DNA from: Bacillota bacterium
GTDB taxonomy: Bacteria; Bacillota; Sulfobacillia; Sulfobacillales; Sulfobacillaceae
NCBI GenBank assembly: GCA_021797515.1
Contig: JAJZZP010000046.1
Location: forward strand, 6,330 to 70,329
Direction of reading: 5' to 3'
Length of the DNA stretch: 64,000 bases
Of this stretch, positions 1-64,000 are shown piece after piece. Numbering within the stretch: the stretch's first letter is position 1; every line of letters begins with the position of its first letter. A program made the position numbers and the translations under genes. Under the pieces are notes generated by a model. It had not been told where the DNA came from, ran no database searches, and worked only from the letters and a program-made list of their open reading frames with translations.

Positions 1-1
1 T

Positions 2-514
2 CTATGGCAAGATGTCCATCTAAAAACCGGACCCAACGTGGTGTTTATCCTGGGAGGCAGCATCAACACCGTGGCCGAGCCGGTGGCTTTGCTGGAACGA
101 CGGGGTTGGCAGGTGTTTTTACATGTCGACATGTTAAAAGGCCTCACCACCGATGCAGATGGACTAAGATTCTTAGCCGATTATGTTGGACCCGCGGGAA
201 TTATTAGCACCCATGCCCATACCATTCAAACTGCGAAAAAAAATAACTTAATCGCCATACAACGCCTTTTCGTCGTGGACAGTCAATCCGTCGAAACAGG
301 CATTAACCAGGCACGCACTGCAAAGCCCGACGCCGTTGAGCTCATGCCGGGCCTCCTTCCTCAAGCCATACGACAAATAGCGCGTCAATTATCTTGCCCG
401 GTGATTGCCGGGGGATTAGTCACCGATGCAGAACATGTGCGCCAAGCGTTAGCAGCTGGAGCCTGTAGTGTTTCTTCCAGCAACGCCCGATTGTGGGAGT
501 GGAGCGCCAGTTAA
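2..514 (+). CDS. glpP: Glycerol-3-phosphate-responsive antiterminator GlpP; the 5' end lies outside the window
   Basis: The reading frame is open to the window edge. The translation (...FLHVDMLKGLTTDADGLRFLADYVGPAGIISTH...IAIQRLFVVDS...PVIAGGLV...SSSNARLWEW) aligns along its length with Bacillus GlpP. Confidence 0.85.
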   Translation, partial: LWQDVHLKTGPNVVFILGGSINTVAEPVALLERRGWQVFLHVDMLKGLTTDADGLRFLADYVGPAGIISTHAHTIQTAKKNNLIAIQRLFVVDSQSVETGINQARTAKPDAVELMPGLLPQAIRQIARQLSCPVIAGGLVTDAEHVRQALAAGACSVSSSNARLWEWSAS

Positions 515-529
515 CTCACCACCACCGGC

Positions 530-2107
530 CTATCGTGTAGGAGCAGCCTCTAAGATATGTCGGCTAGAGACATTCTCGCTCCACAACAGGTAGTCTATCG
601 CGTCCAAGAGCGCTTGCCACGATGCCACCAAAATGTTGCGAGACACCCCTACTGTTTGGATGACGCGGTCTCCATACTCAGACCGAATCCAAACCCTTAC
701 CGCTGCCGATGTGGCATCGCGCCCATCAAGCACGCGCACTTTATAATCTGTCAGACGCAAGTCGCGCAATATCGGATACACTTGAGTCAGAGCCTTGCGC
801 ATTGCCTCGTCTAGCGCGTGAACCGGCCCCGCGCCCTCTCCAACTTCAACAAACCGTGCATCACCAATAGAGATCCGTACCGTAGCTTCACAAATCGACA
901 AGGAATCATGGGTTACGGACACATGGAAGCGATCGACACCGTAATAGGACGGCACATGATCCAATGATTTCTCTACCATAAGCCGCATGGAGGACTCCGC
1001 ATCCTCAAACTGGTACCCTTCCGCCTCCAACTGTTTCACGTGTTCCACTAAAGCTTGAATTTGTTCCGCGTTCAACAATTCATCAAAATGGTATAGCAGA
1101 TTGGAACGGCCGGACAGTTCCGACACCAAAATTCGCCTAGTTTGTCCAACTGATGCAGGATTAACGTGTTCATAGGCCTCAGGATGTTTACGCACTGCGC
1201 CCGCATGGACCCCCGCCTTATGAGAAAACGCATTTTCCCCGACATAAGGGGCTCCATCGTCAGGAGCCAAGTTAGCTATCTCCGCCACAGTGCGCGAAAG
1301 CCGGGTCAAATCTGACAAGCGATCTGGCCTCCCCGCCTCAATCCCCATTTTCCACACCAAATTGGGCCAAATGGTACACAAGTTGGCGTTGCCGCACCGT
1401 TCGCCGTAGCCGTTAATCGTTCCTTGAACCATGGTGGCGCCCGCGTCCACCGCCTCCAAAGAATTGGCAACCGCCAACCCAGCGTCGTCATGCGCATGGA
1501 TTCCCAGCGGCAAACTGCTGACCCTGCGCGAGGATTCTACACCATGGCGAATCCAGCTTGGCAAACTGCCGCCATTGGTGTCACACAGCACCAACCACGA
1601 AGCCCCGCCGGCCTCGGCAGCCGACAACACCGCCAACGCATAGTCCGGTTCCGCTTTCAGCCCATCAAAAAAATGTTCGGCATCAAATATCACCATTACA
1701 CCATGGTCGACGAGGAATTTTACGGAGTCCTCCACCATACGTAAATTTTCCTCTCGATCCGTTTCGAGAATTTTTTCCACTTGAAATACCGAGGCTTTGC
1801 CAAACAGCGTGGCGACCGGCACTTCCAACTCCAAAATGGATCGTAAACTCGCATCATGTTCCACTGCGAGTCCCTTACGCCGAGTGCTACCGAACGCCGC
1901 TACCTGCGAAGTGGTCAACTTTCCCAGCGTTCTTTCAAAAAATGCGGTGTCTTTAGGATTGGAGGCTGGCCATCCGCCTTCGATGAAATCCATGCCATAA
2001 TCGTCCAGAAGTTCTGCAATCTGGACTTTGTCCTCCAGTGACAGACTAAGGCCACGACGCTGCGTACCATCGCGCAACGTCGTGTCGTACAGATAGACAC
2101 GGGCCAT
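530..2107 (-). CDS. cimA: (R)-citramalate synthase (LeuA/CimA family)
   Basis: The N-terminus reads MARVYLYDTTLRDGTQ...IEGGWPASNPKDTAFF, a CimA-type signature, and a LeuA-like C-terminal regulatory domain is present. The start was moved to the ATG at 2107, which has a GGAGG 7 nt upstream. Confidence 0.85.
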   Translation of the reverse strand: MARVYLYDTTLRDGTQRRGLSLSLEDKVQIAELLDDYGMDFIEGGWPASNPKDTAFFERTLGKLTTSQVAAFGSTRRKGLAVEHDASLRSILELEVPVATLFGKASVFQVEKILETDREENLRMVEDSVKFLVDHGVMVIFDAEHFFDGLKAEPDYALAVLSAAEAGGASWLVLCDTNGGSLPSWIRHGVESSRRVSSLPLGIHAHDDAGLAVANSLEAVDAGATMVQGTINGYGERCGNANLCTIWPNLVWKMGIEAGRPDRLSDLTRLSRTVAEIANLAPDDGAPYVGENAFSHKAGVHAGAVRKHPEAYEHVNPASVGQTRRILVSELSGRSNLLYHFDELLNAEQIQALVEHVKQLEAEGYQFEDAESSMRLMVEKSLDHVPSYYGVDRFHVSVTHDSLSICEATVRISIGDARFVEVGEGAGPVHALDEAMRKALTQVYPILRDLRLTDYKVRVLDGRDATSAAVRVWIRSEYGDRVIQTVGVSRNILVASWQALLDAIDYLLWSENVSSRHILEAAPTR

Positions 2108-2544
2108 TTCGGTACCTCCAATTCTCGCGGAACGGTGCGATAAGGAATTTTCGAATACTATAACACAGTACCGTATGAAATAGGGACCGAAAGCATGCCT
2201 CACGCCATAACATTTCACTGGGGATGTTTTAAGCCTAATCTAGAGCGTCTCTGACTCGACATGATATTATGACATGTAAATGGCCTAACACGCCTGGCAA
2301 TGCGACAAATTAAGATGGCCTCTTTGCCGTTTCGGAAAAATTAGTCAACCAATCAAATGTACTCTTTTCCAATATTTTTATGGGTGGTAACGTTTTGAGT
2401 AATATGGCTGAAACCTGGTTCTTAGACTTCATCCATGGAGTTTTGTTGGCAGGATTGCTACTAGGCATTTGGGAGTGGGCGGACCTAGTGGTCGCCGGAT
2501 GGCACCACCAACTGTCCCGGTGGATTATAGCCATAGGACCCCCC

Positions 2545-2569
2545 TGAGTGATCCCCAGTTTTTACCATA
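2545..2569. repeat. Solo 25-nt IS terminal-repeat-like sequence (tgagtgatccccagtttttaccata)
   Basis: It matches the reverse complement of 61168-61192 at 24 of 25 positions. That partner lies at the 3' flank of the IS1634-type pseudogene. Similarity stops abruptly beyond the 25 nt. Confidence 0.6.
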
Positions 2570-2978
2570 TTTGATGGTTTTGAAACTGCTGTCTCCGCGC
2601 TTTGGGCGTCTCGGATTCCGCCACGACCGTGGCGGCTGACGTTGTTCCGCGGCCGAGCGGAAAATCGTGGCCAAACGAGGGGGGCCGGAACTGGCGACAG
2701 AGAATATTCGCGTGCCCATTGCGTTGTCATCTCTGGGCACGCCGTGATCCGAGCAGGCTACCGCCTGCCGCCCGCTTTCTCTTGATGGGCGACGGGCCAT
2801 CCGCAATATCGTCAGGGTTTCATCGCGGATCAGGTCGGTGCTGGAGCGGTGCCCACCGACGGGATTTGGGTACGGAACTCTGTCTGTCGTCGGAGGATCC
2901 TTTTCCACCCCCTAATGAAACGTGACACGTGCGGCCTCCTTTTGATAGGGTAAGAACGGTCAAAATAAGGAGGGTGGC

Positions 2979-3365
2979 ATGAGCCAATCGTATACCGCAG
3001 AGTTTAAAGCCCAGGTGATTCATGAGGTCCAGGAGACGCAGAATGCAACCATCGTGGCCCGCCGCCATCCACTCAGTCCGAGTATGGTGCGACGGTGGAG
3101 CCGGGAAGTGCGACAAGAAACCGGGAAAAGTTCCGAGGGTTTATCGCTGGTGGAAGAAAATGCCCAACTAGTCTTCCGGATGACCCAGGGGCTGCATACG
3201 CTGCAACAAAGCGGCCAGAGGTTGGATGCGGAGGCTCTGGCGGCGTTGAGTCCCTATCGGACGGCCCATGTGAATCGGTTCGGCCGCTACGAGCTAGACC
3301 TCACACGACAGCCCCCGTCGGTCGAGTATGCCTTGTTGGCGGACCTGCCCACGGACCACTCTTAA
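2979..3365 (+). pseudogene. Chimeric transposase remnant: IS3-family OrfA HTH head fused to the C-terminal tail of a Tn3-family TnpA
   Basis: Residues 1-60 (MSQSYTAEFKAQVIHEV...IVARRHPLSPSMVRRWSRE...EENAQL) look like IS3/IS911 OrfA. The remainder (...LDAEALAALSPYRTAHVNRFGRYELDL) looks like the last ~70 aa of Tn3 TnpA (lsPl..HIn.lG.Y.f). The stop codon lies 15 nt before a Tn3-type end. Confidence 0.55.
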
Positions 3366-3379
3366 CTGGTAATAACTGG

Positions 3380-3416
3380 CTTATGGCGGAATATTTACGA
3401 ATCGTTGCCTTACCCC
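3380..3416 (-). repeat. Tn3-family terminal inverted repeat, copy 1
   Basis: The reverse complement is GGGGTAAGGCAACGATTCGTAAATATTCCGCCATAAG. It shows the outer GGGG and inner TAAG hallmarks and directly abuts the tnpA-like 3' end. Confidence 0.65.
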
Positions 3417-3452
3417 TATTACAAGTCACACATGTATTACAAGTCATACATC
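3417..3452 (+). repeat. 18-nt tandem direct repeat (tattacaagtcaYacatN, two units)
   Basis: The two units (3417-3434 and 3435-3452) match at 16 of 18 positions. They lie immediately outside the Tn3-type end. Confidence 0.6.
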
Positions 3453-3803
3453 ATGATCAATCAACCAGTTCAATCTCTTGTTGAAATGTTAATCGGTCAG
3501 TGACAAATTTGGCCTCTTCTAAGGGATGAGTCAAATACGGAAAAAACCCAATAAATGGCAAAAGATGTGGGTAATGATTAGAGCTTTAGCTATGGGGAGG
3601 ATGTCCACTGACTTGGCAGCCTATTTGGCCGTCGTCACGAATCCGATGCTAGCAATCCCTAGGGGATTAACGGGCCGGATCGTACATTATTCGCATAGTA
3701 AAGGAATGGCGTCGAGGAGTCGTCAAGACTTCCGGCATTGCCACCGGAGCCGAGCCGACAATCCATGGTAGAATAGTCAGTAAAAGACTATCAGGGGTTT
3801 TGT

Positions 3804-4080
3804 ATGAGTCGGTTCGTATATCGTGTTCATGCGCTTCAGCGCATGTTCGAGCGTGAAATCGAGCGCTCCGTGGCGAAGTCCGTGATTCAGTCGGGCACGA
3901 CTATCGAAAGTTACCCAGAAGACACGCCGTATCCCAGTCGCCTTGCTAGGGTGGGACCGGGACCGTCCCGTACATGTGGTGGTCGCGGATAATCTGCACG
4001 ATGAGGAGACCATTGTCATTACCGTCTATCAGCCGGATCCGATGCGATGGGATGCGAGTTTTTCAAGGAGGAACCCGTGA
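3804..4080 (+). pseudogene. DUF4258-family toxin carrying a single frameshift
   Basis: Frame 0 reads MSRFVYRVHALQRMFEREIERS...YPEDTPYPSR. Frame +1 from about 3943 reads LLGWDRDRPVHVVVADNLHDEETIVITVYQPDPMRWDASF..*. Joined together they give a complete 92-aa DUF4258-type protein. Confidence 0.7.
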
Positions 4081-4310
4081 CCTGCGTGATTTGTAAGAGT
4101 GGAACACCGGAAGCTGGGAAGACCACGGTCACCGTGGAGCGAGGCAAAACCCTCATCGTCTTTCGCCGGGTGCCGGCCCAGATTTGCCCCAACTGTGGGG
4201 AGAGTTATCTCGACGACGGCGTGGTCGATGAAGTGTACCATGCCGCTGATCAGGCGGCTAAAGCGGGCGTGGAAGTCGATGTGCGCGAATTTCACCATGT
4301 CTCTGCGTAG
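4077..4310 (+). CDS. YgiT/MqsA-type zinc-finger antitoxin
   Basis: The sequence VTCVICKSG...CPNCGESYLD contains two CxxC pairs. The GTG start overlaps the toxin stop (GTGA), and AGGAGG lies 5 nt upstream. Confidence 0.75.
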   Translation: MTCVICKSGTPEAGKTTVTVERGKTLIVFRRVPAQICPNCGESYLDDGVVDEVYHAADQAAKAGVEVDVREFHHVSA

Positions 4311-4722
4311 CTGCTAACATCAAGGTCTAGTGCGATTATGGAGGCGAGTGTGCCCCAAGGGATCCTAGTGCACGTGTCGAATTCTGAGAACGGCCCGATC
4401 CCTGTCACCTAAGTAACCCATCATGTATGATTTTCTATTGCCCTTGTCGCCCCATTTCCCACAACCTCTTCTTGAAGCTAATCCTTATTCCGGTTTTTGG
4501 TTCCAATGCTGCACCAATCCCCAAAGTCAACAGAGCGGCGATCTTATGGATTAGCAGATTATCCGCGGTCATCATTATAGGATTCGGGATTGTTGGTATC
4601 GTGAGCTCGGGTACCGTCGCTTAGGAACTCAAGCCGTGTTTCCCTTTACAGGGGATAAGGCCTCCTAGTCGGCAGGTGTTCCTCTATCCTAGATAGGCCA
4701 GTGATAAATTGGATTTATTTGT

Positions 4723-4760
4723 CTTATGGCCCGAAATTCAAGGAATCGTTGCCGTACCCC
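4723..4760 (-). repeat. Tn3-family terminal inverted repeat, copy 2, in the same orientation as copy 1
   Basis: The reverse complement is GGGGTACGGCAACGATTCCTTGAATTTCGGGCCATAAG. It aligns with copy 1 (3380-3416) with one gap and few mismatches. Confidence 0.6.
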
Positions 4761-5163
4761 GAGCTCGGCTGGTTAACCGATGCCGTCCGTGGATTATGGG
4801 CAGAATGGCCCGTAGCAGCCGTGCTCACCAATACTGACGGTATCATCCTTGAAGTGAACCCCTGCCTATGAACACTTGACTGGACGAAGCCGGAGCGACT
4901 TAGTCGGAGCGAAACCGGGAATCAACGGCGCGGGAACTACCCTGAGGCAAACCTATGAGGACCTATGGCAAACATTGCAACAGGGGCAAGTCTGGGAAGG
5001 AGAGTTGGAAAATAGACGTCCCGACGGAAGCTTTTGGTGGGCTCATGAACTAATTATTCCCATTCGCTTAGGGGAGCGCGTTGCAGGATATTGGGCCTTG
5101 ATTGCGGATCACTCGGAGTCGGCGACAAGGTACCTCACCGGTAATGCGACGAAAACCTCATAG
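4761..5163 (+). pseudogene. Stand-alone PAS-domain gene remnant, cut at its 5' end by the Tn3-type end and frameshifted
   Basis: The sequence ...VLTNTDGIILEVNP runs into a stop. A shift of one frame within a C-run near 4860 restores PAYEHLTGRSRSDLVGAKPG...WEGELENRRPDGSFWW, a typical PAS core. Confidence 0.5.
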
Positions 5164-5202
5164 ATTCCCCAATTCAGGTTTTGTAAGCATAGCGTTGGGC
5201 AT

Positions 5203-6447
5203 TCAGCCCAAATCTCGTGTTTGACCCATGCCCCAAGCCAAAGTTTTCGTCGTGGTCAAAGCATCTAAACCCATGGGTCCCCTTGCATGAAGTTTTTGCG
5301 TACTAATGCCGACTTCGGCACCTAAACCAAACTGAAATCCATCGGTAAACCGGGTAGACGCGTTCCAATAGACGACCGCAGCATCCACTCGGTCCATGAA
5401 CTGCCGACCGATGGAATATGAATCGGTAACTACCGCCTCAGAGTGAGAGGTACCGTATTGAGCAATGTGTTCACAAGCTTGATCCAATCCCGATACAACG
5501 CGCGCCGCAATATCCAAACTTAAATATTCGTTGGCCCAATCCTCTTCTGTAGCCTCCATTGCCTCCGGCAAAATCAAGCAAACAGCCTGATCCCCATGCC
5601 AAACGACGCCATATTCTGCCAAAAACTGCTTTGCCTTAGCAAGAAACGGCGCGGCAATCGCCTCATGAATCAGCACAGTTTCCAGGGCATTGCAAACGGC
5701 CGGGTTGCCAACCTTGCCGTCACGCAAAATACGTACCGCCATGTCGAGGTCGGCATCTTCGTGCACATAGAGGTGGCAGTTGCCAACTCCGGTTTCGATC
5801 ACAGGAACAGTCGCTTCCCGAACCACCGTCTGAATCAGGCCAGCACCGCCTCGGGGAATCAGGAGATCCAATCCCTCAAGATGCATCAGTCCCATGGCAT
5901 ATTGACGGTCGGGATTCTCAATCAACTGGACGGCATCCTCGGGCAAACCTACCCGAGTTAGGGCGTAGCGCCACAATGCGGCCAACATGCGATTGGTTTC
6001 CAGTGCCTCATGTCCGCCCCTTAAAATGAGTGCATTTCCGCTTTTGATGGTTAGTCCTGCAGCTTCTATCGTCACCCCAGGGCGACTTTCATAAATAAGG
6101 CCGATAACGCCAAGCGGAACCCGAATCGTCTCCAATCGCAACCCGTTATTTAATTGCCAACGGCCGGTGCCCTTGCCCAAGGGATCAGGCAAATCACGCA
6201 CCACACGAAGTCCATCAGCTAAGTTGGCAATCTTGTGCTCATCCAGCATCAACCGTTTGAGCAGAGGGCCTTTTAAGCCGGATGCCGCCGCTTTTTCCAC
6301 TTCATCACGGTTGATCTTTAAAATTTCCTCGGAGCGATGCTGCAACAAATGCTCCATTTCCGACAACGCCCGATTGCGTTGATCACCAGAGGCCATTGCC
6401 AGGATTTTTTGCGCAGCGCGACCGCGCTGCAGCATTTGATTAAGCAC
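5203..6447 (-). CDS. proA: Gamma-glutamyl phosphate reductase
   Basis: The 414-aa product is ProA-like over its full length and has an aldehyde-dehydrogenase fold. The GTG start has AAGGGGA upstream and overlaps the proB stop by 8 nt. Confidence 0.9.
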   Translation of the reverse strand: MLNQMLQRGRAAQKILAMASGDQRNRALSEMEHLLQHRSEEILKINRDEVEKAAASGLKGPLLKRLMLDEHKIANLADGLRVVRDLPDPLGKGTGRWQLNNGLRLETIRVPLGVIGLIYESRPGVTIEAAGLTIKSGNALILRGGHEALETNRMLAALWRYALTRVGLPEDAVQLIENPDRQYAMGLMHLEGLDLLIPRGGAGLIQTVVREATVPVIETGVGNCHLYVHEDADLDMAVRILRDGKVGNPAVCNALETVLIHEAIAAPFLAKAKQFLAEYGVVWHGDQAVCLILPEAMEATEEDWANEYLSLDIAARVVSGLDQACEHIAQYGTSHSEAVVTDSYSIGRQFMDRVDAAVVYWNASTRFTDGFQFGLGAEVGISTQKLHARGPMGLDALTTTKTLAWGMGQTRDLG

Positions 6448-7219
6448 GAATCATTCCCCTTTTCGCTAAGAATCGCGTACCACCTTGCCAAGATTTAATC
6501 CCTTCAATCTTGTCCAGCACATCGGGTTCTTGACTTGCCGCTAGAACCATGCCGATGCCCGCTTCCTGGGCAATCCGGGCAGCCTCCAATTTGGTAGCCA
6601 TTCCTCCAGTGCCTAGCCCGCCACGCTCTTCGGAACTAAATCGCTGCATGTCGTCAGCAGTTACCCAAGGCACAGCTTCAATTCGGTGCGCCCCGGGGTT
6701 TTTCTTAGGATTTTCCGTATAGAGACCGTCGATATCAGACAAAATCACTAATCGGTGGGCCTCCATTAATACTGCCACTCGAGCTGCCAATGTATCGTTG
6801 TCCCCAATGCGAATTTCTGCATCTGTGACCGTGTCATTTTCATTAATCACGGGAATCGCACCCCAACTTAGTACCCGCTCCAGTGTGCTGCGGGAGGCCT
6901 GTCGGCGGTCTTGGTCCTCCAAGTCTTGGCGGGTAAGCAGCACCTGCCCCACTATTATAGGATGGAGAGCACGTTGATAGGCTTCCATCAGGCGGGCTTG
7001 CCCAATGGCCGCCAACGCCTGCTTATCAGTCACATCTTGGGGAGTTTTGCCTACTGCCCCCACTCCGGCCCCCACAGCTCCCGAGGTTACCACTAATATT
7101 TCATGTTCTCGGGACACCAAGATCCGAAGTTGCGAGACAAATCGGTCGATTTTTTCCTGACTTAACCGAGCGTCGATGTCACATACGCTCGAGGTTCCAA
7201 TTTTGATAACCCAACGCAT
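6440..7219 (-). CDS. proB: Glutamate 5-kinase (short form without a PUA domain)
   Basis: The sequence MRWVIKIGTSS...VVTSGAVGAG... indicates an amino-acid kinase fold. GAGGGGGA lies upstream of the ATG. Confidence 0.9.
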   Translation of the reverse strand: MRWVIKIGTSSVCDIDARLSQEKIDRFVSQLRILVSREHEILVVTSGAVGAGVGAVGKTPQDVTDKQALAAIGQARLMEAYQRALHPIIVGQVLLTRQDLEDQDRRQASRSTLERVLSWGAIPVINENDTVTDAEIRIGDNDTLAARVAVLMEAHRLVILSDIDGLYTENPKKNPGAHRIEAVPWVTADDMQRFSSEERGGLGTGGMATKLEAARIAQEAGIGMVLAASQEPDVLDKIEGIKSWQGGTRFLAKRGMIRA

Positions 7220-7250
7220 TAGGATCCCCCTCAGAAAAGCGATTCATCAC

Positions 7251-7462
7251 AAAAAAGTCGTCCTCAATTGAGGACGACTGACCGCGGTACCACCTCAGTT
7301 GCTGAAATCCAGCCACTTAATCCTCAATATCGGGAGGTCCCGGTCGGTTTTTCACCAACTGCTCCAAAGCGGGTCAACGAATAGCATGGCTGGGCTTTCA
7401 CCAAATCCCGGCTCGCTGCGGCAATGCTGAATTTCGTTGCTTCTCTTTCATCGCGTATTGCG
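7251..7462 (-). promoter_or_regulatory. T-box riboswitch leader of proBA, with candidate specifier CCC (Pro)
   Basis: On the minus strand: a stem I AGAGAAG motif and AGCGAGCCGGG..GGTGAAAGCC distal elements. The helix CAACGAA/TTCGTTG is followed by A-CCC-G (CCC corresponds to plus-strand 7371-7373). The T-box sequence is AACTGAGGTGGTACCGCGG. The terminator is GTCGTCCTCaattGAGGACGAC followed by TTTTTT (7251-7280). Confidence 0.8.
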
Positions 7463-7479
7463 TTATCTAATTAAAATAC

Positions 7480-7509
7480 AATCTACCTGACCAGTCACGG
7501 TTTTGTCAA
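7480..7509 (-). promoter_or_regulatory. Putative sigma-A promoter of the proBA T-box leader
   Basis: The minus strand reads TTGACA-18 nt-TAGATT, about 20 nt upstream of stem I. Confidence 0.45.
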
Positions 7510-7923
7510 TGGTCATACGCCTCGATAGCTATGAAACACGAAAATTGAAACCTTGACACTATAGGGGACCCAGATGCCCAGGCAAAAAATTTATCGCAAA
7601 AGGGACTGAATATTCACGAGGCAGTGTATCATCATGAATTCATCAAGATCTCAACGATACGCGGCGGGTTCCCACGTCTGGCGAACCAAAGAGGGCAAGC
7701 CCGAAAGACTCTGCCCTCACACGTACCCCAATGCCCAAAGTGACTATGCCTCCAGTGCCGAGAAACCGGAGGTCAAGTGCGATACGCTGTACACAAGGTT
7801 CCCTGGGTGAATCAAACGCTTCGCACAGTTACCCGATCTGTGCCAGTTCGGAGATTCCGCACAAGCTGACCGGGGTACTCGTGTATACCGTAATGCTGTT
7901 GTTGTGACAGTGCGCCTCCCGGC

Positions 7924-8391
7924 TTGCTGGCAATCGTGATCTCACTCAGCCCCCCGTGTGGGAACCGCTGCAGGCCGCATTTCCCTAACTCGACACGATT
8001 TCGTATATGGATACGGTCGCTCGCGTGCTCAAGCGGTTGCCGTCAGAGTACCTATTGTATTGTCAAACGGTTGCTCCGCGCAACCGTCGGCTTTCCGGTG
8101 AGATGGCTCCAAGGCACTCCCTGGTGGCAGTGGATGGCACGCTCCAGTTAAGTGCAGCCTACTTGTGGGCCCAATTTGAGTTTCCTTACAGGCTTTGGCG
8201 TGCGTCAATCAAGCGGAAATTTTCTTGTAGATAGAGGGACAGCGCGTGCTGACGCACGCCAGTTTTACCTCGACGGATGACCTCGCAACCCGAACTCTGG
8301 ACGATATTGAGCGCTGGGGTACCGCCGACAACCATCCCTTTAACTGGATTTCTGGGCTATCCGATGCGCGATCACAAGGCGGTTTAAGCTG
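7924..8391 (+). pseudogene. Degenerate IS630-family (DDE_3) transposase relic
   Basis: Fragments are spread over several frames: ..LVAVDGT.., ..NQAEIF.. (compare WLNQVEIWF), and the C-terminal ..VLTHASFTSTDDLATRTLDDIERWGTADNHPFNW... No intact ORF remains. Confidence 0.45.
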
Positions 8392-8587
8392 AGTCCTATC
8401 ATCTTAGCAGCCTATGGCGCCGCAATCCGCGGCCGCAAGCGGCGCCGGTTGCGACATTCGGATTTGCGGAAACGGGGCCAGTGTTGCCAGGCCGGTAAAC
8501 AGCGGCCTCCTTCTAGCGAGGACCGTGGGGTAGAACACCCAGGAACGAATTTGCAGAAATGAGTACTCGACCGCCTAACATACCATC

Positions 8588-8995
8588 CTAATCTGCTCTT
8601 TGCCCATTTTGATGCGACATTTCCCAGTCAATCTGTTGACGCAATAGATTCCTAATTTTCCTCCTCAATTCATCTCTTTGAGAATTGCCGCAAGACTCCC
8701 GAATTGCAGTAGATAACCACATGTTATAATGTTCAAGTCGATCTTGTGGGCTTTCTTTAGGATCAAAAGTGGGCCTAGGAGGAGTTAACCCCACTTCGAA
8801 GGATAAAGATTGCAGTTGTGCTTCAATGAGGGCAACCTTCTCTTGAGACACCCTATCTAACGCTTTATGTTCAACGGGGATGCTACGCAACACAGCCACC
8901 ATTGCTCGAGCCTGTTCTTGTTCGTAACTTTCCGGCAATGCCGGAATAACTGTGTTTTTTAGAACCTCTACCAGCACATCGACCACATAAGCCAT
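8588..8995 (-). CDS. Hypothetical 135-aa protein in the position LvaB holds after the kinase gene
   Basis: AGGAGG lies 8 nt upstream of the ATG, and the gene starts 15 nt after the kinase stop. No motif was recognised. It is the last gene of the unit. Confidence 0.6.
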   Translation of the reverse strand: MAYVVDVLVEVLKNTVIPALPESYEQEQARAMVAVLRSIPVEHKALDRVSQEKVALIEAQLQSLSFEVGLTPPRPTFDPKESPQDRLEHYNMWLSTAIRESCGNSQRDELRRKIRNLLRQQIDWEMSHQNGQRAD

Positions 8996-9010
8996 CTAGT
9001 TGCCTCCTAT

Positions 9011-10048
9011 CTAGTACCCAATGCTGCCGGCAATCAAGTCCCGCATCAAGGGAAGCCGTTCCCCTTGCCGATAGAGGCGCAAGTCTCTGGTGACGCCCCG
9101 CTTGAAGGCGATTTTCCCCATAGCCGCGATAATATAAAATTTCACATGATGCCAGACTTCAAAATATTGCACGCGCGCCATATCCATCTGTATGCCCATT
9201 AATGACTGATAGGCCTCAATAAATTGTTCAGACGGTATCAAGTATGACAAAAGCGAGCTGTCCATGCGATTTGCTTTGGCAAACACATAGCCAATGTCCA
9301 CATAGGGATCCCCGATTTCCGCCAGCTCCCAATCAAGAATTCCCACAATGTGGTCCCCCGCGTACAGCAAATTTCCTGATCGATAATCACCATGCACCAG
9401 CGTTAAGAGCCCGGTATCCGGCTGGTTTTCCTGAAGCCAACACAGAGCGTCGTCAATGACTGGATCCTCTGTTCCGTCCTTGACGCCTAGATAATCTCGT
9501 TCCATCAACAAAAGCTTCTGCGAGAGATAGGCGCGATAGTTCTCTGGAATTCCCAATGTGGCGCCTATACTTGTGGTTCGCACATTAACCCCATGAATTT
9601 CGGCTAAATACGCCACAAACTCTTGCGCTAGGTTGGCGCGTCGTGGAGCATCGCCAAAAAATTGCCTCCCTTCGCGAGACCATGGTACGATGTTGCGGCC
9701 CGGCAAAAGTTCCATAACAAAAAAAGGCGTTCCCAGCACCGTCGCGTCCGACTCAAACCACAAAGGACGCGGCACAGGAAGCGCCGTATCGTCGGAAAGA
9801 GCCCTTAACGTCTCGTAGTGATGTCGAAGATTCATCCGTTCCAGCGTCAGGCCTGAAGATTCCTTGCGAATCACTATCCGCTCCATTTGAGTCCCACCGC
9901 TTTGCTGCACTTGCAACTCGATCAGATACGTTTCGTCGGACCATCCATCCGACGAGCGATGCAAATTCACCACGCAGATCCGTTCATCAGTACTCCGATG
10001 ATTTTGTAAATATTTCTCTACCGTAGCTGTTAAGGCTGCAGTTGCCAC
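9011..10048 (-). CDS. APH-fold phosphotransferase (LvaA-like / ACAD10-11 kinase-domain-like)
   Basis: The catalytic motifs LVHGDYRSGNLL and ILDWELAEIGDP (HxDxxxxN...DWE) are present. The product is 345 aa. Confidence 0.8.
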   Translation of the reverse strand: MATAALTATVEKYLQNHRSTDERICVVNLHRSSDGWSDETYLIELQVQQSGGTQMERIVIRKESSGLTLERMNLRHHYETLRALSDDTALPVPRPLWFESDATVLGTPFFVMELLPGRNIVPWSREGRQFFGDAPRRANLAQEFVAYLAEIHGVNVRTTSIGATLGIPENYRAYLSQKLLLMERDYLGVKDGTEDPVIDDALCWLQENQPDTGLLTLVHGDYRSGNLLYAGDHIVGILDWELAEIGDPYVDIGYVFAKANRMDSSLLSYLIPSEQFIEAYQSLMGIQMDMARVQYFEVWHHVKFYIIAAMGKIAFKRGVTRDLRLYRQGERLPLMRDLIAGSIGY

Positions 10049-10074
10049 GTGGTCTCAGACGCCTCCCATCCTCA

Positions 10075-11595
10075 TTACGCCTCATCCGATCTCTCCCGCT
10101 CCAGCAATGCGCGCAAATCCTGCTTCTGCACTTTACCCATTGCATTACGAGGCAATGCGGAGACAAATGTCACACGGCGGGGAATTTTAAAATCGGCAAT
10201 ACGATCGCGGAGAAATTCTAACAAATCTTCCCGTGTAATGTCCTGGTTTGGCTTTGCTACGACAAAGGCGTGCGTGTCTTGGCCCAATATTGGATGGGGC
10301 ACACCCACCACTGCGGCTTCCAGTACAGCAGGATGCTCATAGATTATTTGCTCAATCTCAGACGGATAGATATTGAATCCCCCGCGAATCACGATATCTT
10401 TCTTTCGATCCACGATATAGAGAATGCCATCTTCATCCAACCGACCCAAGTCCCCCGTCGCGATCCATCCGTTTCGGTTGATTTTCTCCGTTTCCTCGGG
10501 GTTGTGAAAGTACCCCACCATGGCACTGGGCGTGTGGATATAAATCTCTCCCACTTCCCCCACCGGCAAATCCTTTTCTTCGCTGTCCACGACACGAATT
10601 TCGGTAAACGGAGGGATTGGCCGCCCCACGGCGCCAATCTTCTCCAACGCATATCGATCATCCAGCATGGTACCTCCCGGCCCAGCTTCCGTCAGCCCAT
10701 AAAAGTTAATTAAACCAACGCCCGGAAATCGGCGACGAATCTTATTTATAGCATCGTAGGGCATAATAGATCCTCCGTAGAGGCATAGACGCCACCGACT
10801 CAGCAAGTCGCCGCGGAATTCATCGGATCCTAACAGGAGCAATAACATGGCTGGGACTCCAAAATAAACGGTCGTGCCTAGATTGCGCATCGTACGAATC
10901 GTGTCATGCACATCGAACGCGGGATCAATAACCATGGTAACGCCAGCAAAAAGAGCCGGCAGCAAGTAGGTGTGGCACCCACTTGATGAATAAAACGGGA
11001 TCGCCGTTTGATAGATGTCGGCATCGCTTAAAGAAATAGCGGTAGCGGCGCTAATGGCCAGATGCATCGCGCCGAAATGCGTATGCACTGTGGCCTTGGG
11101 CTTCCCCGTCGTTCCCGACGTAAAGAGAAAGTCCGCCTCATCACCCATGCGCAATTCCCATGGTATGGTTACCGCATCTTGCTCCCCATTCCAGTCCCAT
11201 TCCTCAACCAAATGAACCTCAAACCCATCATCAACCCCGATGTCTGATAAGACACGCTGCCCTTCACGACTGGTTATAATACGTCGGCAGGTGGACTGAG
11301 CCATAATAAATGACAGTTCATGCCCCCTTAGACGGGTGTTGATGGGCACATTCACGGCACCGATTTTATGAACTCCCAAATAGGCAATAACGGTTTCCAC
11401 CGCCCATTGATTATCCAGAAACAGGCCGATTTTGTCCCCTTTGGCCACTCCTTGCGTCATCAGCCAGGCGGCAAAGCGGTTGCTTCTTCGGTCCAGTTGA
11501 CGCCAACTCACCGCAATCGAGCGTTGGGGAGCCAACAAGGCACCAGCGTTAGGACGCATCTGAGCATGATACGAGACCAAATCAGGAATACGCAT
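10075..11595 (-). CDS. AMP-dependent acyl-CoA synthetase (ACS1)
   Basis: The motifs FTSGTTGKPK, YGLTE, TGDLGRLDEDG and the C-terminal GKVQK are present. The start was moved to MRIPDL, which has a GGAGG upstream. Confidence 0.85.
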   Translation of the reverse strand: MRIPDLVSYHAQMRPNAGALLAPQRSIAVSWRQLDRRSNRFAAWLMTQGVAKGDKIGLFLDNQWAVETVIAYLGVHKIGAVNVPINTRLRGHELSFIMAQSTCRRIITSREGQRVLSDIGVDDGFEVHLVEEWDWNGEQDAVTIPWELRMGDEADFLFTSGTTGKPKATVHTHFGAMHLAISAATAISLSDADIYQTAIPFYSSSGCHTYLLPALFAGVTMVIDPAFDVHDTIRTMRNLGTTVYFGVPAMLLLLLGSDEFRGDLLSRWRLCLYGGSIMPYDAINKIRRRFPGVGLINFYGLTEAGPGGTMLDDRYALEKIGAVGRPIPPFTEIRVVDSEEKDLPVGEVGEIYIHTPSAMVGYFHNPEETEKINRNGWIATGDLGRLDEDGILYIVDRKKDIVIRGGFNIYPSEIEQIIYEHPAVLEAAVVGVPHPILGQDTHAFVVAKPNQDITREDLLEFLRDRIADFKIPRRVTFVSALPRNAMGKVQKQDLRALLERERSDEA

Positions 11596-11652
11596 TAACG
11601 CACCTCCGTGAGAACCTTTTGGGATAGGGCCCCTGGCACAGCCTCTCAAAAA

Positions 11653-13839
11653 TTAAGTGCCCATCGGCGCCAGTTCAATTAAACTGGCCGACACCTCGGT
11701 TTGCAGCATGGTGCCGCAATCGGGGCAAATATACTCGACGAGATCCCGACGATAGCCCTCTAGACCCTGGCATTCAATGCCCATGCGGCGCATGGTTCCC
11801 ATCAATTCATGGGACCGGACCACCGTTTGCTTCTTCCACTGCTCATCCTCGCGCATCCCGAGATCCGTACCGCAAAATGCGCAGTAGATTTCCCTGCGTC
11901 CCGGCGTATCGAACACGCCGAGCGGTGCCCGGAAGAATGTCGGCGACTCTTTGGTAAAGTCCTTAAGCGGTTTATGGCCCAGACGCTCTGTGCGCAAGAG
12001 GGTTCGCAGCGCCTCGCTGGCTTGTGCATCAACCCGTTTGGTCTCATCATTGTATACGACTCCATATGCTTCCTTAGCCAGCATGGGCGAAATGTATCCA
12101 TCGCGCAGATCCCGTTCAACCCAGGCCAGTGGGCGCAGCAGCGGGTCCCCAAGGCCTGAGCCTCCTCCCGTTATCTGGCGAAATACGCCGTAAGGCCCCA
12201 ATGTGGTGGATGCTAAGTGATTGCGCAACTGAATCAATCCGGTCACGTCGTCGGGACCGGGCATTCGGCCGTGTTCCCTAATGTACTGGCCAAGGTCAAA
12301 ATTATCCGACTTGAGGAATACAGTAACCGCTCCAGGATATCCCCCCAGCGTTCCATGGGCTGGCATTTGCCCACACGCATTTTCCATGGTGCCCAACAGT
12401 CCCTGACCATGGTTATAGGGTACCCATGCCAGATCCAACCCTTGCCCCCCGCGGTAGAATCCCGGTCCGCCCGAATTGACATGGAGCCGACGATATAAGT
12501 AGAGCATAGGATAAACCCCTTCATTGGTCTCCACTTCGGGAATTCCGTTGTTCAACTGCATGTCGAAAGCCCCCACATCAAGCCCGTCTCCTGTAGCTTG
12601 AGCGCCAATTCCGGCTGAGCCACAGTCAAATACGGGAAATGCAGTATATTCTCCATATTGGTCCAACCCAATCCACGCATTGCCGGGCCAACAATTGTGG
12701 CTTATCGCAGCGACCCGATTGCGGACCCATGGATCCTGGCTCAGCTGCAGAGCTTTTGTGAGCGCTTCAATAAACGCTTTTTCGGTCTTGCCACCCGTTT
12801 CCATATGCCCACACGAGGTAGGCGCCGGAGGCAGTGGATTCACTATGGTGCCGGGATCACCGAACTTAATCTCCATGCTGCGAAACATTCCGGCATTAAC
12901 CGGCACATCGGACCCCAGCATCATCACCAGTACGCCTTCCAGGCAGCCGATGATCGCGCCGGGACCCGCGTTCACAAATCCATTGGATTGGGCTGCTGAA
13001 CCACTCAAATCCACCGTCATGTGATCTTCCGCCACGGTAACGCTGCACATCAGCGGATACAATTCCTGGATCCCATGTCCATCATATTCCACCCATTCTT
13101 GGGACCGATACACGCCGTCGGGTATGGATGCAACGCGCTTGCGGATAAGGTTATCTGCCAATTCCTTATTGACTCCGCAGTACATCTTATAGGTTTCCAG
13201 CCCGTACTTTGCCACCAATTCCTGAACGCGGCGCTCCGCGGTGAGATTGGCCACGATCAAACTTTTAATATCATTAATGACAGGCACCGGCACACGAACA
13301 TTGCGCATAATAATACGCTGAATGTCGCGCAAGATGCGGCCATTTTCCGCAATTCGGATCGCGGGCAGACTTAACGCCTCGGAAAAGACATCATACGCCT
13401 CGGGCGCCCATCCTCCCGGTGACATTCCACCGACATCCAACACATGGGCGTTAGAAAAAGCCCATCCCACCAGTTGCGAGTCGTGATAAATCGGAGAAAT
13501 CACCCCGACATCTCCCTGATGGATGGCGCCGGCCGTGTACGCATCATTGCAAATGAATGCATCGCCGGGACTAATGTCCTCGAGTCCATACTCACGGATT
13601 ACCGCTTGCACCCCGAGTAGTGAGGATCCGAGATGAGCCACAACATATCCCGAAAAAGCTACATGCTCACCGTCCACATCGAAGATTGCCGTGCAAAAAT
13701 CTTGCGCCTCGGTCAGCACCGGCGACCCAGACGTCCGCAACAACATCGTCGCCATTTCCTCTACCACATTCTTCAGACGTTGCTGAATAACCTGCGCTGT
13801 AAAAGCGTCGTATGAATGAACCTGCTCACTGCTGCTCAT
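11653..13839 (-). CDS. Hydantoinase B/oxoprolinase-family subunit (acetone-carboxylase alpha-like) with a C-terminal gamma-subunit-like zinc ribbon
   Basis: The HyuB core reads ...TEAQDFCTAIFD...PGDAFICNDAY...HVLDVGG. The last ~80 aa read YCAFCGTDLG...VEYICPDCGTMLQTEV. The start was set at MSSSEQ, which has GGGAGGGG upstream. Confidence 0.85.
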   Translation of the reverse strand: MSSSEQVHSYDAFTAQVIQQRLKNVVEEMATMLLRTSGSPVLTEAQDFCTAIFDVDGEHVAFSGYVVAHLGSSLLGVQAVIREYGLEDISPGDAFICNDAYTAGAIHQGDVGVISPIYHDSQLVGWAFSNAHVLDVGGMSPGGWAPEAYDVFSEALSLPAIRIAENGRILRDIQRIIMRNVRVPVPVINDIKSLIVANLTAERRVQELVAKYGLETYKMYCGVNKELADNLIRKRVASIPDGVYRSQEWVEYDGHGIQELYPLMCSVTVAEDHMTVDLSGSAAQSNGFVNAGPGAIIGCLEGVLVMMLGSDVPVNAGMFRSMEIKFGDPGTIVNPLPPAPTSCGHMETGGKTEKAFIEALTKALQLSQDPWVRNRVAAISHNCWPGNAWIGLDQYGEYTAFPVFDCGSAGIGAQATGDGLDVGAFDMQLNNGIPEVETNEGVYPMLYLYRRLHVNSGGPGFYRGGQGLDLAWVPYNHGQGLLGTMENACGQMPAHGTLGGYPGAVTVFLKSDNFDLGQYIREHGRMPGPDDVTGLIQLRNHLASTTLGPYGVFRQITGGGSGLGDPLLRPLAWVERDLRDGYISPMLAKEAYGVVYNDETKRVDAQASEALRTLLRTERLGHKPLKDFTKESPTFFRAPLGVFDTPGRREIYCAFCGTDLGMREDEQWKKQTVVRSHELMGTMRRMGIECQGLEGYRRDLVEYICPDCGTMLQTEVSASLIELAPMGT

Positions 13840-13864
13840 AGCTGTCCCCTCCCTAAGCACCTTC

Positions 13865-15952
13865 TCATGCCAACGTTAACGAATAGTTCCGGTACACATC
13901 CATCTCCGCCTCCACTCCGTAGGGCACATAAATGGTCGTATCTCGCGCCTCGATAACAGCCGGACCCGAGATGCGCATTCCCGGCAAAAACCGTTCATCG
14001 CGGAAAATGGAAACGGATTCCTCCGTCTCCCGGTCAGGCAAAAATATTTGGCGATTGCCAATAGAGGCATCGGAGGCATCGGAACCACCCAGCGTGCCTG
14101 CAACAAATCCAGGTTTGGCGGTGCGGCCGACTCCCGTAACCCGTAAATTGAGAATCACAATGAGATTCTCCGCATTTTCCCAGGAAGCGCCCTGTCCATA
14201 GAGACGCTCATACTCCGCAATAAACCGCTGAGCTAGCAGGGCCTTGTCTTCTTCCGTGAGTTCCTTGTGCGGAATCAAAATAGTGAGCTCGTACACCTGC
14301 GTACCAAATTTAAAGTCGCCCTCCCACGTAAGGTCAATATCGCCCGCGCTGAATCCGTTGTCTTGCAACGACGCCGTGACCTGTTGCGAGAGGGTGTCAA
14401 ATACGGTATTGAGTTCGGAAATATTCCCTTTGGCCAAGTTCCAGTTGACGGTCTGCACACTGCTCCGGCTATAGTCAGATAACAATAGTCCTTCAGCGGA
14501 AAAGACCGATGCGTGATGGGGAATGACCACGCGCCGAATTCCCATGTCTTGGGCAATAGCGGCGATATACAGCGCTGAAGCCCCGCCGTATGCCAGCAAT
14601 GCGAAGTCGCGCGGATCATGCCCCCGTTCAATAGTCACAGCACGTACCGCATTGCTCATATTGGACACAACCAAGTCATAGAGACCGGCCGCGGCATGCG
14701 CCGTATCGAGACCCAAAGGCTTCGCAATCTTCTCTTCGATGACTTCCAAAGCGCGTTCTTGGTCCAATGTCAGCGCTCCGCCCAAAAAATAATGAGGGTC
14801 AATGAGATTGATAGCCTCGGCTACATCCGTGACGCAAGGCTCTTGACCGCCACGGCCATAACATGCGGGACCGGGTTCGGCTCCCGCACTTTCAGGGCCG
14901 ACCTCAGGCAACCCCTGATCGGTAACGTGGCAGATACTACCGCCTCCCGCGCCGATGGCGTGGATATCCACCAGGGATAATCCCGTGTCCAGCCGATTTA
15001 CCCGAGCCCGATGAATATGTCCAATTTGATTCTCGACAATGACGGCGGTATCAAAACTGGTGCCGCCCATATCCGCGGTAATAATATTTTTAAGCCCTAA
15101 CAGTTCTCCTAAACGGTTCGCGGCCACAACGCCACCCACGGGTCCCGAGTTTAACAAGTGAATCGGCTTTTGCCGGGCGTCGTCGGTCGATGTAATGCCA
15201 CCGGTAGACTGCATAATACCTACTGGCACAGTCAAGCCCCGGTCTCGAAGACGCTGTTCGAGATTAACGAGGTAGCTTTCCGCCCCGCGTGATGAATAGC
15301 TATTGAGCACTGTAGTGACCATGCGCTCATATTCGCGCGATACCGGGTAAATGTCGGATGAAATCGTGACAAACATCGTTGGGTACAATTCGTGGATAAT
15401 ATTTTTTATGACGCGTTCGTGGTTGGAATTGCGAAACGACCAGAGAAGGCATACTGCCAGTGCCTCAACGTTCTGCACCTCGACTAAATTTCGGATCTGC
15501 CGCGTTGCGTGCTCGACGTCTAGCGGAACGACCACTTCACCCGCGTAATTAATGCGTTCATGTATTTCCACCACATGATCCCGGGATACCAGCTCAGGAG
15601 GCGGAACCTGACTCTGCAAATTAAAGTCGTTGGTTCTTGCGGAACGCGCAATCCGCAGTGTGTCCTTAAATCCCAGCGTCGTCAAAAGGCCCACCTTGAC
15701 GCCTTTTAACTCGGCCAGGGCATTGGTCACAATTGTGGTACCGTTGACAAAGACACGGGTCCTTGACAACAAGTCGCGTACCGACAGCCCCAATTGCTCG
15801 ACAACAGTGTCCAAGGCATTGGTAATTCCTTCGGAATAATCATGCGGCGTGGTAAATGCCTTGGCGCTAAACACCTGCCCCGTTTCGTCTGCCACTACCA
15901 AATCGGTGAAGGTGCCGCCGATATCAACCCCAATACTATAATAATTTAGCAT
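13865..15952 (-). CDS. Hydantoinase A/oxoprolinase-family subunit (acetone-carboxylase beta-like)
   Basis: The sequence MLNYYSIGVDIGGTFTDLV... is followed by a second ATPase motif, ITADMGGTSFD. GGAGA lies 7 nt upstream of the chosen ATG. Confidence 0.85.
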   Translation of the reverse strand: MLNYYSIGVDIGGTFTDLVVADETGQVFSAKAFTTPHDYSEGITNALDTVVEQLGLSVRDLLSRTRVFVNGTTIVTNALAELKGVKVGLLTTLGFKDTLRIARSARTNDFNLQSQVPPPELVSRDHVVEIHERINYAGEVVVPLDVEHATRQIRNLVEVQNVEALAVCLLWSFRNSNHERVIKNIIHELYPTMFVTISSDIYPVSREYERMVTTVLNSYSSRGAESYLVNLEQRLRDRGLTVPVGIMQSTGGITSTDDARQKPIHLLNSGPVGGVVAANRLGELLGLKNIITADMGGTSFDTAVIVENQIGHIHRARVNRLDTGLSLVDIHAIGAGGGSICHVTDQGLPEVGPESAGAEPGPACYGRGGQEPCVTDVAEAINLIDPHYFLGGALTLDQERALEVIEEKIAKPLGLDTAHAAAGLYDLVVSNMSNAVRAVTIERGHDPRDFALLAYGGASALYIAAIAQDMGIRRVVIPHHASVFSAEGLLLSDYSRSSVQTVNWNLAKGNISELNTVFDTLSQQVTASLQDNGFSAGDIDLTWEGDFKFGTQVYELTILIPHKELTEEDKALLAQRFIAEYERLYGQGASWENAENLIVILNLRVTGVGRTAKPGFVAGTLGGSDASDASIGNRQIFLPDRETEESVSIFRDERFLPGMRISGPAVIEARDTTIYVPYGVEAEMDVYRNYSLTLA

Positions 15953-16066
15953 TTCTTTGTCTCCTTCCGTCATGACCCCTTCAACCTCTGCCGCATTCCA
16001 TCAAGTGGTTGCGAGTCGCCCCACTAAAGATCAATAAACATCCAAAATTTTTGGCACTGTGCGCCA

Positions 16067-17281
16067 CTAGCTTTCCGCACCAGGATCCCACGTCTGACCA
16101 TTTTGGTACCGCTTGAGCACTTCTCTGGCCACCAGCATGCGATGCACTTCATCCGGGCCATCATAAATGCGGGCATACCGCGCCTCCCGATACATCCGCT
16201 CCAACGGCATGTCCTCTGTCAGGCCAAGCGCACCGTGCACCTGAATGGCTCGGTCCACCACGTGGTGCAGCATCTGCGCTCCCACGTACTTCACTAAAGA
16301 AACCGCGATACGTGCGTCGCGGCCCGTATCCAATTCATGCGCCGCTTGCAGGGTTAACAAGCGGCATGCTTCAATTTCAGCCACGGAATCCGAAATGAAC
16401 CCTTGAACGAACTGTTTGTCCGCTAACAGAGAGCCGTGAGACTGCCGGGTGATAGCACGTTGGCACATCAGATCAAAAGCTCTTTGGGCCTGGCCAAGCC
16501 ATCGCATGGCATGATAAATTCTGCCAGGGCCGAGGCGGCCTTGTGCAATGCGAAATCCTTCTCCCCGAGGACCAATGAGACTGTCCACTGGCACGCGCAC
16601 GTCTTTCAGGCGCAGCTCGCAGTGGTTTCCCCCTTGATGGCCCATGGTTTTTACCACACGCACGATTTCATATCCCGCCGTGTCAGTGGGAACCAGAATC
16701 ATTGATGCCCGACGATGAGAAACCGCTTGCGGATCAGTAATGCAGAACACGGTAGTAAAGGCAGCTTTATTCGCATATGTCGCAAACCATTTATGTCCGT
16801 TGATGACCCATTGACCGTCTTTGATCTCGGCCGAGGTCTGAATGAGGGTTGGATCGGATCCCGCAACTTCCGGTTCCGTCATGGCCACCGAAGGCCAAAT
16901 CGACCCATCGACCAATCCTGGAATCCATCGGCGCTTTTGCTCTTCCGTGCCATACCGGTATAGCATTAGCGTGTCTTGGGTTTGGTGAGTGCCGAGGGCC
17001 ACCATGGCCGCCTCTGAGCGCCCAATGATTTCATTGACATACACGTAATCTAAAAACGGTAAGCCTCCCCCTCCAATCTCTCGGGGCAGCCCCAGAGCCC
17101 ACAGGCCCTGCTCTTGGGCGCGTTCCTGCACCTGTTTTAACGCCCGTCCATCGTCGTTTCCGTCAATCATCGCGTCTTCAAATGGAATTACCCATGTCTC
17201 GATAAAACTGCGAACCCGCCGGCGTAGAAGAGCAGTTTCCTCCGAGGGTTGAAATCCATGAAATTCCGTTGGTTGTGTCAT
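16067..17281 (-). CDS. Non-canonical acyl-CoA dehydrogenase of the ACAD10/11 / FadE2 / LvaC type
   Basis: The product has an ACAD fold with RLGPGRIYHAMRWLGQAQRA. It has ARIYDGPDEVH where canonical ACADs carry the catalytic-Glu motif (compare [11 protein letters not shown] in the ACAD at 24929-26080). Confidence 0.8.
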   Translation of the reverse strand: MTQPTEFHGFQPSEETALLRRRVRSFIETWVIPFEDAMIDGNDDGRALKQVQERAQEQGLWALGLPREIGGGGLPFLDYVYVNEIIGRSEAAMVALGTHQTQDTLMLYRYGTEEQKRRWIPGLVDGSIWPSVAMTEPEVAGSDPTLIQTSAEIKDGQWVINGHKWFATYANKAAFTTVFCITDPQAVSHRRASMILVPTDTAGYEIVRVVKTMGHQGGNHCELRLKDVRVPVDSLIGPRGEGFRIAQGRLGPGRIYHAMRWLGQAQRAFDLMCQRAITRQSHGSLLADKQFVQGFISDSVAEIEACRLLTLQAAHELDTGRDARIAVSLVKYVGAQMLHHVVDRAIQVHGALGLTEDMPLERMYREARYARIYDGPDEVHRMLVAREVLKRYQNGQTWDPGAES

Positions 17282-17505
17282 CGGCGCTCCTCTTCGTTAG
17301 ACCCCATGGACTAGATGATTCGGGATGCGTTCTGGGATTGCACACAGCTTTATGGCTAAAGCGTGATAAGAATAGAAATTTTGCCGAGTGCCCGCACACG
17401 ACTTTCCTCTCGCCCGCGCCTATCGCCTTTGTTGACGGGCACATCAGAGTACGGCCAGTTGCTTATAGGCTTCACTTTTTTTGAGAGTTAGCTTGCGACT
17501 CTTGT

Positions 17506-17535
17506 AACATACCACCCGGATGGTATGTTTGTCTA
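17506..17535 (-). promoter_or_regulatory. Putative promoter with embedded palindromic operator (unit 2)
   Basis: The minus strand reads TAGACA-18 nt-TATGTT. The spacer and -10 element form the palindrome AACATACCA-N6-TGGTATGTT, a perfect 9-bp inverted repeat. It is homologous to 37317-37345. Confidence 0.5.
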
Positions 17536-17659
17536 TAGTATTTTTCGAATTTTTCTTCGACATAGATTAATGCAAATTTGTACCGGAAACATTCGCTGTT
17601 CCCATACCAGGGAGCCCCATCGGTCGAGAAAACCTCGCCAACAAGACCCCCGGGGAATG

Positions 17660-19324
17660 TCACGCTCTTGGCGGTTGGTTGCGGCCAGGATCCGATGTCG
17701 ACTGCTGTCGCTCCTTGAGAATGCGACGCAATATTTTCCCTGTTCCCGTAGCGGGCAGCGAAGCCAGCACCTCAACCTCGCGAGGATATTTATAGTGAGC
17801 CATCCGCTCCTTGGACCAATCGATGAGCTCTTCCGGGCTGAGAGTTTCTCCAGGCTTTGCCACAACGTATGCCTTGACGACCTCTCCATGATACGGATGT
17901 GTTATCCCAATGACGGCTACTTGCGCTATTTTGGGATGATGGATGAGCAGTGATTCCACATCCTCAGGAAAGACGCTGTATCCCGAGACTTTAATCATTT
18001 CTTTGAATCGACCCTGAAAATACAGGTAACCGTCATCATCCATCTTGCCAACGTCTCCGGTCAGCACATACCCGTCTCGCAACGCTGCCGCCGTAGCCTC
18101 GGGTGCGTGCCAATATCCGGCAAACACCCCTGGATTGCGAACGGCAATCTCGCCTTGGGTATTGACAGGGCATTCTTGGCCCGTATCCGGATCGACAATG
18201 CGAATCTGGCAGCCAATAACCGGTTTCCCCACGGTACCCCAGCGAATCGCATCGACCGGCATGGCCGTGTCGCCGGTATGGGTTTCTGTCAACCCATAGG
18301 ACGACTCGTGTATCCGGCACCCGTTGGTCAATGTTTGCCATTGGTGAGCCAAGTCCTCGGTCAAGGGCATTCCAAAACTGGTACAAAGATTATGTTGTAG
18401 CGACGTCAAACGAGGGCTTTTTGTCCCCAGCCGATCGAGAATGGCACGGTTCATCGGAACCACGCTGAGCCACCAGGTGACGCCGTATTGCTCAATGGCT
18501 TGGACTGCCGCATCTGGATCAAAACGATATAGCAGTACTTCGCTGATGCCTTGATAGATGACCAAGTTCAGACCCACCAAGAGACCCGCAATGTGCGACA
18601 AAGGCATAGTCGCCAGGGTCACGTCTTTAGCGGTGACGCCGTTGGAGACGCATCCCGCAGCAGCCTTGAAAATCGCGTTGCGGTAGGTCAGCATGGCTCC
18701 TTTGGGACTGCCGGTAGTGCCCGAGGTGTAGATCATGAGAGAGACTTGGCCAATCTCCAAATCTGGCTCGGGGGGATTGGCCGGGGTAGCCGAAAGTGTT
18801 TCGATCAAATCTGCCACATTATCTAAGTGCACCCGCGATACCACCATTTCGGGAGGAACCGGCAGCGTGGGGGTTTCGGGCAAGAAGTCGCAATAGTCCG
18901 TAGCCACGACAAGCTCCACCGCCGTTTGGTCTCGTATCGATGCCAAGACAGCATAATTGTCATACGACAACACAATCACGCGCGCGCCGCTGTGGTCCAA
19001 TTGATATTGGAGCTCCCACTCTTTGAAGGCAGGGCTCACTGGCGTGACGATGGCGCCTATCTTCTGAGCCCCTAAAAAGGCTATCACGAACTGCGGGCAA
19101 TTCCCTAAATACAACGCCACCCGATCTCCAACCGCAACCCTCTGCGACGTTAAGAAGGTTGCAAAACGGTCGGTCCAATCCTCGAGTTCCCCGTACGTGA
19201 TGATTCGGCCATACCAAATAATGGCCGGCTGACCTGGAGTCTTTTGCGCGTGCATCCGCAAATACTCATGAAGGGGGCGTTCCCCCCACTCGTACAACAT
19301 ATCGGATATGGTTGGGTTTGCCAT
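17660..19324 (-). CDS. AMP-dependent acyl-CoA synthetase (ACS2)
   Basis: The motifs YTSGTTGSPKG, YGLTE, TGDVGKMDDDG and GKILRR are present. AGGAGGAG lies upstream of the start. Confidence 0.85.
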   Translation of the reverse strand: MANPTISDMLYEWGERPLHEYLRMHAQKTPGQPAIIWYGRIITYGELEDWTDRFATFLTSQRVAVGDRVALYLGNCPQFVIAFLGAQKIGAIVTPVSPAFKEWELQYQLDHSGARVIVLSYDNYAVLASIRDQTAVELVVATDYCDFLPETPTLPVPPEMVVSRVHLDNVADLIETLSATPANPPEPDLEIGQVSLMIYTSGTTGSPKGAMLTYRNAIFKAAAGCVSNGVTAKDVTLATMPLSHIAGLLVGLNLVIYQGISEVLLYRFDPDAAVQAIEQYGVTWWLSVVPMNRAILDRLGTKSPRLTSLQHNLCTSFGMPLTEDLAHQWQTLTNGCRIHESSYGLTETHTGDTAMPVDAIRWGTVGKPVIGCQIRIVDPDTGQECPVNTQGEIAVRNPGVFAGYWHAPEATAAALRDGYVLTGDVGKMDDDGYLYFQGRFKEMIKVSGYSVFPEDVESLLIHHPKIAQVAVIGITHPYHGEVVKAYVVAKPGETLSPEELIDWSKERMAHYKYPREVEVLASLPATGTGKILRRILKERQQSTSDPGRNQPPRA

Positions 19325-19341
19325 TGTTCTCCTCCTGATAG

Positions 19342-20895
19342 TTAGAATCCGGTTGGCCAGTTCGCCAATCTCCGTTCACTCTTCCAATGTCCGTTGTCCC
19401 AAATGCTCTTAAGCACCCGCACCAAGAATCGTCTTGTGGTGCGAGGATCAATGACATCGTGAATCAGATATTTTCCCGCGGCAGGATAGGGTCCGACTTC
19501 GAACTCCCACTGACTTAAGAGTTCCTGGCGAAGCTTGTCGCTATCCGGGGCGTCCGCCAGCATCTTCTTGTAGACCACGTTGATGCCTACCTCAGCGCCG
19601 GTAAAGCTGATCTCGGCCGTGGGCCAGGCCACGACAAAATCCGATCCCATGCCAGGACCCGCCATATTGCTGTAGGCAGCGCCGATACTCTTGCGAATGA
19701 CCACCGATATCTTGGGCACGGTTGACCACGCCAGGGCCTGGTTCCACACCATGATTTTCGTCGGGATTTTTTCACGCTCAGCCACACTGCCCACGCGAAA
19801 ACCAGGAATGTCGTGCAAGAAGATTAAAGGAATGTGGTACGAGTCGCACAAACAAATAAACTCGGTAGCCTTGTCCGCTTCATCTGGGCCCGCCGCCCCG
19901 GCTTGGAAAAGCGGCTGACTCGCTATCACTCCGACAGGATGACCGTCTAGCCGTGCGAAAGATGTTAAAAGAGCCCGCCCAAACCCTGCCCGCAGGTTGA
20001 AGACGCTCCCGTGGTCAAAAATCACGCTGATCAGCCTTCGCATGTCGTATGGTCTAGTCCGCTCTGTCGGTACAATGTCCGAGACTTCCTCCACCATGCG
20101 GTCTGGGGCATCATCAGTGGCAAAGCGTGGAGGCTCTGCCTCAGCGTTTTGGGGCAGGTAGCTAAAAACTGTTCGCAAGGCATGAAGACTATCGTCAATG
20201 GTTTCGCCGACATGATCGATTTGCCCTGTAATTTCCCCTTGAATTTTCACCCCTCCGAGCTCTTCCGCCCCGATTCGCTCACCCGTGGCGATTTCCAGCA
20301 TACGGGGGCCTACGGCCGCCATCGCGGTGCCACGGACTTGCGTGACAAAGTCTGAAGAGACCGCCACCCATGTGGGTCCGCCAAAGCTGTCACCTAAAAT
20401 AGCCGTCAACAAAGGACTCTGACGGCCATGTTGGAGCAGATGCATGGGCATCATGCTTTGGCTGATGCCATCGGACCCCATGCCATCGGGAATACGCAGC
20501 CCTCCTCCTTCACCCAAATGAAAGATTGGCAGACCTCGTTTGACAGCAAACTCATCCAACTGCTGCCATTTTCGCAAATGAATACGGCCTTCCGTTCCGG
20601 CCAAGACCTCACGATTGACGGCAATCACCATGACCTGGCGGCCGTCGACACTGGCCAACCCGCCAATTAATCCGTCACCCGGCGACCGATCTTTCATTTC
20701 ACCCACATCTGAGTGACTCAGCACCCCAAATTCATAAAAACTGCCCGCATCGACCAAGCGTTGCACATTGTCGCGCATTGAAACAGGATGTGCCTGCGAT
20801 AATCCCGGTTCCTGTGCATGCGTTGCTGGTCTCGTCGCGCTATAGTCTAGCGCCTGCTGCTTTCGTTTCCCTAAATCGTTGATTAGGTCATGCAT
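19342..20895 (-). CDS. Acyl-CoA carboxylase carboxyltransferase (beta) subunit family protein
   Basis: The 517-aa product has a two-lobed carboxyltransferase architecture (...GEGGGLRIPDG... and ...IFLHDIPGFRVG...). No biotin carboxylase or BCCP gene is present in the window. Confidence 0.8.
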   Translation of the reverse strand: MHDLINDLGKRKQQALDYSATRPATHAQEPGLSQAHPVSMRDNVQRLVDAGSFYEFGVLSHSDVGEMKDRSPGDGLIGGLASVDGRQVMVIAVNREVLAGTEGRIHLRKWQQLDEFAVKRGLPIFHLGEGGGLRIPDGMGSDGISQSMMPMHLLQHGRQSPLLTAILGDSFGGPTWVAVSSDFVTQVRGTAMAAVGPRMLEIATGERIGAEELGGVKIQGEITGQIDHVGETIDDSLHALRTVFSYLPQNAEAEPPRFATDDAPDRMVEEVSDIVPTERTRPYDMRRLISVIFDHGSVFNLRAGFGRALLTSFARLDGHPVGVIASQPLFQAGAAGPDEADKATEFICLCDSYHIPLIFLHDIPGFRVGSVAEREKIPTKIMVWNQALAWSTVPKISVVIRKSIGAAYSNMAGPGMGSDFVVAWPTAEISFTGAEVGINVVYKKMLADAPDSDKLRQELLSQWEFEVGPYPAAGKYLIHDVIDPRTTRRFLVRVLKSIWDNGHWKSERRLANWPTGF

Positions 20896-21001
20896 TGTGT
20901 CCTAAACCCCTCTTCCCACAGCTCTCACACTGTCCATTCTCTCGCACAGCCCACAAATGCAAAAGGTGCGCCCACTGGCAGGGTTCATTATCTTATCCTC
21001 A

Positions 21002-21575
21002 CTAATCGCCAAATATCGGCTTCCGTTTACTCAAAAATGCGTCAATTCTCTCATTGAAATCGTTCGACTGCGAAATTTCCCGCAGTTTTTCTGCGGTATA
21101 GTCCATGGCGAATCGAACCTGGGATGTTCCCCCAATAGGTTTCAATTCCCAACCGATTTAGGATCTGTGGAACGCGCACGATCAGGCACTGAAACATACC
21201 ATCAATGATCCCAGACCGCGTTTCTGGCAAGAGGAGGAGATTAATGATGCCCTTTCCTTGCGACACGACTTGATCCGCAGTGGGGCGAATTCCCACGGGG
21301 CGTCCTGCCGCTCCCCGCCGGTCGATAGCCGGAAACGCACGCGGCTTCCGCAACCCCGCATTCGATTTGGCTAATCCTCGTCTAGACTGCCAAACCCTAA
21401 AGGCCGGTACCCCTGTTTTGACAACTCTATGGGCCAATTGGTTATCGTATTGCAAGTTCATCACCACATCCCTTAATGGGGGGTCGTCAAAATCGCACCA
21501 GGTAGGAAAACGCCTACGTACATCCACGGCAGTCTCGCCGTGGCCAAGTTCCCCGAAACTTGTATGCGGTCTCAT
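21002..21575 (-). pseudogene. Enoyl-CoA hydratase/isomerase (crotonase) family gene with a frameshift and a probable internal deletion
   Basis: The ATG lies 1 nt after the E2 stop. The N-terminal part is crotonase-like (..RVVKTG.., ..KPRAFPAIDRRGAAG.., ..LLPETRSGII..). A different frame carries the typical C-terminus ..DFNERIDAFLSKRKPIFGD*. About 60 aa of the middle of the protein is missing. Confidence 0.45.
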
Positions 21576-21576
21576 C

Positions 21577-22854
21577 TTAGAGCAGACGTGTGGGTCTATT
21601 GACAACGCCCTTCAGGGTTTTGATGAACCGCCCCGCCACAGCCCCGTCCACTACCCGATGGTCGACCGTCAAGCTGTATGGCATTCGGTATCCCACAACG
21701 ACACGATCATCGCGGTCCACGGCAGCATATTTTTCCAGTGCGCCGATGCCCAAAAGACCTGTTTGTCCCCTGTTAAGAATTGGCGTCCCCCATTCTCCGC
21801 CAAAGCTGCCAAAATTGCTCAGGGTTACGGTTCCTTCGCTCATTTCGTCGGAACTCAACCGAGCCTCGCGCGCTTTAGCGGCAAGTTCAGCAAGTTCTCG
21901 GTGAATTGCCACCAACGTTTTATGGTCGGCCTCACGAATCACCGGGACTAAAAGGCCTCGTTCAGTATCCACTGCCACCCCAATATTAATGGCGCCCCAC
22001 TGCACCCATTCCTGGCCGGCCAAACGCCCATTAAGCACGGGATTGGCAGCCACGGCAACCGCTAACACTTTTACAAAAATGGCTGACCAGGATGGCCTCA
22101 CCCCCAAATATTCACGGTCCTCTTGCAAAGCCTGGAAAACCTTGAACAATGGCTCTATATCCAACCAGCCCATGAGTGTCATTTGAGCGGACTCCGCCAA
22201 GCTTTGCATCATGTTGCGGGCAATTGTCTGTCGCATGGGAGTAAGAGGCGTGCGTCCTCCCGAAGAAGGTCTAGAGTCCAGGTCAGTGGATGGTGGAGCC
22301 GGAGCCGTTGTTAGTCGAACTCGGCGGACATCGGTGGCGAGCACTTCTTGATGAGGCCCGCTTCCTTCAATTCCGCCCAAGTCAATCGCCCATTGCCGCG
22401 ACAGTGCACGTGCCAATGGCGTCGCCGGAACCAAGTGGTCAGACAGGTCCTCAACCGGGGATTTTGCGTCGTCGGCTGCTTGCAATACATCATGCCGCGT
22501 GATTCGCCGGTATGACTTCTCGGCAGGGATATTGGACAAATCTACCCCCATCGACTCGGCCAGGCGTCGCACCGACGGATTGGCCCGATGGTTCTCTTCC
22601 CTCATTGATGCGCCTTTGACTTCTGACCCTTCGAGAACATGGCCAATCACCTCGGTCATCTTAGCCCGCTGCCCTTCGGTCACAACAACGTGCAAGACCC
22701 CATCGCCAGGCGACGACAACTCGGTCACCACCTTATCCGTCTCTAAAATCGCGATAATTTCATCTTTATGCACGGGCTCACCTGGTGATTTAAGCCACTG
22801 CTGTATAACGACATCGCCGTTTTCCACCCCAATTTTAGGAATTCGAATCTCCAC
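21577..22854 (-). CDS. Dihydrolipoamide acyltransferase (E2) of a 2-oxoacid/acetoin-type dehydrogenase complex
   Basis: A lipoyl domain (..ILETDKVV..), a PSBD (..PSVRRLAESMGVDLS..) and the catalytic DHRVVDG motif are present. The start codon is GTG, with AGGAGG upstream. Confidence 0.85.
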   Translation of the reverse strand: MEIRIPKIGVENGDVVIQQWLKSPGEPVHKDEIIAILETDKVVTELSSPGDGVLHVVVTEGQRAKMTEVIGHVLEGSEVKGASMREENHRANPSVRRLAESMGVDLSNIPAEKSYRRITRHDVLQAADDAKSPVEDLSDHLVPATPLARALSRQWAIDLGGIEGSGPHQEVLATDVRRVRLTTAPAPPSTDLDSRPSSGGRTPLTPMRQTIARNMMQSLAESAQMTLMGWLDIEPLFKVFQALQEDREYLGVRPSWSAIFVKVLAVAVAANPVLNGRLAGQEWVQWGAINIGVAVDTERGLLVPVIREADHKTLVAIHRELAELAAKAREARLSSDEMSEGTVTLSNFGSFGGEWGTPILNRGQTGLLGIGALEKYAAVDRDDRVVVGYRMPYSLTVDHRVVDGAVAGRFIKTLKGVVNRPTRLL

Positions 22855-22857
22855 GAA

Positions 22858-23844
22858 CTAGCCTCCTTTAATCGCCCGATGCACAGCCTCAACAATATCT
22901 TTTTTGCCCGGCAAGATATAGTCCTCGCTGCGGCCAACGGGTATCGGGGTAAATTTACTAGTCACTCGAATAACGGGCGCATCCAGGTAGTACAAAGCTT
23001 TTTCGGCCGCCAGCGCAGCAATTTCGGCGCCGAAGCCAAATGGGGCGGGTGCTTCATGCGCCACCACCAGACGATTCGTTTTTTTGACCGAATTGAGGAT
23101 GGTGTCACTGTCTATTGGCATGGCCGTGCGGGCATCGACCACTTCAGCTTCGATACCTTCCTGGGCTAGCTCTTCGGCTGCTTGCAGTGTGTGACTGACC
23201 ATGATACCAATAGCCACAATGGTGACGTCAGAACCTGTACGCCGGACTTTGGCAACACCCAATGGAATGAGGTAATCGTTGTCGGGCACCTCGACTTTTG
23301 CCCCTAACAACGATTTTTGTTCCATAAAGATCACTGGATCCGGATCGCGAATGCTGGACTTCAACAACCCCTTTGCCTCGTACGCATCCGAGGGCATCAC
23401 AACTTTTAATCCTGGAATATGACCGAACACACTCTCTAGACTTTGCGAATGATGCATGCCTGCCCGAAATCCCCCACCGCTAAGTGTGCGCACGACAAGC
23501 GGAATGTGGACCTGACCGCCGTACATATAGCGCATTTTAGCGGCATGGTTCGCGATTTGATCCATGGCCAAAAAGATGAAATCCATGAACATAATTTCTA
23601 CGATGGGCCGCAATCCCAATGCGGCGGCACCTATGCCCAACCCGACAATGGCTTCCTCACTAATGGGGGTATCGCGTACCCGCATCTCCCCGTATTTGGC
23701 CAACAGGCCGCGCGTTAAACCAAACGCCCCCCCACTGTCGGCAACATCCTCTCCGATCAGAAAGACACCGGCATCACGGGCCATTTCTTCATCAATAGCT
23801 TGGGTAAGCGCCCGACGATAACTTAATTGACTCATCTTTTGCAT
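22858..23844 (-). CDS. 2-oxoacid dehydrogenase E1 component, beta subunit
   Basis: The product has a transketolase-like pyrimidine-binding fold (..FLIGEDV..GGAFG..RVRDTPISE..). The start is uncertain by 3 codons. Confidence 0.85.
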   Translation of the reverse strand: MQKMSQLSYRRALTQAIDEEMARDAGVFLIGEDVADSGGAFGLTRGLLAKYGEMRVRDTPISEEAIVGLGIGAAALGLRPIVEIMFMDFIFLAMDQIANHAAKMRYMYGGQVHIPLVVRTLSGGGFRAGMHHSQSLESVFGHIPGLKVVMPSDAYEAKGLLKSSIRDPDPVIFMEQKSLLGAKVEVPDNDYLIPLGVAKVRRTGSDVTIVAIGIMVSHTLQAAEELAQEGIEAEVVDARTAMPIDSDTILNSVKKTNRLVVAHEAPAPFGFGAEIAALAAEKALYYLDAPVIRVTSKFTPIPVGRSEDYILPGKKDIVEAVHRAIKGG

Positions 23845-23886
23845 ATTCCTCCATCCCCAGTTTTCCCTCATGGTGCCGTTGTGGCA

Positions 23887-24873
23887 TTATGCGGAAGTAT
23901 TTGTTGCATATACGTTGCTCAGGAGGTTTTCAGGCGTCGGATATGGGCTCGCTTTAGCGAATGCCACCGCTTCACTGAGGAGGTCTTCAAAGTTTTTCTC
24001 CAAGTCTAAGAGCTGCTGGGAGTCAAGAATCCCTTGATCGTGGACTCGCGCCCGCAGCAATGGCAAGGGATCACGCGCGCGCCAGGCCTCTACCTCATTC
24101 TTATCACGATATTCCTCGGGATCCCCCTCATAGTGTCCATGCCAACGATATGTCTTAACCTCAATCAAACTGGGTCCTTGGTTCTCGCGGGCACGTGCAA
24201 TGGCCTCTTGAAGCACCGTGTAGGTTGCATCCAAGTCATAGCCATCAACCGCAATCCCTGGCATACCGTACGCTTCCGCCTTTTTGGCAATGCGCGTTTC
24301 CTTCATTTCTTTACTCAGCGGGGTCATTTCCGAATATAAATTATTCTCGCAAATAAACACTATCGGCAAGTTCCACAACGCAGCGAGGTTCATGCTCTCA
24401 TGAAACGATCCTTGCGTGGTCGCCCCATCGCCAAACCCACACACTGCGATACCATCGGTATGGCGGTAGAGTTGGACAAAAGCCGCGCCCAATGCCAGCG
24501 GTAGGGCGGCGCCTATTACCCCGGTGCTGCCAAAGATGCCATGGCTCACGTCGGCGGCGTGCGCCTCACCCCCCACACCGCCGCAAATCCCCGATTGCCG
24601 TCCCAGAATTTCCGCAATCAGGGCCCGAGGGGGAACACCCCGCGCTAAAAATGTGGCCTTGGACCGATGATAGGGAACAATATAGTCGTGCGCTTGCAAT
24701 GTGACCCCCAGAATGACGCCGACCAATTCTTGGCCAATTCCCGAATGGAGCCAACCATCTATCTCCCCGCGGCGAAACATGTCTGCCAGGGTTTCTTCGA
24801 ATCGTCTGGCAAAATACAGATTGCGATAAAACGCAACCAACATTTGCTCATCTATCGTATGAATCTCACTCAT
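23887..24873 (-). CDS. 2-oxoacid dehydrogenase E1 component, alpha subunit (TPP-binding)
   Basis: The TPP motif ..GFGDGATTQGSFHESMNLAALWNLPIVFICENNLY.. is present. The start was set at MSEIHT, which has AGGAGG upstream. Confidence 0.85.
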   Translation of the reverse strand: MSEIHTIDEQMLVAFYRNLYFARRFEETLADMFRRGEIDGWLHSGIGQELVGVILGVTLQAHDYIVPYHRSKATFLARGVPPRALIAEILGRQSGICGGVGGEAHAADVSHGIFGSTGVIGAALPLALGAAFVQLYRHTDGIAVCGFGDGATTQGSFHESMNLAALWNLPIVFICENNLYSEMTPLSKEMKETRIAKKAEAYGMPGIAVDGYDLDATYTVLQEAIARARENQGPSLIEVKTYRWHGHYEGDPEEYRDKNEVEAWRARDPLPLLRARVHDQGILDSQQLLDLEKNFEDLLSEAVAFAKASPYPTPENLLSNVYATNTSA

Positions 24874-24928
24874 GCCGGGCCCTCCTAAAATCGATGGTGT
24901 CGGGTTGACCCCGTACGGATACGCGTGG

Positions 24929-26080
24929 TCATTGATCAAGCAGTTCCCGCGCTATGATGTGGCGTTGAATTTCGGAGGTGCCCCCGCCGATTTCAAATAA
25001 CTTGGCATCCCGCATAAATCGTTCGACAGGGAAATCCTTGGTGTAACCATATCCGCCAAGAATTTGCACGGCTTGCGTGGTGGCGCGCATCGCCACCTCC
25101 GAGCTATAGACCTTGCAGGCTGCGGAAATCAAGGTGGCGTCTGCCAGCTTGCCCTGGTCACACAAATAGGCAGATTTCAACACCATCAGTCGTGTCGCCT
25201 CGATTTCAATAAGCATGTTCGCCAATTTCTCTTGAATCATCTGAAATTGGCTGATCGAGCGTCCAAACTGCTTTCGCTCTTTGGAATACTGCAAGCTGAC
25301 GTCTAAAGCCCCTTGGGCCAATCCTAAGGCAGATGCCCCAAGAATCACCCGTTCACTGTTCAATCCAGACATCAGCACGTTCATGCCATTGTTCTCTGCG
25401 CCCACAACATGGTCTCGCGGCACTCGGCAGTCTTGGAAGATGAGTTCTCCTGTCGGCGATCCCCGCCATCCCATTTTTTCGAATTTGCGTCCTTTGGTAA
25501 AACCCGGCGACGGATAGTCCACCGCCAACAAACTGATCCCGCCCCGCCGATCATCGGGATTGGTCCGCACATAAACCAAAGCCAGAGTGGCATCAGGTCC
25601 ATTGGTGATAAATACCTTAGAGCCATTAAGGAGATACTCACGGCCGTGCTTCTCAGCCCGAAGGCTCATTGAGACCACATCGGAACCGGCTCCAGGTTCA
25701 GTCATGGCGAGGCAGCCGATGGTCTCTCCGGAACAAAGCCCGGGAAGATATTGCCGTTTTTGTTCATCGGTGGCGTTTCGCACCACGTTGTCTATCACCA
25801 AGCAAGATTGGTGCAGCAAGGTCGCCGCCGTCGACACACACACCCGAGACAACTCCTCCGCGACTATAGCCATTTCCATCACTCCGAGACCGGCACCCCC
25901 AAATTCTTCGGGGGCCGTAATCCCCAAAATGCCTAATTCTGCTGCACGTTTCCAGCTTTCTGCCGGAAATCGTTCATCACGATCAATCTCATAAGCGAGT
26001 GGTGCCACTTCTTGTTGGGCGAAAGTCCTAACTGTCTCTTGCAGCATTTTTTGCTCCGGGGTAAATTCCAGACTGATCAT
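24929..26080 (-). CDS. Canonical acyl-CoA dehydrogenase (short/branched-chain type)
   Basis: The 383-aa product reads ..[12 protein letters not shown].. and carries the C-terminal [19 protein letters not shown] with the catalytic Glu. Confidence 0.9.
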
Positions 26081-26149
26081 CGTATCTCTCCTCGTATATC
26101 AAGAGTGCCACCAACGCAGCCCTTATTGCCATGATGGTGGCCACGCCAT

Positions 26150-27208
26150 CTAGTTTTCGTCGGGCAACAACATTCCGCGCATGCCTTGAGGCGCGTCCAT
26201 CATGGTCCTAAACGCGTTATCGGCCTCACTGAGAGAAAAGCGCGCCGTCACCAGGTTCGATGTTTTCACCCACCCGCGTGCGAGGTATTCTAGACCGCGC
26301 GGGATAATGGAACCCAACACCCCGACAATGCGCACATCCTTAAAGATGATTTGGCTCACATCGACCGTCGACGGGCTTTCGGGCAGTCCCACGAGAGCTA
26401 CTTTGCCCCCCGCCCGAACAAAACCCAAAGCATCATTAAACGTCTCTTCGGCGCCGGCCGTGTCATAGACAACATCAGCCATCGCGCCCGTGCCAAAGTG
26501 ATGGAGCCCGATGCCGGTTACGGACTGAACCGCAGACAAAAGGTCAGGAACTTCTCTTGGATTGATTGCGATATCGGCACCGGCATCGAGTGCCCACTGG
26601 ATCTTTGCCGCCGACACTTCGGTGACAATAATTTGCTTGACGGGTATTTTCTTTACTCCCTGGACAATGAAGTTGCCAATCATTCCTGCGCCAATGACCA
26701 CGGCCACGTCGCCAGCCGTGGGTTTGGTCCGGGCTATTGCATACAATGCCGTACCCAAAGGTTCGGCCATCGCCGCCTCTTCGTCGGACAGTTCAGGCGG
26801 CACAATGAATAAGTTCTCTCCCACCACCGCATTTTCGATTTTCACATACTCGGCCATGGCGCCAGGCCGCCCATACCCTGTATAGTTTTCAAATAAATGG
26901 GGGCACAAGCGAAATTGCTTGTGTTGGCACCAAAAACATTGGCCGCAGTACGCTACAGAGAAACCCGTGGCACGCTGGCCCACTCGAATTCCGCCCACTT
27001 CGGATCCAAAATTCACGATCTCGCCACAAAATTCGTGGCCCATAATTTGAGAAGGAAAGGCGTACAACCCGGTGCGGTAGGTATGAAGATCGGAACCGCA
27101 AATGCCCACCGCCTTAACTTTTAACAAAATATCGCGGGGTCCTAGGGTAGGCATGTCAACGTGTTTCACTTCAACATGCCCCGGACCCTTAAAAACCACT
27201 GCTTTCAA
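26150..27208 (-). CDS. Zn-dependent MDR alcohol dehydrogenase (butanediol/sorbitol/threonine dehydrogenase-like)
   Basis: The motifs GICGSDLH, GHEFCGE, the structural-Zn cluster CGQCFWC..C and the Rossmann motif VIGAGMIG are present. The start was set at the TTG (MKAVVF), 9 nt after GGGAGAGG. Confidence 0.85.
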   Translation of the reverse strand: MKAVVFKGPGHVEVKHVDMPTLGPRDILLKVKAVGICGSDLHTYRTGLYAFPSQIMGHEFCGEIVNFGSEVGGIRVGQRATGFSVAYCGQCFWCQHKQFRLCPHLFENYTGYGRPGAMAEYVKIENAVVGENLFIVPPELSDEEAAMAEPLGTALYAIARTKPTAGDVAVVIGAGMIGNFIVQGVKKIPVKQIIVTEVSAAKIQWALDAGADIAINPREVPDLLSAVQSVTGIGLHHFGTGAMADVVYDTAGAEETFNDALGFVRAGGKVALVGLPESPSTVDVSQIIFKDVRIVGVLGSIIPRGLEYLARGWVKTSNLVTARFSLSEADNAFRTMMDAPQGMRGMLLPDEN

Positions 27209-27235
27209 CCAAAACACCTCTCCCTGCTGTGTCTG

Positions 27236-28783
27236 CTAAAATCGCTGGCCTCCATCGTCTCTGGTTTCAAGCATTTGGTCACGGAGCACCGCCTTAAGCA
27301 CCTTACCCGTTGAGTTGCGTGGCAACTGATCCACGAATCGCACATAGCGGGGTTTTTTGTAGCTTGCGAGGTGATCTCGGCAATAATTCAAGAGGTCGTC
27401 AACACTCAAGGAGTGTCCCGGGCGCAGGACAATGACCGCCATGACCGCCTCTCCCCACCGCTCGTCGGGCACGCCGACAACCGAGCACTCCAGCACGCTT
27501 TGATGACCGCTCAACACCTCTTCAATTTCCATTGGATAGATGTTTTCTCCCCCACTGATAATCATGTGTTTTTTTCTATCGACCAGGTAAAGATAGCCGT
27601 CTTCGTCCTTGCGGGCCAAGTCTCCCGTGAGACACCATCCGTCGCGAAAACTTCGAGCGGTTTCCTCCGGCAAATTCCAGTACCCCCGCACCACTGTTTT
27701 GCCCTTCAGCGCGATTTCACCGACTTCTCCTGGCGATACCTCTTGCATCAAGCCGTCGACCAGTTTAAGGTCGACGTGAAGAAACGGCTTGCCAATAGAC
27801 CCAATGCGGCCGAGCCCGTCTTCAGACGGCAGAAATGTGCCGACTGAGGTTCCTTCGGTCAATCCGTACCCTTGCACGAAGTTGGACGACAAGCGGGTGA
27901 TGGTTTGCTCAATAACGGAAGCAGACAAAGGAGCACCTCCGCATACCAGCAGGCGCAAACTGCTCCGATCATATTGCTCCAAGTCCGGTACCTTCAACAA
28001 ATCATAAATCATGGTAGGGACCGTCATTAGGGTGCTAATCCGGAACTGGGACACCGTTTGCAAGGTTTCTCGCGCTTCAAACCGCTTCGCGACAACGACG
28101 GTGCCGCCCACATGCAATAGAGGAAATGTGAGATCGTAGAGACCAGACACGTGGAACAGAGGGCAAATGACGAGCGTGGAATCATCCGCGGTCAGGCTCA
28201 GATTGACAATCTGGTTAAATGAATTCCACAGGGTGTTTTCATGAGAAATTACAGCCCCCTTAGGTCTGCCTGTGGTGCCTGACGTATAAAGCAGCAACTG
28301 GTCATCTTCCAGTTCGACATCCACATCGATGGCAAGTTCAGACGATTCGCCATCCGTTATGGCATCGTATGCCATAAAAGGGCAGCCATTTTGAGCCTCC
28401 ACGACCACTACATGTTGTATCGACGGCAACTGCTCCTGGAGAATCACCAAATCCTGGCATCGTGATTGATGTACCAGTACGCCACAGGCATCGGCATCGG
28501 AGAGCACAAACCGAATCTCATCATTTCCCAGCCGCCAATTGATCAGAACCATCACCGCGCCGATTTTGGCCAACGCAAAAAAGGTTTCCAGGTACTCCGG
28601 CACATTAGGCAACAGGACCCCCACCCTATCGCCCTTGGCAATGCCTAAACGGGTCAGCCCATTGGCCACTTGGTTGGCCCGTTGATTTAGTTCCCGGTAT
28701 GTCCATTGGCGGCCTTCCCCGATCAGCGCCATTTTTTGCGGTCGCAATTGGGCCTGCTTGTCCAATAAGGAACCAACGTTCAT
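27236..28783 (-). CDS. AMP-dependent acyl-CoA synthetase (ACS3)
   Basis: The motifs YTSGTTGRPKG, YGLTE, TGDLARKDEDG and GKVLK are present. Confidence 0.85.
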   Translation of the reverse strand: MNVGSLLDKQAQLRPQKMALIGEGRQWTYRELNQRANQVANGLTRLGIAKGDRVGVLLPNVPEYLETFFALAKIGAVMVLINWRLGNDEIRFVLSDADACGVLVHQSRCQDLVILQEQLPSIQHVVVVEAQNGCPFMAYDAITDGESSELAIDVDVELEDDQLLLYTSGTTGRPKGAVISHENTLWNSFNQIVNLSLTADDSTLVICPLFHVSGLYDLTFPLLHVGGTVVVAKRFEARETLQTVSQFRISTLMTVPTMIYDLLKVPDLEQYDRSSLRLLVCGGAPLSASVIEQTITRLSSNFVQGYGLTEGTSVGTFLPSEDGLGRIGSIGKPFLHVDLKLVDGLMQEVSPGEVGEIALKGKTVVRGYWNLPEETARSFRDGWCLTGDLARKDEDGYLYLVDRKKHMIISGGENIYPMEIEEVLSGHQSVLECSVVGVPDERWGEAVMAVIVLRPGHSLSVDDLLNYCRDHLASYKKPRYVRFVDQLPRNSTGKVLKAVLRDQMLETRDDGGQRF

Positions 28784-28785
28784 GG

Positions 28786-29538
28786 CTAGTCTTCTGCCTT
28801 ATCGTGAGAAGGCCTGGTTAGTTGATGTTTAGCCAATTCTTCGGTTTTGTTCAGACCATACCGTTCATAAAATCGCTCCGGCACTGCGGTTGGATCCTTG
28901 TAAAAATACCAGGTGCACCAATGGTCGGGAGAAGTCGGGGGATCCAATGGGTAGAGCGGTGCGCCGCTCCATTCTATCGGCATCAGTTCATTCATCAAGG
29001 TGCAGTGTGAACAGTAATAGGGAAATTTTTCCCGGTTAAAGGACCACGGGTGAGGCTTTTCGGTCAACCCGTAACTTTTCGGTGGATCATAGAACCCTTG
29101 GCGCCAAAGTCGCTGCCCACTCCCGCAGGGAGTCAAAGTAAACGTTAATTTCTCTTCGTCCTCGGCCACGGTAAATGATCCCGCATCGGGACCCACCCCG
29201 CTGGTGCTGTGCGCTCTCCATGTTGCAGCCAATGCCATTGCAATCCGGCGTCGATCACGTTTGCCGATTTCGTCGACCGCGTCCTTCCAGACTTTCTCCG
29301 TCATATACCGCAACGCATCGCCCACACTGTCTTCATTAATCGTGTCCCCGATATAGGTTAGCAACGCCGCCAGGGATTCGACCATCAAATCATGAAGAAA
29401 GCCCCATTCCCGTTTCATCTCACCGCTTACTTTAATGGCGTCTTCTAGTTTGCCCTCACGAATCTTCTCAATAATCCGATCCATCGTCGGCTGGCTCATT
29501 TGGTTTAACGTGTCTTCGTCGAACCACATATCACCCAT
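28786..29538 (-). CDS. Conserved-looking hypothetical protein, Cys/His/Trp-rich C-terminal half
   Basis: The 250-aa product reads ..LTPCGSGQRLW..YYCSHCTLMNE..HWCTWYFY... It is tightly packed between ACS3 (2-nt gap) and an SDR (19-nt gap). No family was recognised. The start may be 3 codons downstream. Confidence 0.6.
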   Translation of the reverse strand: MGDMWFDEDTLNQMSQPTMDRIIEKIREGKLEDAIKVSGEMKREWGFLHDLMVESLAALLTYIGDTINEDSVGDALRYMTEKVWKDAVDEIGKRDRRRIAMALAATWRAHSTSGVGPDAGSFTVAEDEEKLTFTLTPCGSGQRLWRQGFYDPPKSYGLTEKPHPWSFNREKFPYYCSHCTLMNELMPIEWSGAPLYPLDPPTSPDHWCTWYFYKDPTAVPERFYERYGLNKTEELAKHQLTRPSHDKAED

Positions 29539-29557
29539 CCTCTCTTGATCCTCGGTG

Positions 29558-30340
29558 CTAGGTGCGTATCTGTGCCAACGTCACCGGATTGCAATGTGCC
29601 CCACCATCAACGGGAATGGTGGCACCGGTGATATAGCCCGCCTGATCCGAAACCAAAAACGCCACCAAGGCCGCTACGTCCTCGGGTGTTCCAAAGCGTC
29701 CCGCTGGAATCAACTTGATGGTTTGTTCTTGCAATGGAGAAGGCAGCGCGTTCACTGCAGTCGTGCCGATCATGCCAGGCAATATGGCATTGCAGGTGAT
29801 ACCCGAGGCCGCGTATTCCAACGCGATGGTCTGCGTCAACCCTAAAATCCCGGCTTTAGATGCCGCATAGCTTGGCTGCCGATCCAGACCGTTAATCGCG
29901 GCAATGGAACTCATATTGACAATACGGCCCCATCGCTCCTGGCCCATGATGGGCAAAAAGCACCGTGAACCATAAAATACTGATGTCAAATTCACCTCTA
30001 TCTCCCGTTGCCAGCGATCAATCGGCATGTTCTCTGTCTTGGCAATATTATTGGTGATGCCCGCATTATTGACGAGAATCGTCACCGGCCCCAACCGCTC
30101 TTGCGCCAGATCCGCGATCTGTTCGAAGAATTCATATTGGGAAACATCGCCTTGACCTGCGAGCACTTCCACTCCACTGCTTTCCAGCAGGTCTTTGGTC
30201 TTCTGCAGTGAGGCCTCCCGATCTACGATAACGAGCCGGTAGCCGTCTTGTCCTAACCGCAACGCAATAGCACGCCCGATGCCCCTTGCGGCTCCCGTCA
30301 CCAAAGCAACCCGGGGATTTGATCTCGGTTTGTTTACCAT
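29558..30340 (-). CDS. Short-chain dehydrogenase/reductase (FabG-like)
   Basis: The motifs TGAARGIG, NNAG and the catalytic YAASK are present. The gene overlaps the upstream SDR by 7 nt. Confidence 0.85.
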   Translation of the reverse strand: MVNKPRSNPRVALVTGAARGIGRAIALRLGQDGYRLVIVDREASLQKTKDLLESSGVEVLAGQGDVSQYEFFEQIADLAQERLGPVTILVNNAGITNNIAKTENMPIDRWQREIEVNLTSVFYGSRCFLPIMGQERWGRIVNMSSIAAINGLDRQPSYAASKAGILGLTQTIALEYAASGITCNAILPGMIGTTAVNALPSPLQEQTIKLIPAGRFGTPEDVAALVAFLVSDQAGYITGATIPVDGGAHCNPVTLAQIRT

Positions 30341-31089
30341 GCTGAAACACCTCCATCAATAAACAGCGTTTGACCCGTGATATAGCTGGATTCATCCGAG
30401 GCTAAGAACACCACGCCTGCAGCAATTTCGTTTGGCGTCCCCACCCGTCCGAGGGGCGTTCGTGACAACACCGGATTGATAAATTCTTCACTGTTGCCTA
30501 CTAACTCGGCCACTCCGACGCCCATGAATCCTGGCGCAATCGCGTTCACACGGATGCCATGGGGACCCCACTCTCCGGCAAGTTGCTCCGTCAGTTTAAC
30601 CAACGCTGCTTTGCTGATGGCATAGGCCCCAATTCCGGCAATACCCACTTTGGCCGCCGAAGACGCTACGTTTATGATCGCTCCGTTTTTCTGAGACATC
30701 ATCGACGGAGCACACGCTTGAGCACATTCGAAGGCTCCTATGACGTTGACCTCAAACAATTTCTTTAGTCCTTCGGCCCGGGTGTTTCTCATCGGCGCGG
30801 CAAACGGGCTGATGCCCGCGTTATTGATCAGCACGTCAATACGGCCGTACCTCCCCAGGACCTGCTCCACCAGGTTGTCTATGCTCGCCCTATTCGTCAC
30901 ATCCAAACGCGCCGCCAGGACACCATCCGATGGCATTTCGCGGGCCATAGCCTCGCACGCTTCCAAATGCCGGCTAGCCACGACCACCTTCGCCCCGGCA
31001 TCTACCAAAGCGTGGGTTATGATGCGGCCAAGACCCCCGCTGCTTCCGGTAACAATCGCTGTTTTGCCAGTTAAGTCTAGCGTATACAT
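30334..31089 (-). CDS. Short-chain dehydrogenase/reductase
   Basis: The motifs TGSSGGLG, NNAG and YAISK are present. Confidence 0.85.
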   Translation of the reverse strand: MYTLDLTGKTAIVTGSSGGLGRIITHALVDAGAKVVVASRHLEACEAMAREMPSDGVLAARLDVTNRASIDNLVEQVLGRYGRIDVLINNAGISPFAAPMRNTRAEGLKKLFEVNVIGAFECAQACAPSMMSQKNGAIINVASSAAKVGIAGIGAYAISKAALVKLTEQLAGEWGPHGIRVNAIAPGFMGVGVAELVGNSEEFINPVLSRTPLGRVGTPNEIAAGVVFLASDESSYITGQTLFIDGGVSAW

Positions 31090-31095
31090 AAAAAA

Positions 31096-32676
31096 TTAAC
31101 CTCCCATGGTCCTTAATGCATCTTTAAGGACCTTGCCGCCAGGATTGCGAGGCAGAGCATCTGTAATATCCACAAATTCCGGCACCATGTACCGGGCCAG
31201 CGCGGATTGGCAATATTCCCTGATTTCCTGAGGAGTCGCGGATTGCCCAGGCTTTAGCACCACAACCGCTTTAACCCGCTCCCCCCAGACATCATCGGTC
31301 ACTCCAAAAACAGCCGCCTCCAGTATCGTTGGATGTTGGAAGAGAACATTTTCCACCTCAATCGAATAAATATTTTGCCCTCCCCGGATAATCATGTCTT
31401 TAATTCGGTCCATAACGTAAATGTATCCGTCCTCATCAATGCGCCCCACGTCACCAGTTTTCAGCCACCCATCGACAATGGTACCCTCGGTCGCACGCGT
31501 GTTGTTCCAATATCCCGTAATAACCGAAGGCCCTTTGATCAACAACTCTCCAACGCCCCCATCCCTGCTTAGGGGGTCCACACGCACCTCCATGGTGGGA
31601 GTGGCTATGCCAACCGAATCGGGCTTTGCCAAAGCTTTGTCGTCCGGCAGCATCGTCGCGATGGAAGTACTTTCCGTCAGTCCCCATACATTTCCTAAAC
31701 GCACCGCCGGAAAGCGTGTTTTTAACCGACGTATCAGATCCACAGGAGCGGGCGAGCCCCCATAGACGATATACCGCAATGACGACAAATCCCGTTCTGC
31801 CAGCAAAGGCGAGTCAAGCAAAAACCAAAACATCGTAGCCACGCCAATCGCAATGGAAATTTTTTCCTTCTCCAATTGCATAATAAAGTCGTCCGTTTTG
31901 AAATAGGGCCGGATCACACTCGTCGCGCCTGCGTACAGCATCGCCGTCAATTGCGAATTAACGGCGGTGGCGTGAAACAAGGGAGCCACCACCAGCGTCC
32001 GGTCCTCAGGTGTTACACCCATCAGTCGCGTGGCGTTCATCGCGTTGGAAATCAAGTTGCGATGACTTTGCACAGCGCCTTTAGGCACTCCCGTAGTTCC
32101 CGAAGTATATAGCAGCGCTGCGGGAGCGGCTTCATCGATTGGGGGCAACGCATAAGGACGCCGATTGGCAGCAAAGATCTCCCATGGTACCGTGTGACCA
32201 CCGCCGTCGCCACCCAGTTCCACAACAGTGCGCAGGTTCGATGGCAGGTCCTCCAAGGTTTGCCAAATGGCATGTTCCACCATCAGCAGTTTGGTTCCCG
32301 AATCATGCAGCATAAACCCCAGTTTGTCTGACTTTAGGCGAGCATTTAGCACCACCGCAATGGCACCCACTTGCTGAGCCGCATAATACCCCACGGCAAA
32401 CTCAAGTCTATTCTCCATCAAAAGTCCAACACGATCACCGGGTTGAATTCCATAGAAAGTCAACGACTCGGCGGTTTCGCGCACCTTGCGGTTAAACTCT
32501 GAAAATGTCCAGCGGACCTGGTTAAACACCAGACATTCCCGATTGCCCCATCGGGCAACACTGTCGTCCAACACCTGATTTAGGGAGGCAGGCCTGGGGT
32601 AATACATCCTCATGCGAACCCCGTTGACCGTCTCTTCCCGAATATCCGCCGATGCGTCAATCGGAATACTCTCCAT
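31096..32676 (-). CDS. AMP-dependent acyl-CoA synthetase (ACS4)
   Basis: The motifs YTSGTTGVPKG, WGLTE, TGDVGRIDEDG and GKVLK are present. The start was set at MESIPI, which has GGGGAGG upstream. Confidence 0.85.
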   Translation of the reverse strand: MESIPIDASADIREETVNGVRMRMYYPRPASLNQVLDDSVARWGNRECLVFNQVRWTFSEFNRKVRETAESLTFYGIQPGDRVGLLMENRLEFAVGYYAAQQVGAIAVVLNARLKSDKLGFMLHDSGTKLLMVEHAIWQTLEDLPSNLRTVVELGGDGGGHTVPWEIFAANRRPYALPPIDEAAPAALLYTSGTTGVPKGAVQSHRNLISNAMNATRLMGVTPEDRTLVVAPLFHATAVNSQLTAMLYAGATSVIRPYFKTDDFIMQLEKEKISIAIGVATMFWFLLDSPLLAERDLSSLRYIVYGGSPAPVDLIRRLKTRFPAVRLGNVWGLTESTSIATMLPDDKALAKPDSVGIATPTMEVRVDPLSRDGGVGELLIKGPSVITGYWNNTRATEGTIVDGWLKTGDVGRIDEDGYIYVMDRIKDMIIRGGQNIYSIEVENVLFQHPTILEAAVFGVTDDVWGERVKAVVVLKPGQSATPQEIREYCQSALARYMVPEFVDITDALPRNPGGKVLKDALRTMGG

Positions 32677-32730
32677 AATCGTCCTCCCCGATCCCTCTAT
32701 TGGGTTCTGGCGATACACTACCAGGCTACG

Positions 32731-35037
32731 TTAATAGACCTCGAATTCATCGAGCAGCGGATCATCTGCGCGTGCCACCTCACTGGCCAACAACGTCGCA
32801 CATTTTGGACAGTAAAACTCTCGGAATTCCATCGGCACATCGATAAACCGCGCCGGATCCTCGTAGTAGAATCCCGCCTGTGAGATAGGAGCCCGCCACA
32901 AAGCCAGATATTGTTTCACGTTGCCGGGAGCCGATCCCAACACCAAGCCACACTGATTGCATCCGTAGACCCGGTCGCCCCCTTTCTCGGAAACCAACGC
33001 AATCTGATCTCCAAGAATCCGTATGGCATCTCGAGAGAAATAGCGGACAGCCTGCTCTGGCGGCTTATGCGCCCGACCCAGGCGCCCCTGGCGAATTTCG
33101 CTGCGTCGGGTTTCGGTTTTCAGCTCATCAACGAGGCCGTCCCCGCCGATGACTACGCCATAGACTATGGCGGCAAACGAGCTGGTAACGATGCCTTTTT
33201 TGAGGTCGCCCAGCACCCGCTGAGGGTCACGCAAGATGGGGTCACCAAATCCGGCGGAGGATCCCCAATTCCACTCCACCACATCGGATAGGCCGACTGG
33301 TATAGGCAGTCCTTTGTTCGTACATAACTCGAGCTTCCCACTCAATTCTTCTAATGACTGCGGCACACGCCCCCCGGCCATGGCACTCCGTACCGAACTG
33401 TTATGCATGATGCGCGCATTGTTGCAGGAACCAGGATACCCTCCCGCAATCCCTGATGTCTTGGGCACCCCTTCCGCCGTTGCCACCGCCACCGCAAGAT
33501 AAGACCCATCGTAGGGAACATACCCCACAAGGCCTCCGTTACCCCCGCGGGTTCGGCCTGCGCCCCCCGAGTTGATCTGCTCTCGGCGATATAAATAGAG
33601 GACGGGCCATATGGATTCGTAATATTCCACGTTGGGTCCTCGCCCTTCGGGAATCCAGAAACTTCCGTCGCCCACCACCCCGTCAGTCTTGGGAGTAGCG
33701 CCCCGGGTTCCAATCATTTGGTCCGTTAAGGTGACAATGGCTGGCTTGCCGTATTGGTCGAGCCCGGCCAATAGGGTGCTGCCCCATTGAGCGGGCCCGG
33801 TGGTCAGCGCAAAGTTATGCAGCGTTTCAGAACAGGAGAGCATTTTGGCTACCACCGCGTTAGCCATAGCGATGGCCAATTCCGTGGCATAAATACCAGC
33901 GGGACTAACCGCCGCTCCAAAATCTGGACACGTCATCGTGCCGGGGCTCGGTTCAAATACACAATGGCGCGCGACCGCTCCTATAAATGCGGTAAACCCG
34001 CCTAATGCCCCCATCTGCTCGGGAAGCATCAAGACGTTGAGAACTCCTAAAATGGCGCCTCTCCATCCAGCAAAAGGCAAATTCGCCGATCCCTTTTGCG
34101 GATCAGTCCCTTCGTTTTGAAATATGAGTTGGTCGCCGCGTTTGGTGAGCGTCATCATCCATTGGTACACACCACGGTCGCCCGTGACCGCGACTTCTTG
34201 ATACGAGCGTTCTCGCCAAGTCCCATCAGGTATGAGCTGCAGCCGCTCTAACAGCGCGACTTCACTGGCATGGATAATACGACGCATGGCCGCTTTAACC
34301 ACAGGAGCGCCATAACGTGTGACCAACTCTAAAATCCGGTCCTTCGCCACATTATTCCCAGCCACCCCCGCCCTAAGGTCCAGCGAGAGGGCCGTGGGCA
34401 ACCTCGATTGGCGCTTGTAAAGATCCTCGATTTGCCGCACGATGCGCCCTCGTTCAACGATTTTTATCGGGGGAAAACACGGAGGGTCGTGAAAGATGTC
34501 AGCCGCATCAGGGCAAAAACTTCCAGGCGTTGTGCCTCCCACGTCTGCTTGATGCATAGCATTGGCGACCCAGCAAAAGAGTCTGCCCTCGACAAAAACT
34601 GGACACAACAGCCCGACATCTGGTTGATGCGCCGTGCCCACCCAGGGATCATTTTGCAAAAACATATCGCCGTCAAAGATCCCCGGATCCTCACTGCGGT
34701 TTTCCATGGTCCATTTCACCATCAAATCCATCATGCCAGACATATACTGCAAATGCGGCCCAAAGAACACAAAGTCCGCATCCTCAGTCAAGATCACGGT
34801 TTGAAAGTCACGCGTCTCCAGAGTAATGGGAGACACTGCCAATTTTTCGATAGTCTTGCCATGTTCGAGGTTTATATTTTGCAGTGCGTGCCGAATGACT
34901 TCGAACGTGATCGGGTCCACTTGATCCACTTGTTCTGTGTGTAACGGCAGGCTGTCGTGGATGTTTAAGTGGTCTCCCGGAATATAGGAGTGTTCCACGC
35001 CATTCCAATAGTGCGGTCCATCTGGTACTGTGGCCAT
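32731..35037 (-). CDS. Hydantoinase B/oxoprolinase-family subunit (acetone-carboxylase alpha-like) with a C-terminal gamma-subunit-like zinc ribbon, paralog 2
   Basis: A HyuB core is followed by the tail YGCNQCGLVLG...EFREFYCPKCATLLASEV. The start is ambiguous between the TTG at 35046 and the ATG at 35037. Confidence 0.85.
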   Translation of the reverse strand: MATVPDGPHYWNGVEHSYIPGDHLNIHDSLPLHTEQVDQVDPITFEVIRHALQNINLEHGKTIEKLAVSPITLETRDFQTVILTEDADFVFFGPHLQYMSGMMDLMVKWTMENRSEDPGIFDGDMFLQNDPWVGTAHQPDVGLLCPVFVEGRLFCWVANAMHQADVGGTTPGSFCPDAADIFHDPPCFPPIKIVERGRIVRQIEDLYKRQSRLPTALSLDLRAGVAGNNVAKDRILELVTRYGAPVVKAAMRRIIHASEVALLERLQLIPDGTWRERSYQEVAVTGDRGVYQWMMTLTKRGDQLIFQNEGTDPQKGSANLPFAGWRGAILGVLNVLMLPEQMGALGGFTAFIGAVARHCVFEPSPGTMTCPDFGAAVSPAGIYATELAIAMANAVVAKMLSCSETLHNFALTTGPAQWGSTLLAGLDQYGKPAIVTLTDQMIGTRGATPKTDGVVGDGSFWIPEGRGPNVEYYESIWPVLYLYRREQINSGGAGRTRGGNGGLVGYVPYDGSYLAVAVATAEGVPKTSGIAGGYPGSCNNARIMHNSSVRSAMAGGRVPQSLEELSGKLELCTNKGLPIPVGLSDVVEWNWGSSAGFGDPILRDPQRVLGDLKKGIVTSSFAAIVYGVVIGGDGLVDELKTETRRSEIRQGRLGRAHKPPEQAVRYFSRDAIRILGDQIALVSEKGGDRVYGCNQCGLVLGSAPGNVKQYLALWRAPISQAGFYYEDPARFIDVPMEFREFYCPKCATLLASEVARADDPLLDEFEVY

Positions 35038-35065
35038 AGTGCTCAATTACCTCCTTTCGTCGTCC

Positions 35066-37159
35066 TTACAACTGCAAAATGAAATTGCCGAATGCATCAC
35101 GCGACAGGGACTGCCCAGGCTGTATTACGATTGCCGTATCCGGCAATTCTACAATCGAAGGCCCTGCCACGCGGACGCCCACCCCGAGTGCTAGCCCATC
35201 AAAAATCTCTGTGGTCACAAATTGTTTCTGATCATGCCAGTAGACATCGCGAGGAAGTTTTCGCGCATCGTCTAGACTTCCCTGGGAGTCATAGAGGGTT
35301 TTGAGAACCATTCCTCTGGTGCCAATAGCCTCGCATCGCACCGATACCAACTCGATCCCAGCTCCTAACACGCGGGCTCCCGGTCCATAAAGTCGCCTAT
35401 AGGAATCCTCAAAATTCCTCACAAAAACCGCGACGTCTTCGGGCGACCCAAATCGCCCTTGCGGCAACTCGACTTCCACTTCATGCGTTTGTCCTTGATA
35501 CCGTAGTTTTCCGTAATTTTGAAACATGACATTGTCATCTACGATGCCTTGAGACCGAATTGCTTCACCCGCCACCGATTCCAATTCGTTAAATGTGGCG
35601 TTTAAAATTCCGGGATCAAATGGTGCAGTTAATAACAGTTCCCGCTCTCTGATGTCCTTAAAATCGGCAAAAGCTGCCCCAAATGCGGACCATACCGACG
35701 AGGTGTCTCCGGCCGGAATCACGACCATTTTTGCCCCCAAAACCTGAGCGTATGAGCCGGCATGAAGTGGTCCTGCACCACCATAGGAGAAAATGGCAAA
35801 ATCTCGGGGGTCATATCCGCGGGCAATGGTTTCTTGGTGTAAAAGATCCGCCATCCGTGCATCGGAAATGGTTAATATGCCTTGGGCCACTTCGGTTGTC
35901 GATAGACCTAATTGATTGCCTAATTCAGTTAGCACGCCCATCGCTAGATCTTTTTGGATCCGGATACTTTCCCCAAACTTGGTATTATCAGGAATATACC
36001 CCAAAAAGACATTCGCATCGGTCACGGTGGCATTTTTCCCGCCACGGCCGTAACAGGCAGGCCCCGGAAAGGCGCCCGCACTTTGCGGCCCCACGCGAAG
36101 AGAGCCGCTGGCTTGATCCACCCAAGCCACGCTGCCGCCGCCGGCACCTATGGATTCAATATCTATTTTAGGTATGGTGTAATGAAATTGATTGATGACA
36201 TTGACATCGCTCACGGTTGTCTTATTATCCGCTATGATCCCGACATCAAACGAGGTGCCACCCATGTCTGTAGCAATCACATTCGGATAATTCAATTGAC
36301 GGGCGAGAAACTGAGAGGCGGTAATCCCAGCAACGGGTCCCGAGTCAAGCGTTATAAGCGGCAATTCCCTTGCCTGTTTGACAGATACGGCACCCCCTCC
36401 ACACTGCATAATGAGAAGGTTAGAGGTAAAACCCCGTTGGCGTAAGTCGATCTCGACACCATCTAAATATCGGGAGACTTTTGGCCCAATATACGCATTG
36501 ATCACTGCGGCACTGTAGCGTTCATATTCTCCCAACCTGGGAGACACCTCATGAGAGGTGGTGACAAAGATGTGGGGCGCCACTCGATGAACAATTTCTT
36601 TAGCGAGAAGCTCGTGCCGCGGATCTTTGAAGCTCCATAAAAAGGCCACCGCGATAGCTTCGCATCCTTGTTTGATCAAAAACCTTGCGGCATCCTCTAC
36701 TTGTGCTTGGTTGAGCGCAACCACTTCCCGCCCCGCATAGTCAATTCTCTCATCAATTTCGACAATCATATCGTAATCAACTAAGGGCTCTGGTTTGCGG
36801 GTTGTGGTCACGGAGAAGAGTTGCTCAACCGGAAGGCCTGCTGTACGACCCATGCCGCGCTGCATCAACAGACCGTCCTTGTGTCCCCGAGTGGTAATCA
36901 AGCCGACCTTAGCACCGTGTAATTCGATCATAATATTCGTGGCGATGGTGGTCCCCAAAACTATGGTGTCGACTTCCCGAAGAAATCCGGTGAGATCACG
37001 TCCAGTCTTTTTCGCGATGCGGCCCAATCCCTCTAAAACGCCTTGGTTGAAATCGTCTGGTGTAGTAGGAGCCTTCCCTATCTCAAGATTTCCCTCGGCG
37101 TCGACCGCCACACAATCAGTAAACGTGCCGCCAATATCTACTCCAACCTGATACGTCAT
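35066..37159 (-). CDS. Hydantoinase A/oxoprolinase-family subunit, paralog 2
   Basis: The motifs MTYQVGVDIGGTFTDCV and IATDMGGTSFD are present. GGGAGGA lies upstream of the start. Confidence 0.9.
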   Translation of the reverse strand: MTYQVGVDIGGTFTDCVAVDAEGNLEIGKAPTTPDDFNQGVLEGLGRIAKKTGRDLTGFLREVDTIVLGTTIATNIMIELHGAKVGLITTRGHKDGLLMQRGMGRTAGLPVEQLFSVTTTRKPEPLVDYDMIVEIDERIDYAGREVVALNQAQVEDAARFLIKQGCEAIAVAFLWSFKDPRHELLAKEIVHRVAPHIFVTTSHEVSPRLGEYERYSAAVINAYIGPKVSRYLDGVEIDLRQRGFTSNLLIMQCGGGAVSVKQARELPLITLDSGPVAGITASQFLARQLNYPNVIATDMGGTSFDVGIIADNKTTVSDVNVINQFHYTIPKIDIESIGAGGGSVAWVDQASGSLRVGPQSAGAFPGPACYGRGGKNATVTDANVFLGYIPDNTKFGESIRIQKDLAMGVLTELGNQLGLSTTEVAQGILTISDARMADLLHQETIARGYDPRDFAIFSYGGAGPLHAGSYAQVLGAKMVVIPAGDTSSVWSAFGAAFADFKDIRERELLLTAPFDPGILNATFNELESVAGEAIRSQGIVDDNVMFQNYGKLRYQGQTHEVEVELPQGRFGSPEDVAVFVRNFEDSYRRLYGPGARVLGAGIELVSVRCEAIGTRGMVLKTLYDSQGSLDDARKLPRDVYWHDQKQFVTTEIFDGLALGVGVRVAGPSIVELPDTAIVIQPGQSLSRDAFGNFILQL

Positions 37160-37316
37160 GACAGATTCCTCCCTGCCTCACTCTTCTCGTGGCGGAACCA
37201 AATCGGTATATCCTGAATTCTTTTGGCACTGTTACGTAAACCGCCAAAATTTCCCCGTGCCAGCCCTGACAAAGCCTATTCATCTACCAATCTATCCAAT
37301 CAATGCTAACAAATTT

Positions 37317-37345
37317 AACATACCATCCGGTCCGTATGTTGTCAA
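37317..37345 (-). promoter_or_regulatory. Putative promoter with embedded palindromic operator (unit 1)
   Basis: The minus strand reads TTGACA-17 nt-TATGTT. The palindrome AACATAC-N10-GTATGTT fills the spacer and the -10 element. It matches the element at 17506-17529 at 20 of 24 positions. Confidence 0.5.
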
Positions 37346-38102
37346 CAATCATATTGTCGTGATAGTTCTTTCAATTTTGAGATGATTGGCAACCTCGTGC
37401 CTTGTTTTGTACGCCTCCCAGACAAGGAGCATAGAATTTGAGGCAATATAAGCAAAACGCCCCCATAAGCGCCCTGCTGGGGGAAGAGATACTCATAAAA
37501 TAAGGCCGAATGACTATGGGCATCCCTAGGTTCGGACTTATCTACCCAAGCATATAGGCCTCGGACCCAGGCGTTCCGCTCTTGGCGCAAGGGTTTCCCG
37601 GGGATTGCCGGTTCACAGCGCTACGCAGCAGCGGATTGGCGGACAGTCGTCCCTCCGAACGGTATTTGGCAATACGAGCAAAACGATACCTTCAGAAAGC
37701 CATAAATTTCTCGGAACATGGTAATTACCCACCAGAAAGCAAATTCGTGACATATCGTGCAACACTGAACGTCGTCTAGTTATTGGGGGTTGAACCGCTT
37801 CCAGGACCATCGAAACCTTGGCTGGCTCATGATCGTGACCTGGATGGCGCGGCGTACAAAAAAATACCGGGCTTGAGACGGCACAAGCAAATGGATTCAT
37901 GGCGCAGCCATCACCGGTTTCTGATTATCCTCAGGGGTTGGCCTAGCATTTGAGAAAGGTGATTTCCTGAGTGTGCTTAAAAATCCGAATTAAGATAACT
38001 TGGGTCGCGGAAAACGTCACGAAATGTGCAAGTTTAACACCGTTACCACCATATCTTGGAATTACGCAACATCCACAAAAAGGCGACCCTTCGTCAACAA
38101 CC

Positions 38103-38681
38103 CTATGCTTTTAGCCCGGTAAGAAACAATTTGGCAAACAATTCGCCGATTTCCCCCGATGTCAGGGATTCGTTGGCGCGAAACCAAGTATACATCCAGT
38201 TGGACATACCCAGCAAAGCCAAGGTAGCAATGTTAGCTGGGATATCCGTTCTAAATACACCAGCTTCTTGGCCTTGGCGGATTACGGTTTCAAAAATTGC
38301 CTGGTATTTAGCCCGGACTGTTTTAATTTTTTCGAAATACTCCGGTTGCAACCTATGCATCTCTCTAAGGGAGACAGTAACTTCTTCGCGGAAAAGGCCA
38401 ATGGATTCCACCCCATCAACGATTAAGGCCTGCAGTGTATCCCACGGCGGCATTCCCTGGCCCAAAATAGTTTCTGCATGAGTCATTTCGTAGCTCACCA
38501 CTTGGTCGTGAATATGGTAAAGCAGATCATCTTTTGAAGTAAAGTAATAATAAAACGCTCCCTTGGTGACATTCGCCGCATCAACAATATCTTGTACCGA
38601 GGTAGCGTCAAATCCACGCTGCGCAAATAGAATTATCGCGTGGCGCAACAACCGCTCGGGAACTAATTCAATTTGTGACAT
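38103..38681 (-). CDS. TetR/AcrR-family transcriptional regulator
   Basis: The N-terminal HTH reads ..LLRHAIILFAQRGFDATSVQDIVDAANVTKGAFYYYF... The start was set at MSQIEL, which has GGGGGAG upstream. Confidence 0.85.
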   Translation of the reverse strand: MSQIELVPERLLRHAIILFAQRGFDATSVQDIVDAANVTKGAFYYYFTSKDDLLYHIHDQVVSYEMTHAETILGQGMPPWDTLQALIVDGVESIGLFREEVTVSLREMHRLQPEYFEKIKTVRAKYQAIFETVIRQGQEAGVFRTDIPANIATLALLGMSNWMYTWFRANESLTSGEIGELFAKLFLTGLKA

Positions 38682-40239
38682 GCTGTCTCCCCCTAAGTCA
38701 TTTAGCTTAATTCCCCATTTTATACATGATACAACACCGCCATGATACGCCGAAGACTGCAATCAGCATTTTAACTCTTGACGAGTTATTCCAAGCGCCG
38801 GATGCTTCTTGGCCCATCACACCTTTCAGAAAAGCATTCCGCCCATCGCGACGGACTCCTCGGCGATCAAAATGGTTCCGTAACCGTTGCACCATCTCTA
38901 GTTTACCCTTCGGATGCGGGCTTCCCGCGTTGGTAATCCGAACGCTTTTTTTGCCTGCGAAGCGCTCCGCGAACGGGACTGTTAGACCAGTCGTTAGACC
39001 AGTCGCCGGACAATTTCCTTCTCATACAACCTAGGCTAGAGAGCCATGTGCGTAGCACCACCGAAACCGCAAAATCTGCAGATCATCCCACGGTCGCTCC
39101 TTGATGTCGTACAGACTGGGGCTCACAAAGGGGCTTGGCCAATGTTTATGCCGTTTTGAAAACCGGGCTACCGATTCTTGGATAATAAAAAGATCACGCC
39201 GGCGAAACTGTTGAACCCCATCAAGCGGTTACGTAAGAACGCTCTGCAACGGAATCCATCGTCCTCATAGTCCACGATACACTCAATGGCACGCTGCGAC
39301 GACGGGCGGGGCATCGCTGAACCTTGTCGTCCAAATAGCGTGAGCACAAGATTCCGAAACCCGGGGTCAGAGCGCACTACGCAAGCAGTGGCCGATTGAA
39401 TAGAAAGAAAGCTGTCGCTGGTGGATTAAACAGTGGCATTTCACGTGGAAAACCGGAGGGAGTCACGCCGAAGACCGCAATTAGAAGTTAAAACGGACGC
39501 TATGTTCCGTCTTGGAGCGTCTCAAACCCGGTCCGGCCAGCCGGACGGGCGATAGCAAAATTCGATGGATTTCTTGGCCATAAGAGCGCTGACGATCCCC
39601 GAGTGAAAACCTTGTGGCGAAGATTTCGCCAATTCGTCGTGGGGCTACTACCTTCAGGTTACGGAACCGATGTCTCAGTCCTCCTGCCAACCGTTCTGAT
39701 GAGCGAGTAGCCCCCGGGGAGTTGCACCCCGAGGCTCTCCCAGAACCGGCCATGAACCTCTCTATCGACGACCCAGGTCCACCGGGGTGGGGCCGCCTTT
39801 GCGACGAATCCGGAGATTCATCGGTAAAGCGATGGGATGCCCGCCCCAGGGCGGGCTCCAAATCACCACCAACAAGACCATCGCGCCAATATCCTGCAAG
39901 CCCGACATGCCGACCGGGATACCGGACCCACGCACTAAAATCATGCGCTCATTGCGCAAGATCGGGAGCGATCACTGCGGACGAAAACAGGCTCGCCAAC
40001 GACATCCGCCATATCTCCATCACCACGTTCCTCCTGGACCGTGGCGGGGATTGCATCCAGATTGTTATGATGCCATAATAAAAGAACCTTTGGGTGGTAA
40101 TTTTTGGTACTCCCTACCAACGCCATGCCACTCGGAACTTCTGTTTGTCACCCCTAAAAACAGTGTCGAATTTTACGAAATTTTTCAAAGTTGAGTAAAA
40201 CAAATACTCCAGTCTATATTCATGGCAACCTCACGTTAG

Positions 40240-41388
40240 TTAGCCCTTATTAAGCCTCTGATAGAGCCACAATGCGGGATGAAGTGCGGAAACTTCCGTA
40301 TATTGGTGCAAATGAAGCGCGCACGTGCCGCTATCCACCAACATCGACTCAGGCTCGGGAGTAAGACATAATTCCTCAAGAGCTGACTTGGCTGATTTGC
40401 CTAAAGCCGCTGCCGCATCTTCGTGCTCAGCCTTAAATGCATACGATCCTGCCGCTCCGCAACAAGCAATGCCCAGCGGAACCGGTATAGCACTAGTCAA
40501 TGCCGCCAACTGCTCCATCGCTCCTTCTCCTTGAGCCACCTTGCCGCGGCATGTGGTATGCACCAAGACTTGCCGACCTTTTTCAGATACCTGCGCCCAA
40601 AATTCTTGGGGTGCATGTGATACAATCCAGTCGGTCCACGGCATGACCACCGTAGTCGGGCTATCCAAGCCCAAATAACGCGGCCATTCATCGCGGATAG
40701 TGCCATCGCAAGTCGCATTGAGGGTCAGTAACGTGGAAACCGGGGTACGGTTCAGCGCATCATAAGTGCTGGCAGCAATGTCTTTCGCGTCTTGCAGCCG
40801 CCCGCTGGCATATGCCGCTGCTCCACAGCAGTGAGCATCCCGAGGCACCAGTTGAACCTGATATCCTAGCTGATTGAGGATCCACACGGCGGCCTTTACG
40901 GTCTCCCCGCCATAGTCTCGGTTGAAACAGTCTACAAACAACCCGATCTCTCGGTTCGGAACACTTTGGTGTAGTGAGCGGAAGATCCGGTTTTTTTTCG
41001 GATAATCAGCCTTTCTCGAGAGTCGAAAGGCTGTAGCGAAAAGTCGCGGCACTTTATCAGGCCCTACGGGCAATCGTCCTATCCAATGAGGGTGGGATAG
41101 GGCAAAGTCTCGCAGTCGACCAATTTTTGACCGGTAGCGTCGATGGCGGTCTTTATGTTGAGCAATAAGATGGGCAACCGGAACCTGTGCCGGGCAGGCT
41201 TCTTCGCAAAGTTGGCAAAATGTGCAATCGTCCACCGAAGCATCTGTTTGCTGAAAGTCGGCCGCCACTGCACTTCGCCACCACTCCGGTCCCAATGCCT
41301 TAGGCCCGGAAAACGCGGAATCGACCCGGACAATTGGGCACGCGGCAATACACAACGAGCATTTGAGACACGCATCATCATTTAGCAA
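40240..41388 (-). CDS. glpC: Anaerobic glycerol-3-phosphate dehydrogenase subunit C (Fe-S/CCG-domain protein)
   Basis: Two ferredoxin-type clusters (CLKCSLCIAACP and CTFCQLCEEACP) and two CCG domains are present. The start is TTG, with AGGAGG 6 nt upstream. Confidence 0.85.
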   Translation of the reverse strand: MLNDDACLKCSLCIAACPIVRVDSAFSGPKALGPEWWRSAVAADFQQTDASVDDCTFCQLCEEACPAQVPVAHLIAQHKDRHRRYRSKIGRLRDFALSHPHWIGRLPVGPDKVPRLFATAFRLSRKADYPKKNRIFRSLHQSVPNREIGLFVDCFNRDYGGETVKAAVWILNQLGYQVQLVPRDAHCCGAAAYASGRLQDAKDIAASTYDALNRTPVSTLLTLNATCDGTIRDEWPRYLGLDSPTTVVMPWTDWIVSHAPQEFWAQVSEKGRQVLVHTTCRGKVAQGEGAMEQLAALTSAIPVPLGIACCGAAGSYAFKAEHEDAAAALGKSAKSALEELCLTPEPESMLVDSGTCALHLHQYTEVSALHPALWLYQRLNKG

Positions 41389-42520
41389 GGCTGACCTCCT
41401 GTTGCACAGAGTGCCACCACTTCAATACCGAACCCAAGACTTGCCCTGCACCTCCATGAAGGTCGCCGTTCCATCTCCCGGAGGACCGGCCCACCACATC
41501 ATAGTTCGAGGAATCTCGGGCAATTGACAGCAATGGCAAATCTTCGGGATCGCCGCTCCATAAGATGGTCTCCCCTGTCGCCGTATTAGTCACGGTATGA
41601 TCCCAATTCACCCGCAATCCGCCGCCTAACACGCCACCGGTGGCCAAAACTGTCCGCCCCGCAAGCACTCGACCGTCGGTTAGCCACACACCGTCGTTAC
41701 TTATTCGGATGGCCTCCCCCGTTAGCAAACGGACTCCTTGACGTACCAAAAATTTTTGCCAGCGTTCTTGAATCCGAATCCCGCCCAAAGCCGGAGCAAC
41801 CAGCGGAATCTCTTTGACCTTCCGTCCTAACGCCAAACTTAAGCGATTTAAGAGCTGTTCAGTATGGCGGATCCCTATGACTTGCGGCAAAAGCAGTGGA
41901 TTTTGAGCATCCGTGCCCACTAGTGCTTGCTCCAGATCGTGCATTAGCCAATCCATCCCGACTTCCGTATCAAAGAACCCAGCCCAATGCAAGGCCGTCC
42001 AACGCGGAGACCAATTTCCCGGTGCTGGCCGATACCTTGCCTGCGCCTCGAGTCCACTGCTCAATTGATACCTGGCGGTCCAACTTTCTAAATCCAAATC
42101 GGCAATGCCATGCCACGACACTACCGTAACCGGCTCCGGTATTCTGCAAGCATATTGCCAGTTTGGTACGACATAGCGCGGATACAGCACGCCCGTGGCC
42201 GTCGGGCTTAAGAGGTTTGCAGCCATCACATCAACCTGAGTCTCCACCCCAATGCCCGCTAATATTTGCCTCCAGGTATCCCAACCAGACAGCCATTGGT
42301 CATAGGACAGATACCGCGAAAGAACGTCGCGGTGATCTTCAGGATGCGTGACCGGCCTCAATTTGTGATCCACACTATAAAAATCTAAGGTTCCGCTCCA
42401 TAAGGGAAACGAACCTTGTCCATGAGACACCACCGTGACATTGTAGCCAGCGTCCAGCAATAACGAGGCGGACAACAGCCCTGACGGTCCTTTGCCCACC
42501 ACCACCCACTCACGACTCAT
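41378..42520 (-). CDS. glpB: Anaerobic glycerol-3-phosphate dehydrogenase subunit B
   Basis: The N-terminal dinucleotide fold reads VVVGKGPSGLLSA. The gene sits between glpA and glpC with overlapping stop and start codons. Confidence 0.8.
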   Translation of the reverse strand: MSREWVVVGKGPSGLLSASLLLDAGYNVTVVSHGQGSFPLWSGTLDFYSVDHKLRPVTHPEDHRDVLSRYLSYDQWLSGWDTWRQILAGIGVETQVDVMAANLLSPTATGVLYPRYVVPNWQYACRIPEPVTVVSWHGIADLDLESWTARYQLSSGLEAQARYRPAPGNWSPRWTALHWAGFFDTEVGMDWLMHDLEQALVGTDAQNPLLLPQVIGIRHTEQLLNRLSLALGRKVKEIPLVAPALGGIRIQERWQKFLVRQGVRLLTGEAIRISNDGVWLTDGRVLAGRTVLATGGVLGGGLRVNWDHTVTNTATGETILWSGDPEDLPLLSIARDSSNYDVVGRSSGRWNGDLHGGAGQVLGSVLKWWHSVQQEVSLAK

Positions 42521-43959
42521 TTTGGTGGCTCCCCCAATCCCTGAAAACGAATGTTGCGTTGCAGCAGCCACTCCACCGCGTTGTCACCCCAGAGTGCGGA
42601 TAACATGCCACGTTCACGCTCTTTTCGAAATTTCAGAAGCTCCTGATCGCTTTGATCAATCCCCAGCTGATGGCTCTGCCATGCCGCTACTCGATGGCCG
42701 CAAAAGGTTCCCTGGCAGGGCCCCATGCCAAACCAGGTGCGTGTCCGCAAATCTGTTAGCGAGCAACCGGAATAGTGCTGTATTTGCCGACTCGATACTC
42801 TTTCGCATTCACACAGCAAAGGTTCGGCGTGACCACCAGCGCCAACCCCCTCTACCCGGGGGGGCAAGGGATGATCCTGGGTTTGGCATGCCGTGGAGTA
42901 ATGCAAGTATCCTGCAACCCTATCCGCCACTTGTTGCGCCATCAACCGAAACGTGGTCCATTTTCCCCCAATGACGGAAAATGCCCCTGATAATGGATGC
43001 TCTACGACCACAAAATCCCGGCTGATGTCTCGAGTCGGAGTGCTGCCGCTACCCGGTGCCCGATATAGCGGACGAACTCCAGTAAAAGCCCGCAACACTC
43101 GCCACTGTCCCATATCGGGAAACATCTCCTGACCTCGCTCCATTAACTCGAAAACTTCTTGAATGTCCGGTGATGGGGCTGCTGGCAAATCGGTTTCCCG
43201 GTCGGTGGTTCCCCAGATACTGATGTGGTCATGAGGAACTAAAATATCTCCATCTCCAGGCATGTCTAGCCGGTTAATCACTTGGGGTTGGTGACGATGA
43301 GAAAACAACACCATGACACCACGCGACAGTGTTAAAGGCAGCGGATCACCCCATAGGGCCGCCACTTCCCCGGCCCAGGGACCAGCCGCATTCACCACGG
43401 CATCTACGGCCAATTCTTGGGTTCCTTGAGCAGATTCGAGAATCACCTTGCGAATCTTGCCGTTTACTTGCGCCGCACCAACCAATCGGGTATGGGTCAA
43501 CACCCTGCCCCCACCCGATTCAACTCCCCGGGCAAGTGCCTGCAATAACGGATACCCATTGATCACACCATCGTTCACTGAAAAAGCCCGACTCCAACGA
43601 GAGTTGAGTCCTTCTACTGCGACACTAGCCGCCACCGGAATGTGCACCGCCTGACAACCTTGTTTCCATTTGTCGATGAGGCGATCAGGCACTTCAGGGG
43701 GAGCAGCAAACAGCCCTCCAGTATCCTCAATGTAGGAAGCCGCGATGCGTCGCAAGCAAAGGTTCTCAGTTTGGCATTGGCCCGCCGCTACCGTATCAGT
43801 CAAGACATATCTTGCCCCACTGTGCAAAAGGCCATGAAAACGCCCCGAGGTCCCATGAGCCAAGTCTCCTTGATCCACCACCGTCACCGGTACGCCTCGC
43901 AGCATGAGATCCCAAGCTGCCCCAAGACCAGTTGCTCCTGCTCCCACCACCACCACCAA
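42517..43959 (-). CDS. glpA: Anaerobic glycerol-3-phosphate dehydrogenase subunit A (FAD; BFD-like 2Fe-2S tail)
   Basis: The sequence (M)VVVVGAGATGLG..HGTSGRFHGLLHSGARY is followed by the C-terminal CECERVS...GPCQGTFCG. The start is TTG, with GGGGAG 8 nt upstream. Confidence 0.85.
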   Translation of the reverse strand: MVVVVGAGATGLGAAWDLMLRGVPVTVVDQGDLAHGTSGRFHGLLHSGARYVLTDTVAAGQCQTENLCLRRIAASYIEDTGGLFAAPPEVPDRLIDKWKQGCQAVHIPVAASVAVEGLNSRWSRAFSVNDGVINGYPLLQALARGVESGGGRVLTHTRLVGAAQVNGKIRKVILESAQGTQELAVDAVVNAAGPWAGEVAALWGDPLPLTLSRGVMVLFSHRHQPQVINRLDMPGDGDILVPHDHISIWGTTDRETDLPAAPSPDIQEVFELMERGQEMFPDMGQWRVLRAFTGVRPLYRAPGSGSTPTRDISRDFVVVEHPLSGAFSVIGGKWTTFRLMAQQVADRVAGYLHYSTACQTQDHPLPPRVEGVGAGGHAEPLLCECERVSSRQIQHYSGCSLTDLRTRTWFGMGPCQGTFCGHRVAAWQSHQLGIDQSDQELLKFRKERERGMLSALWGDNAVEWLLQRNIRFQGLGEPPK

Positions 43960-43980
43960 GGCAGCATCTCCCCTTCACGG

Positions 43981-44022
43981 CAAAAGCCCGGGGCGCCCCC
44001 TAATAAAGGGACACTCCGGGCT
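43981..44022 (-). terminator. Candidate leader hairpin/attenuator upstream of glpA
   Basis: The minus strand reads AGCCCGG...CCGGGCT followed by TTTTG, ending about 8 nt before the glpA RBS. The stem is imperfect. Confidence 0.35.
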
Positions 44023-44062
44023 CTCCATTTCTCAACCCGCAACCAATTGTCGTCTTCCCTGT

Positions 44063-44092
44063 ATTATACGATAGGCGCCATGATCCAGGCAA
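44063..44092 (-). promoter_or_regulatory. Candidate sigma-A promoter for glpABC
   Basis: The minus strand reads TTGCCT-18 nt-TATAAT, directly after the stop codon of the hydrogenase-like small subunit. Confidence 0.35.
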
Positions 44093-44100
44093 ACGCCACT

Positions 44101-44529
44101 TCAGTCAAGAGTTTTTCTCCAGACTGTAATCTGCCGCAAGATGTCTTGCGGCAGCGGTGGGCAACCCATAATCACCAAGTCTGGAGGTCGCACACTGGCC
44201 ACTCCGCTATAGCATGCGTACGCACCTTGAAACACTCCACAGCCCGCTGCGCAGTCGCCCAAAGCAATCAGCCACTTGGGCTCCGGAACCGCATCCCAAT
44301 CCTGCATCAAAGGGCGCTTCATAGTATCGGTCACGGGACCCGTGACCACCAAACCGTCAGCGTGCCGCGGGGAGGCCACCACATCTATCCCCGAATGCTG
44401 CATGTCATAAAATCGATTGCCAAGTGCCGTTAATTCTTGCTCACAACCATTACAACTGCCAGCATCCACATGCCTCAACTGCAACACCTGGATCGATTTG
44501 CCCACGAATCTCAACTCCTTTGCCCCCAT
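44101..44529 (-). CDS. NuoB/HycG/EchC-type small subunit of a group-4 hydrogenase-like complex
   Basis: The 142-aa product retains the [4Fe-4S] ligands: GSCNGCE, GDCAAGCG and GCPP. Confidence 0.85.
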   Translation of the reverse strand: MGAKELRFVGKSIQVLQLRHVDAGSCNGCEQELTALGNRFYDMQHSGIDVVASPRHADGLVVTGPVTDTMKRPLMQDWDAVPEPKWLIALGDCAAGCGVFQGAYACYSGVASVRPPDLVIMGCPPLPQDILRQITVWRKTLD

Positions 44530-44543
44530 AATATGTTCCCACC

Positions 44544-46001
44544 CTAGCGATCTAAGCAGCTATAACACAACTCAAAACTTTTGTTAATTAAAGGAAAGTC
44601 TCCCACCGCGTTGCCCGCCACCGCTTTGGACAGCAGTGGCCAATTACGGAACGTGCCGGAACGAACATGGTAGCGAATGACCTTCCCGCGATCAACTGCT
44701 ACGATATGGGCATTAAGTCCATGAGGGGATTCAGAAAACGTAGCCGCCTGACCGATAAGATCTGTTGGTGGTTCCCAAAAGGGCAGCGCGCTATGAATTT
44801 GATACCTCTGCAACACCCCTTGCATCAATCGCCAAGAAGCCTCAACTTCGTCTAACCGTACCTTGAAGCGCCCCGAGACATCGCCTGACGTTTCGCTGGC
44901 ATAGTCCACATGCCAACCATGGTAGAGTGGCATCAGTTGTCGGGCATCAAAAGTCAGCCCCGACGCGCGCGCCACAACGCCCTGACCACCGAATCGCAAC
45001 GCATCGCTTTGACGCACCATCCCTACTCCCTTCATCCGGTCTTGAAACCCGTGATGGCCTTGCACCAGTGACCGCCATGGCCGCCACTCACGCTGCAACT
45101 GGGTAATCAGGGCTCCCAAAGCCGCGGTGTCCATAGCCAAAGATTTCCCCGGATGGACGGTATCAAACAACAACCGATGGCCAAATATGACCGTGAGACC
45201 GCGCTGCCATCGCTCTTTCATCGTCAACGCCTTTTGGTTGGCCACCGAAAACCCCACACCGGCAGGTATTTGCGCCAGGTCATTGAGATGGCTTAATATG
45301 CGCTCTGATTCCAACAACAGGATTCGTTGCCACTTGATCTCATCAGGGACTTGATAACCCGCCATCTCCTCCACTGCCATGGCCAAATTAGTCTGGTGGG
45401 AGACGGTGTCGGCGCCACAAATCCGGGAGATTAAAGGCGCCACGGACCCGATGAGACGTCCTTGCAACTGGCCTTCCACCCCGCGATGGTTTTGAAACAG
45501 GTGAAGATCTAAGTGCAAGATGTTTTCCCCGATGATGCTGAAGACAAAGTGACCTGATTCGATAATTCCCGCATGGGTCGGCCCCACTTTCATAATGGTG
45601 ACGCCCTCGCCCTCCACCGTCTGTTCTGGATTATTGGGTGCCACCTCACGCCATGGTGGTTTTTGCGGTGCGTTCAGGCCTGCCATCGGGTAAAATTCAT
45701 CCGGCCACCTGGGATTACGCACCAAAGCCCGTAAATCAGGATGCCCTTGGGGCCGATAGCCAAACACATCGTGAATTTCTCTTTCGTCCCATGCCATTTC
45801 CGGCAATTCCACTGTCAACGACGGAAATTCCAAGCCATGCATATCCCAGTTGTCCTGAACAACCTGCCCACTAGGCATGAGCCAATGAACGGCGATATGG
45901 CCTCCGGCAAAAGCCGTCACTCCCAGCACATGCGCTCCCAAATTTTTTCGTCGAACATTGTTGGTTATCCACTCTTTTTTTGTCATCAGCGCCGCAATCA
46001 T
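44544..46001 (-). CDS. NuoC-NuoD/HycE-type large subunit with a degenerate N-terminal metal-binding motif
   Basis: The N-terminus is NuoC-like (..WDEREIHDVFGY..) and the NuoD/HycE core reads ..GPTHAGIIESGHF... Motif L1 reads RICGADTVSH, with only one Cys where CxxC is expected. The protein ends ..ELCYSCLDR*, so the C-terminal CxxC is retained and there is no extension. Confidence 0.85.
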   Translation of the reverse strand: MIAALMTKKEWITNNVRRKNLGAHVLGVTAFAGGHIAVHWLMPSGQVVQDNWDMHGLEFPSLTVELPEMAWDEREIHDVFGYRPQGHPDLRALVRNPRWPDEFYPMAGLNAPQKPPWREVAPNNPEQTVEGEGVTIMKVGPTHAGIIESGHFVFSIIGENILHLDLHLFQNHRGVEGQLQGRLIGSVAPLISRICGADTVSHQTNLAMAVEEMAGYQVPDEIKWQRILLLESERILSHLNDLAQIPAGVGFSVANQKALTMKERWQRGLTVIFGHRLLFDTVHPGKSLAMDTAALGALITQLQREWRPWRSLVQGHHGFQDRMKGVGMVRQSDALRFGGQGVVARASGLTFDARQLMPLYHGWHVDYASETSGDVSGRFKVRLDEVEASWRLMQGVLQRYQIHSALPFWEPPTDLIGQAATFSESPHGLNAHIVAVDRGKVIRYHVRSGTFRNWPLLSKAVAGNAVGDFPLINKSFELCYSCLDR

Positions 46002-47350
46002 GCCATTTCCTCCCCAAAAGCCGCTGTGCTCGAACTGTCCCCACTCGCTTTGTTGTCTTCATTGCTGCTGTACTGGGAAAAGTTCAGCCCTCCCCAGAGA
46101 CCACTCAGAAGATGGTACGTTAAGGCGGCAAACGTCACCAAAAGAGCCAAACTCAGCACGATAATAAGCCACACTTGGTGCGTTTCCCACATGGCATGAA
46201 GCATGATCCATTCGCTGTAACCCAGGCCCAGAGGTGGTATTCCAGCCAGAGCCAGGATACCTAGAGACCAACTCACCGCCAATCCGGGATGAGTTTTGGC
46301 CATGTCAGTAATCTTTTCCAGCCGTTTACTGTGGTATACCGCTGATAGATGACCGGAAAGATAAAATAGGGTGGACTTAATGGCCGCATGAAACACCAAC
46401 TGTAAGAACGCTGCCAATTCTGCCAATGGGGTACCAAGGCCAAACCCAATGGCCATAATGCCAACCTGCTCAATCGATGAATAGGCCAGAAGTCGTTTGA
46501 TATCACGCTGAACCAACAAAGCCAAGGATCCCACCGCAATCGATAGCACCCCATAAAATACCAATAAATGGGGCCCAGACAGCAACGCTGTCGGAGGCTG
46601 CGGCACCGCAGCCACAAACCGTTCGATAGTGACCAAACAAAGACCCAATAGGGCTCCCGATAAAAGTCCGCTGACAGGAGACGGTGCCTCCGAATGCGCA
46701 TCCGGCAGCCAGGTGTGAAACGGCACCAACCCGACTTTGGTGCCAATCCCGCTCACAATAAAGATGGTCGCAACCCCGCGCACAATGGGGGCAATGGCAT
46801 GGTAATGGCGAGAGAGGTTGCTATAAGCCAAGGTTTCCCAGCCTAATCCTTGAAATCTTAGTCCGGCGTATACAAAAATGATCCCGATCAATGCCAAGGC
46901 TAACCCCACTGATGCAATGACGATATACTTCCAAGCCGCCTCCAGTGCCCGCCGGTTTCCCATTTCCACCACCAAAGCCCCGGACGCCAGGGTAGAAAAC
47001 TCAATGGCCACCCACGACACCATTAAATTTTCGGCCAGCACAATCGCAGCTAATGCTCCCCAAAACAAGGCCCACCAAATATAGTAACGTTCTAGGCGGA
47101 TGCCTCGATGTTCCCTTAAAAACCAGATGCTATCCCAGGCACTGGTGGTGGCCAATACGGTGACCACCAACAATAAAATGTCTTGCCAATCGCCGTGGAA
47201 AACCTGAGAATACGTAGCCACTGCCGTCACCACCAGCACCATCGTTACCCAAAGCGCAATGACCAAAGCGATTTTGCGAGCCCTCAACCACACCCCCAAT
47301 AAAGCCAAAACAATCACGATCAAGGGTCCCAGTCCATATTGGATACTCAT
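45998..47350 (-). CDS. NuoM/N / HyfF-type antiporter-like membrane subunit
   Basis: The 450-aa polytopic product has a proton-conducting-membrane-transporter fold (..HTWLPDAHSEAP..). An ATGA overlap joins it to the large-subunit gene. Confidence 0.8.
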   Translation of the reverse strand: MSIQYGLGPLIVIVLALLGVWLRARKIALVIALWVTMVLVVTAVATYSQVFHGDWQDILLLVVTVLATTSAWDSIWFLREHRGIRLERYYIWWALFWGALAAIVLAENLMVSWVAIEFSTLASGALVVEMGNRRALEAAWKYIVIASVGLALALIGIIFVYAGLRFQGLGWETLAYSNLSRHYHAIAPIVRGVATIFIVSGIGTKVGLVPFHTWLPDAHSEAPSPVSGLLSGALLGLCLVTIERFVAAVPQPPTALLSGPHLLVFYGVLSIAVGSLALLVQRDIKRLLAYSSIEQVGIMAIGFGLGTPLAELAAFLQLVFHAAIKSTLFYLSGHLSAVYHSKRLEKITDMAKTHPGLAVSWSLGILALAGIPPLGLGYSEWIMLHAMWETHQVWLIIVLSLALLVTFAALTYHLLSGLWGGLNFSQYSSNEDNKASGDSSSTAAFGEEMA

Positions 47351-47353
47351 TTT

Positions 47354-47977
47354 TTACCCCCTTAACCGTCGTAGTGCTACAACATCAATCGTCTTAAACT
47401 GACGATGGATGCGGTGACTCATCCAGACCAAAATAGCGGCAGCTACCAACAAATCCACCAGCATCCCAAATTCCATGAAGGTGGGTAAAGCGCCTGCCAC
47501 TGACGCAGCTAGCACCACCAGACCATTTTCAATCCCAACCAGAGCGCCTACCTGAGACATAACATGGCGACGGCTAACAATCATTAACAGACCCAAATGA
47601 ACGCTTGCCAATCCGTAAAAGAACAGGGTGCGATGCAAAATAATGCCGGTTGGTGTCAACAATTCGATGACATGTCCCACAGCCAGGAGCAATCCTGCGG
47701 CAACAGGATAGGCCCAAAACGGCAACGGCTGATCTTGTCGAAATTCTGTAGGCCATCGAGAGATAACACGGAACATGGATCCTGGAATCAATGCGACCTT
47801 GATGGCTAACGTAGCGGCCATGATGGCCACCACGACCAAAGACAACCGCTCTGTAGAACCCACCATAATGGTCAGCGCCATGCCCTCCATAGCCAAAAAC
47901 AATAATCCATAAACCATATTCCGAGACCACAATAGTCCCACTGCCCCGGCAAATACCAAAAATCCGGCGACTGCCAT
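47354..47977 (-). CDS. HyfE-type small membrane subunit
   Basis: The 207-aa hydrophobic product reads ..VGIENGLVVLA..EFGMLVDLL.., typical of HyfE/NuoK-like subunits. Confidence 0.7.
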   Translation of the reverse strand: MAVAGFLVFAGAVGLLWSRNMVYGLLFLAMEGMALTIMVGSTERLSLVVVAIMAATLAIKVALIPGSMFRVISRWPTEFRQDQPLPFWAYPVAAGLLLAVGHVIELLTPTGIILHRTLFFYGLASVHLGLLMIVSRRHVMSQVGALVGIENGLVVLAASVAGALPTFMEFGMLVDLLVAAAILVWMSHRIHRQFKTIDVVALRRLRG

Positions 47978-47978
47978 C

Positions 47979-48878
47979 TTAGTTGAGCCCTCCCGTCATC
48001 ATCAGATAAAAGGCGAGAAGCCCTAAACCCGAGGCCATCGCCAAATACGTAGGTATTTGAAAATATCGTAGCTTGGCAAACCGACTTTCAATGCCGCCCA
48101 CTATCGCCGCGGTAACCATAATTTCGCTGAGGTGAAGCACTGCGGTAATCCATGGAGACTCCAATGACGGGGACAGCCACACCCAACCCAGGCCCAGCAT
48201 TGCCGTATATTTAACCGCTATGGCCGCTTGATTTTCCGCCAATAGTCGCCCGTTATATTCCAGTACCGTAGCCTCATGCATCATCGTCAATTCCAAGTGG
48301 GTATCCACATTGTCAATCGGCAGCCGCCCCAGTTCCGCCAACATCACCAAGCCATAACTGACCGCCGCCATTCCCCATGGCAACAGCGAAAGATGACCCA
48401 CCACCGTGCTAATTGTCGTACACCCGGAGACAGCCCATAGCACGCCAAAAGCAGCAAACAGCGCTGGCTCAATTCCTGCCCCCAAAGTCGTGATCCGACT
48501 AGATCCCAACCCGCCAAAGGTACCCGCGCTGTCTAATCCTGCCAATCCGACCCAAAATCGTTCGAGTGCCAACAAGAAGAACAAGGTCAACAAATCATGG
48601 GGCCACGGCGTAGGTACCCGCCCCGCCCAAGGAATGGTCGCAGCCACCAGTACCATCGCGGCTAGGCTAATGCTGGGCGCGACCCGAAATATCCACGAGC
48701 TGTATTCGGGCACTGTGGTTTCTTTTCCCCAAGTCTTGGCTAATACCCAATATCCCCACCATAAACTCGGCCCGCGCCGACCTTGCAACCGCGCTTTGAC
48801 AATTTGCGTTATTCCTAAAACCAGTGGGGCCATCATGATGACCACCACCACGGAAATCCCCTGTACGCCCCACAACAC
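47979..48878 (-). CDS. NuoH/HycD/HyfC-type membrane subunit
   Basis: The 299-aa product has 8 predicted TM segments and reads ..GRLPIDNVDTHLELTMMHE.., a NuoH-family loop. Confidence 0.8.
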   Translation of the reverse strand: MLWGVQGISVVVVIMMAPLVLGITQIVKARLQGRRGPSLWWGYWVLAKTWGKETTVPEYSSWIFRVAPSISLAAMVLVAATIPWAGRVPTPWPHDLLTLFFLLALERFWVGLAGLDSAGTFGGLGSSRITTLGAGIEPALFAAFGVLWAVSGCTTISTVVGHLSLLPWGMAAVSYGLVMLAELGRLPIDNVDTHLELTMMHEATVLEYNGRLLAENQAAIAVKYTAMLGLGWVWLSPSLESPWITAVLHLSEIMVTAAIVGGIESRFAKLRYFQIPTYLAMASGLGLLAFYLMMTGGLN

Positions 48879-48902
48879 CGCTCTATGCCCCCCAGATGTT
48901 TC

Positions 48903-50789
48903 CTAATGTAAGACCAGCAACATCATGCCAACCGCCACCAGCAAATAGGTCAGATACAGACGCACCGGGCCTGCTTGAATGCGCGCAGTGGATTTTGACA
49001 GCCACCATGCCATTTGATACCCAGGACGATACAGATATCGCTCCCAGGTCGGGGTGGTACCCCCTTTATAGACAAGTCGTTCTGGGAAGTCCCGTGAATT
49101 TTCGCCAATACGGGTTAACTGACGATGGGGTCGATAAATCACCGCAAACGTGGTGCGAATGGCCTTGGTCATTGATGAGGAGGAAAACTGCATGGCCGTT
49201 GTGGCATCGCCACCACAAGCCCAACGCGGGACCTCTCGCACTTGCGATGGACGCGCCAACAGCACCAAGGCCACTACGGCGATTCCGAGAAGCACCGCGA
49301 CCAGTGTAGTTTTCAAAGGAAGCAATAGGGCGACCGCATGATAAGAAGCGGCTGGATCAATACTTCCCATGACACGCACCACGGGGTCGGGAAACACTCC
49401 AAGCGCCAACGATATCAAGGCCAGACCCAATATCGGAGCCGTGATACTGCGTCCTAAAGGAATTTGGGCCACAGGTCGCCTTGGCTGGCCCAAGAAGGTC
49501 ACTCCTGAGGCTTTAACAAAGCACATGCCAGCCAAGGCACTGGTGGTCGCTAGCACCAAAGCTAACCCCATGGCTGACGCCGCCCATAACCCACGGAACC
49601 CCGTTGCCAGGGATAGCAAACCGCGGAAGGTTAGCCACTCGCTTACAAAACCATTAAATGGCGGCAACGCGCTAATGGCCATGGAACCCAAGAGAAATCC
49701 CAAAGCCACTCCCGGTATCGTGCGAATCAGACCTCCCAGGTGTTCAGCGTCGAGAGTCCCGGTATGTTGTTCCACGGCTCCAGCCGCCAAAAACAACTGA
49801 CTTTTATAGAGGGCGTGGTTCAGAGTATGAAACAAAGCCGCCACCAACCCCACAACGGCTAGTTGAGGATGATGCAAATCAATACCCACGCCCATTACTC
49901 CAAGGCCTAAGAAAATGATGCCAACATTCTCAATGCTGTGGTAAGCCAGCAAGCGTTTCAAATCGTGTTCCATTAACGCGTAAAGAACGCCTAAAAGGCT
50001 TGAGACCGCACCCAACACCAGCAACACGATGGGCCACACTAAAGCAGTGGCTCCCAGATCCATCAATAGAAATTGCACAATGCCAAAAACACCAAGTTTA
50101 ATCATGGCACCGGACATCAGGCTCGACACCGGAGCCGGGGCTACTGGATGCGCCCGAGGTAACCAGACATGAAAGGGAATAATTCCGCTTTTGATGGCAA
50201 ATCCTAATGTCAACAGAGCAAACACTCCACTCTTAGTTCCCCAAGGCAGGAAGCGGGCTCTGGCCGTCCACAAGGAAAAATCCATGGAGTGAAGCGAGGC
50301 CGCCATAAGCAACAACCCTGCTAAAATGGCCGTCGCGCTTATTTGCGACATCACCAAGTAGATATAGCCTGCCTTGATGACGCCGGGCTCTTCATGATGG
50401 GAGACGACTAACAGGAACGATGTGGCCGCCATTATTTCCCATGCGGTCATAAACACCCATACTGTTTGCGACAAGATGACCGCGGCCATCGCAAGAACAA
50501 ACCACGGCAGCCAAAATCCCGTGAAGACTTGGTTATGCTGCTGGTATCCCACCCGATACCAGGCAGCCATGGTACTAACGATGCCTACCACTAGCAGAAA
50601 CCACGCGCGAAGTGGCGTCATTTGAAAATATGGCGACCACAAATGAATGGACTGAAAATCCCAGAGCGCTACAATGGCCAGAGCGAGTAACCCTAGACTT
50701 AAACCCAGCATCAGATATTGTGAGAAGACTCGATGAGATGCGGCCAAAGAAGCCCCCAGGCCGATCGTGACAATTCCATAAGTCAGCAT
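48903..50789 (-). CDS. NuoL/HyfB-type antiporter-like membrane subunit
   Basis: The 628-aa polytopic product reads ..HVWLPRAHPVAPAPVSSLMSG... Confidence 0.8.
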   Translation of the reverse strand: MLTYGIVTIGLGASLAASHRVFSQYLMLGLSLGLLALAIVALWDFQSIHLWSPYFQMTPLRAWFLLVVGIVSTMAAWYRVGYQQHNQVFTGFWLPWFVLAMAAVILSQTVWVFMTAWEIMAATSFLLVVSHHEEPGVIKAGYIYLVMSQISATAILAGLLLMAASLHSMDFSLWTARARFLPWGTKSGVFALLTLGFAIKSGIIPFHVWLPRAHPVAPAPVSSLMSGAMIKLGVFGIVQFLLMDLGATALVWPIVLLVLGAVSSLLGVLYALMEHDLKRLLAYHSIENVGIIFLGLGVMGVGIDLHHPQLAVVGLVAALFHTLNHALYKSQLFLAAGAVEQHTGTLDAEHLGGLIRTIPGVALGFLLGSMAISALPPFNGFVSEWLTFRGLLSLATGFRGLWAASAMGLALVLATTSALAGMCFVKASGVTFLGQPRRPVAQIPLGRSITAPILGLALISLALGVFPDPVVRVMGSIDPAASYHAVALLLPLKTTLVAVLLGIAVVALVLLARPSQVREVPRWACGGDATTAMQFSSSSMTKAIRTTFAVIYRPHRQLTRIGENSRDFPERLVYKGGTTPTWERYLYRPGYQMAWWLSKSTARIQAGPVRLYLTYLLVAVGMMLLVLH

Positions 50790-50817
50790 GATTAACCGTC
50801 CTTACCAAAATTTCGAT

Positions 50818-51144
50818 TTAGTCCCCGGTGCCGTCTTGGTCAAGGACCATCTTCATGGACTCCACGCGATTCTCAAAAATTTTCCGGGCAATATCCAACA
50901 ATTCAAAGACCAGGACGTCTCTTACCGTGTAAAAGACATTGGTGCCCAGTTTGCGGGCCTCTACCAGTTGATGGCTCCGCATCACTGCCAATTGCTGAGA
51001 CACCGACGACGCTTCGATGGTTAAATCCTGCTGCAGTTCAGTTACGGTTTTTTCGCCGCTTCGCAGCAATTCCAAAATTCGCAGCCGCACAGGATGTCCT
51101 AATGTTTTAAACAAATCCGCCTTAAATTCATGCATCGCTGTCAT
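50818..51144 (-). CDS. ArsR/SmtB-family HTH regulator, first gene of the hydrogenase-like operon
   Basis: The sequence ..LFKTLGHPVRLRILELL..GEKTVTELQ.. is present. AGGAGA lies upstream. The stop is 29 nt before the hyfB-like start. Confidence 0.85.
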   Translation of the reverse strand: MTAMHEFKADLFKTLGHPVRLRILELLRSGEKTVTELQQDLTIEASSVSQQLAVMRSHQLVEARKLGTNVFYTVRDVLVFELLDIARKIFENRVESMKMVLDQDGTGD

Positions 51145-51207
51145 CGATGTCTCCTTTAAAAGTCTTCATCCAGATTTTCGACGCACCATACGAACCATTA
51201 TAATCTG

Positions 51208-51247
51208 CAAATCTTCAAATCTTTGTATGTGCGAATTATAAGATTTG
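51208..51247. repeat. CAAATCTT repeats (two direct, one inverted) in the arsR/SBP divergent promoter region
   Basis: The copies are caaatctt (51208-15), caaatctt (51216-23) and aagatttg (51240-47). Confidence 0.3.
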
Positions 51248-51398
51248 TTGGCTCGAAATGAGTACCGTTAATGTTCTGCCGCAAATTTAAGTAACTGTTA
51301 AACAAATTAATAAAGCACGCAGGATTATTAAATCGGGTGACGAATCTTTCCTTATCCATCACGAGTTCATGTACGAACTCCCGAGGGAAAGGAGACAA

Positions 51399-53123
51399 AT
51401 GATGAAAAACTTAGCAGCAGTAGGAGCGTTAACCATCCTCTCTCTAGCCATCGCCGGATGTGGTTCATCAACAAACACGACAGCCACCACCGCCACTCCA
51501 CAGTCTGGAGGCGCCGTAGTCATTGCTTTACCCGAACAAACTTCTCCCAATTGGTTTTTTCCTGAGCTATCATTAACCGCGGACACTACGGTTAATTCCG
51601 AGATCGACGACATGTCCTATGAACCTTTGGTGTACTTTAACACCAAAGATCAATTCGATCCTCAGCATTGTTTGGCGTCATCGGTGAAATGGAACTCCAA
51701 AGGCACCGTGTACACCATCCAGCTCAACCGGAAATGGCACTGGTCCAACGGCGCCCCGGTCACCGCTCAAGATGTGGTCTTTACTTATCAACTCATGAGT
51801 GCCGGCAGCCAAAGCAATGTCAGCTATGCTTGGGCATACGCGGGAGCGGGTTCAGGCGGCATGCCGACATTGTGGAAAAGCGTGGTCGCTACTGGCCGCT
51901 ACACGGTGCAAATTACCTTGAACCAGCCGAGCAGTCAGGAATGGTTTGTCCGCAACGGGATCGGACAAATTTATCCTGTCCCCAAATCGGTATGGAATAA
52001 GTATCCTCACAGCATGTCCCAAGAATTTCAATTCATCCAAAATGTATCTAACAGCCCCAACAATGCCGTGTATAAGGTGGTAGACGGTCCATATCAGTTT
52101 CAAGCGATGTCGCCCAACAACTACTGGACCTTTGTACCCAACCCCAAATATGATGGACACAAATCCTACGTTAAAAAGGTGATGTTCCAATATGAAACAT
52201 CAGCAACAGCCGAGTTCACCGCGCTCAAACAAGGCACCGTCAATTACGGATATGTGCCAGGGAACCTATTAGGCGTCCACAGCGAACTCACCAATGACGT
52301 GTTGACCCCACTGTATTCTCTCGGCTTTAATTATATTCAACTGAACATGAGTCCTAAAGCTCCCAATGGGATTGGAAAAGCGTTTGATGAACTGCCAGTA
52401 CGCCAAGCACTACAACTCGGGGTAAACCAACCCGGCATCATCAATGCGGTTTACCATGGCTATGGCGTGGTAGATGATACCACTTTAGCCCCCAAGCCAA
52501 AGAACATCTTTGTCGATCCGGCGTTGGCTAAGGATCCCTATGCCTATAATCCCGCTCGCGGCAAGAAAATTTTAGAAGCCAACGGCTGGCATGAGGTGAA
52601 TGGAGTGATGACCAAACATGGCATTAAACTAGAATTTACCATGTTTGCAGCATCAGGTAGCACCAGTTACGATCACATTGACCAAATTCTTCAAGAAGGC
52701 TGGGCACAAGAAGGCATCATTTGCCACATTCAGTACCAGCAGTTCAACACGGTGGTCAGTTATAGCCCGAGTGACGCATCACAGTGGGCGGTATTGAATT
52801 GGAACGGCGGTTGGGGTTACTCTTCAGGGTATCCCTCAGGCGGTGTTCTTTTTAAGACCGGAGCTGCTGAAAACTCTGGCAGTTACTCGAGCAACACCAT
52901 GAACACCCTGATTAACAACACCTACAGCCCGGGAACCCCTAACCAGGCCATCCAACGGATGTACAACTACGAGGAATATGCGGCAAAACAATTGCCGGCA
53001 GCTATTTTCTTGCCGGAATTTCCCAATCTCGTCGTGCATGCCAAGAATTTGCACGGAACATTGACCGACTACAACCCCATTGGCGGTGTCATATTCCCCA
53101 GCCACTGGTGGATTTCCAAGTAA
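51399..53123 (+). CDS. ABC-transporter substrate-binding lipoprotein, family 5 (peptide/nickel type)
   Basis: The signal peptide and lipobox read MMKNLAAVGALTILSLAIAGCGS. The SBP_bac_5-like body is full length. GGAGA lies upstream. No permease or ATPase genes are adjacent. Confidence 0.85.
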   Translation: MMKNLAAVGALTILSLAIAGCGSSTNTTATTATPQSGGAVVIALPEQTSPNWFFPELSLTADTTVNSEIDDMSYEPLVYFNTKDQFDPQHCLASSVKWNSKGTVYTIQLNRKWHWSNGAPVTAQDVVFTYQLMSAGSQSNVSYAWAYAGAGSGGMPTLWKSVVATGRYTVQITLNQPSSQEWFVRNGIGQIYPVPKSVWNKYPHSMSQEFQFIQNVSNSPNNAVYKVVDGPYQFQAMSPNNYWTFVPNPKYDGHKSYVKKVMFQYETSATAEFTALKQGTVNYGYVPGNLLGVHSELTNDVLTPLYSLGFNYIQLNMSPKAPNGIGKAFDELPVRQALQLGVNQPGIINAVYHGYGVVDDTTLAPKPKNIFVDPALAKDPYAYNPARGKKILEANGWHEVNGVMTKHGIKLEFTMFAASGSTSYDHIDQILQEGWAQEGIICHIQYQQFNTVVSYSPSDASQWAVLNWNGGWGYSSGYPSGGVLFKTGAAENSGSYSSNTMNTLINNTYSPGTPNQAIQRMYNYEEYAAKQLPAAIFLPEFPNLVVHAKNLHGTLTDYNPIGGVIFPSHWWISK

Positions 53124-53128
53124 CCCGG

Positions 53129-53163
53129 ACAAGGAGGGAGGGAGGTCCCCCCTCCTTGTTTAA
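53129..53163. terminator. Bidirectional intrinsic terminator between the convergent SBP and S9 peptidase genes
   Basis: A 10-bp stem (ACAAGGAGGG...CCCTCCTTGT) is followed by TTTAAT. Confidence 0.6.
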
Positions 53164-53243
53164 TGAGCGCGCTGAAACGACGTCTAGACGCAATTGATCT
53201 TATCCACGAGGCATCTTTAACCTTAGGTGCTCCCGTTTCTGTA

Positions 53244-55388
53244 CTATTCCACCGGAATTCCCCCGTATTGGGCAAACCAACGATCGATGCGGGCTAGACG
53301 ATCTATGGCGCGCCGTGGCCGCGAATCGGACTCATGATGCTCTTTTGGATAAATCACCAGTTCCGTCGGCACCCCGCGCTTCTTTAACGAGACATACAAC
53401 TGCTCGGCTTGACTTAAAGGGCATCGCCAATCCCATTCCCCGGCAGTAATAAGCAGCGGCGTATGGATATTAGCCAGCCCGCTGGCGGGTGATGTTTGGT
53501 AATATCGCTCCAGGTTTTGCCAGGGTACCCCCATGTCGTCTTGCCACCACAAATGGCAATCGTCAGTGCCAAAAGCAGACACGTAATCAAATACGCCATG
53601 CTCGGTCACCGCCGCCCGAAAACGATCGGTGTGCCCAACGGCCCAGTTGGTCATGATGCCACCCATGGAAAAACCTGTAATAAAGAGTCGATCCGGGTCC
53701 ACCCATCCTTGAGCGATAACATAATCCACACCACCCATCACATCGTCATGTTCCCGTGGCCCCCAGGAGCCTTGGATCGACTGGCAAAACGCTTCTCCAT
53801 AAGAAGTGGAACCACGATAATTGACCAATAACACCAAATACCCACGACCCGCCCAGTATTGCGTTTCAAATTCAAATTCTGGCGCCTCATAAGACATCGG
53901 TCCCCCATGAATTGACACCAATAGTGGGAGACGCGACGTTCCTGGCTTGAAACCCGGAGGAGTTAACATGAGGGCTTCAATAGTCTCTCCCTCGTGATTG
54001 GCATATTGAATCCATTGGAACGTGCCGAGCTGCCTGTTAGAAAGCCACTCTGCGGAACCGCGTGAGAGACGCGGGCCCAGTGTCTCATTATCCAGTCGAA
54101 AGGCTTCGGGACCGGTGTCGGGGAACCCCATTAACAGCACAATTTCAGAGGATTGGGCATCAAAATCATAGACCGTCCCGGTGCGATCCGGGGGTTGCAA
54201 CACATGCCACTTGCCATTGCTATCAAAGGACACCAATTTAGCTTGCCCTAGCATCGACGCCACCGTCAATATCTGATCGCTTTCGGTCCAAATCACTGGT
54301 CCATCAATGGTCCCCGTGAAATCTTTGGAAACCATCTCCATCGGAGATCGCTTGAAAGGCTTGGGGTATACCTGGGCATTGGCTACCGGGTCTCCAACAA
54401 AAACATCTGGCACCACCCCGCCGATTTGTGACCATCCTTGGCCAATATTCGCTGGGAATTCACTAATGGGCGACGCATCCGCAAGCGCAATTTTCCAAAG
54501 TCTCGTGAGAACATACTGATTTTCCGGGGTGGTTGAGGAGGTAAACGCCACCCAGCGTCCATCAGGAGAAAACGCCGGATGCTGTGCGTCGACATCCCCC
54601 TGGGTCAAACGGTGTGCGGTACTGCCATCGGGTGTGATGAGCCAGAGATCCACTCTTCGGTTATTGTCAACATCTCCCGTTCGATTGGACTGAAATAAGA
54701 TCCAGCTTCCGTCGGGCGACCACTGGGGATTGAGCTCACTTGCTTCACCGTGTGTAATTTGTTGAACTGACCGTGACTTCACGTCCACCACAAACAAATG
54801 GCTGTTCACATCGTCCAAGTAGCCCTCACCATCATATTTATGCTGAACCCGGTCCAATACCCATGGCCCTGGACTTTTTTTATCCCGTATCGATTTTAAA
54901 TAATTGACCTGTTGCGGTGACGGATCCCGTCCCGCAAACACCAAACGTGTACCATCAGGAGCCCAACTGAAAGATTGAGCTCCTTCCGGACGATGGGTAA
55001 TTTGGCGTGGTTCCCCGCCCCACAGCATGTCGTAAACCCAAATTTGGTCTACGGGTTCTTCAGGGTCTTTCCCGTCTTTAGTCGGTGCCTTTAGTTCCAA
55101 TTCAGCCCCCCGTTTGGACAAGATAGCAAGGTAACGTCCGTCGGGCGACCAACGGATATGGTGGTCGTGGACCATTTGGCGGCTAATCTGATAGGGTTCG
55201 GCACTACCATCGGTTAACGTCATCCATAGATTAGAAGAGTAATCATTGTCCTCTTTAATTGCCTGTGACTGTATATAGGCCAATCTCTGGCCGTCTGGAG
55301 ACAAGCGCACTTCTTTAACAGGCGTTAGCAAATAAAAGTCGTCAAGCATCAACGTGCGCGGAGACACCGTCACCATCAAATCCCTCAT
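53244..55388 (-). CDS. S9-family serine peptidase (acylaminoacyl/prolyl oligopeptidase type) with an N-terminal beta-propeller
   Basis: PDG repeats of the TolB/WD40-like type are followed by a C-terminal alpha/beta hydrolase domain with the nucleophile motif GFSMGG. Confidence 0.85.
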   Translation of the reverse strand: MRDLMVTVSPRTLMLDDFYLLTPVKEVRLSPDGQRLAYIQSQAIKEDNDYSSNLWMTLTDGSAEPYQISRQMVHDHHIRWSPDGRYLAILSKRGAELELKAPTKDGKDPEEPVDQIWVYDMLWGGEPRQITHRPEGAQSFSWAPDGTRLVFAGRDPSPQQVNYLKSIRDKKSPGPWVLDRVQHKYDGEGYLDDVNSHLFVVDVKSRSVQQITHGEASELNPQWSPDGSWILFQSNRTGDVDNNRRVDLWLITPDGSTAHRLTQGDVDAQHPAFSPDGRWVAFTSSTTPENQYVLTRLWKIALADASPISEFPANIGQGWSQIGGVVPDVFVGDPVANAQVYPKPFKRSPMEMVSKDFTGTIDGPVIWTESDQILTVASMLGQAKLVSFDSNGKWHVLQPPDRTGTVYDFDAQSSEIVLLMGFPDTGPEAFRLDNETLGPRLSRGSAEWLSNRQLGTFQWIQYANHEGETIEALMLTPPGFKPGTSRLPLLVSIHGGPMSYEAPEFEFETQYWAGRGYLVLLVNYRGSTSYGEAFCQSIQGSWGPREHDDVMGGVDYVIAQGWVDPDRLFITGFSMGGIMTNWAVGHTDRFRAAVTEHGVFDYVSAFGTDDCHLWWQDDMGVPWQNLERYYQTSPASGLANIHTPLLITAGEWDWRCPLSQAEQLYVSLKKRGVPTELVIYPKEHHESDSRPRRAIDRLARIDRWFAQYGGIPVE

Positions 55389-55433
55389 TTCCCATGCCTT
55401 GCTAGTGTTAAACCATCGCGGGGAAACCCAAGC

Positions 55434-56612
55434 TTATAGCGTATTGGTGCCAGTTTGGCGCCCTTGGGGGACACGATGCCCAATTAAGACTGCAGCGGTT
55501 AACCCCAACCCTCCCATTAAAAACCATAAGCCAAGTTTTCCCCAACCAGACAGGATGAGCCCTCCCAAGATCGGCCCAATTACCATGCCCAGCGCATTGA
55601 AAAAGCTGCCAGCGCCTTGATATCGAGCCCCAAATCCTTTCGGAGCCTGTTCGGCATACTCTCCCGGGGGCAATGGTTCGTAAACTAATTCTCCCATGGT
55701 GACCACGAAAAACGCCACCACAATCATGGTCACTTCTGCCGAAATCCCCAAAACAACCATGGCCATTGCATATAATATAGCGCCCAGTCCCATCCAAAAG
55801 CGGCGGCTTCGATGTTGCAGCAACCAGGACACTGGCCATTGCAAAATAGCAATCAACGCTCCGTTCATAGCCCATAAAAGGCCATACCAACGTAACACTG
55901 ACAAAGTGTGTCCCATTTCCATCGGAAAAGTTGAGGCCAACTGGCTATAGATCACGCCTATTAGTGTGCCCCCTAAAGCTAACGACCAAAATCCGGACTG
56001 CTGCCATGGCGGCAAGTATAGCCACTGATGCCAAACTTTTCCCGAAAATAACCGCACCTTGGGGCCCATTCTCCGATCCAGACCACTCGGCACGGCCATC
56101 GCCAATACCAAACTACTAGCCAAAAGACAACTGCCATCAATCCAAAAAATTAGGGAAAAATGATTAAGCGCTAAAGGCAGGCCCACCAGAGGACCTATGA
56201 TAATTCCCGCATTATAGGCCAATATCAGCAAGCTAAGAGCCTGCGTTCGGCGCTTAGAAGTGCCGTTCATCGTCATCGCATGAAGCATAGCAGGATAAGC
56301 AACACCAGTCATGGTCAATGCCAATCCATAAGCAATAACCCACACCCAAGCCCGATCAGCTATAGGAGCCATGATAATAGATAACCCCGATACAGCATAA
56401 GCCATCACTGCAACGGATTTGGGACCGAATCGATCTGTCAAATATCCGGCTGGCAACTGACCTAATACATACCCAATTCCCGCAATGCCCATGAAAATTC
56501 CGGCAGTTGCCATAGGCAAATGAAGATTTCGGGTAAGATAAAAAGCGACGAAAGGATATAAAAACCCATCGCCGAGAGCGTACAAGAATTGGCCTATCGC
56601 TAGACCCCACAT
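55434..56612 (-). CDS. MFS transporter
   Basis: The 392-aa product has about 12 TM segments and reads ..GYLTDRFGPK.. (MFS motif A-like). Confidence 0.8.
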   Translation of the reverse strand: MWGLAIGQFLYALGDGFLYPFVAFYLTRNLHLPMATAGIFMGIAGIGYVLGQLPAGYLTDRFGPKSVAVMAYAVSGLSIIMAPIADRAWVWVIAYGLALTMTGVAYPAMLHAMTMNGTSKRRTQALSLLILAYNAGIIIGPLVGLPLALNHFSLIFWIDGSCLLASSLVLAMAVPSGLDRRMGPKVRLFSGKVWHQWLYLPPWQQSGFWSLALGGTLIGVIYSQLASTFPMEMGHTLSVLRWYGLLWAMNGALIAILQWPVSWLLQHRSRRFWMGLGAILYAMAMVVLGISAEVTMIVVAFFVVTMGELVYEPLPPGEYAEQAPKGFGARYQGAGSFFNALGMVIGPILGGLILSGWGKLGLWFLMGGLGLTAAVLIGHRVPQGRQTGTNTL

Positions 56613-56856
56613 GATATCACTACTCCAAACCTATCACCATCCTCATCGAGGATTGCTTTTGGTACCGACTCTTATTGCAGTGGGTACATTACAAGCGTAG
56701 ACCTTTGGGGTGATGTCCCGCAATCAAGGAAAATCCTGAATTTTCATCGGGGAACCCAACGGTTAGGCGCCATTGCAGAGGCCATGAAACCGCCCCCAAA
56801 ATAGCGCCCGATTTATTGCATTTACTTCATTTTGGAAGGTACTTTGCCAAAACCGA

Positions 56857-59151
56857 TTAGGTTTTAGGTTTTAGGACAAACCAAGACTGGGTATCCATGC
56901 CAGGCCCTATCGCGTAATACTGTCCGGTCAAATAGGGGATTAAAAGGTTGTCATAGTGGGGGGATAGGGGATGGCCCGATTGCCCGGTAAGGTGGACGGC
57001 AACACTGTCACTCGGGTGCGCCGGTGCCATAATTTGGCGATAACTCGGCATAAAAGCTACCATTCGCGGCCATGGCAATTGAGGATCTAAAGCAAATGCC
57101 GCTTGCTGTGGCGTATAAAGGTCTCCAGACATTGGCAAGGAACGACGGCCAAATAGTGGCTTTAATAATTTGACCTGAATAAACGGGTGAAACACCTCAG
57201 CTTGATGGGCTTTTCCCCAAGTCCATTGAGACATCTCAGGTCCCAAAACCATGATGCCGGATTTGGTCGCTTCTTCTATGGCACGGCCTAAATCGATCTG
57301 ATCCCAACGGTCGAGCACCAAAGGTCCGATGCGTTCTCCGAGCAATCCCCAGAAGCGTTCAGGAAATGGATGAGTACCAGGTAGAGATGGTTCTACGTCG
57401 TGGAAAAACGGCCTGTCTAAAACCTTTTTTAACGAATCTGGCAAAGCAGAAACCATGAACAGATAGAGCATTGTAGGTACACTACTTTCGGCAGTGACCT
57501 GCCCGTCAAATGATTTGATGAGGTTTCGCCACTCATCCGGCAAGTCTCCCCATTGCAAGAGTTTTTGCCCAATACGATAAAGTGGATCGGAATAGACGTC
57601 TGCTTGAATTTTGGCGAAACTGTCCCGATCATGCAACGCTTCAGCTTGAATTAAGGATTCAATGCGAGCCGCTCGATATCCTAAACTATACCGTCCAAAA
57701 AGATAGGGATCCGATGTTTGGCCCACGACGGGGTTGTTGGCGGAAATTGCGTAGCCCTGGGGCGGATCAAAAAGCCTGGGCATCTGACTCCAATCCAGTG
57801 TTCCTGTCCACTCGGTGGCTCGCGTGTTGCCGTCGGCACAACCAAGATAGGGTCCCTGATTGCGCGTAGGAATTTGCCCGGCACAGAGATACCCAATATG
57901 GCCGTTACGATCCGCATAGACAAAATTCTGAGCAGGAACCCACCATTTTGCCAGCGCACTGACAAAAGTCTCCCAGTCATGAGCCTGATTTAACCCCATG
58001 ATGGCCTGCATGATGGGGAGTGGTTGAAACCCGGTCCATGCCAGGGCAATCTTGGTTCCATCCTGTTCTTGATGGATAATGGGGCCCACATGCGAGTCGT
58101 AGCACGTCAAGATTTGGTCGGGCTTTCCCCGTACCTTTAACACTTCCTGCCGAACCGTCAGTTCACCAGTTTGGTCATCTCGCGCGTAGCTCACTCCGTC
58201 CAAATTCATACGAATCCGATATAAATCTTGGACATCGGGATCCACATTGGTAACCCCCCAAGCAATATCCCGATTTTGTCCGATTACAATCCCGGGGGCC
58301 CCTGGCAAACTGACCCCAAATGCCGCAAGACTTCCGCCCTCCACAAACATTTCGTACCATATCGAAGGGAGTTGAGGCATAAGGTGCGGATCATTGGCCA
58401 ACAAGGGCGTCCCGTCTTTGGTATGCGCTCCGTCAACCACCCAGTTGTTGGATCCCACCCCAATACTTCCCCAAGCAAAGGGTTGCCCAGTTCCAGGAAT
58501 TATGGTCAGGTTGGGTGCATCCGGCAAAGAGCCAAACAACCACTCTTGAATCTCGGCCAATTCTTGGACCTGATCGTATCCCCACTTGGCAGTCCAAATG
58601 GTATTGAGCGTCCATGCTAACTGGTAGACCAAGAGATTGCTGTCATCCAGGGACCATGGAAGCAAAGGTTGCTTAAGAAATCGATGTTCAGGAGGCAGTG
58701 GAGTTTGAGCAAATGCCAGATTAACGCCGTTGACATAGGATTGTGCATATTGCCTTGTGCTCTCGGACCATGTATCGGGCGCTTCTTTTGCCCAATGGCT
58801 TAAATTCAAACGCCGCATAAATCGGTCATAAGGCAAAGCACTTTCACCCAAAAGTTCGGCTAGTCTGCCCGCAGGTAATCTGCGCGACAAATCCATCTGA
58901 AAAGCGCGTTCCCGTCCATGAAGATACCCTTGGGCAAACAATGCATCGCGCATGGTGGCGGCTTGAATATGTGGAACGCCCACCATGTCCCAACCTACTT
59001 CCACAGGTTGCGTAAGTCCCTGTTCTACTATCACTTCGCGGGCCATCCGAGGAGGGGATTTTAAAACACCTAGCCACCGAAACAATCGACCGGTACGGCG
59101 AAAACCTGGCAAACGAAAGTCTCTTCCGTCGCTGGACGGTTGATCCATCAT
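56857..59151 (-). CDS. Penicillin-acylase-family Ntn hydrolase (penicillin/AHL/cephalosporin acylase type)
   Basis: The 764-aa product has the autoprocessing/nucleophile motif ..GVGSNNWVV..ANDPHL... No clear N-terminal signal peptide is present. Confidence 0.85.
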   Translation of the reverse strand: MMDQPSSDGRDFRLPGFRRTGRLFRWLGVLKSPPRMAREVIVEQGLTQPVEVGWDMVGVPHIQAATMRDALFAQGYLHGRERAFQMDLSRRLPAGRLAELLGESALPYDRFMRRLNLSHWAKEAPDTWSESTRQYAQSYVNGVNLAFAQTPLPPEHRFLKQPLLPWSLDDSNLLVYQLAWTLNTIWTAKWGYDQVQELAEIQEWLFGSLPDAPNLTIIPGTGQPFAWGSIGVGSNNWVVDGAHTKDGTPLLANDPHLMPQLPSIWYEMFVEGGSLAAFGVSLPGAPGIVIGQNRDIAWGVTNVDPDVQDLYRIRMNLDGVSYARDDQTGELTVRQEVLKVRGKPDQILTCYDSHVGPIIHQEQDGTKIALAWTGFQPLPIMQAIMGLNQAHDWETFVSALAKWWVPAQNFVYADRNGHIGYLCAGQIPTRNQGPYLGCADGNTRATEWTGTLDWSQMPRLFDPPQGYAISANNPVVGQTSDPYLFGRYSLGYRAARIESLIQAEALHDRDSFAKIQADVYSDPLYRIGQKLLQWGDLPDEWRNLIKSFDGQVTAESSVPTMLYLFMVSALPDSLKKVLDRPFFHDVEPSLPGTHPFPERFWGLLGERIGPLVLDRWDQIDLGRAIEEATKSGIMVLGPEMSQWTWGKAHQAEVFHPFIQVKLLKPLFGRRSLPMSGDLYTPQQAAFALDPQLPWPRMVAFMPSYRQIMAPAHPSDSVAVHLTGQSGHPLSPHYDNLLIPYLTGQYYAIGPGMDTQSWFVLKPKT

Positions 59152-59456
59152 TCATCCCCACTCTCACTTTGCGTTTAACATATTAAGAGCAGTGTACAAT
59201 TCCCTACGGTTATTGACTAGACATTTGGGACACACACAATCAAGGAATTACCTCACTGACCCTCACACGGGGCAAGCCCCGTGGGTTCCATAGGCTCACT
59301 GTTTCTCCGCATCGTACATGTCGCCATGGACACTTTGGAGTACGGCACTGACAGTTTCCCCGTTGCCATTGAGCCACCAAGCATCCCGTTGGACACATTC
59401 GCGGTGGCCTTTTCCTGTTCGGAAGGAAGTCGAGTCATTCTCCCTGAGATCTTGGA

Positions 59457-59765
59457 TTACGCTGATGTTCTTACTTTGTGTTGCTTGTGATAATGATTGT
59501 GAATTCCACTGTTGAGGACCCTTTGTCCTGAGTTGCGGATTTTTTCGACACCGTCGTTGTGCAAGGTGAAAAATACTTCAAAGTGGGTATCACACATGGC
59601 CTTATCAGGATGTTCTAGCTTTTCATTGGCGCAGTACAATAGGAACGCGCTATACAAATCCCGTTGCACTTTCCTACCGTCAGGGAGTACATGCCATCGC
59701 TGACTCAGTTTCTTTTTGTTCTTCTCGTCGAGGATGTGATCATACCCATTAACCAAAAACCCCAA
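59457..59765 (-). pseudogene. Transposase-like (OrfB/TnpB-type C-terminal) fragment
   Basis: The sequence ..KKKLSQRWHVLPDGRKVQRDLYSAFLL.. resembles the C-terminal region of IS-encoded OrfB-like proteins. The N-terminus is missing where the fragment abuts the IS1634-type relic. Confidence 0.3.
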
Positions 59766-59790
59766 TTATTTCCCCCATAGCGTCACCGCC

Positions 59791-61192
59791 TTGGCGGTGC
59801 GCTTGCTCGCGGACCGGACCAACTGGTTGTCCGTGGTAGACACCGTGATCCCGCATTGCCCCAACCATCCTGCTGCTCATGCTCGTCATCAACGTGCTGG
59901 CCCACCGGAATTCTCTCTAGGAAGTGGAGACCTGGGCGGGCTCGCTACCGTTGCCCCTGCTTTGGGGGGAAACCATCCAAGCGTCGCAATTTAATGACGA
60001 TGCGCTGGGCCGCGTCTTGGAGGACCTTGCCGATCACGGCTCCTCGCTCTTGGTGACGGTGGGGAGCCGTATGCTAGCCGTGCATCCCACGCGCTCCGAT
60101 TGGTTCCATTCGGATACCACCGCCTATTCCTTAATGGGCGACGATCCCTCCGCCACCACAAGGCCGACGGCCCCACTCGAATTGACCTGGGGGCACTCGA
60201 AAGATCATCGACCAGACCTCAAGCAAATGATGGCGGGTGGGACCATGGACGCCGAAGGGTGTCTGCTCGCCGACACGATGCTCGCGGGGAACACCGCAGA
60301 CCAGACGTGGAAGGCGGATGGGGTAGACCCTTAGCCAAAGAGTTTCCCGACAATTGCTGGAAGGATAGGTGCTACATCGCTGATTCCGCGGTGATCTCCG
60401 AGCGAGCGATAACCCGGATTCGCGCGGTGGGCATGCATTGGTTGGGTCGCTTGCCGGCTCGTTTCACGCTGTGTGCGAATCTCAAGCGCCGTGCCTGGGA
60501 GCAGCCGCAGGAATCGTGGGTGGAGCTCGGGTCCGTGTGACCCAAGCGCCGACTCCCAAATCCGCCACCTACCAGGCGCAAGCCTTTGATATCACCTTTT
60601 ACGACGCACCGGCCCGCGCCTTTGTGTATCATTCGCGGGCCCTGGATAAAAAGAAGGTGGAGGTGGTTCCTATGGCGGTCGAACGCGAAGAGATTCAACG
60701 CCTCATCAAGACACTCGCCCATACTTGATCGCATCGTGCCCTGATTCGCCAATGGGGGCGGCGAACTCTTTTGGGCTACCTATGAAATCGCCTTGGTCCG
60801 CAACATTATTTCCCATAGAAACAGCGAGCAGTTTTTCGAGCCCGATGAGGCTGACCGGTACCTTTGGCATTTGTCCAGCCACGACGAGACGATGCCCCGA
60901 CCGCTGATGCCTCGCATCTACCGCTGGGGCGGGCATCTCGACCATGGTTGGGATCTGGTCGCGGCGGTGTTGCGCCAAACGCCGAATGATGCTCCTCTTG
61001 TTCTGTTCTGATCCGGGCAGGGCTTGCGACAGCCTGGCCGTCGTGTCCGGTCCGAGATTTCGCCGTCAGATCACCGTATGCCTGACTGGGCGTTGGGGCA
61101 TCTGGCCGTAACCTTGGACAAAAGACAGGAGCAGAAATGGGCACCCGACGGCCAAACTGAGTTCTGCTATGGCAAAAACTGGGGATCACTCA
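59791..61192 (+). mobile_element. IS1634/IS4-type element relic with a multiply frameshifted transposase gene and a right-end repeat
   Basis: Transposase motifs are spread over at least 3 frames: ILLLMLVINVLAHRNSL, FNDDALGRVLEDL, FHSDTTAYSL, WGHSKDHRPDLKQ, GNTADQT and YIADSAVIS. The 25-nt terminal repeat lies at 61168-61192. Confidence 0.65.
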
Positions 61193-61330
61193 GGATGTCT
61201 TTTATCCTGATAGCGAAGCCACAGACAAATTGTCTCCGGAAAGGATCAGAAACGGTCAGTCAAAACCGCATCGGAATCGGGTATCCTAATATAATCAAGG
61301 AGTGACGGAATAGCGGGACGGTGATGTCTG

Positions 61331-62008
61331 ATGGCAGAGCGTATCGATAAAAATCCGTGGGAAGTTCTGGGAATTGAGCCGACTCATGACAAAGAAGTCA
61401 TTCGCCAAGCGTACCTAAGTGCTGTTCGCCGCCATCACCCTGACCAATTTCAACGTGACCCAGCACAGTTTCACCAACATGAAGAAGCCATGAAGGATAT
61501 CAACCGCGCCTACCAGTTGGTCCTTGACGGCAAGGCACCGGAACCCCATAACGCGGCATCTCCGCCACCGCCTCAGACGTCAGGCCGAACTTATAAGGCG
61601 CCGCCGCCAATTTTTTGCCCACGTCATCACCAAGCCGCTTGGCGTAAGTGCCAAATCTGCCAAACCCCGCTGTGCACAGAATGCATTGGGTTTTATACAT
61701 CGTTATGCGCCAAACATTACCGTAAAAGCGCACTGAAGGGATATCGTAATCGGGTGATGCGGGAATGGGTCCCCCTAATTCTCGGTGTCGCAGTGTTGAG
61801 AGCCATAGGGCTAGGGTCAGCCGTCCTGCTCTGGGGTGTTCTTGGCTACTTGGCTCTGTTAGGGGTAGGCTGGTTACGACGCAAACGTTGGATGGGTTGT
61901 CTGGCGTTGCTGTTTTTTCCATACAGCATGATATTAGCCGGCCTTTACAGCCTTTATGAAGGACTCAGTCAATGGAACAAATTTGCTATGGAATCCAAAC
62001 ATCTCTGA
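61331..62008 (+). CDS. J-domain protein with a Cys/His zinc-finger-like segment and C-terminal TM helices
   Basis: The J domain reads ..NPWEVLGIEP..YLSAVRRHHPDQ.., with the HPD motif. It is followed by a Pro-rich linker, then CPRHH..CQICQ..CTECI..CAKH, then 2-3 hydrophobic helices. Confidence 0.75.
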   Translation: MAERIDKNPWEVLGIEPTHDKEVIRQAYLSAVRRHHPDQFQRDPAQFHQHEEAMKDINRAYQLVLDGKAPEPHNAASPPPPQTSGRTYKAPPPIFCPRHHQAAWRKCQICQTPLCTECIGFYTSLCAKHYRKSALKGYRNRVMREWVPLILGVAVLRAIGLGSAVLLWGVLGYLALLGVGWLRRKRWMGCLALLFFPYSMILAGLYSLYEGLSQWNKFAMESKHL

Positions 62009-62386
62009 CCTCTTAAGCAATCCGCGGATTCTAGCAGACTGGCAGAATGCGATATACTGATGGTGATCCAGATAGGTGTGGCCATCGCTAAGATATGCCG
62101 TTGTGGGCGCACACGAACTCCTGCCTGCATTGTGGGCCGTTAATAGATACGGTTAGGGCCATATCCCGAAAGAAACGATGTGCCGCGTGAAAACACAGGA
62201 ATTTTAACATGGTTGATCGTGTTTAGAAAGGCAGGTTTGACGATGTTTCGAAATACCGTGCCTCATTGGGCCAGGCGGCGTCGTTCCGCACCCCCACCCA
62301 CTCCCCGATCTTTTTCTGTATCGTGGTCCGACGGTCGGAAACTTTGGCCATGGGAAGAAGAACCCGCGGCGGCACCGCGGCCCGAA

Positions 62387-62692
62387 CTAAAAAGACGTAG
62401 CCTCAAGCGCCGAAGCAGGCATCGACGGCATTAAAACCGGAACCCGCCCATTGGACCCAATCATGGGCGGGCGTCTATTACCATCGGCACCGATAGCCGG
62501 ATCGCCTGCCAATGTGGAAACATCCGGTTTTCGGTGATTAATACGGCGGCCCCACTCTAAAAACGAGTCGGGATCTGCCAAATCGTCAATGCCTTGACAT
62601 GCCGACCAGGAATCGCCACGACTCCTGGTTTCGGCTGCCCGCTGGCGACGCTTAGATAAATCTGCTACCACATCATCGAAAGACCGATCCAC
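62387..62692 (-). pseudogene. 5' fragment of a second acyl-CoA carboxyltransferase gene
   Basis: The sequence ..RGDSWSACQGIDDLADPDSFLEWGRRINHR..AGDPAIGADGNRRP.. parallels the carboxyltransferase N-terminus (rGKLtAReRIdlLlDpgSF.E.g...hr...GDgvvtG.G.i.GR.v). The ORF ends after about 100 aa. Confidence 0.5.
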
Positions 62693-62712
62693 AAATCATC
62701 CCCACTCTGCGT

Positions 62713-63468
62713 TTACGGCCCGCCCCTCACATAGAGCACTTGCCCCGAAATAAATGCAGCGTCATCAGAACACAGAAACGCCACCACATTGGCAATATCT
62801 TGGGGGGTCCCGACCCGCCGCAAGGGAATTTCCTGACTCGCCATCTTTTTCAATTGTTCAAAATCCATACCGATGCGTTCTGCGGTTTGCCGGGTCATTT
62901 CAGTCTCGATGAAGCCCGGTGCCACGGCGTTGACATTGATGTTATAAGGTCCCAGTTCGATTGCCAAGGTTTTGGTAAAACCTTGCAGTCCTGCCTTAGC
63001 GGTAGAGTAATTTGCCTGCCCCCGATTGCCCAGGGCTGACGTGGATGATGTGTTGACAATCTTTCCCCAACGGACTGGCACCATATATTTTTGTGCAGCT
63101 TGAGCACACAAAAACGATCCTTTCAGATGCGTGTTCATCACCGCGTCCCAATCCTGGTCAGACATTTTAAACAGCAAGTTGTCCCGTGTAATTCCCGCGT
63201 TATTCACCAAAATCGCAATTCCCTGCCATAGATCCGCGATCTGCTGAAACGTTGCCACGACCTGGTCCCGCTGACTAACATCACACGCAAACGCCTCCGC
63301 GGTTCCCCCTGTCTCCCGTATAAGATTTCGGGTGGTTTCCGCGTCTTCTTCACGCAAATCCAACACCGCTACCGAAGCACCTTCCTTAGCGAGGCGTAAC
63401 GCCTCGGCTTGTCCAATCCCCCGACCGGCACCGGTTACCACCGCGACACGTCCTTGCAGTTTCCCCAT
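62713..63468 (-). CDS. 3-oxoacyl-(ACP/CoA) reductase-like SDR
   Basis: The motifs MGKLQGRVAVVTGAGRGIG, NNAG and YSTAK are present. Confidence 0.85.
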   Translation of the reverse strand: MGKLQGRVAVVTGAGRGIGQAEALRLAKEGASVAVLDLREEDAETTRNLIRETGGTAEAFACDVSQRDQVVATFQQIADLWQGIAILVNNAGITRDNLLFKMSDQDWDAVMNTHLKGSFLCAQAAQKYMVPVRWGKIVNTSSTSALGNRGQANYSTAKAGLQGFTKTLAIELGPYNINVNAVAPGFIETEMTRQTAERIGMDFEQLKKMASQEIPLRRVGTPQDIANVVAFLCSDDAAFISGQVLYVRGGP

Positions 63469-63500
63469 AACAATCATCACGCTCCCTTATTTAATGATGG

Positions 63501-64000
63501 TCAACGTCCTTCAAACCGCGGACGCCGTTTTTCTAAAAATGCCTTAACCCCTTCTTTATGGTCATAGCTGACAACCATACGAGGTTGAGTCGCTTGTTCA
63601 GCTCGCAGCATATCTTCCAGCGAGCTGGAAAACGACTTGTCGGTCAACAGTTTCATTTGTCCAATGGCTAGTCCTGGGCCATGCACCAAACGATCCATCA
63701 AAGCCTCGGTTACTGATGGCAATTGATCTGAGGGCACCACTCGGTTGACAATCCCTAAATCACGGGCCTCGGCCGCAGAAATAGGGTCTCCCAGAAACAA
63801 AAGCTCTTTGGCTTTATGCGGCCCGAGCAGTCTCGGCAGAAAATACATTCCGCCTCCATCAGAAATCAGCCCCACTTGAACAAAGCTCATCACAAACTTT
63901 GCGTCCTCAGCGGCCACAATTAAATCGCACGCCAATGCCAAATTAAAGCCGGCACCGACGCAAAATCCATGCACTTGCGCCACAACCGGCTTAGCAAGGT
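63501..64000 (-). CDS. Enoyl-CoA hydratase/isomerase (crotonase); the N-terminus lies outside the window
   Basis: The sequence ..VHGFCVGAGFNLALACDL.. is followed by the C-terminal ..EGVKAFLEKRRPRFEGR*. The frame is open to the window end. Confidence 0.8.
   Translation of the reverse strand, partial: LAKPVVAQVHGFCVGAGFNLALACDLIVAAEDAKFVMSFVQVGLISDGGGMYFLPRLLGPHKAKELLFLGDPISAAEARDLGIVNRVVPSDQLPSVTEALMDRLVHGPGLAIGQMKLLTDKSFSSSLEDMLRAEQATQPRMVVSYDHKEGVKAFLEKRRPRFEGR

What the first reader, a model, noticed from the sequence alone, without database searches (positions are those of the whole stretch)
8588..17281. lva-like / split ACAD10-11-type module (kinase, small partner, phospho-eliminating ACAD, CoA ligase) sharing one operon with an ATP-dependent HyuA/HyuB pair
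**Seen in the sequence.**
- Six co-directional, tightly spaced genes follow their own promoter region.
- The ACAD at 16067-17281 has RLGPGRIYHAMRWLG and YDGPDEVH. It lacks the canonical catalytic-Glu motif that the neighbouring ACAD shows as [11 protein letters not shown].
- An APH-fold kinase (HGDYRSGN, DWE) lies at 9011-10048.
- An unassignable 135-aa ORF follows the kinase directly.
- An acyl-CoA synthetase is also present.

**Established knowledge.** This combination is what the Pseudomonas putida levulinate operon lvaABCDE uses (LvaA kinase, LvaB small partner, LvaC ACAD, LvaE ligase). Mammalian ACAD10/ACAD11 fuse the same kinase and ACAD functions. Both convert 4-hydroxyacyl-CoA through 4-phosphoacyl-CoA to an enoyl-CoA.

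**Inference.** I do not recognise hyuA/hyuB (acetone-carboxylase / oxoprolinase / caprolactamase family) placed between the ACAD and the ligase in this context. The arrangement suggests an ATP-dependent first step feeding the phospho-elimination route. That step could be lactone or lactam ring opening, or ketone carboxylation (for example of an alpha-hydroxy-ketone) yielding a 4-hydroxy or 4-oxo acid. The LvaD-type reductase is absent from this unit, but two SDRs lie in the upstream unit.
Basis: partly seen in the sequence, partly recalled or inferred. Interest (0 to 1): 0.8.

Follow-up and report, generated by a model that had tools for sequence, protein, structure and literature searches.

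The report
Ketone-carboxylase genes inside lva-like operon
An uncultured Bacillota bacterium carries one operon joining an ATP-dependent ketone-carboxylase-like enzyme and its CoA ligase to the kinase, small partner and atypical acyl-CoA dehydrogenase that remove a 4-hydroxyl group from acyl-CoAs; this gene combination recurs in distant bacteria, has not been described, and its substrate is unknown.

Summary
The six genes are real, co-directional and tightly spaced. They sit behind a promoter-like site overlapped by a 22-bp palindrome.

- **ACAD:** FadE2/ACAD10-11/LvaC type. It has the catalytic Asp and the Arg/His/Arg phosphate-binding helix of mouse ACAD11.
- **Kinase:** groups with Rv3168 and the ACAD11 kinase domain, not with true aminoglycoside or choline kinases.
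- **135-aa ORF:** belongs to a previously unnamed family. A homolog lies directly after the kinase in 71 of 72 related loci, and one protein is a natural partner-kinase fusion. Homology to LvaB itself could not be tested.
- **HyuB:** carries a fused four-Cys gamma domain, reported only for acetone and acetophenone carboxylases. A CoA ligase follows it, as in the apc-bal operon.
- **Recurrence:** HyuA, HyuB-gamma, ligase, FadE2-type ACAD, kinase and partner form one tight operon in two distant high-GC metagenome loci, and the part of it held for a relative with 83% HyuB identity is syntenic.
- **Wider context:** the unit is the tail of a ~30-kb regulon with a second HyuAB-gamma-ligase module. 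Both units share one promoter-operator design.

The chemistry linking the two halves, and the substrate, remain inferred.

The parts
17506..17535 (-). Promoter-like site P2 (TAGACA, 18-nt spacer, TATGTT) with the operator palindrome ACATACCA-N6-TGGTATGT (17507-17528) overlapping the -10 element
   Evidence: A related palindrome lies at the same intergenic position in the 83% relative (L094 6126-6147).
16067..17281 (-). FadE2/ACAD10-11/LvaC-type acyl-CoA dehydrogenase, the predicted 4-phosphoacyl-CoA phosphate-eliminating enzyme
   Evidence: Best PDB hits are 4hr3 (1.6e-72) and mouse/human ACAD11 (7e-70). It is 44% identical to the C-terminal 146 aa of the ACAD11 chain 8v3u. The equivalents of R626, H634, R637 and D753 are all present.
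13865..15973 (-). HyuA-type ATP-binding subunit; likely true start 15952
   Evidence: Pfam Hydant_A_N, Hydantoinase_A and Hydant_A_C. PDB hits: caprolactamase CapA 2.9e-117, N-methylhydantoinase 7e-112, Apc 8.5e-103, Acx 1e-85.
11653..13860 (-). HyuB-type metal subunit with a fused gamma domain; likely true start 13839
   Evidence: Pfam Hydantoinase_B plus Acetone_carb_G. The metal tetrad D54/H114/D117/H139 aligns with CapB D41/H99/D102/H124.
11689..11889 (-). C-terminal gamma-like Zn-ribbon domain of HyuB (CAFC...CPDC)
   Evidence: PF08882 scores 26.1 bits against a cutoff of 21. CxxC...CxxC is present in 116 of 116 full-length homologs. Four-Cys gamma subunits are reported for Apc and Acx and absent from hydantoinases (PMC5214803).
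10075..11649 (-). Acyl-CoA ligase (Lig4) directly after HyuB; likely true start 11595
   Evidence: AMP-binding and AMP-binding_C domains. An AMP ligase lies within 1-3 genes of HyuAB-gamma in 9 of 11 contexts examined.
9011..10048 (-). APH-fold kinase of the Rv3168-like branch, the predicted hydroxyacyl-CoA kinase
   Evidence: Pfam APH. PDB hits are limited to 3ats, 9o56, 9fsg, 3dxp and the ACAD11 kinase domain. The catalytic D221 and N226 are invariant in alignment A2.
8588..8995 (-). Small kinase-partner protein (135 aa) of an unnamed family
   Evidence: Homologous ORFs follow the kinase in L007, L008 and L009. A partner is present in 71 of 72 loci. A six-frame control gave 76 hits among 6,496 ORFs, all kinase-adjacent. 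P0048 is a natural partner-kinase fusion.
17660..20895 (-). Carboxyltransferase (20895-19342) and acyl-CoA ligase Lig3 (19324-17660) at the end of the upstream unit; travels with HyuAB-gamma elsewhere
   Evidence: In L010 the order is HyuA, HyuB-gamma, CT (72% identity), Lig3 (71%). The CT is PCC-beta / methylmalonyl-CoA-decarboxylase-like.
27236..31089 (-). SDR1 (31089-30334), SDR2 (30340-29558), a four-Cys protein of unknown family (29538-28786) and ligase Lig2 (28783-27236): candidate reductase and ligase partners of the kinase/ACAD module
   Evidence: In Oceanobacillus salinisoli (L007) the homologs (52%, 48%, 55% and 41% identity) are contiguous with kinase, partner and FadE2-type ACAD.
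31096..37159 (-). Second, distant HyuA2 (37159-35066), HyuB2-gamma (35046-32731) and ligase Lig1 (32718-31096) module
   Evidence: Domains. It is 36%, 29% and 35% identical to the first module. The four-Cys tail is present.
37317..37345 (-). Promoter-like site P1 (TTGACA, 17-nt spacer, TATGTT) with a related operator (37318-37339)
   Evidence: The architecture is the same as P2.
38103..38762 (-). TetR-family regulator, candidate repressor for both operators
   Evidence: TetR_N and TetR_C_24 domains. The weak best NCBIfam hit is the Bacillus FadR type. Its assignment to the operators is an inference.

Best explanation
The six genes encode two coupled activities of one catabolic route for an oxygenated aliphatic ketone. 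The substrate is not identified. Candidates are hydroxy- or oxo-substituted methyl ketones, such as a 2,5-diketone, a 5-hydroxy-2-ketone or an acyloin.

**Proposed steps**
1. (Inferred from family features.) HyuA plus HyuB-gamma act as an acetone/acetophenone-carboxylase-type enzyme. HyuA uses ATP to phosphorylate the enol of the ketone and to activate bicarbonate. The metal site of HyuB joins them into a beta-keto acid.
2. (Inferred from conserved adjacency.) The ligase encoded directly downstream converts that acid to its CoA thioester.
3. (Inferred.) The upstream SDR pair or alcohol dehydrogenase, or chain shortening, leaves or creates a hydroxyl at C4 of the acyl-CoA.
4. (Inferred from residues and synteny.) The APH-fold kinase, working as a complex with the 135-aa partner, phosphorylates that 4-hydroxyl.
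5. (Strongest sequence support.) The FadE2/ACAD11-type flavoenzyme eliminates phosphate to give a 2-enoyl-CoA for beta-oxidation, without net redox change.

**Regulation.** The unit is switched on together with the upstream 16-gene unit, through two promoters that carry the same palindromic operator. The upstream TetR-family repressor probably binds it.
For: **ACAD**
- It is FadE2/ACAD11 type. The top PDB hits are 4hr3 and ACAD11.
- The R, H, R and D residues shown by mutagenesis to be needed for 4-phosphoacyl-CoA turnover are present (PMC12440821).
- The same residues occur in every kinase-linked ACAD examined and are absent from the neighbouring IVD-type ACAD.

**Kinase**
- Its PDB relatives are Rv3168, 3dxp and the ACAD11 kinase domain. 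No true aminoglycoside or choline kinase appears.
- Four of the five closest kinase lineages with adequate flanks have a FadE2-type ACAD within 2.5 kb.

**Partner**
- A partner ORF follows the kinase in 71 of 72 loci.
- The six-frame control was fully specific.
- A natural fusion protein exists.
- The small ORF has a strong ribosome-binding site.

**HyuAB as a carboxylase**
- The four-Cys gamma domain is fused in 116 of 116 homologs.
- Gamma subunits are reported for carboxylases only, and apc is co-operonic with its beta-ketoacid-CoA ligase (PMC5214803).
- The metal tetrad is intact.
- A ligase follows HyuAB-gamma in 9 of 11 contexts.

**Coupling**
- L012 and L015 share only 34-48% identity with the window proteins and are high-GC.
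- Each carries HyuA, HyuB-gamma, ligase, FadE2-type ACAD, kinase and partner on one strand, with overlapping or nearly abutting genes.
- L094 is syntenic as far as it is held (CT, ligase, ACAD, HyuA, HyuB-gamma, start of the next ligase); the contig ends before any kinase.
- Of six kinase-partner-FadE2 lineages with adequate flanks, three carry HyuAB-gamma.

**Co-regulation**
- Two promoters share one operator design, and the operator is conserved in L094.
Against: - No step has biochemical support.
- A ketone carboxylase makes a 3-oxo acid, while the kinase/ACAD pair needs a 4-hydroxyacyl-CoA. The connecting chemistry is undefined, and neither this cluster nor L012 or L015 encodes a thiolase.
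- HyuA and HyuB score higher against caprolactamase and N-methylhydantoinase than against Acx or Apc.
- A 64%-identical HyuB-gamma in Neobacillus sits beside an M20 peptidase and a glutaminase.
- The association is patchy. Most HyuB-gamma contexts lack the kinase, and only 2 of 36 long-flank kinase loci have HyuAB.
- The HyuBs of L012 and L015 are not the closest relatives of the window HyuB.
- The modules also occur apart (L007 and L010).
- The kinase has His-His where ACAD11 has the CoA-contacting R86 and the alpha-C Glu.
- Canonical proteobacterial and actinobacterial kinase-ACAD clusters have no small partner.
- An enoyl-CoA hydratase in the same regulon is reduced to a 35-codon remnant, so this particular copy may be decaying.
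Confidence: 0.5

Rival explanations
1. Same coupling, different first step. HyuAB-gamma is an ATP-dependent amidohydrolase or other ring-opening enzyme of the caprolactamase, oxoprolinase or hydantoinase type. It acts on a lactam or related cyclic compound. The ring-opened acid is CoA-activated and, after conversion to a 4-hydroxy or 4-oxo acyl-CoA, enters the kinase/ACAD step.
For: - The best NCBIfam and PDB matches for both subunits are caprolactamase CapA/CapB, followed by N-methylhydantoinase.
- The Asp-His-Asp-His metal site is shared by hydrolases and carboxylases.
- The Neobacillus homolog (64% identity) lies next to an MFS transporter, an M20 peptidase and a glutaminase.
- Hydantoinase-like lactamases are known in CoA-dependent catabolic clusters, such as the indoleacetate pathway cited in PMC5214803 and PMC8453981.
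Against: - The four-Cys gamma domain is universal in this subfamily and is reported absent from the hydrolase branch.
- Lactam opening gives an amino acid, but the cluster has no aminotransferase or deaminase.
- Lactones do not need ATP for hydrolysis.
- Neighbours elsewhere point to ketone or alcohol metabolism: alcohol dehydrogenases, SDRs, an acetoacetate-decarboxylase-family protein, E1/E2 complexes and sigma-54 MimR/AcoR-like regulators.
Confidence: 0.2
2. The operon is a mosaic with no metabolic coupling. A HyuAB-gamma/CT/ligase module and a kinase/partner/ACAD/SDR module serve different substrates. They have merely been assembled into one catabolic island under a common regulator.
For: - Each module exists alone: L010 has HyuAB-CT-Lig3 without a kinase in the sequence held, and L007 and L008 have kinase-partner-ACAD-SDRs without HyuAB.
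- Most contexts of either family lack the other.
- The window cluster shows rearrangement relative to L094, including an ECH remnant.
Against: - The genes are interleaved, not juxtaposed: ACAD-HyuA-HyuB-ligase-kinase-partner.
- The same six functions recur in a different order, in translationally coupled operons, in two distant lineages.
- Three of six kinase-partner-FadE2 lineages carry HyuAB-gamma.
- The operator is shared.
Confidence: 0.2
3. The kinase-partner pair and the FadE2-type ACAD act on a substrate other than a 4-hydroxyacyl-CoA. Examples are a different hydroxylated thioester or a non-CoA metabolite. In that case the lva/ACAD10-11 analogy holds only at the fold level.
For: - The kinase is in the Rv3168-like branch, is only about 25-30% identical to the ACAD11 kinase domain, and lacks its R86/E87 pair.
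- Most members of this kinase-partner family (31 of 36 long-flank loci) have no FadE2-type ACAD nearby.
- The partner is absent from the experimentally validated Burkholderia-type clusters.
Against: - The ACAD keeps every residue tied to 4-phosphate binding and catalysis.
- The closest kinase relatives are ACAD-linked.
- The tandem SDRs match the Burkholderia arrangement of kinase-SDR-SDR-ACAD.
Confidence: 0.1

Closest known systems
Pseudomonas putida levulinate operon lvaABCDE (Rand et al. 2017, as summarised in PMC6692424 and PMC11342911)
   Same: - A kinase is followed by a small essential partner.
- It has an ACAD10/11-type ACAD that eliminates phosphate from a 4-phosphoacyl-CoA.
- An SDR makes the 4-hydroxyl and an acyl-CoA ligase is present.
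- All five functions have counterparts in this regulon.
   Different: - Gene order differs.
- The SDRs and a second ligase lie in the upstream unit.
- The kinase belongs to the Rv3168-like branch.
- Homology of the partner to LvaB is untested.
- A HyuA/HyuB-gamma pair, a carboxyltransferase, an E1/E2 complex and an IVD-type ACAD are added.
- The regulator is TetR-type, not the sigma-54-dependent LvaR.
Mammalian ACAD10/ACAD11 (PMC12440821, PMC11342911)
   Same: - The ACAD keeps the catalytic Asp and the R...H.MR helix.
- It is 44% identical to the C-terminal 146 residues of the ACAD11 chain.
- The kinase keeps the catalytic Asp and Asn.
   Different: - Kinase and ACAD are separate polypeptides.
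- The kinase has an extra small partner.
- The alpha-C Arg-Glu pair of ACAD11 is His-His here.
- There is no HAD domain.
Acetophenone carboxylase apcABCDE with benzoylacetate-CoA ligase, and acetone carboxylase acxABC (PMC5214803)
   Same: - It has the HyuA-like and HyuB-like core subunits.
- It has a four-Cys Zn-finger gamma element.
- The CoA ligase for the beta-keto-acid product is encoded next to the carboxylase.
   Different: - Gamma is fused to the C-terminus of the HyuB-like subunit rather than being a separate 15-20 kDa protein.
- There is no alpha-prime or epsilon subunit.
- Sequence identity is low, and PDB E-values are weaker than for caprolactamase.
- Linkage to a kinase/ACAD module has not been reported.
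Caprolactamase CapAB of Pseudomonas jessenii (PMC8453981, PDB 6yra)
   Same: - It is the best sequence match for both subunits.
- The metal tetrad is identical.
- It uses ATP.
   Different: - CapAB has no gamma domain.
- CapAB has no adjacent CoA ligase.
- Its product is an amino acid that is handled by an aminotransferase.

Membership tests
ACAD10/ACAD11/LvaC-type phospho-eliminating ACAD | Catalytic Asp (mouse ACAD11 D753) in the DGPDEVH motif, in place of the canonical Glu | tested here: met
   YDGPDEVH aligns with ADGPDEVH of the ACAD11 chain 8v3u. The defining residue is taken from PMC12440821.
ACAD10/ACAD11/LvaC-type phospho-eliminating ACAD | Phosphate-binding helix residues R626, H634 and R637 (the 'HCMR' motif) | tested here: met
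   GRLGPGRIYHAMR supplies R, H and R at the aligned positions. The Cys of HCMR is Ala here.
ACAD10/ACAD11/LvaC-type phospho-eliminating ACAD | Closer to ACAD11/FadE2 than to conventional ACADs | tested here: met
   4hr3 scores 248 bits and ACAD11 235-239 bits. The next chains, unnamed putative ACADs (4n5f, 4u83, 4m9a), score 194-210 bits, and the first named conventional ACAD (SCAD, 2vig) scores 180. No tree was built.
ACAD10/ACAD11/LvaC-type phospho-eliminating ACAD | [quoted passage not shown] | not testable with these tools
   This needs an enzyme assay.
LvaA / ACAD10-11 kinase domain | APH-fold kinase with the catalytic Asp and Asn (ACAD11 D220 and N225) | tested here: met
   In HGDYRSGN, D221 and N226 align with the HGDFKLDN motif of ACAD11. 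Both are invariant in alignment A2.
LvaA / ACAD10-11 kinase domain | CoA-contacting R86 next to the alpha-C Glu, and R176 | tested here: not met
   The aligned positions of R86 and E87 are His-His in the window kinase, and R/H-Q/H in its relatives. R176 could not be placed reliably.
LvaA / ACAD10-11 kinase domain | Genomic linkage to an ACAD10/11-type ACAD | tested here: met
   They share an operon here. The linkage also holds in L007, L008, L012, L015, L024, L086 and L089.
LvaA / ACAD10-11 kinase domain | Direct sequence grouping with P. putida LvaA | not testable with these tools
   No LvaA sequence could be obtained. The paper PMC5705400 is not held, and no Pseudomonas hit appeared in the plasmid searches.
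LvaB-type small kinase partner | A small protein encoded directly after the kinase and acting with it | tested here: met
   The gap is 15 nt and the ribosome-binding site is strong. A partner follows the kinase in 71 of 72 loci. A natural fusion, P0048, exists. Physical interaction itself was not tested.
LvaB-type small kinase partner | Sequence homology to LvaB (PP_2792) | not testable with these tools
The partner HMM finds nothing in the Burkholderia or Georgenia clusters, and the annotated Pseudoalteromonas cluster shows no small ORF next to its kinase.
Ketone carboxylases of the hydantoinase/ketone-carboxylase family (Acx, Apc) | Alpha (HyuA-like) and beta (HyuB-like) core subunits with an intact metal tetrad | tested here: met
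Ketone carboxylases of the hydantoinase/ketone-carboxylase family (Acx, Apc) | Gamma element with four conserved Cys (Zn finger), absent from hydantoinases and oxoprolinases | tested here: met
   PF08882 scores above its cutoff in both HyuB paralogs. CxxC...CxxC is present in 116 of 116 homologs. The criterion is taken from PMC5214803. Here the element is fused rather than separate.
Ketone carboxylases of the hydantoinase/ketone-carboxylase family (Acx, Apc) | Sequence clusters in the Acx or Apc branch rather than the Hyd branch | tested here: inconclusive
   For HyuB the scores are caprolactamase 187 bits, Apc 171, N-methylhydantoinase 161 and Acx 131. HyuA gives a similar order. No tree was built.
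Ketone carboxylases of the hydantoinase/ketone-carboxylase family (Acx, Apc) | ATP- and bicarbonate-dependent carboxylation of a ketone to a beta-keto acid | not testable with these tools
   This needs an enzyme assay.
ATP-dependent hydantoinase / oxoprolinase / caprolactamase (Hyd branch) | Two-subunit alpha-beta enzyme without a gamma element | tested here: not met
   A gamma-like four-Cys domain is present.

The most novel reading that the evidence does not exclude
HyuA/HyuB-gamma with its ligase, together with the kinase-partner pair and the FadE2-type ACAD, form a dedicated and previously unrecognised pathway. An ATP-dependent, biotin-independent carboxylation of a hydroxy- or oxo-ketone feeds directly into phosphorylation-driven removal of a 4-hydroxyl. 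The same work would establish the ~150-aa partner family as an obligatory subunit of a large class of bacterial small-molecule kinases.
Probability: 0.35. Interest if true: 0.8.

Novelty: new variant of a known kind. Interest (0 to 1): 0.62.

Why it matters
**Pathway discovery.** The phospho-elimination route for 4-hydroxy acids was defined only recently, in the lva operon (2017) and ACAD10/11 (2024-25). What feeds it in most bacteria is unknown.
- Ketone carboxylases with a fused gamma domain form a large family. At least 372 clusters at 90% identity were found, and I found no characterised member.
- A conserved operon-level link between the two gives both families a testable metabolic context. 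It points to a class of oxygenated ketones as natural substrates.

**The partner protein.** It is unnamed, follows the kinase in 71 of 72 loci, and occurs once as a fusion. That makes it a concrete candidate for a required kinase subunit, with possible implications for Rv3168-like kinases in mycobacteria.

**Practical use.** Such a route could matter for the bioconversion of levulinate, gamma-valerolactone or diketones.

Tried and rejected
1. **LvaA/LvaB comparison failed.**
   - The Rand et al. paper is not held.
   - Plasmid tblastn searches with the ACAD and with a Burkholderia kinase returned no Pseudomonas lva operon.
   - The Burkholderia, Georgenia and Pseudoalteromonas clusters I fetched have no small partner.
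2. **Word-indexed search with the 135-aa ORF was misleading.** It found only two close homologs. The family became visible only through synteny and an iterated HMM.
3. **Structure prediction of the four-Cys protein failed.** The single-sequence AlphaFold model of the 250-aa protein at 28786-29538 had pLDDT 39.7. It was unusable, so no fold search was run. Weak triosephosphate-isomerase hits for its Oceanobacillus homolog (E about 0.03) were dismissed, because the sequence shows a four-Cys motif rather than TIM motifs.
4. **Genome-collection scan with HyuB gave little.** It returned only two loci.
5. **The Rhodococcus plasmid locus with the best ACAD match has no HyuAB**.
6. **Rfam at gathering threshold found nothing in the window**.
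7. **Literature searches found no prior description.** Searches combining hydantoinase or acetone carboxylase terms with levulinate, lactone or lva terms turned up nothing on this linkage. A search for Rv3168 gave no functional lead.
8. **Substrate ideas considered but not adopted.** These were levulinate carboxylation to 3-oxoadipate, and methyl isobutyl ketone feeding the IVD-type ACAD. Nothing discriminates between them.

Full report
**1. What is in the sequence**

Six ORFs lie on the minus strand between 17281 and 8588.

| Gene | Coordinates | Size | Assignment |
|---|---|---|---|
| ACAD | 17281-16067 | 404 aa | acyl-CoA dehydrogenase |
| HyuA | 15973-13865 | 702 aa | HyuA-type subunit |
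| HyuB | 13860-11653 | 735 aa | HyuB-type subunit with C-terminal Acetone_carb_G match |
| ligase | 11649-10075 | 524 aa | AMP-forming acyl-CoA ligase |
| kinase | 10048-9011 | 345 aa | APH-fold kinase |
| small ORF | 8995-8588 | 135 aa | no Pfam or NCBIfam match |

- Gene calls on identical metagenome contigs, and the alignment to an 83% relative, place the likely true starts at 15952, 13839 and 11595.
- Spacers between genes are short. The small ORF has an AGGAGG site 7 nt before its ATG.
- Upstream is a 378-nt gap. It holds a promoter-like TAGACA-18-TATGTT whose -10 element is overlapped by the perfect palindrome ACATACCA-N6-TGGTATGT.
- Downstream lie about 1.1 kb without ORFs. Then comes a separate proBA operon with its own promoter and a T-box leader.
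- The host is an uncultured Bacillota bacterium. The same locus occurs in several MAGs.

**2. The ACAD**

- Its best solved relatives are a mycobacterial FadE2-like protein (4hr3, 1.6e-72) and mouse/human ACAD11 (about 1e-69). The next chains, unnamed putative ACADs, score 194-210 bits and named conventional ACADs 180 bits or less.
- The ACAD10/11 study identifies D753 as the catalytic base. It shows by mutagenesis that R626, H634 and R637 are needed to turn over 4-phosphoacyl-CoA. These residues are shared with LvaC and absent from other ACADs (PMC12440821).
- All four are present here, in GRLGPGRIYHAMR and YDGPDEVH. They are also present in every kinase-linked ACAD I collected. The neighbouring ACAD has none of them.
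- That neighbour is an isovaleryl-CoA dehydrogenase type. Its [11 protein letters not shown] is the IVD form of the motif, not a display of the MCAD-type catalytic Glu.

**3. The kinase**

- PDB relatives at E below 1e-3 are only Rv3168 (3ats), two unnamed APH-like proteins, 3dxp and the ACAD11 kinase domain. None of the many true aminoglycoside or choline kinase structures appears.
- The catalytic Asp and Asn are conserved.
- ACAD11 has the CoA-contacting R86 next to the alpha-C Glu. This kinase has His-His there, so it belongs to a different, Rv3168-like branch.
- Its closest named relatives (38-40% identity) are in Oceanobacillus.
- In Oceanobacillus salinisoli the order is kinase, 146-aa ORF, Zn-ADH, FadE2-type ACAD, SDR, SDR, unknown protein, binding protein, ligase. 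The last genes are homologs of the window's SDR1 (52%), SDR2 (48%), the 250-aa unknown (55%) and Lig2 (41%).
- This ties the upstream SDRs and a ligase to the kinase/ACAD function.
- Burkholderia cenocepacia has kinase-SDR-SDR-ACAD. Related Burkholderia enzymes were shown to replace the ACAD10 domains (PMC11342911).

**4. The 135-aa ORF**

- A direct database search found only two close homologs.
- However, the ORFs that follow the kinase in three relatives align with it. They share an N-terminal V.K..IIP.L...EQA.AM..VL motif and a C-terminal R.LLR.Q motif. The pairwise BLASTP E-value is 1e-7.
- I scanned metagenomes with a kinase alignment and obtained 80 loci. I then iterated an HMM of the downstream ORF.
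- Of 72 loci with at least 450 nt after the kinase, 71 have a homologous ~150-aa ORF starting within a few dozen bases of the kinase stop.
- As a control, the final model was run on all 6,496 six-frame ORFs of every locus and the window. It hit 76. Of these, 74 lie directly downstream of a kinase, one is the window ORF, and one lies directly upstream of a kinase.
- One database protein (P0048, 502 aa) is a natural fusion of partner (residues 1-150) and kinase.
- The ORF is therefore a real gene for a conserved kinase partner. This is the behaviour reported for LvaB, a 12-kDa protein that pulls down with LvaA and is essential (PMC6692424).
- I could not obtain LvaB to test homology. The validated proteobacterial-type clusters I examined have no such partner.

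**5. The HyuAB pair**

- Both subunits are about equally distant from caprolactamase, N-methylhydantoinase, acetophenone carboxylase and acetone carboxylase. Caprolactamase scores highest.
- The Asp-His-Asp-His metal site is intact.
- The distinctive feature is the C-terminal domain of HyuB. It matches Acetone_carb_G above the Pfam cutoff and carries CxxC...CxxC, as does the second paralog.
- All 116 full-length proteins among the top 120 homologs have the same four Cys.
- Weidenweber et al. report that the four-Cys gamma subunit is present in Apc and Acx and that hydantoinases lack it. They also report that the apc genes sit in one operon with the CoA ligase for the beta-keto-acid product (PMC5214803).
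- Here a ligase follows each HyuAB-gamma pair directly. A ligase lies within one to three genes in 9 of 11 contexts examined.
- This favours a ketone carboxylase whose product is CoA-activated, though it does not prove it.

**6. Is the combination more than an accident?**

- A relative with 83% HyuB identity (L094) is syntenic over the part held: CT, ligase, ACAD, HyuA, HyuB-gamma and the start of the next ligase, where the contig ends. It keeps the palindrome in the same gap.
- More telling are two metagenome loci with the best and fourth-best kinase matches. They are high-GC and share only 34-48% protein identity with the window. Both carry the same set on one strand, with overlapping or abutting genes.
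  - L012: HyuA, HyuB-gamma, SDR, ligase, FadE2-type ACAD, QOR-like dehydrogenase, CoA-transferase, kinase, partner, ECH.
  - L015: FadE2-type ACAD, kinase, partner, ligase, unknown protein, HyuA, HyuB-gamma, TetR.
- Of six kinase-partner-FadE2 lineages with adequate flanks, three carry HyuAB-gamma.
- Against this, the link is patchy.
  - Only 5 of 36 long-flank kinase loci have a FadE2-type ACAD, and only 2 have HyuAB.
  - HyuB-gamma relatives at 38-64% identity sit in other contexts.
  - The two modules also exist apart (L007, L010).

**7. The wider regulon**

- The unit is the tail of a ~30-kb block on the same strand. In order, the block holds:
  - TetR, HyuA2, HyuB2-gamma, ligase;
  - SDR, SDR, the four-Cys unknown, ligase;
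  - Zn-ADH, IVD-type ACAD, E1-alpha, E1-beta, E2;
  - an ECH remnant, a PCC-beta-like carboxyltransferase, ligase.
- Its promoter (TTGACA-17-TATGTT at 37345-37317) carries a related operator in the same position as the promoter at 17535-17506. Both units are therefore probably controlled together.

**8. Most likely mechanism, and its limits**

- The proposed route is as follows.
  1. An oxygenated ketone is carboxylated by HyuAB-gamma at the expense of ATP.
  2. The beta-keto acid is ligated to CoA.
  3. After reduction or shortening, a 4-hydroxyacyl-CoA is phosphorylated by kinase plus partner.
  4. The ACAD eliminates phosphate to give a 2-enoyl-CoA.
- Only the ACAD assignment rests on residue-level evidence. 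The carboxylase call rests on the gamma domain and the ligase adjacency. The link between a 3-oxo product and a 4-hydroxy substrate is not explained, and no thiolase is encoded.
- I put 0.5 on this model, 0.2 on a lactam or ring-opening first step, 0.2 on a non-coupled mosaic, and 0.1 on a different kinase/ACAD substrate.

**9. Novelty**

- Each half belongs to a known kind.
- The conserved operon-level union, the fused-gamma carboxylase-like subfamily in this role, and the near-universal unnamed kinase partner are, as far as the held literature shows, undescribed.
- I rate it a new variant of a known kind.

Noticed in passing
window 7267-7460 (-): A T-box leader scores 80.4 bits, below Rfam's gathering score of 93 but with E = 2e-17. 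It is followed by a terminator hairpin at 7279-7256, directly upstream of proB/proA (7219-5203). The whole-window scan at gathering threshold missed it.
   Followed up: yes
window 7510-8587: About 1.1 kb between the small ORF and the proBA promoter has no ORF above 75 aa and no Rfam match. A half-operator (GGATGGTATGTTA) starts 2 nt after the small ORF's stop codon. No clear intrinsic terminator follows the operon.
   Followed up: partly
window 21005-21109 (-), between E2 and the carboxyltransferase: Only the last 35 codons of an enoyl-CoA hydratase remain (71% identical to residues 225-259 of the L094 protein). The relative L094 has a full ECH and a lipoate-protein-ligase-like gene at this position, so this lineage has a deletion. 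The 184-aa ORF listed here is not a real gene. An operator half-site lies at 21194.
   Followed up: yes
window 28786-29538 (-); L007 15495-16592: A 250-aa protein has no Pfam or NCBIfam match and four conserved Cys (PCGSGQRL, YYCxHCT, CTWYF). It is 55% identical to an Oceanobacillus ORF that also follows a tandem SDR pair next to kinase/ACAD. It may be a metal- or Fe-S-binding companion of the pathway. The AlphaFold single-sequence model was unusable.
   Followed up: partly
window 24929-26080 (-) and 21577-24939 (-): An isovaleryl-CoA-dehydrogenase-type ACAD lies next to an E1-alpha/E1-beta/E2 2-oxoacid or acetoin dehydrogenase set, with no E3. E1/E2 sets, carboxyltransferases and Zn-ADHs also accompany HyuAB-gamma in Neobacillus bataviensis (L097), Baekduia soli (L096) and L095.
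   Followed up: partly
P0048 (Logan SRR30681585; L103 10001-11509): This 502-aa protein is a natural fusion. Its N-terminal 150 residues are homologous to the small partner, and an APH kinase domain follows. Its neighbourhood has SDRs, an aldo-keto reductase, a long ACAD and an aldehyde dehydrogenase, but no FadE2-type ACAD was noted.
   Followed up: partly
L098 (Alicyclobacillus MAG) 2600-13410: The arrangement is HyuB-gamma, HyuA, a second HyuB-gamma, three SDR/epimerase genes, a ligase, then methylcitrate-cycle genes. Two HyuB paralogs flank one HyuA, which suggests heteromeric variants of this enzyme family.
   Followed up: no
L102 (Pseudoalteromonas plasmid) 4874-9472; L101 (Georgenia) 7992-10916: Other bacterial FadE2-ACAD/kinase clusters pair the kinase with a histidine-phosphatase-family gene or directly with an SDR, and have no small partner. 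Partner-dependent and partner-independent kinase types therefore coexist.
   Followed up: partly
window 40240-50789 (-): An FAD oxidoreductase (DAO family) and a CCG/4Fe-4S protein are followed by a complex-I/Mrp-like membrane module. That module has a NuoD/NiFe-hydrogenase large-subunit-like protein, NuoH-like protein and two antiporter-like subunits. It appears unrelated to the finding.
   Followed up: no

Follow-up and report, generated by a model that had tools for sequence, protein, structure and literature searches.

A predicted TetR-controlled operon linking a ketone-carboxylase-type HyuAB enzyme with a conserved set of acyl-CoA-processing genes in a Sulfobacillus-like bacterium

The 64,000-nucleotide stretch analysed here (the window) belongs to the 4.39-Mb genome of a Sulfobacillus-like, uncultured mine-drainage bacterium. 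ORF listing and Pfam/NCBIfam scans place 14 intact genes and one dead stretch on the minus strand between 17660 and 37159, with intergenic gaps of −29 to 69 nt except for 155 nt upstream of the carboxyltransferase gene; the gene count, tight packing and domain content given in an earlier note, made from the sequence alone, are borne out. Two related MAGs, G003 and G040, carry the entire unit in synteny (55–86% amino-acid identity), so that three genomes keep the full order, and together with the short gaps this supports the earlier view of a single co-directional unit, a real 19.5-kb operon. Metatranscriptomes from the same study gave zero matches to sampled words.

At the 5′ end lie HyuA2 (35066–37159, minus strand; 697 aa), a nucleotide-binding subunit of the hydantoinase/ketone-carboxylase superfamily with Pfam Hydant_A_N, Hydantoinase_A and Hydant_A_C domains, and HyuB2 (32731–35046, minus strand; 771 aa), a catalytic subunit comprising Hydantoinase_B and a fused γ-type Zn-finger domain (Acetone_carb_G, 21.5 bits against a Pfam cut-off of 21). 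The top NCBIfam match of HyuA2 is caprolactamase α (520.8 bits), although every NCBIfam equivalog cut-off is missed by a wide margin. In the PDB, HyuA2 likewise scores slightly higher against caprolactamase α (6yra_A, 3e-113) than against the Apc γ chain (1e-109), which counts against a carboxylase reading. The closest PDB match of HyuB2 is the HyuB-type subunit of Apc (5l9w_A, 5e-47), and in the alignment its residues D80, H140, D143 and H165 occupy the positions of the acetone carboxylase Mn ligands (PMC5543143), ligands that are also common to lactamases. The γ tail, formed by the last ~135 residues of HyuB2 (32734–33138), carries four cysteines (C696, C699, C746 and C749) that are invariant across the family and spaced as in Apc. 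Its model (pLDDT 83.7) has significant Foldseek matches only to the γ subunits of acetone and acetophenone carboxylase: the top five are Acx γ or Apc small subunits, each with probability 1.00, with a steep fall after them.

The γ/small Zn-finger subunit is specific to ketone carboxylases and is lacking in the related hydrolases (PMC5214803, PMC13677872). The predicted γ-like fold of the HyuB2 C-terminus therefore points to a ketone carboxylase more than to a lactamase, and the four-cysteine pattern and structural matches agree with the class proposed for the pair in the earlier note. We judge it unlikely that HyuA2/HyuB2 opens rings by ATP-dependent hydrolysis in the manner of a caprolactamase, oxoprolinase or N-methylhydantoinase, possibly with a lactone as substrate, and that Lig2 activates the resulting acid. 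Such an activity would fit the caprolactamase matches of HyuA2, the metal ligands found in both classes, and a neighbouring operon that handles 4-hydroxyacyl-CoA-type intermediates, as a lactone would give. It would not, however, account for the fused γ domain or for the greater similarity of HyuB2 to the Apc/Acx HyuB-type subunits than to CapB; moreover, neither the CapA nor the CapB cut-off is reached, and there is no aminotransferase or deaminase for an amino-acid product. A second HyuA/HyuB/ligase triad, also reported earlier, is located at 15973–10075 and is indeed deeply diverged (identities of 36% for HyuA, 29% for HyuB and 34.5% for the ligase). The γ-fused HyuB family has a patchy distribution in close relatives, with 6 of 40 genomes carrying it, and it also occurs in Paenibacillus, Bacillus and Jeotgalibacillus; contrary to what had been supposed, its presence is thus nothing out of the ordinary for Bacillota as a group.

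The remaining genes are all on the minus strand. Lig2 (31096–32718), an AMP-forming acyl-CoA ligase by Pfam, has a 44.5% match in an Amycolatopsis cluster versus at most 38% for paralogs in its own genome. Pfam/NCBIfam scans identify two SDRs: SDRa (30334–31089), glucose/gluconate-dehydrogenase-like with 50–52% matches in Alkalihalophilus and Oceanobacillus clusters, and SDRb (29558–30340), which among solved structures is closest to FabG and acetoacetyl-CoA reductases. Unk250 (28786–29538) is followed by a further AMP-forming acyl-CoA ligase, Lig3 (27236–28783; Pfam, and above the NCBIfam PRK06187 subfamily cut-off), and by a Zn-dependent alcohol dehydrogenase (Zn-ADH; 26150–27217) of the threonine/sorbitol/butanediol-dehydrogenase branch, with 54–57% matches in Amycolatopsis and Alkalihalophilus versus at most 28% for its own paralogs. 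ACAD2 (24929–26080), an AcrC/Bcd-like short/medium-chain acyl-CoA dehydrogenase, has matches of 70% in Alkalihalophilus and 57–59% in actinobacteria. The thiamine enzymes E1α (23887–24939) and E1β (22858–23871) are of the PDH/acetoin-dehydrogenase type, E1α being closer to PDH (2e-52) than to BCKDH (5e-37) and E1β exceeding the NCBIfam PDH E1-β subfamily cut-off; E2 (21577–22854) has lipoyl, E3-binding and catalytic domains. Beyond the dead stretch lie a carboxyltransferase (CT; 19342–20895), which is PccB/MmdA-like (2e-81 versus ~1e-48 to 1e-50 for MCC/GCC β), and the terminal AMP-forming acyl-CoA ligase Lig4 (17660–19324); CT-Lig4 is syntenic in G003 and G040, with no lva-like genes downstream in G040.

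The description of the 2-oxoacid dehydrogenase as E3-less and of the carboxyltransferase as an orphan was accurate: Pyr_redox_dim genes sit elsewhere, one adjoining another E1 (contig C17), as does the lone biotin carboxylase gene of the genome, and genes for small biotin carriers adjoin other carboxyltransferases, whereas this one has none beside it. The missing partner subunits may be supplied in trans by these E3 candidates and the single biotin carboxylase. The four AMP-ligases noted within 29 kb are present, in a span of 22.6 kb, but are not exceptional, because the genome holds 46 AMP-ligase genes, nine of them on contig C22 (as well as 21 ACADs, seven E1 sets and seven CTs). No thiolase was found within the window, on contig C31 or in related loci, and β-oxidation proper is therefore not encoded within the cluster.

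Unk250 is a conserved four-cysteine protein of 250 residues with no match to a Pfam, NCBIfam or other profile. An AF2 model (pLDDT 87.3, pTM 0.80) returned no fold match in the PDB (best E 0.24). Its 235 homologs, at 50–60% identity, are spread across phyla and retain the invariant motifs LAATWRAHS, PCGSGQRL, YCxHCxxMNE and CxWYxYK; the family accounts for 1003 clusters among 1.84 billion representatives. Unk250 and an SDR share a locus, mostly as adjacent genes, in 23 of the 28 metagenome loci of at least 8 kb, and the SDR is of the SDRb type in all loci in which the type was checked. The closest partner of Unk250 is thus an SDR and not HyuAB. In Oceanobacillus and other lineages, an lva-like kinase and an ACAD adjoin Unk250 or Unk250-SDR.

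The single pseudogene of the earlier note is a real dead stretch (21005–21605, minus strand), but it is composed of two gene remnants, a truncated LplA-like gene and a crotonase tail, joined out of frame. The ORF at 21051–21605 aligns at 38% identity (E 3e-24) with residues 29–169 of an LplA-like protein that is intact in a congener (270 aa), and 21005–21109, in a different frame, encodes the last 35 residues of the congener crotonase (71% identity). Between E2 and CT, G003 has an intact LplA-like gene (270 aa) and a crotonase gene (262 aa) of the PaaF/short-chain type, whereas in G040 this interval has the crotonase gene and lacks the LplA-like gene. The deletion form is present, as the same sequence without indels, in contigs from several independent mine-drainage runs, which argues against an assembly artefact. 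A single deletion destroyed the crotonase together with the lipoate-ligase gene, and part of the route is therefore no longer encoded at this locus.

Upstream of the operon lies a TetR-family regulator gene (38103–38762, minus strand; Pfam TetR_N and TetR_C_24), with a probable true start at Met28 (~38681). It is 76% identical to its counterpart at the same position in G003, and the related clusters of Paenibacillus, Amycolatopsis and Solirubrobacteraceae contain TetR_C_24 genes to which its identity is ~30%. An operator-like palindrome, AACATACC-N8-GGTATGTT (37317–37340, minus strand), overlaps the spacer and −10 element of a TTGACA-17-TATGTT promoter, and a second copy (17506–17529, minus strand) lies in the promoter of the lva-like/HyuAB1 operon that follows downstream. 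These two, each at the promoter of an operon, are the only exact matches to AACATAC-N10-GTATGTT in the genome of 4.39 Mb, where 0.016 would be expected. The site is conserved 5′ of hyuA in G003 and, with one mismatch, in Paenibacillus naphthalenovorans, in both next to a TetR_C_24 gene. At the sequence level, the 19.5-kb operon and the neighbouring lva-like operon are thus shown to share a predicted operator.

The earlier note had considered the cluster to be built around HyuAB pairs, a view contradicted by other lineages, since most of the middle genes recur above paralog level without HyuAB in Amycolatopsis (TetR_C_24-ACAD-E1a-E1b-E2-ZnADH-Unk-E3-SDR-ligase) and Alkalihalophilus (ligase-ECH-ACAD-E1a-E1b-E2-SDR-SDR-DUF169-Unk-ZnADH). 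Matches above own-paralog identity in such HyuAB-free clusters are found for Zn-ADH, ACAD2, E1β, SDR and Unk250, and in Amycolatopsis for a Lig2-type ligase. The core comprises eleven genes of the cluster, namely two ligases, two SDRs, Unk250, Zn-ADH, ACAD, E1ab-E2 and crotonase. The order HyuA-HyuB-ligase-Unk250-SDR is found again in soil Actinomycetota; a Solirubrobacteraceae locus (L028) and soil loci L075, L082, L087 and L104 also have E2 and ZnADH upstream of it, and L079 has the colinear genes but is truncated on its upstream side. E1β identities to HyuAB-linked soil loci (48–51%) are no higher than those to its own paralogs. Since the core does without HyuAB in other organisms, the carboxylation may serve as a side entrance and not as the main step.

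Independent modules (a HyuAB entrance, the Unk250/SDR/ACAD/E1E2 core and CT-Lig4) could also be merely co-located and co-regulated, each with its own substrate and with no single pathway. The occurrence of the core elsewhere without HyuAB and without CT, the abundance of such genes in this organism and the partial decay of the block are consistent with this, as is an operator-like copy between crotonase and CT in G003, which suggests a separate sub-operon. We nevertheless find this arrangement improbable, given the very short gaps and overlapping reading frames, the order kept in three genomes, the single operator type serving both operons, and the recurrence of HyuAB with E1/E2, ZnADH, SDR and TetR_C_24 in distant phyla.

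Our preferred interpretation, to which we give about an even chance, is a TetR-repressed catabolic operon with a ketone-carboxylation/acyl-CoA route, built from three layers: a horizontally mobile conserved core (two AMP-ligases, a FabG-like SDR paired with Unk250, a second SDR, Zn-ADH, short-chain ACAD, E1ab-E2 and crotonase) that would process its substrate as CoA thioesters; a 5′ add-on, the putative two-polypeptide ketone-carboxylase-type enzyme of HyuA and γ-fused HyuB; and a 3′ add-on, the PccB-like carboxyltransferase and fourth ligase. Counting against it are the partial loss of the route at the dead stretch, the missing thiolase and the E1β identities given above. In this scheme, TetR would be freed from the palindrome at both promoters by an inducer, probably the substrate or an acyl-CoA of the pathway. 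Zn-ADH or SDRa would oxidize a secondary hydroxyl to a ketone, which HyuA2/HyuB2-γ would convert to a β-keto acid with ATP and bicarbonate; Lig2 would then form the β-ketoacyl-CoA, and SDRb with Unk250 would convert it further. ACAD (formerly with crotonase) and E1/E2, with E3 in trans, could yield short acyl-CoAs, one of which may be processed by the carboxyltransferase with the help of a carrier and the lone biotin carboxylase, both in trans. Keto or hydroxy acids, or ketones giving 4-oxo- or 4-hydroxyacyl-CoAs, are candidate substrates in view of the link to 4-hydroxyacyl-CoA kinase modules. The linear alcohol–ketone–carboxylation–CoA ester–β-oxidation scheme of the earlier note remains conjectural and leaves the PDH-type E1/E2, the carboxyltransferase and Unk250 without explanation. 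The Pelobacter aco operon contains a lipoate-metabolism gene, which the lipoate-ligase gene in this cluster recalls. Yet it is very unlikely that E1/E2, Zn-ADH (akin to (R,R)-butanediol dehydrogenase) and the SDRs (both weakly matching a meso-butanediol dehydrogenase model) form an acetoin/2,3-butanediol system, or that ACAD-E1-E2-crotonase-CT is a decaying leucine/branched-chain pathway (BCKDH, isovaleryl-CoA dehydrogenase, methylcrotonyl-CoA carboxylase and methylglutaconyl-CoA hydratase, a set that fits with its crotonase dead and biotin subunit missing), given that every equivalog cut-off is missed, that the E1 subunits, CT and G003 crotonase are of PDH, PccB/MmdA and PaaF/short-chain type, and that the ligases, Unk250 and HyuAB would be left unexplained.

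The proposed ketone-carboxylase route can be compared with several known systems. The acetophenone and acetone carboxylases encoded by apcABCDE-bal of Aromatoleum aromaticum and by AcxABC (PDB 5L9W, 5SVB and 5M45) likewise have HyuA-type and HyuB-type subunits and a four-cysteine Zn-finger γ subunit, Apc providing the best solved relative of HyuB2, and alcohol dehydrogenases act in the same pathway. The benzoylacetate-CoA ligase gene comes after the apc genes (PMC5214803), and here too a CoA ligase gene lies directly 3′ of the carboxylase genes. In contrast to Apc and Acx, γ is fused to the HyuB C-terminus, so that two polypeptides take the place of three or five, α′ and ε subunits are absent, and the putative carboxylase HyuA2/HyuB2, with low identities and below all NCBIfam equivalog cut-offs, sits in a far larger acyl-CoA operon with E1/E2, ACAD, CT and Unk250. 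The caprolactamase CapAB of Pseudomonas jessenii (PDB 6YRA) and other ATP-dependent lactam hydrolases belong to the same superfamily, with CapA the top sequence match of HyuA2 and the metal-binding His/Asp residues of HyuB conserved; however, the lactamases have no γ element, HyuB2 is further from CapB than from the Apc/Acx subunits, and the 19.5-kb cluster has no amine-handling enzymes.

The Pseudomonas atu (acyclic terpene) and liu (leucine) clusters combine a TetR-type regulator (AtuR), two SDRs, ACAD, crotonase, carboxyltransferase and ligase, and the present locus has a similar set of elements, the crotonase being ancestral. It differs in having no biotin-carboxylase subunit in the cluster, in a CT that is PccB/MmdA-like and not GCC/MCC-β-like, and in E1/E2, Zn-ADH, HyuAB and Unk250, which have no counterpart there. 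With lvaABCDE of Pseudomonas putida the locus shares an APH-type kinase, its small partner, an atypical ACAD and a ligase directly downstream, under the same operator; no lva-specific gene lies within 17660–37159, so that the link is one of regulation and neighbourhood and not of membership. The operon combines a ketone-carboxylase-type enzyme with a conserved set for acyl-CoA processing that includes Unk250, a protein outside described families and solved structures.

The minus-strand unit at 17660–37159 holds 14 intact ORFs and one dead stretch, an observation of the earlier note that ORF listing and Pfam and NCBIfam searches bear out. HyuA2 (697 aa) and HyuB2 (771 aa; Hydantoinase_B with a borderline Acetone_carb_G match at residues 680–770) lead the unit as genes 1 and 2, followed by the AMP-ligase Lig2, two short-chain dehydrogenases (SDRa and the FabG-like SDRb), Unk250 (a 250-aa four-cysteine protein without a Pfam or NCBIfam match), a further AMP-ligase (Lig3), a Zn-ADH of the threonine/sorbitol/butanediol-DH branch, a short-chain acyl-CoA dehydrogenase (ACAD2), and, as genes 10–12, E1α, E1β and E2; a 184-aa ORF without a domain match, a carboxyltransferase (CT) and a last AMP-ligase (Lig4) complete it. 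Intergenic gaps range from −29 to 69 nt, except for 155 nt ahead of CT. The window's second HyuA-HyuB-ligase triad (15973–10075) is 36%, 29%, and 34.5% identical to that of the unit, respectively, and contig C126 carries a third HyuA/HyuB pair that is more distant. Near word-for-word copies of the stretch occur in run contigs from three mine-drainage or mine-tailings studies, which shows that the assembly is sound. Among named organisms, Bacillota and Sulfobacillus MAGs are closest. An Rfam scan of the whole window found no riboswitch or other RNA, none of the stretch was found in metatranscriptomes from the same mine-drainage study, and exact-protein look-ups returned no matching record. The system combines a predicted ketone-carboxylase operon with a cluster for acyl-CoA catabolism, and contains two undescribed elements, a β-γ fused subunit of carboxylase type and a four-cysteine protein family.

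Among solved structures HyuB2 is closest to the HyuB-type chain of acetophenone carboxylase (Apc; 5l9w_A, named the delta subunit in its PDB entry; 5e-47), then to acetone carboxylase (Acx) α (1e-36) and caprolactamase β (7e-32); HyuA2 is approximately equidistant from caprolactamase α, N-methylhydantoinase, and the HyuA-type Apc subunit (5l9w_B). Pfam and PDB matches identify HyuA2 as a HyuA-type nucleotide-binding subunit and HyuB2 as its HyuB-type counterpart, whose metal site combines a His/Asp/His set with an acidic residue: Asp80, His140, Asp143, and His165 of HyuB2 align with Glu89, His150, Asp153, and His175 of XaAC, the metal ligands of acetone carboxylase (PMC5543143). These ligands are common to lactam hydrolases, and therefore do not discriminate between a carboxylase and a lactamase. 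The element that tells a ketone carboxylase from a hydrolase is the small Zn-finger subunit (γ) of Acx and Apc, which is missing from hydantoinases and oxoprolinases (PMC5214803, PMC13677872).

In HyuB2 the γ element is a C-terminal fusion: it reaches 21.5 bits with PF08882 (cut-off 21), and the protein ends in CNQC-46 residues-CPKC (C696, C699, C746, C749), the cysteine spacing of the Apc small subunit (Cys22, Cys25, Cys75, Cys78). Both cysteine pairs are invariant in 11/11 aligned homologs and in 20 aligned family tails. When the C-terminal 135 residues are modelled with AlphaFold (AF2; pLDDT 83.7), the sole significant Foldseek matches, and the top five, are four Acx γ chains and the Apc small subunit (probability 1.00 each, TM-score ~0.57), with the next match at E 0.16. 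In the Apc structure a C-terminal arm of the HyuB-type subunit embraces the small subunit (PMC5214803), which makes a C-terminal fusion structurally natural. The fusion family is large: 941 of 8,000 scored candidates match at E 1e-10 or better, and lengths of 760–780 aa are found in 101 of the top 120. Paenibacillus, Bacillus, Jeotgalibacillus, Conexibacter, Baekduia, and Haladaptatus all have members. A literature search found the standard papers on Acx, Apc, and caprolactamase; none of those found describes a γ-fused HyuB or this gene combination. The genome also encodes a partial γ-tailed HyuB paralog (C97:3734–4999), 35% identical to HyuB2 residues 354–770.

HyuA2 and HyuB2 score below all NCBIfam equivalog cut-offs, and the pair is a member of no characterised subfamily; identity with Apc proper was rejected (ApcC 376 and ApcD 181, each against a cut-off of 1500). 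The alternative that HyuAB is a lactam or lactone hydrolase can draw on the shared metal site and on the caprolactamase matches of HyuA2, but membership of the caprolactamase, oxoprolinase, or hydantoinase families was rejected (CapA 520.8 and CapB 140.6, each against 1000), and the γ domain of HyuB2 stands against it. By its γ fusion HyuAB2 is predicted to be of the ketone-carboxylase type. On this point, and in treating the genes as one tight unit, the earlier interpretation stands.

A TetR_N/TetR_C_24 gene (38103–38762, Pfam) lies upstream of the unit, whose promoter (TTGACA-17-TATGTT, 37345–37317) contains the palindrome AACATACC-N8-GGTATGTT. It is repeated at 17506–17529, within the promoter of the downstream lva-like operon, which encodes the HyuAB1 pair. 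Exact matches to AACATAC-N10-GTATGTT in the 4.39 Mb genome are confined to these two sites, against an expectation of 0.016. The palindrome and −35 box are kept upstream of hyuA in G003, a congeneric MAG with a syntenic unit, and Paenibacillus naphthalenovorans, where HyuA-HyuB(γ) also neighbours an SDR and E1αβ, has copies with one and two mismatches upstream of hyuA and of thioesterase/TetR_C_24 genes. The shared palindrome, a predicted operator, thus makes the window's two operons very probably one regulon, a reading that agrees with the physical association, in other lineages, of Unk250 with lva-like kinase/ACAD modules. In G040, a second related MAG, nothing lva-like follows Lig4, and the operons are therefore separate transcription units joined by regulation.

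In the region from window position 62713 to 64000 and beyond (C31 ~69.0–73.75 kb), a third operator-like palindrome with two mismatches (C31:73724–73747, on the window's contig) immediately precedes a third group of genes, all on one strand (ACAD1-like, SDR, APH-like, SDR); the regulon may therefore span three operons on the contig. In G003 a two-mismatch copy (L014 1807–1830) lies between an intact crotonase gene and CT, and CT-Lig4 may there have its own regulated promoter; no such site is left in the window's 155-nt gap ahead of CT. The 943-nt gene-free gap from the tetR stop to the hyuA2 start (37160–38102; ~330 nt in G003) has no Rfam match, and no ORF read in it has homologs. A 12-nt leader box proposed earlier has three genomic copies (0.5 expected) and is not kept in the congener's leader; we regard it as chance or weak.

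The earlier claim that the cluster is built around HyuAB did not survive comparison with other organisms, since the neighbourhood of Unk250 lacks HyuAB in Amycolatopsis ultiminotia (TetR_C_24-ACAD-E1α-E1β-E2-ZnADH-Unk-E3-SDR-ligase), Alkalihalophilus pseudofirmus (ligase-ECH-ACAD-E1α-E1β-E2-SDR-SDR-DUF169-Unk-ZnADH), and Oceanobacillus salinisoli (lva-like APH kinase-small protein-ADH-ACAD, then SDR-SDR-Unk). HyuAB is present in a Solirubrobacteraceae MAG, where E1α-E1β, with E2-ZnADH on the opposite strand, precede HyuA-HyuB(γ)-ligase-Unk, and SDR, TetR_C_24, ACAD, and APH genes lie nearby. We compared the window's proteins with those of related loci and with paralogs in the window's own genome. 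Identities to the related loci exceed those to own paralogs for ZnADH (54–57% versus ≤28%), ACAD2 (57–70% versus 53%), E1β (58–60% versus 49.5%), SDRa and SDRb (48–53% versus 40–43%), and Lig2 (44.5% versus 38%). Among 80 metagenome loci with Unk250, 28 are at least 8 kb long; an SDR shares the locus in 23 of these 28, almost always as the immediate neighbour, and five show colinear HyuA-HyuB-ligase-Unk-SDR, four of them with E2 and Zn-ADH divergently upstream. These neighbourhoods and above-paralog identities show that the unit has a conserved mobile core, to which HyuAB is an optional entrance and CT-Lig4 a lineage-specific tail. A mosaic without a common pathway, which would accommodate the variable presence of HyuAB, is a less probable alternative. 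HyuB2 is patchy among close relatives (6/40), and this patchiness and the core's rarity in the window's phylum (2/401 genomes) fit horizontal acquisition.

Unk250, the most informative marker of the cluster, has 235 homologs at 50–60% identity across phyla, without a Pfam model, and carries the invariant motifs LAATWRAHS, PCGSGQRL, YCxHCxxMNE, and CxWYxYK. It occurs in just 2/401 genomes of the window's phylum, and so has no phylogenetic depth there. Its confidently predicted structure (pLDDT 87.3, pTM 0.80) has no Foldseek match in the PDB (best E 0.24), and its profile finds nothing among PDB sequences. Long forms occur (L023 10001–11098, L025 10001–11107, and P0241–P0282): those of 360–370 aa duplicate the N-terminal helical half, and those of 440–560 aa carry two or three copies, none with a Pfam domain. 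Pfam likewise finds no domains in ten long or fused family members, which therefore give no Rosetta-stone hint. A role as a γ or ε subunit was ruled out, since Unk250 is mostly found without HyuAB.

E1α, E1β, and an E2 with lipoyl, E3-binding, and catalytic domains are all present, and E1β scores above the NCBIfam PDH E1-β subfamily cut-off. The window contains no dedicated E3, unlike the Amycolatopsis cluster, which encodes one internally; six Pyr_redox_dim genes lie elsewhere in the genome, one of them (C17:6243) beside another E1. CT has its domain, but the cluster contains no biotin carboxylase or biotin carrier partner. The genome has a single Biotin_carb_C gene (C58:19767–21122) against seven PccB-like CTs, and small EAMKM/ESMKM-type biotin carriers adjoin three other CTs, not that of the unit; the survey of these components touches contigs C58, C69, C134, and C181. 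The genome is that of a catabolic generalist (46 ligases, 21 ACADs, ~13 thiolases). No thiolase was found in the window, on C31, or across the 885 kb of 95 related loci, so the cluster itself does not encode a plain β-oxidation spiral.

Between E2 and CT, G003 has two intact genes, one for an LplA-like lipoate ligase (270 aa, PF21948) and one for a crotonase (262 aa, PF00378), and G040 a crotonase alone. The window's 184-aa ORF aligns to residues 29–169 of the G003 ligase at 38% identity (flanking genes 65–86%) and ends ahead of the KIAGTA motif; the crotonase's final 35 codons follow in another frame, with 71% identity to G003. One ~1.2-kb deletion has therefore taken the ligase end and most of the crotonase, and the same deleted form is seen in independent runs. 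A 305-nt contig of a divergent strain from one mine-tailings run matches 21102–21160 and departs at 21102, below which its sequence is unlike the window; it may come from an undeleted allele that retains both genes. The G040 Lig4 ortholog (L022 5374–6980) is split into two frames at ~5745/5748 by a frameshift or sequencing error.

That part of the unit is a sub-block of leucine or acetoin type is a further alternative, and the PDH/acetoin-type E1α and E1β, which are not of BCKDH type, weaken its reading as a decayed leucine pathway. An Atu/Liu-type terpene or leucine pathway was rejected, as CT is nearest MmdA/PccB (2e-81; GCC β 8.5e-51, MCC β 1.4e-48), the G003 crotonase is PaaF/short-chain, and that of the window is dead.

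We take the architecture, γ fusion, conserved core, and shared operator-like palindrome as established, and from them infer a sequence of steps. An inducer would free the operator of TetR; Zn-ADH or SDRa would oxidise a secondary hydroxyl, and HyuA2/HyuB2-γ would carboxylate the resulting ketone at the expense of ATP. Lig2 would make the CoA ester, by analogy with bal after apc, and the 3-oxoacyl-CoA would be processed by SDRb and Unk250, with ACAD, E1/E2 (E3 in trans), and CT (biotin parts in trans) continuing the conversion. Given the link to 4-hydroxyacyl-CoA kinase modules, candidate substrates are ketones, keto acids, or hydroxy acids that give rise to 4-oxo- or 4-hydroxyacyl-CoAs. A broader joint reading is possible, if rather unlikely: Unk250 would be a new metalloenzyme or essential partner of unseen fold that carries out, with a FabG-like SDR, an undescribed (oxo/hydroxy)acyl-CoA transformation, perhaps replacing the C–C cleavage step missing in thiolase-free clusters, in a pathway common among soil Actinomycetota and sporadic in Bacillota, into which γ-fused HyuAB, as a new minimal two-polypeptide ketone carboxylase, would feed non-acetone ketones or keto acids.

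The conserved TetR-regulated gene set around the Unk250 family, which lacks both a Pfam model and a structural relative, is a concrete target for pathway discovery, and experiments are feasible in cultured carriers (A. pseudofirmus, O. salinisoli, A. ultiminotia, and P. naphthalenovorans). In mine-drainage ecology, the system adds to the view of Sulfobacillus-like organisms as broad scavengers of organic acids and ketones. The ATP-dependent ketone carboxylases known so far have three or five subunits and a short list of substrates: acetone, butanone, some longer aliphatic ketones, and acetophenone. The ~770-aa β-γ fusions, a large and uncharacterised family that includes Bacillota, Actinomycetota, and at least one haloarchaeon, suggest that biotin-free CO2 fixation onto ketones covers further substrates and can have a simpler architecture. 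Apc proper has α′ and ε subunits, whereas the unit has one HyuA gene and no adjacent ε-like gene; ATP-dependent lactam hydrolases, in contrast, are α-β enzymes without γ, a domain that HyuB2 carries.
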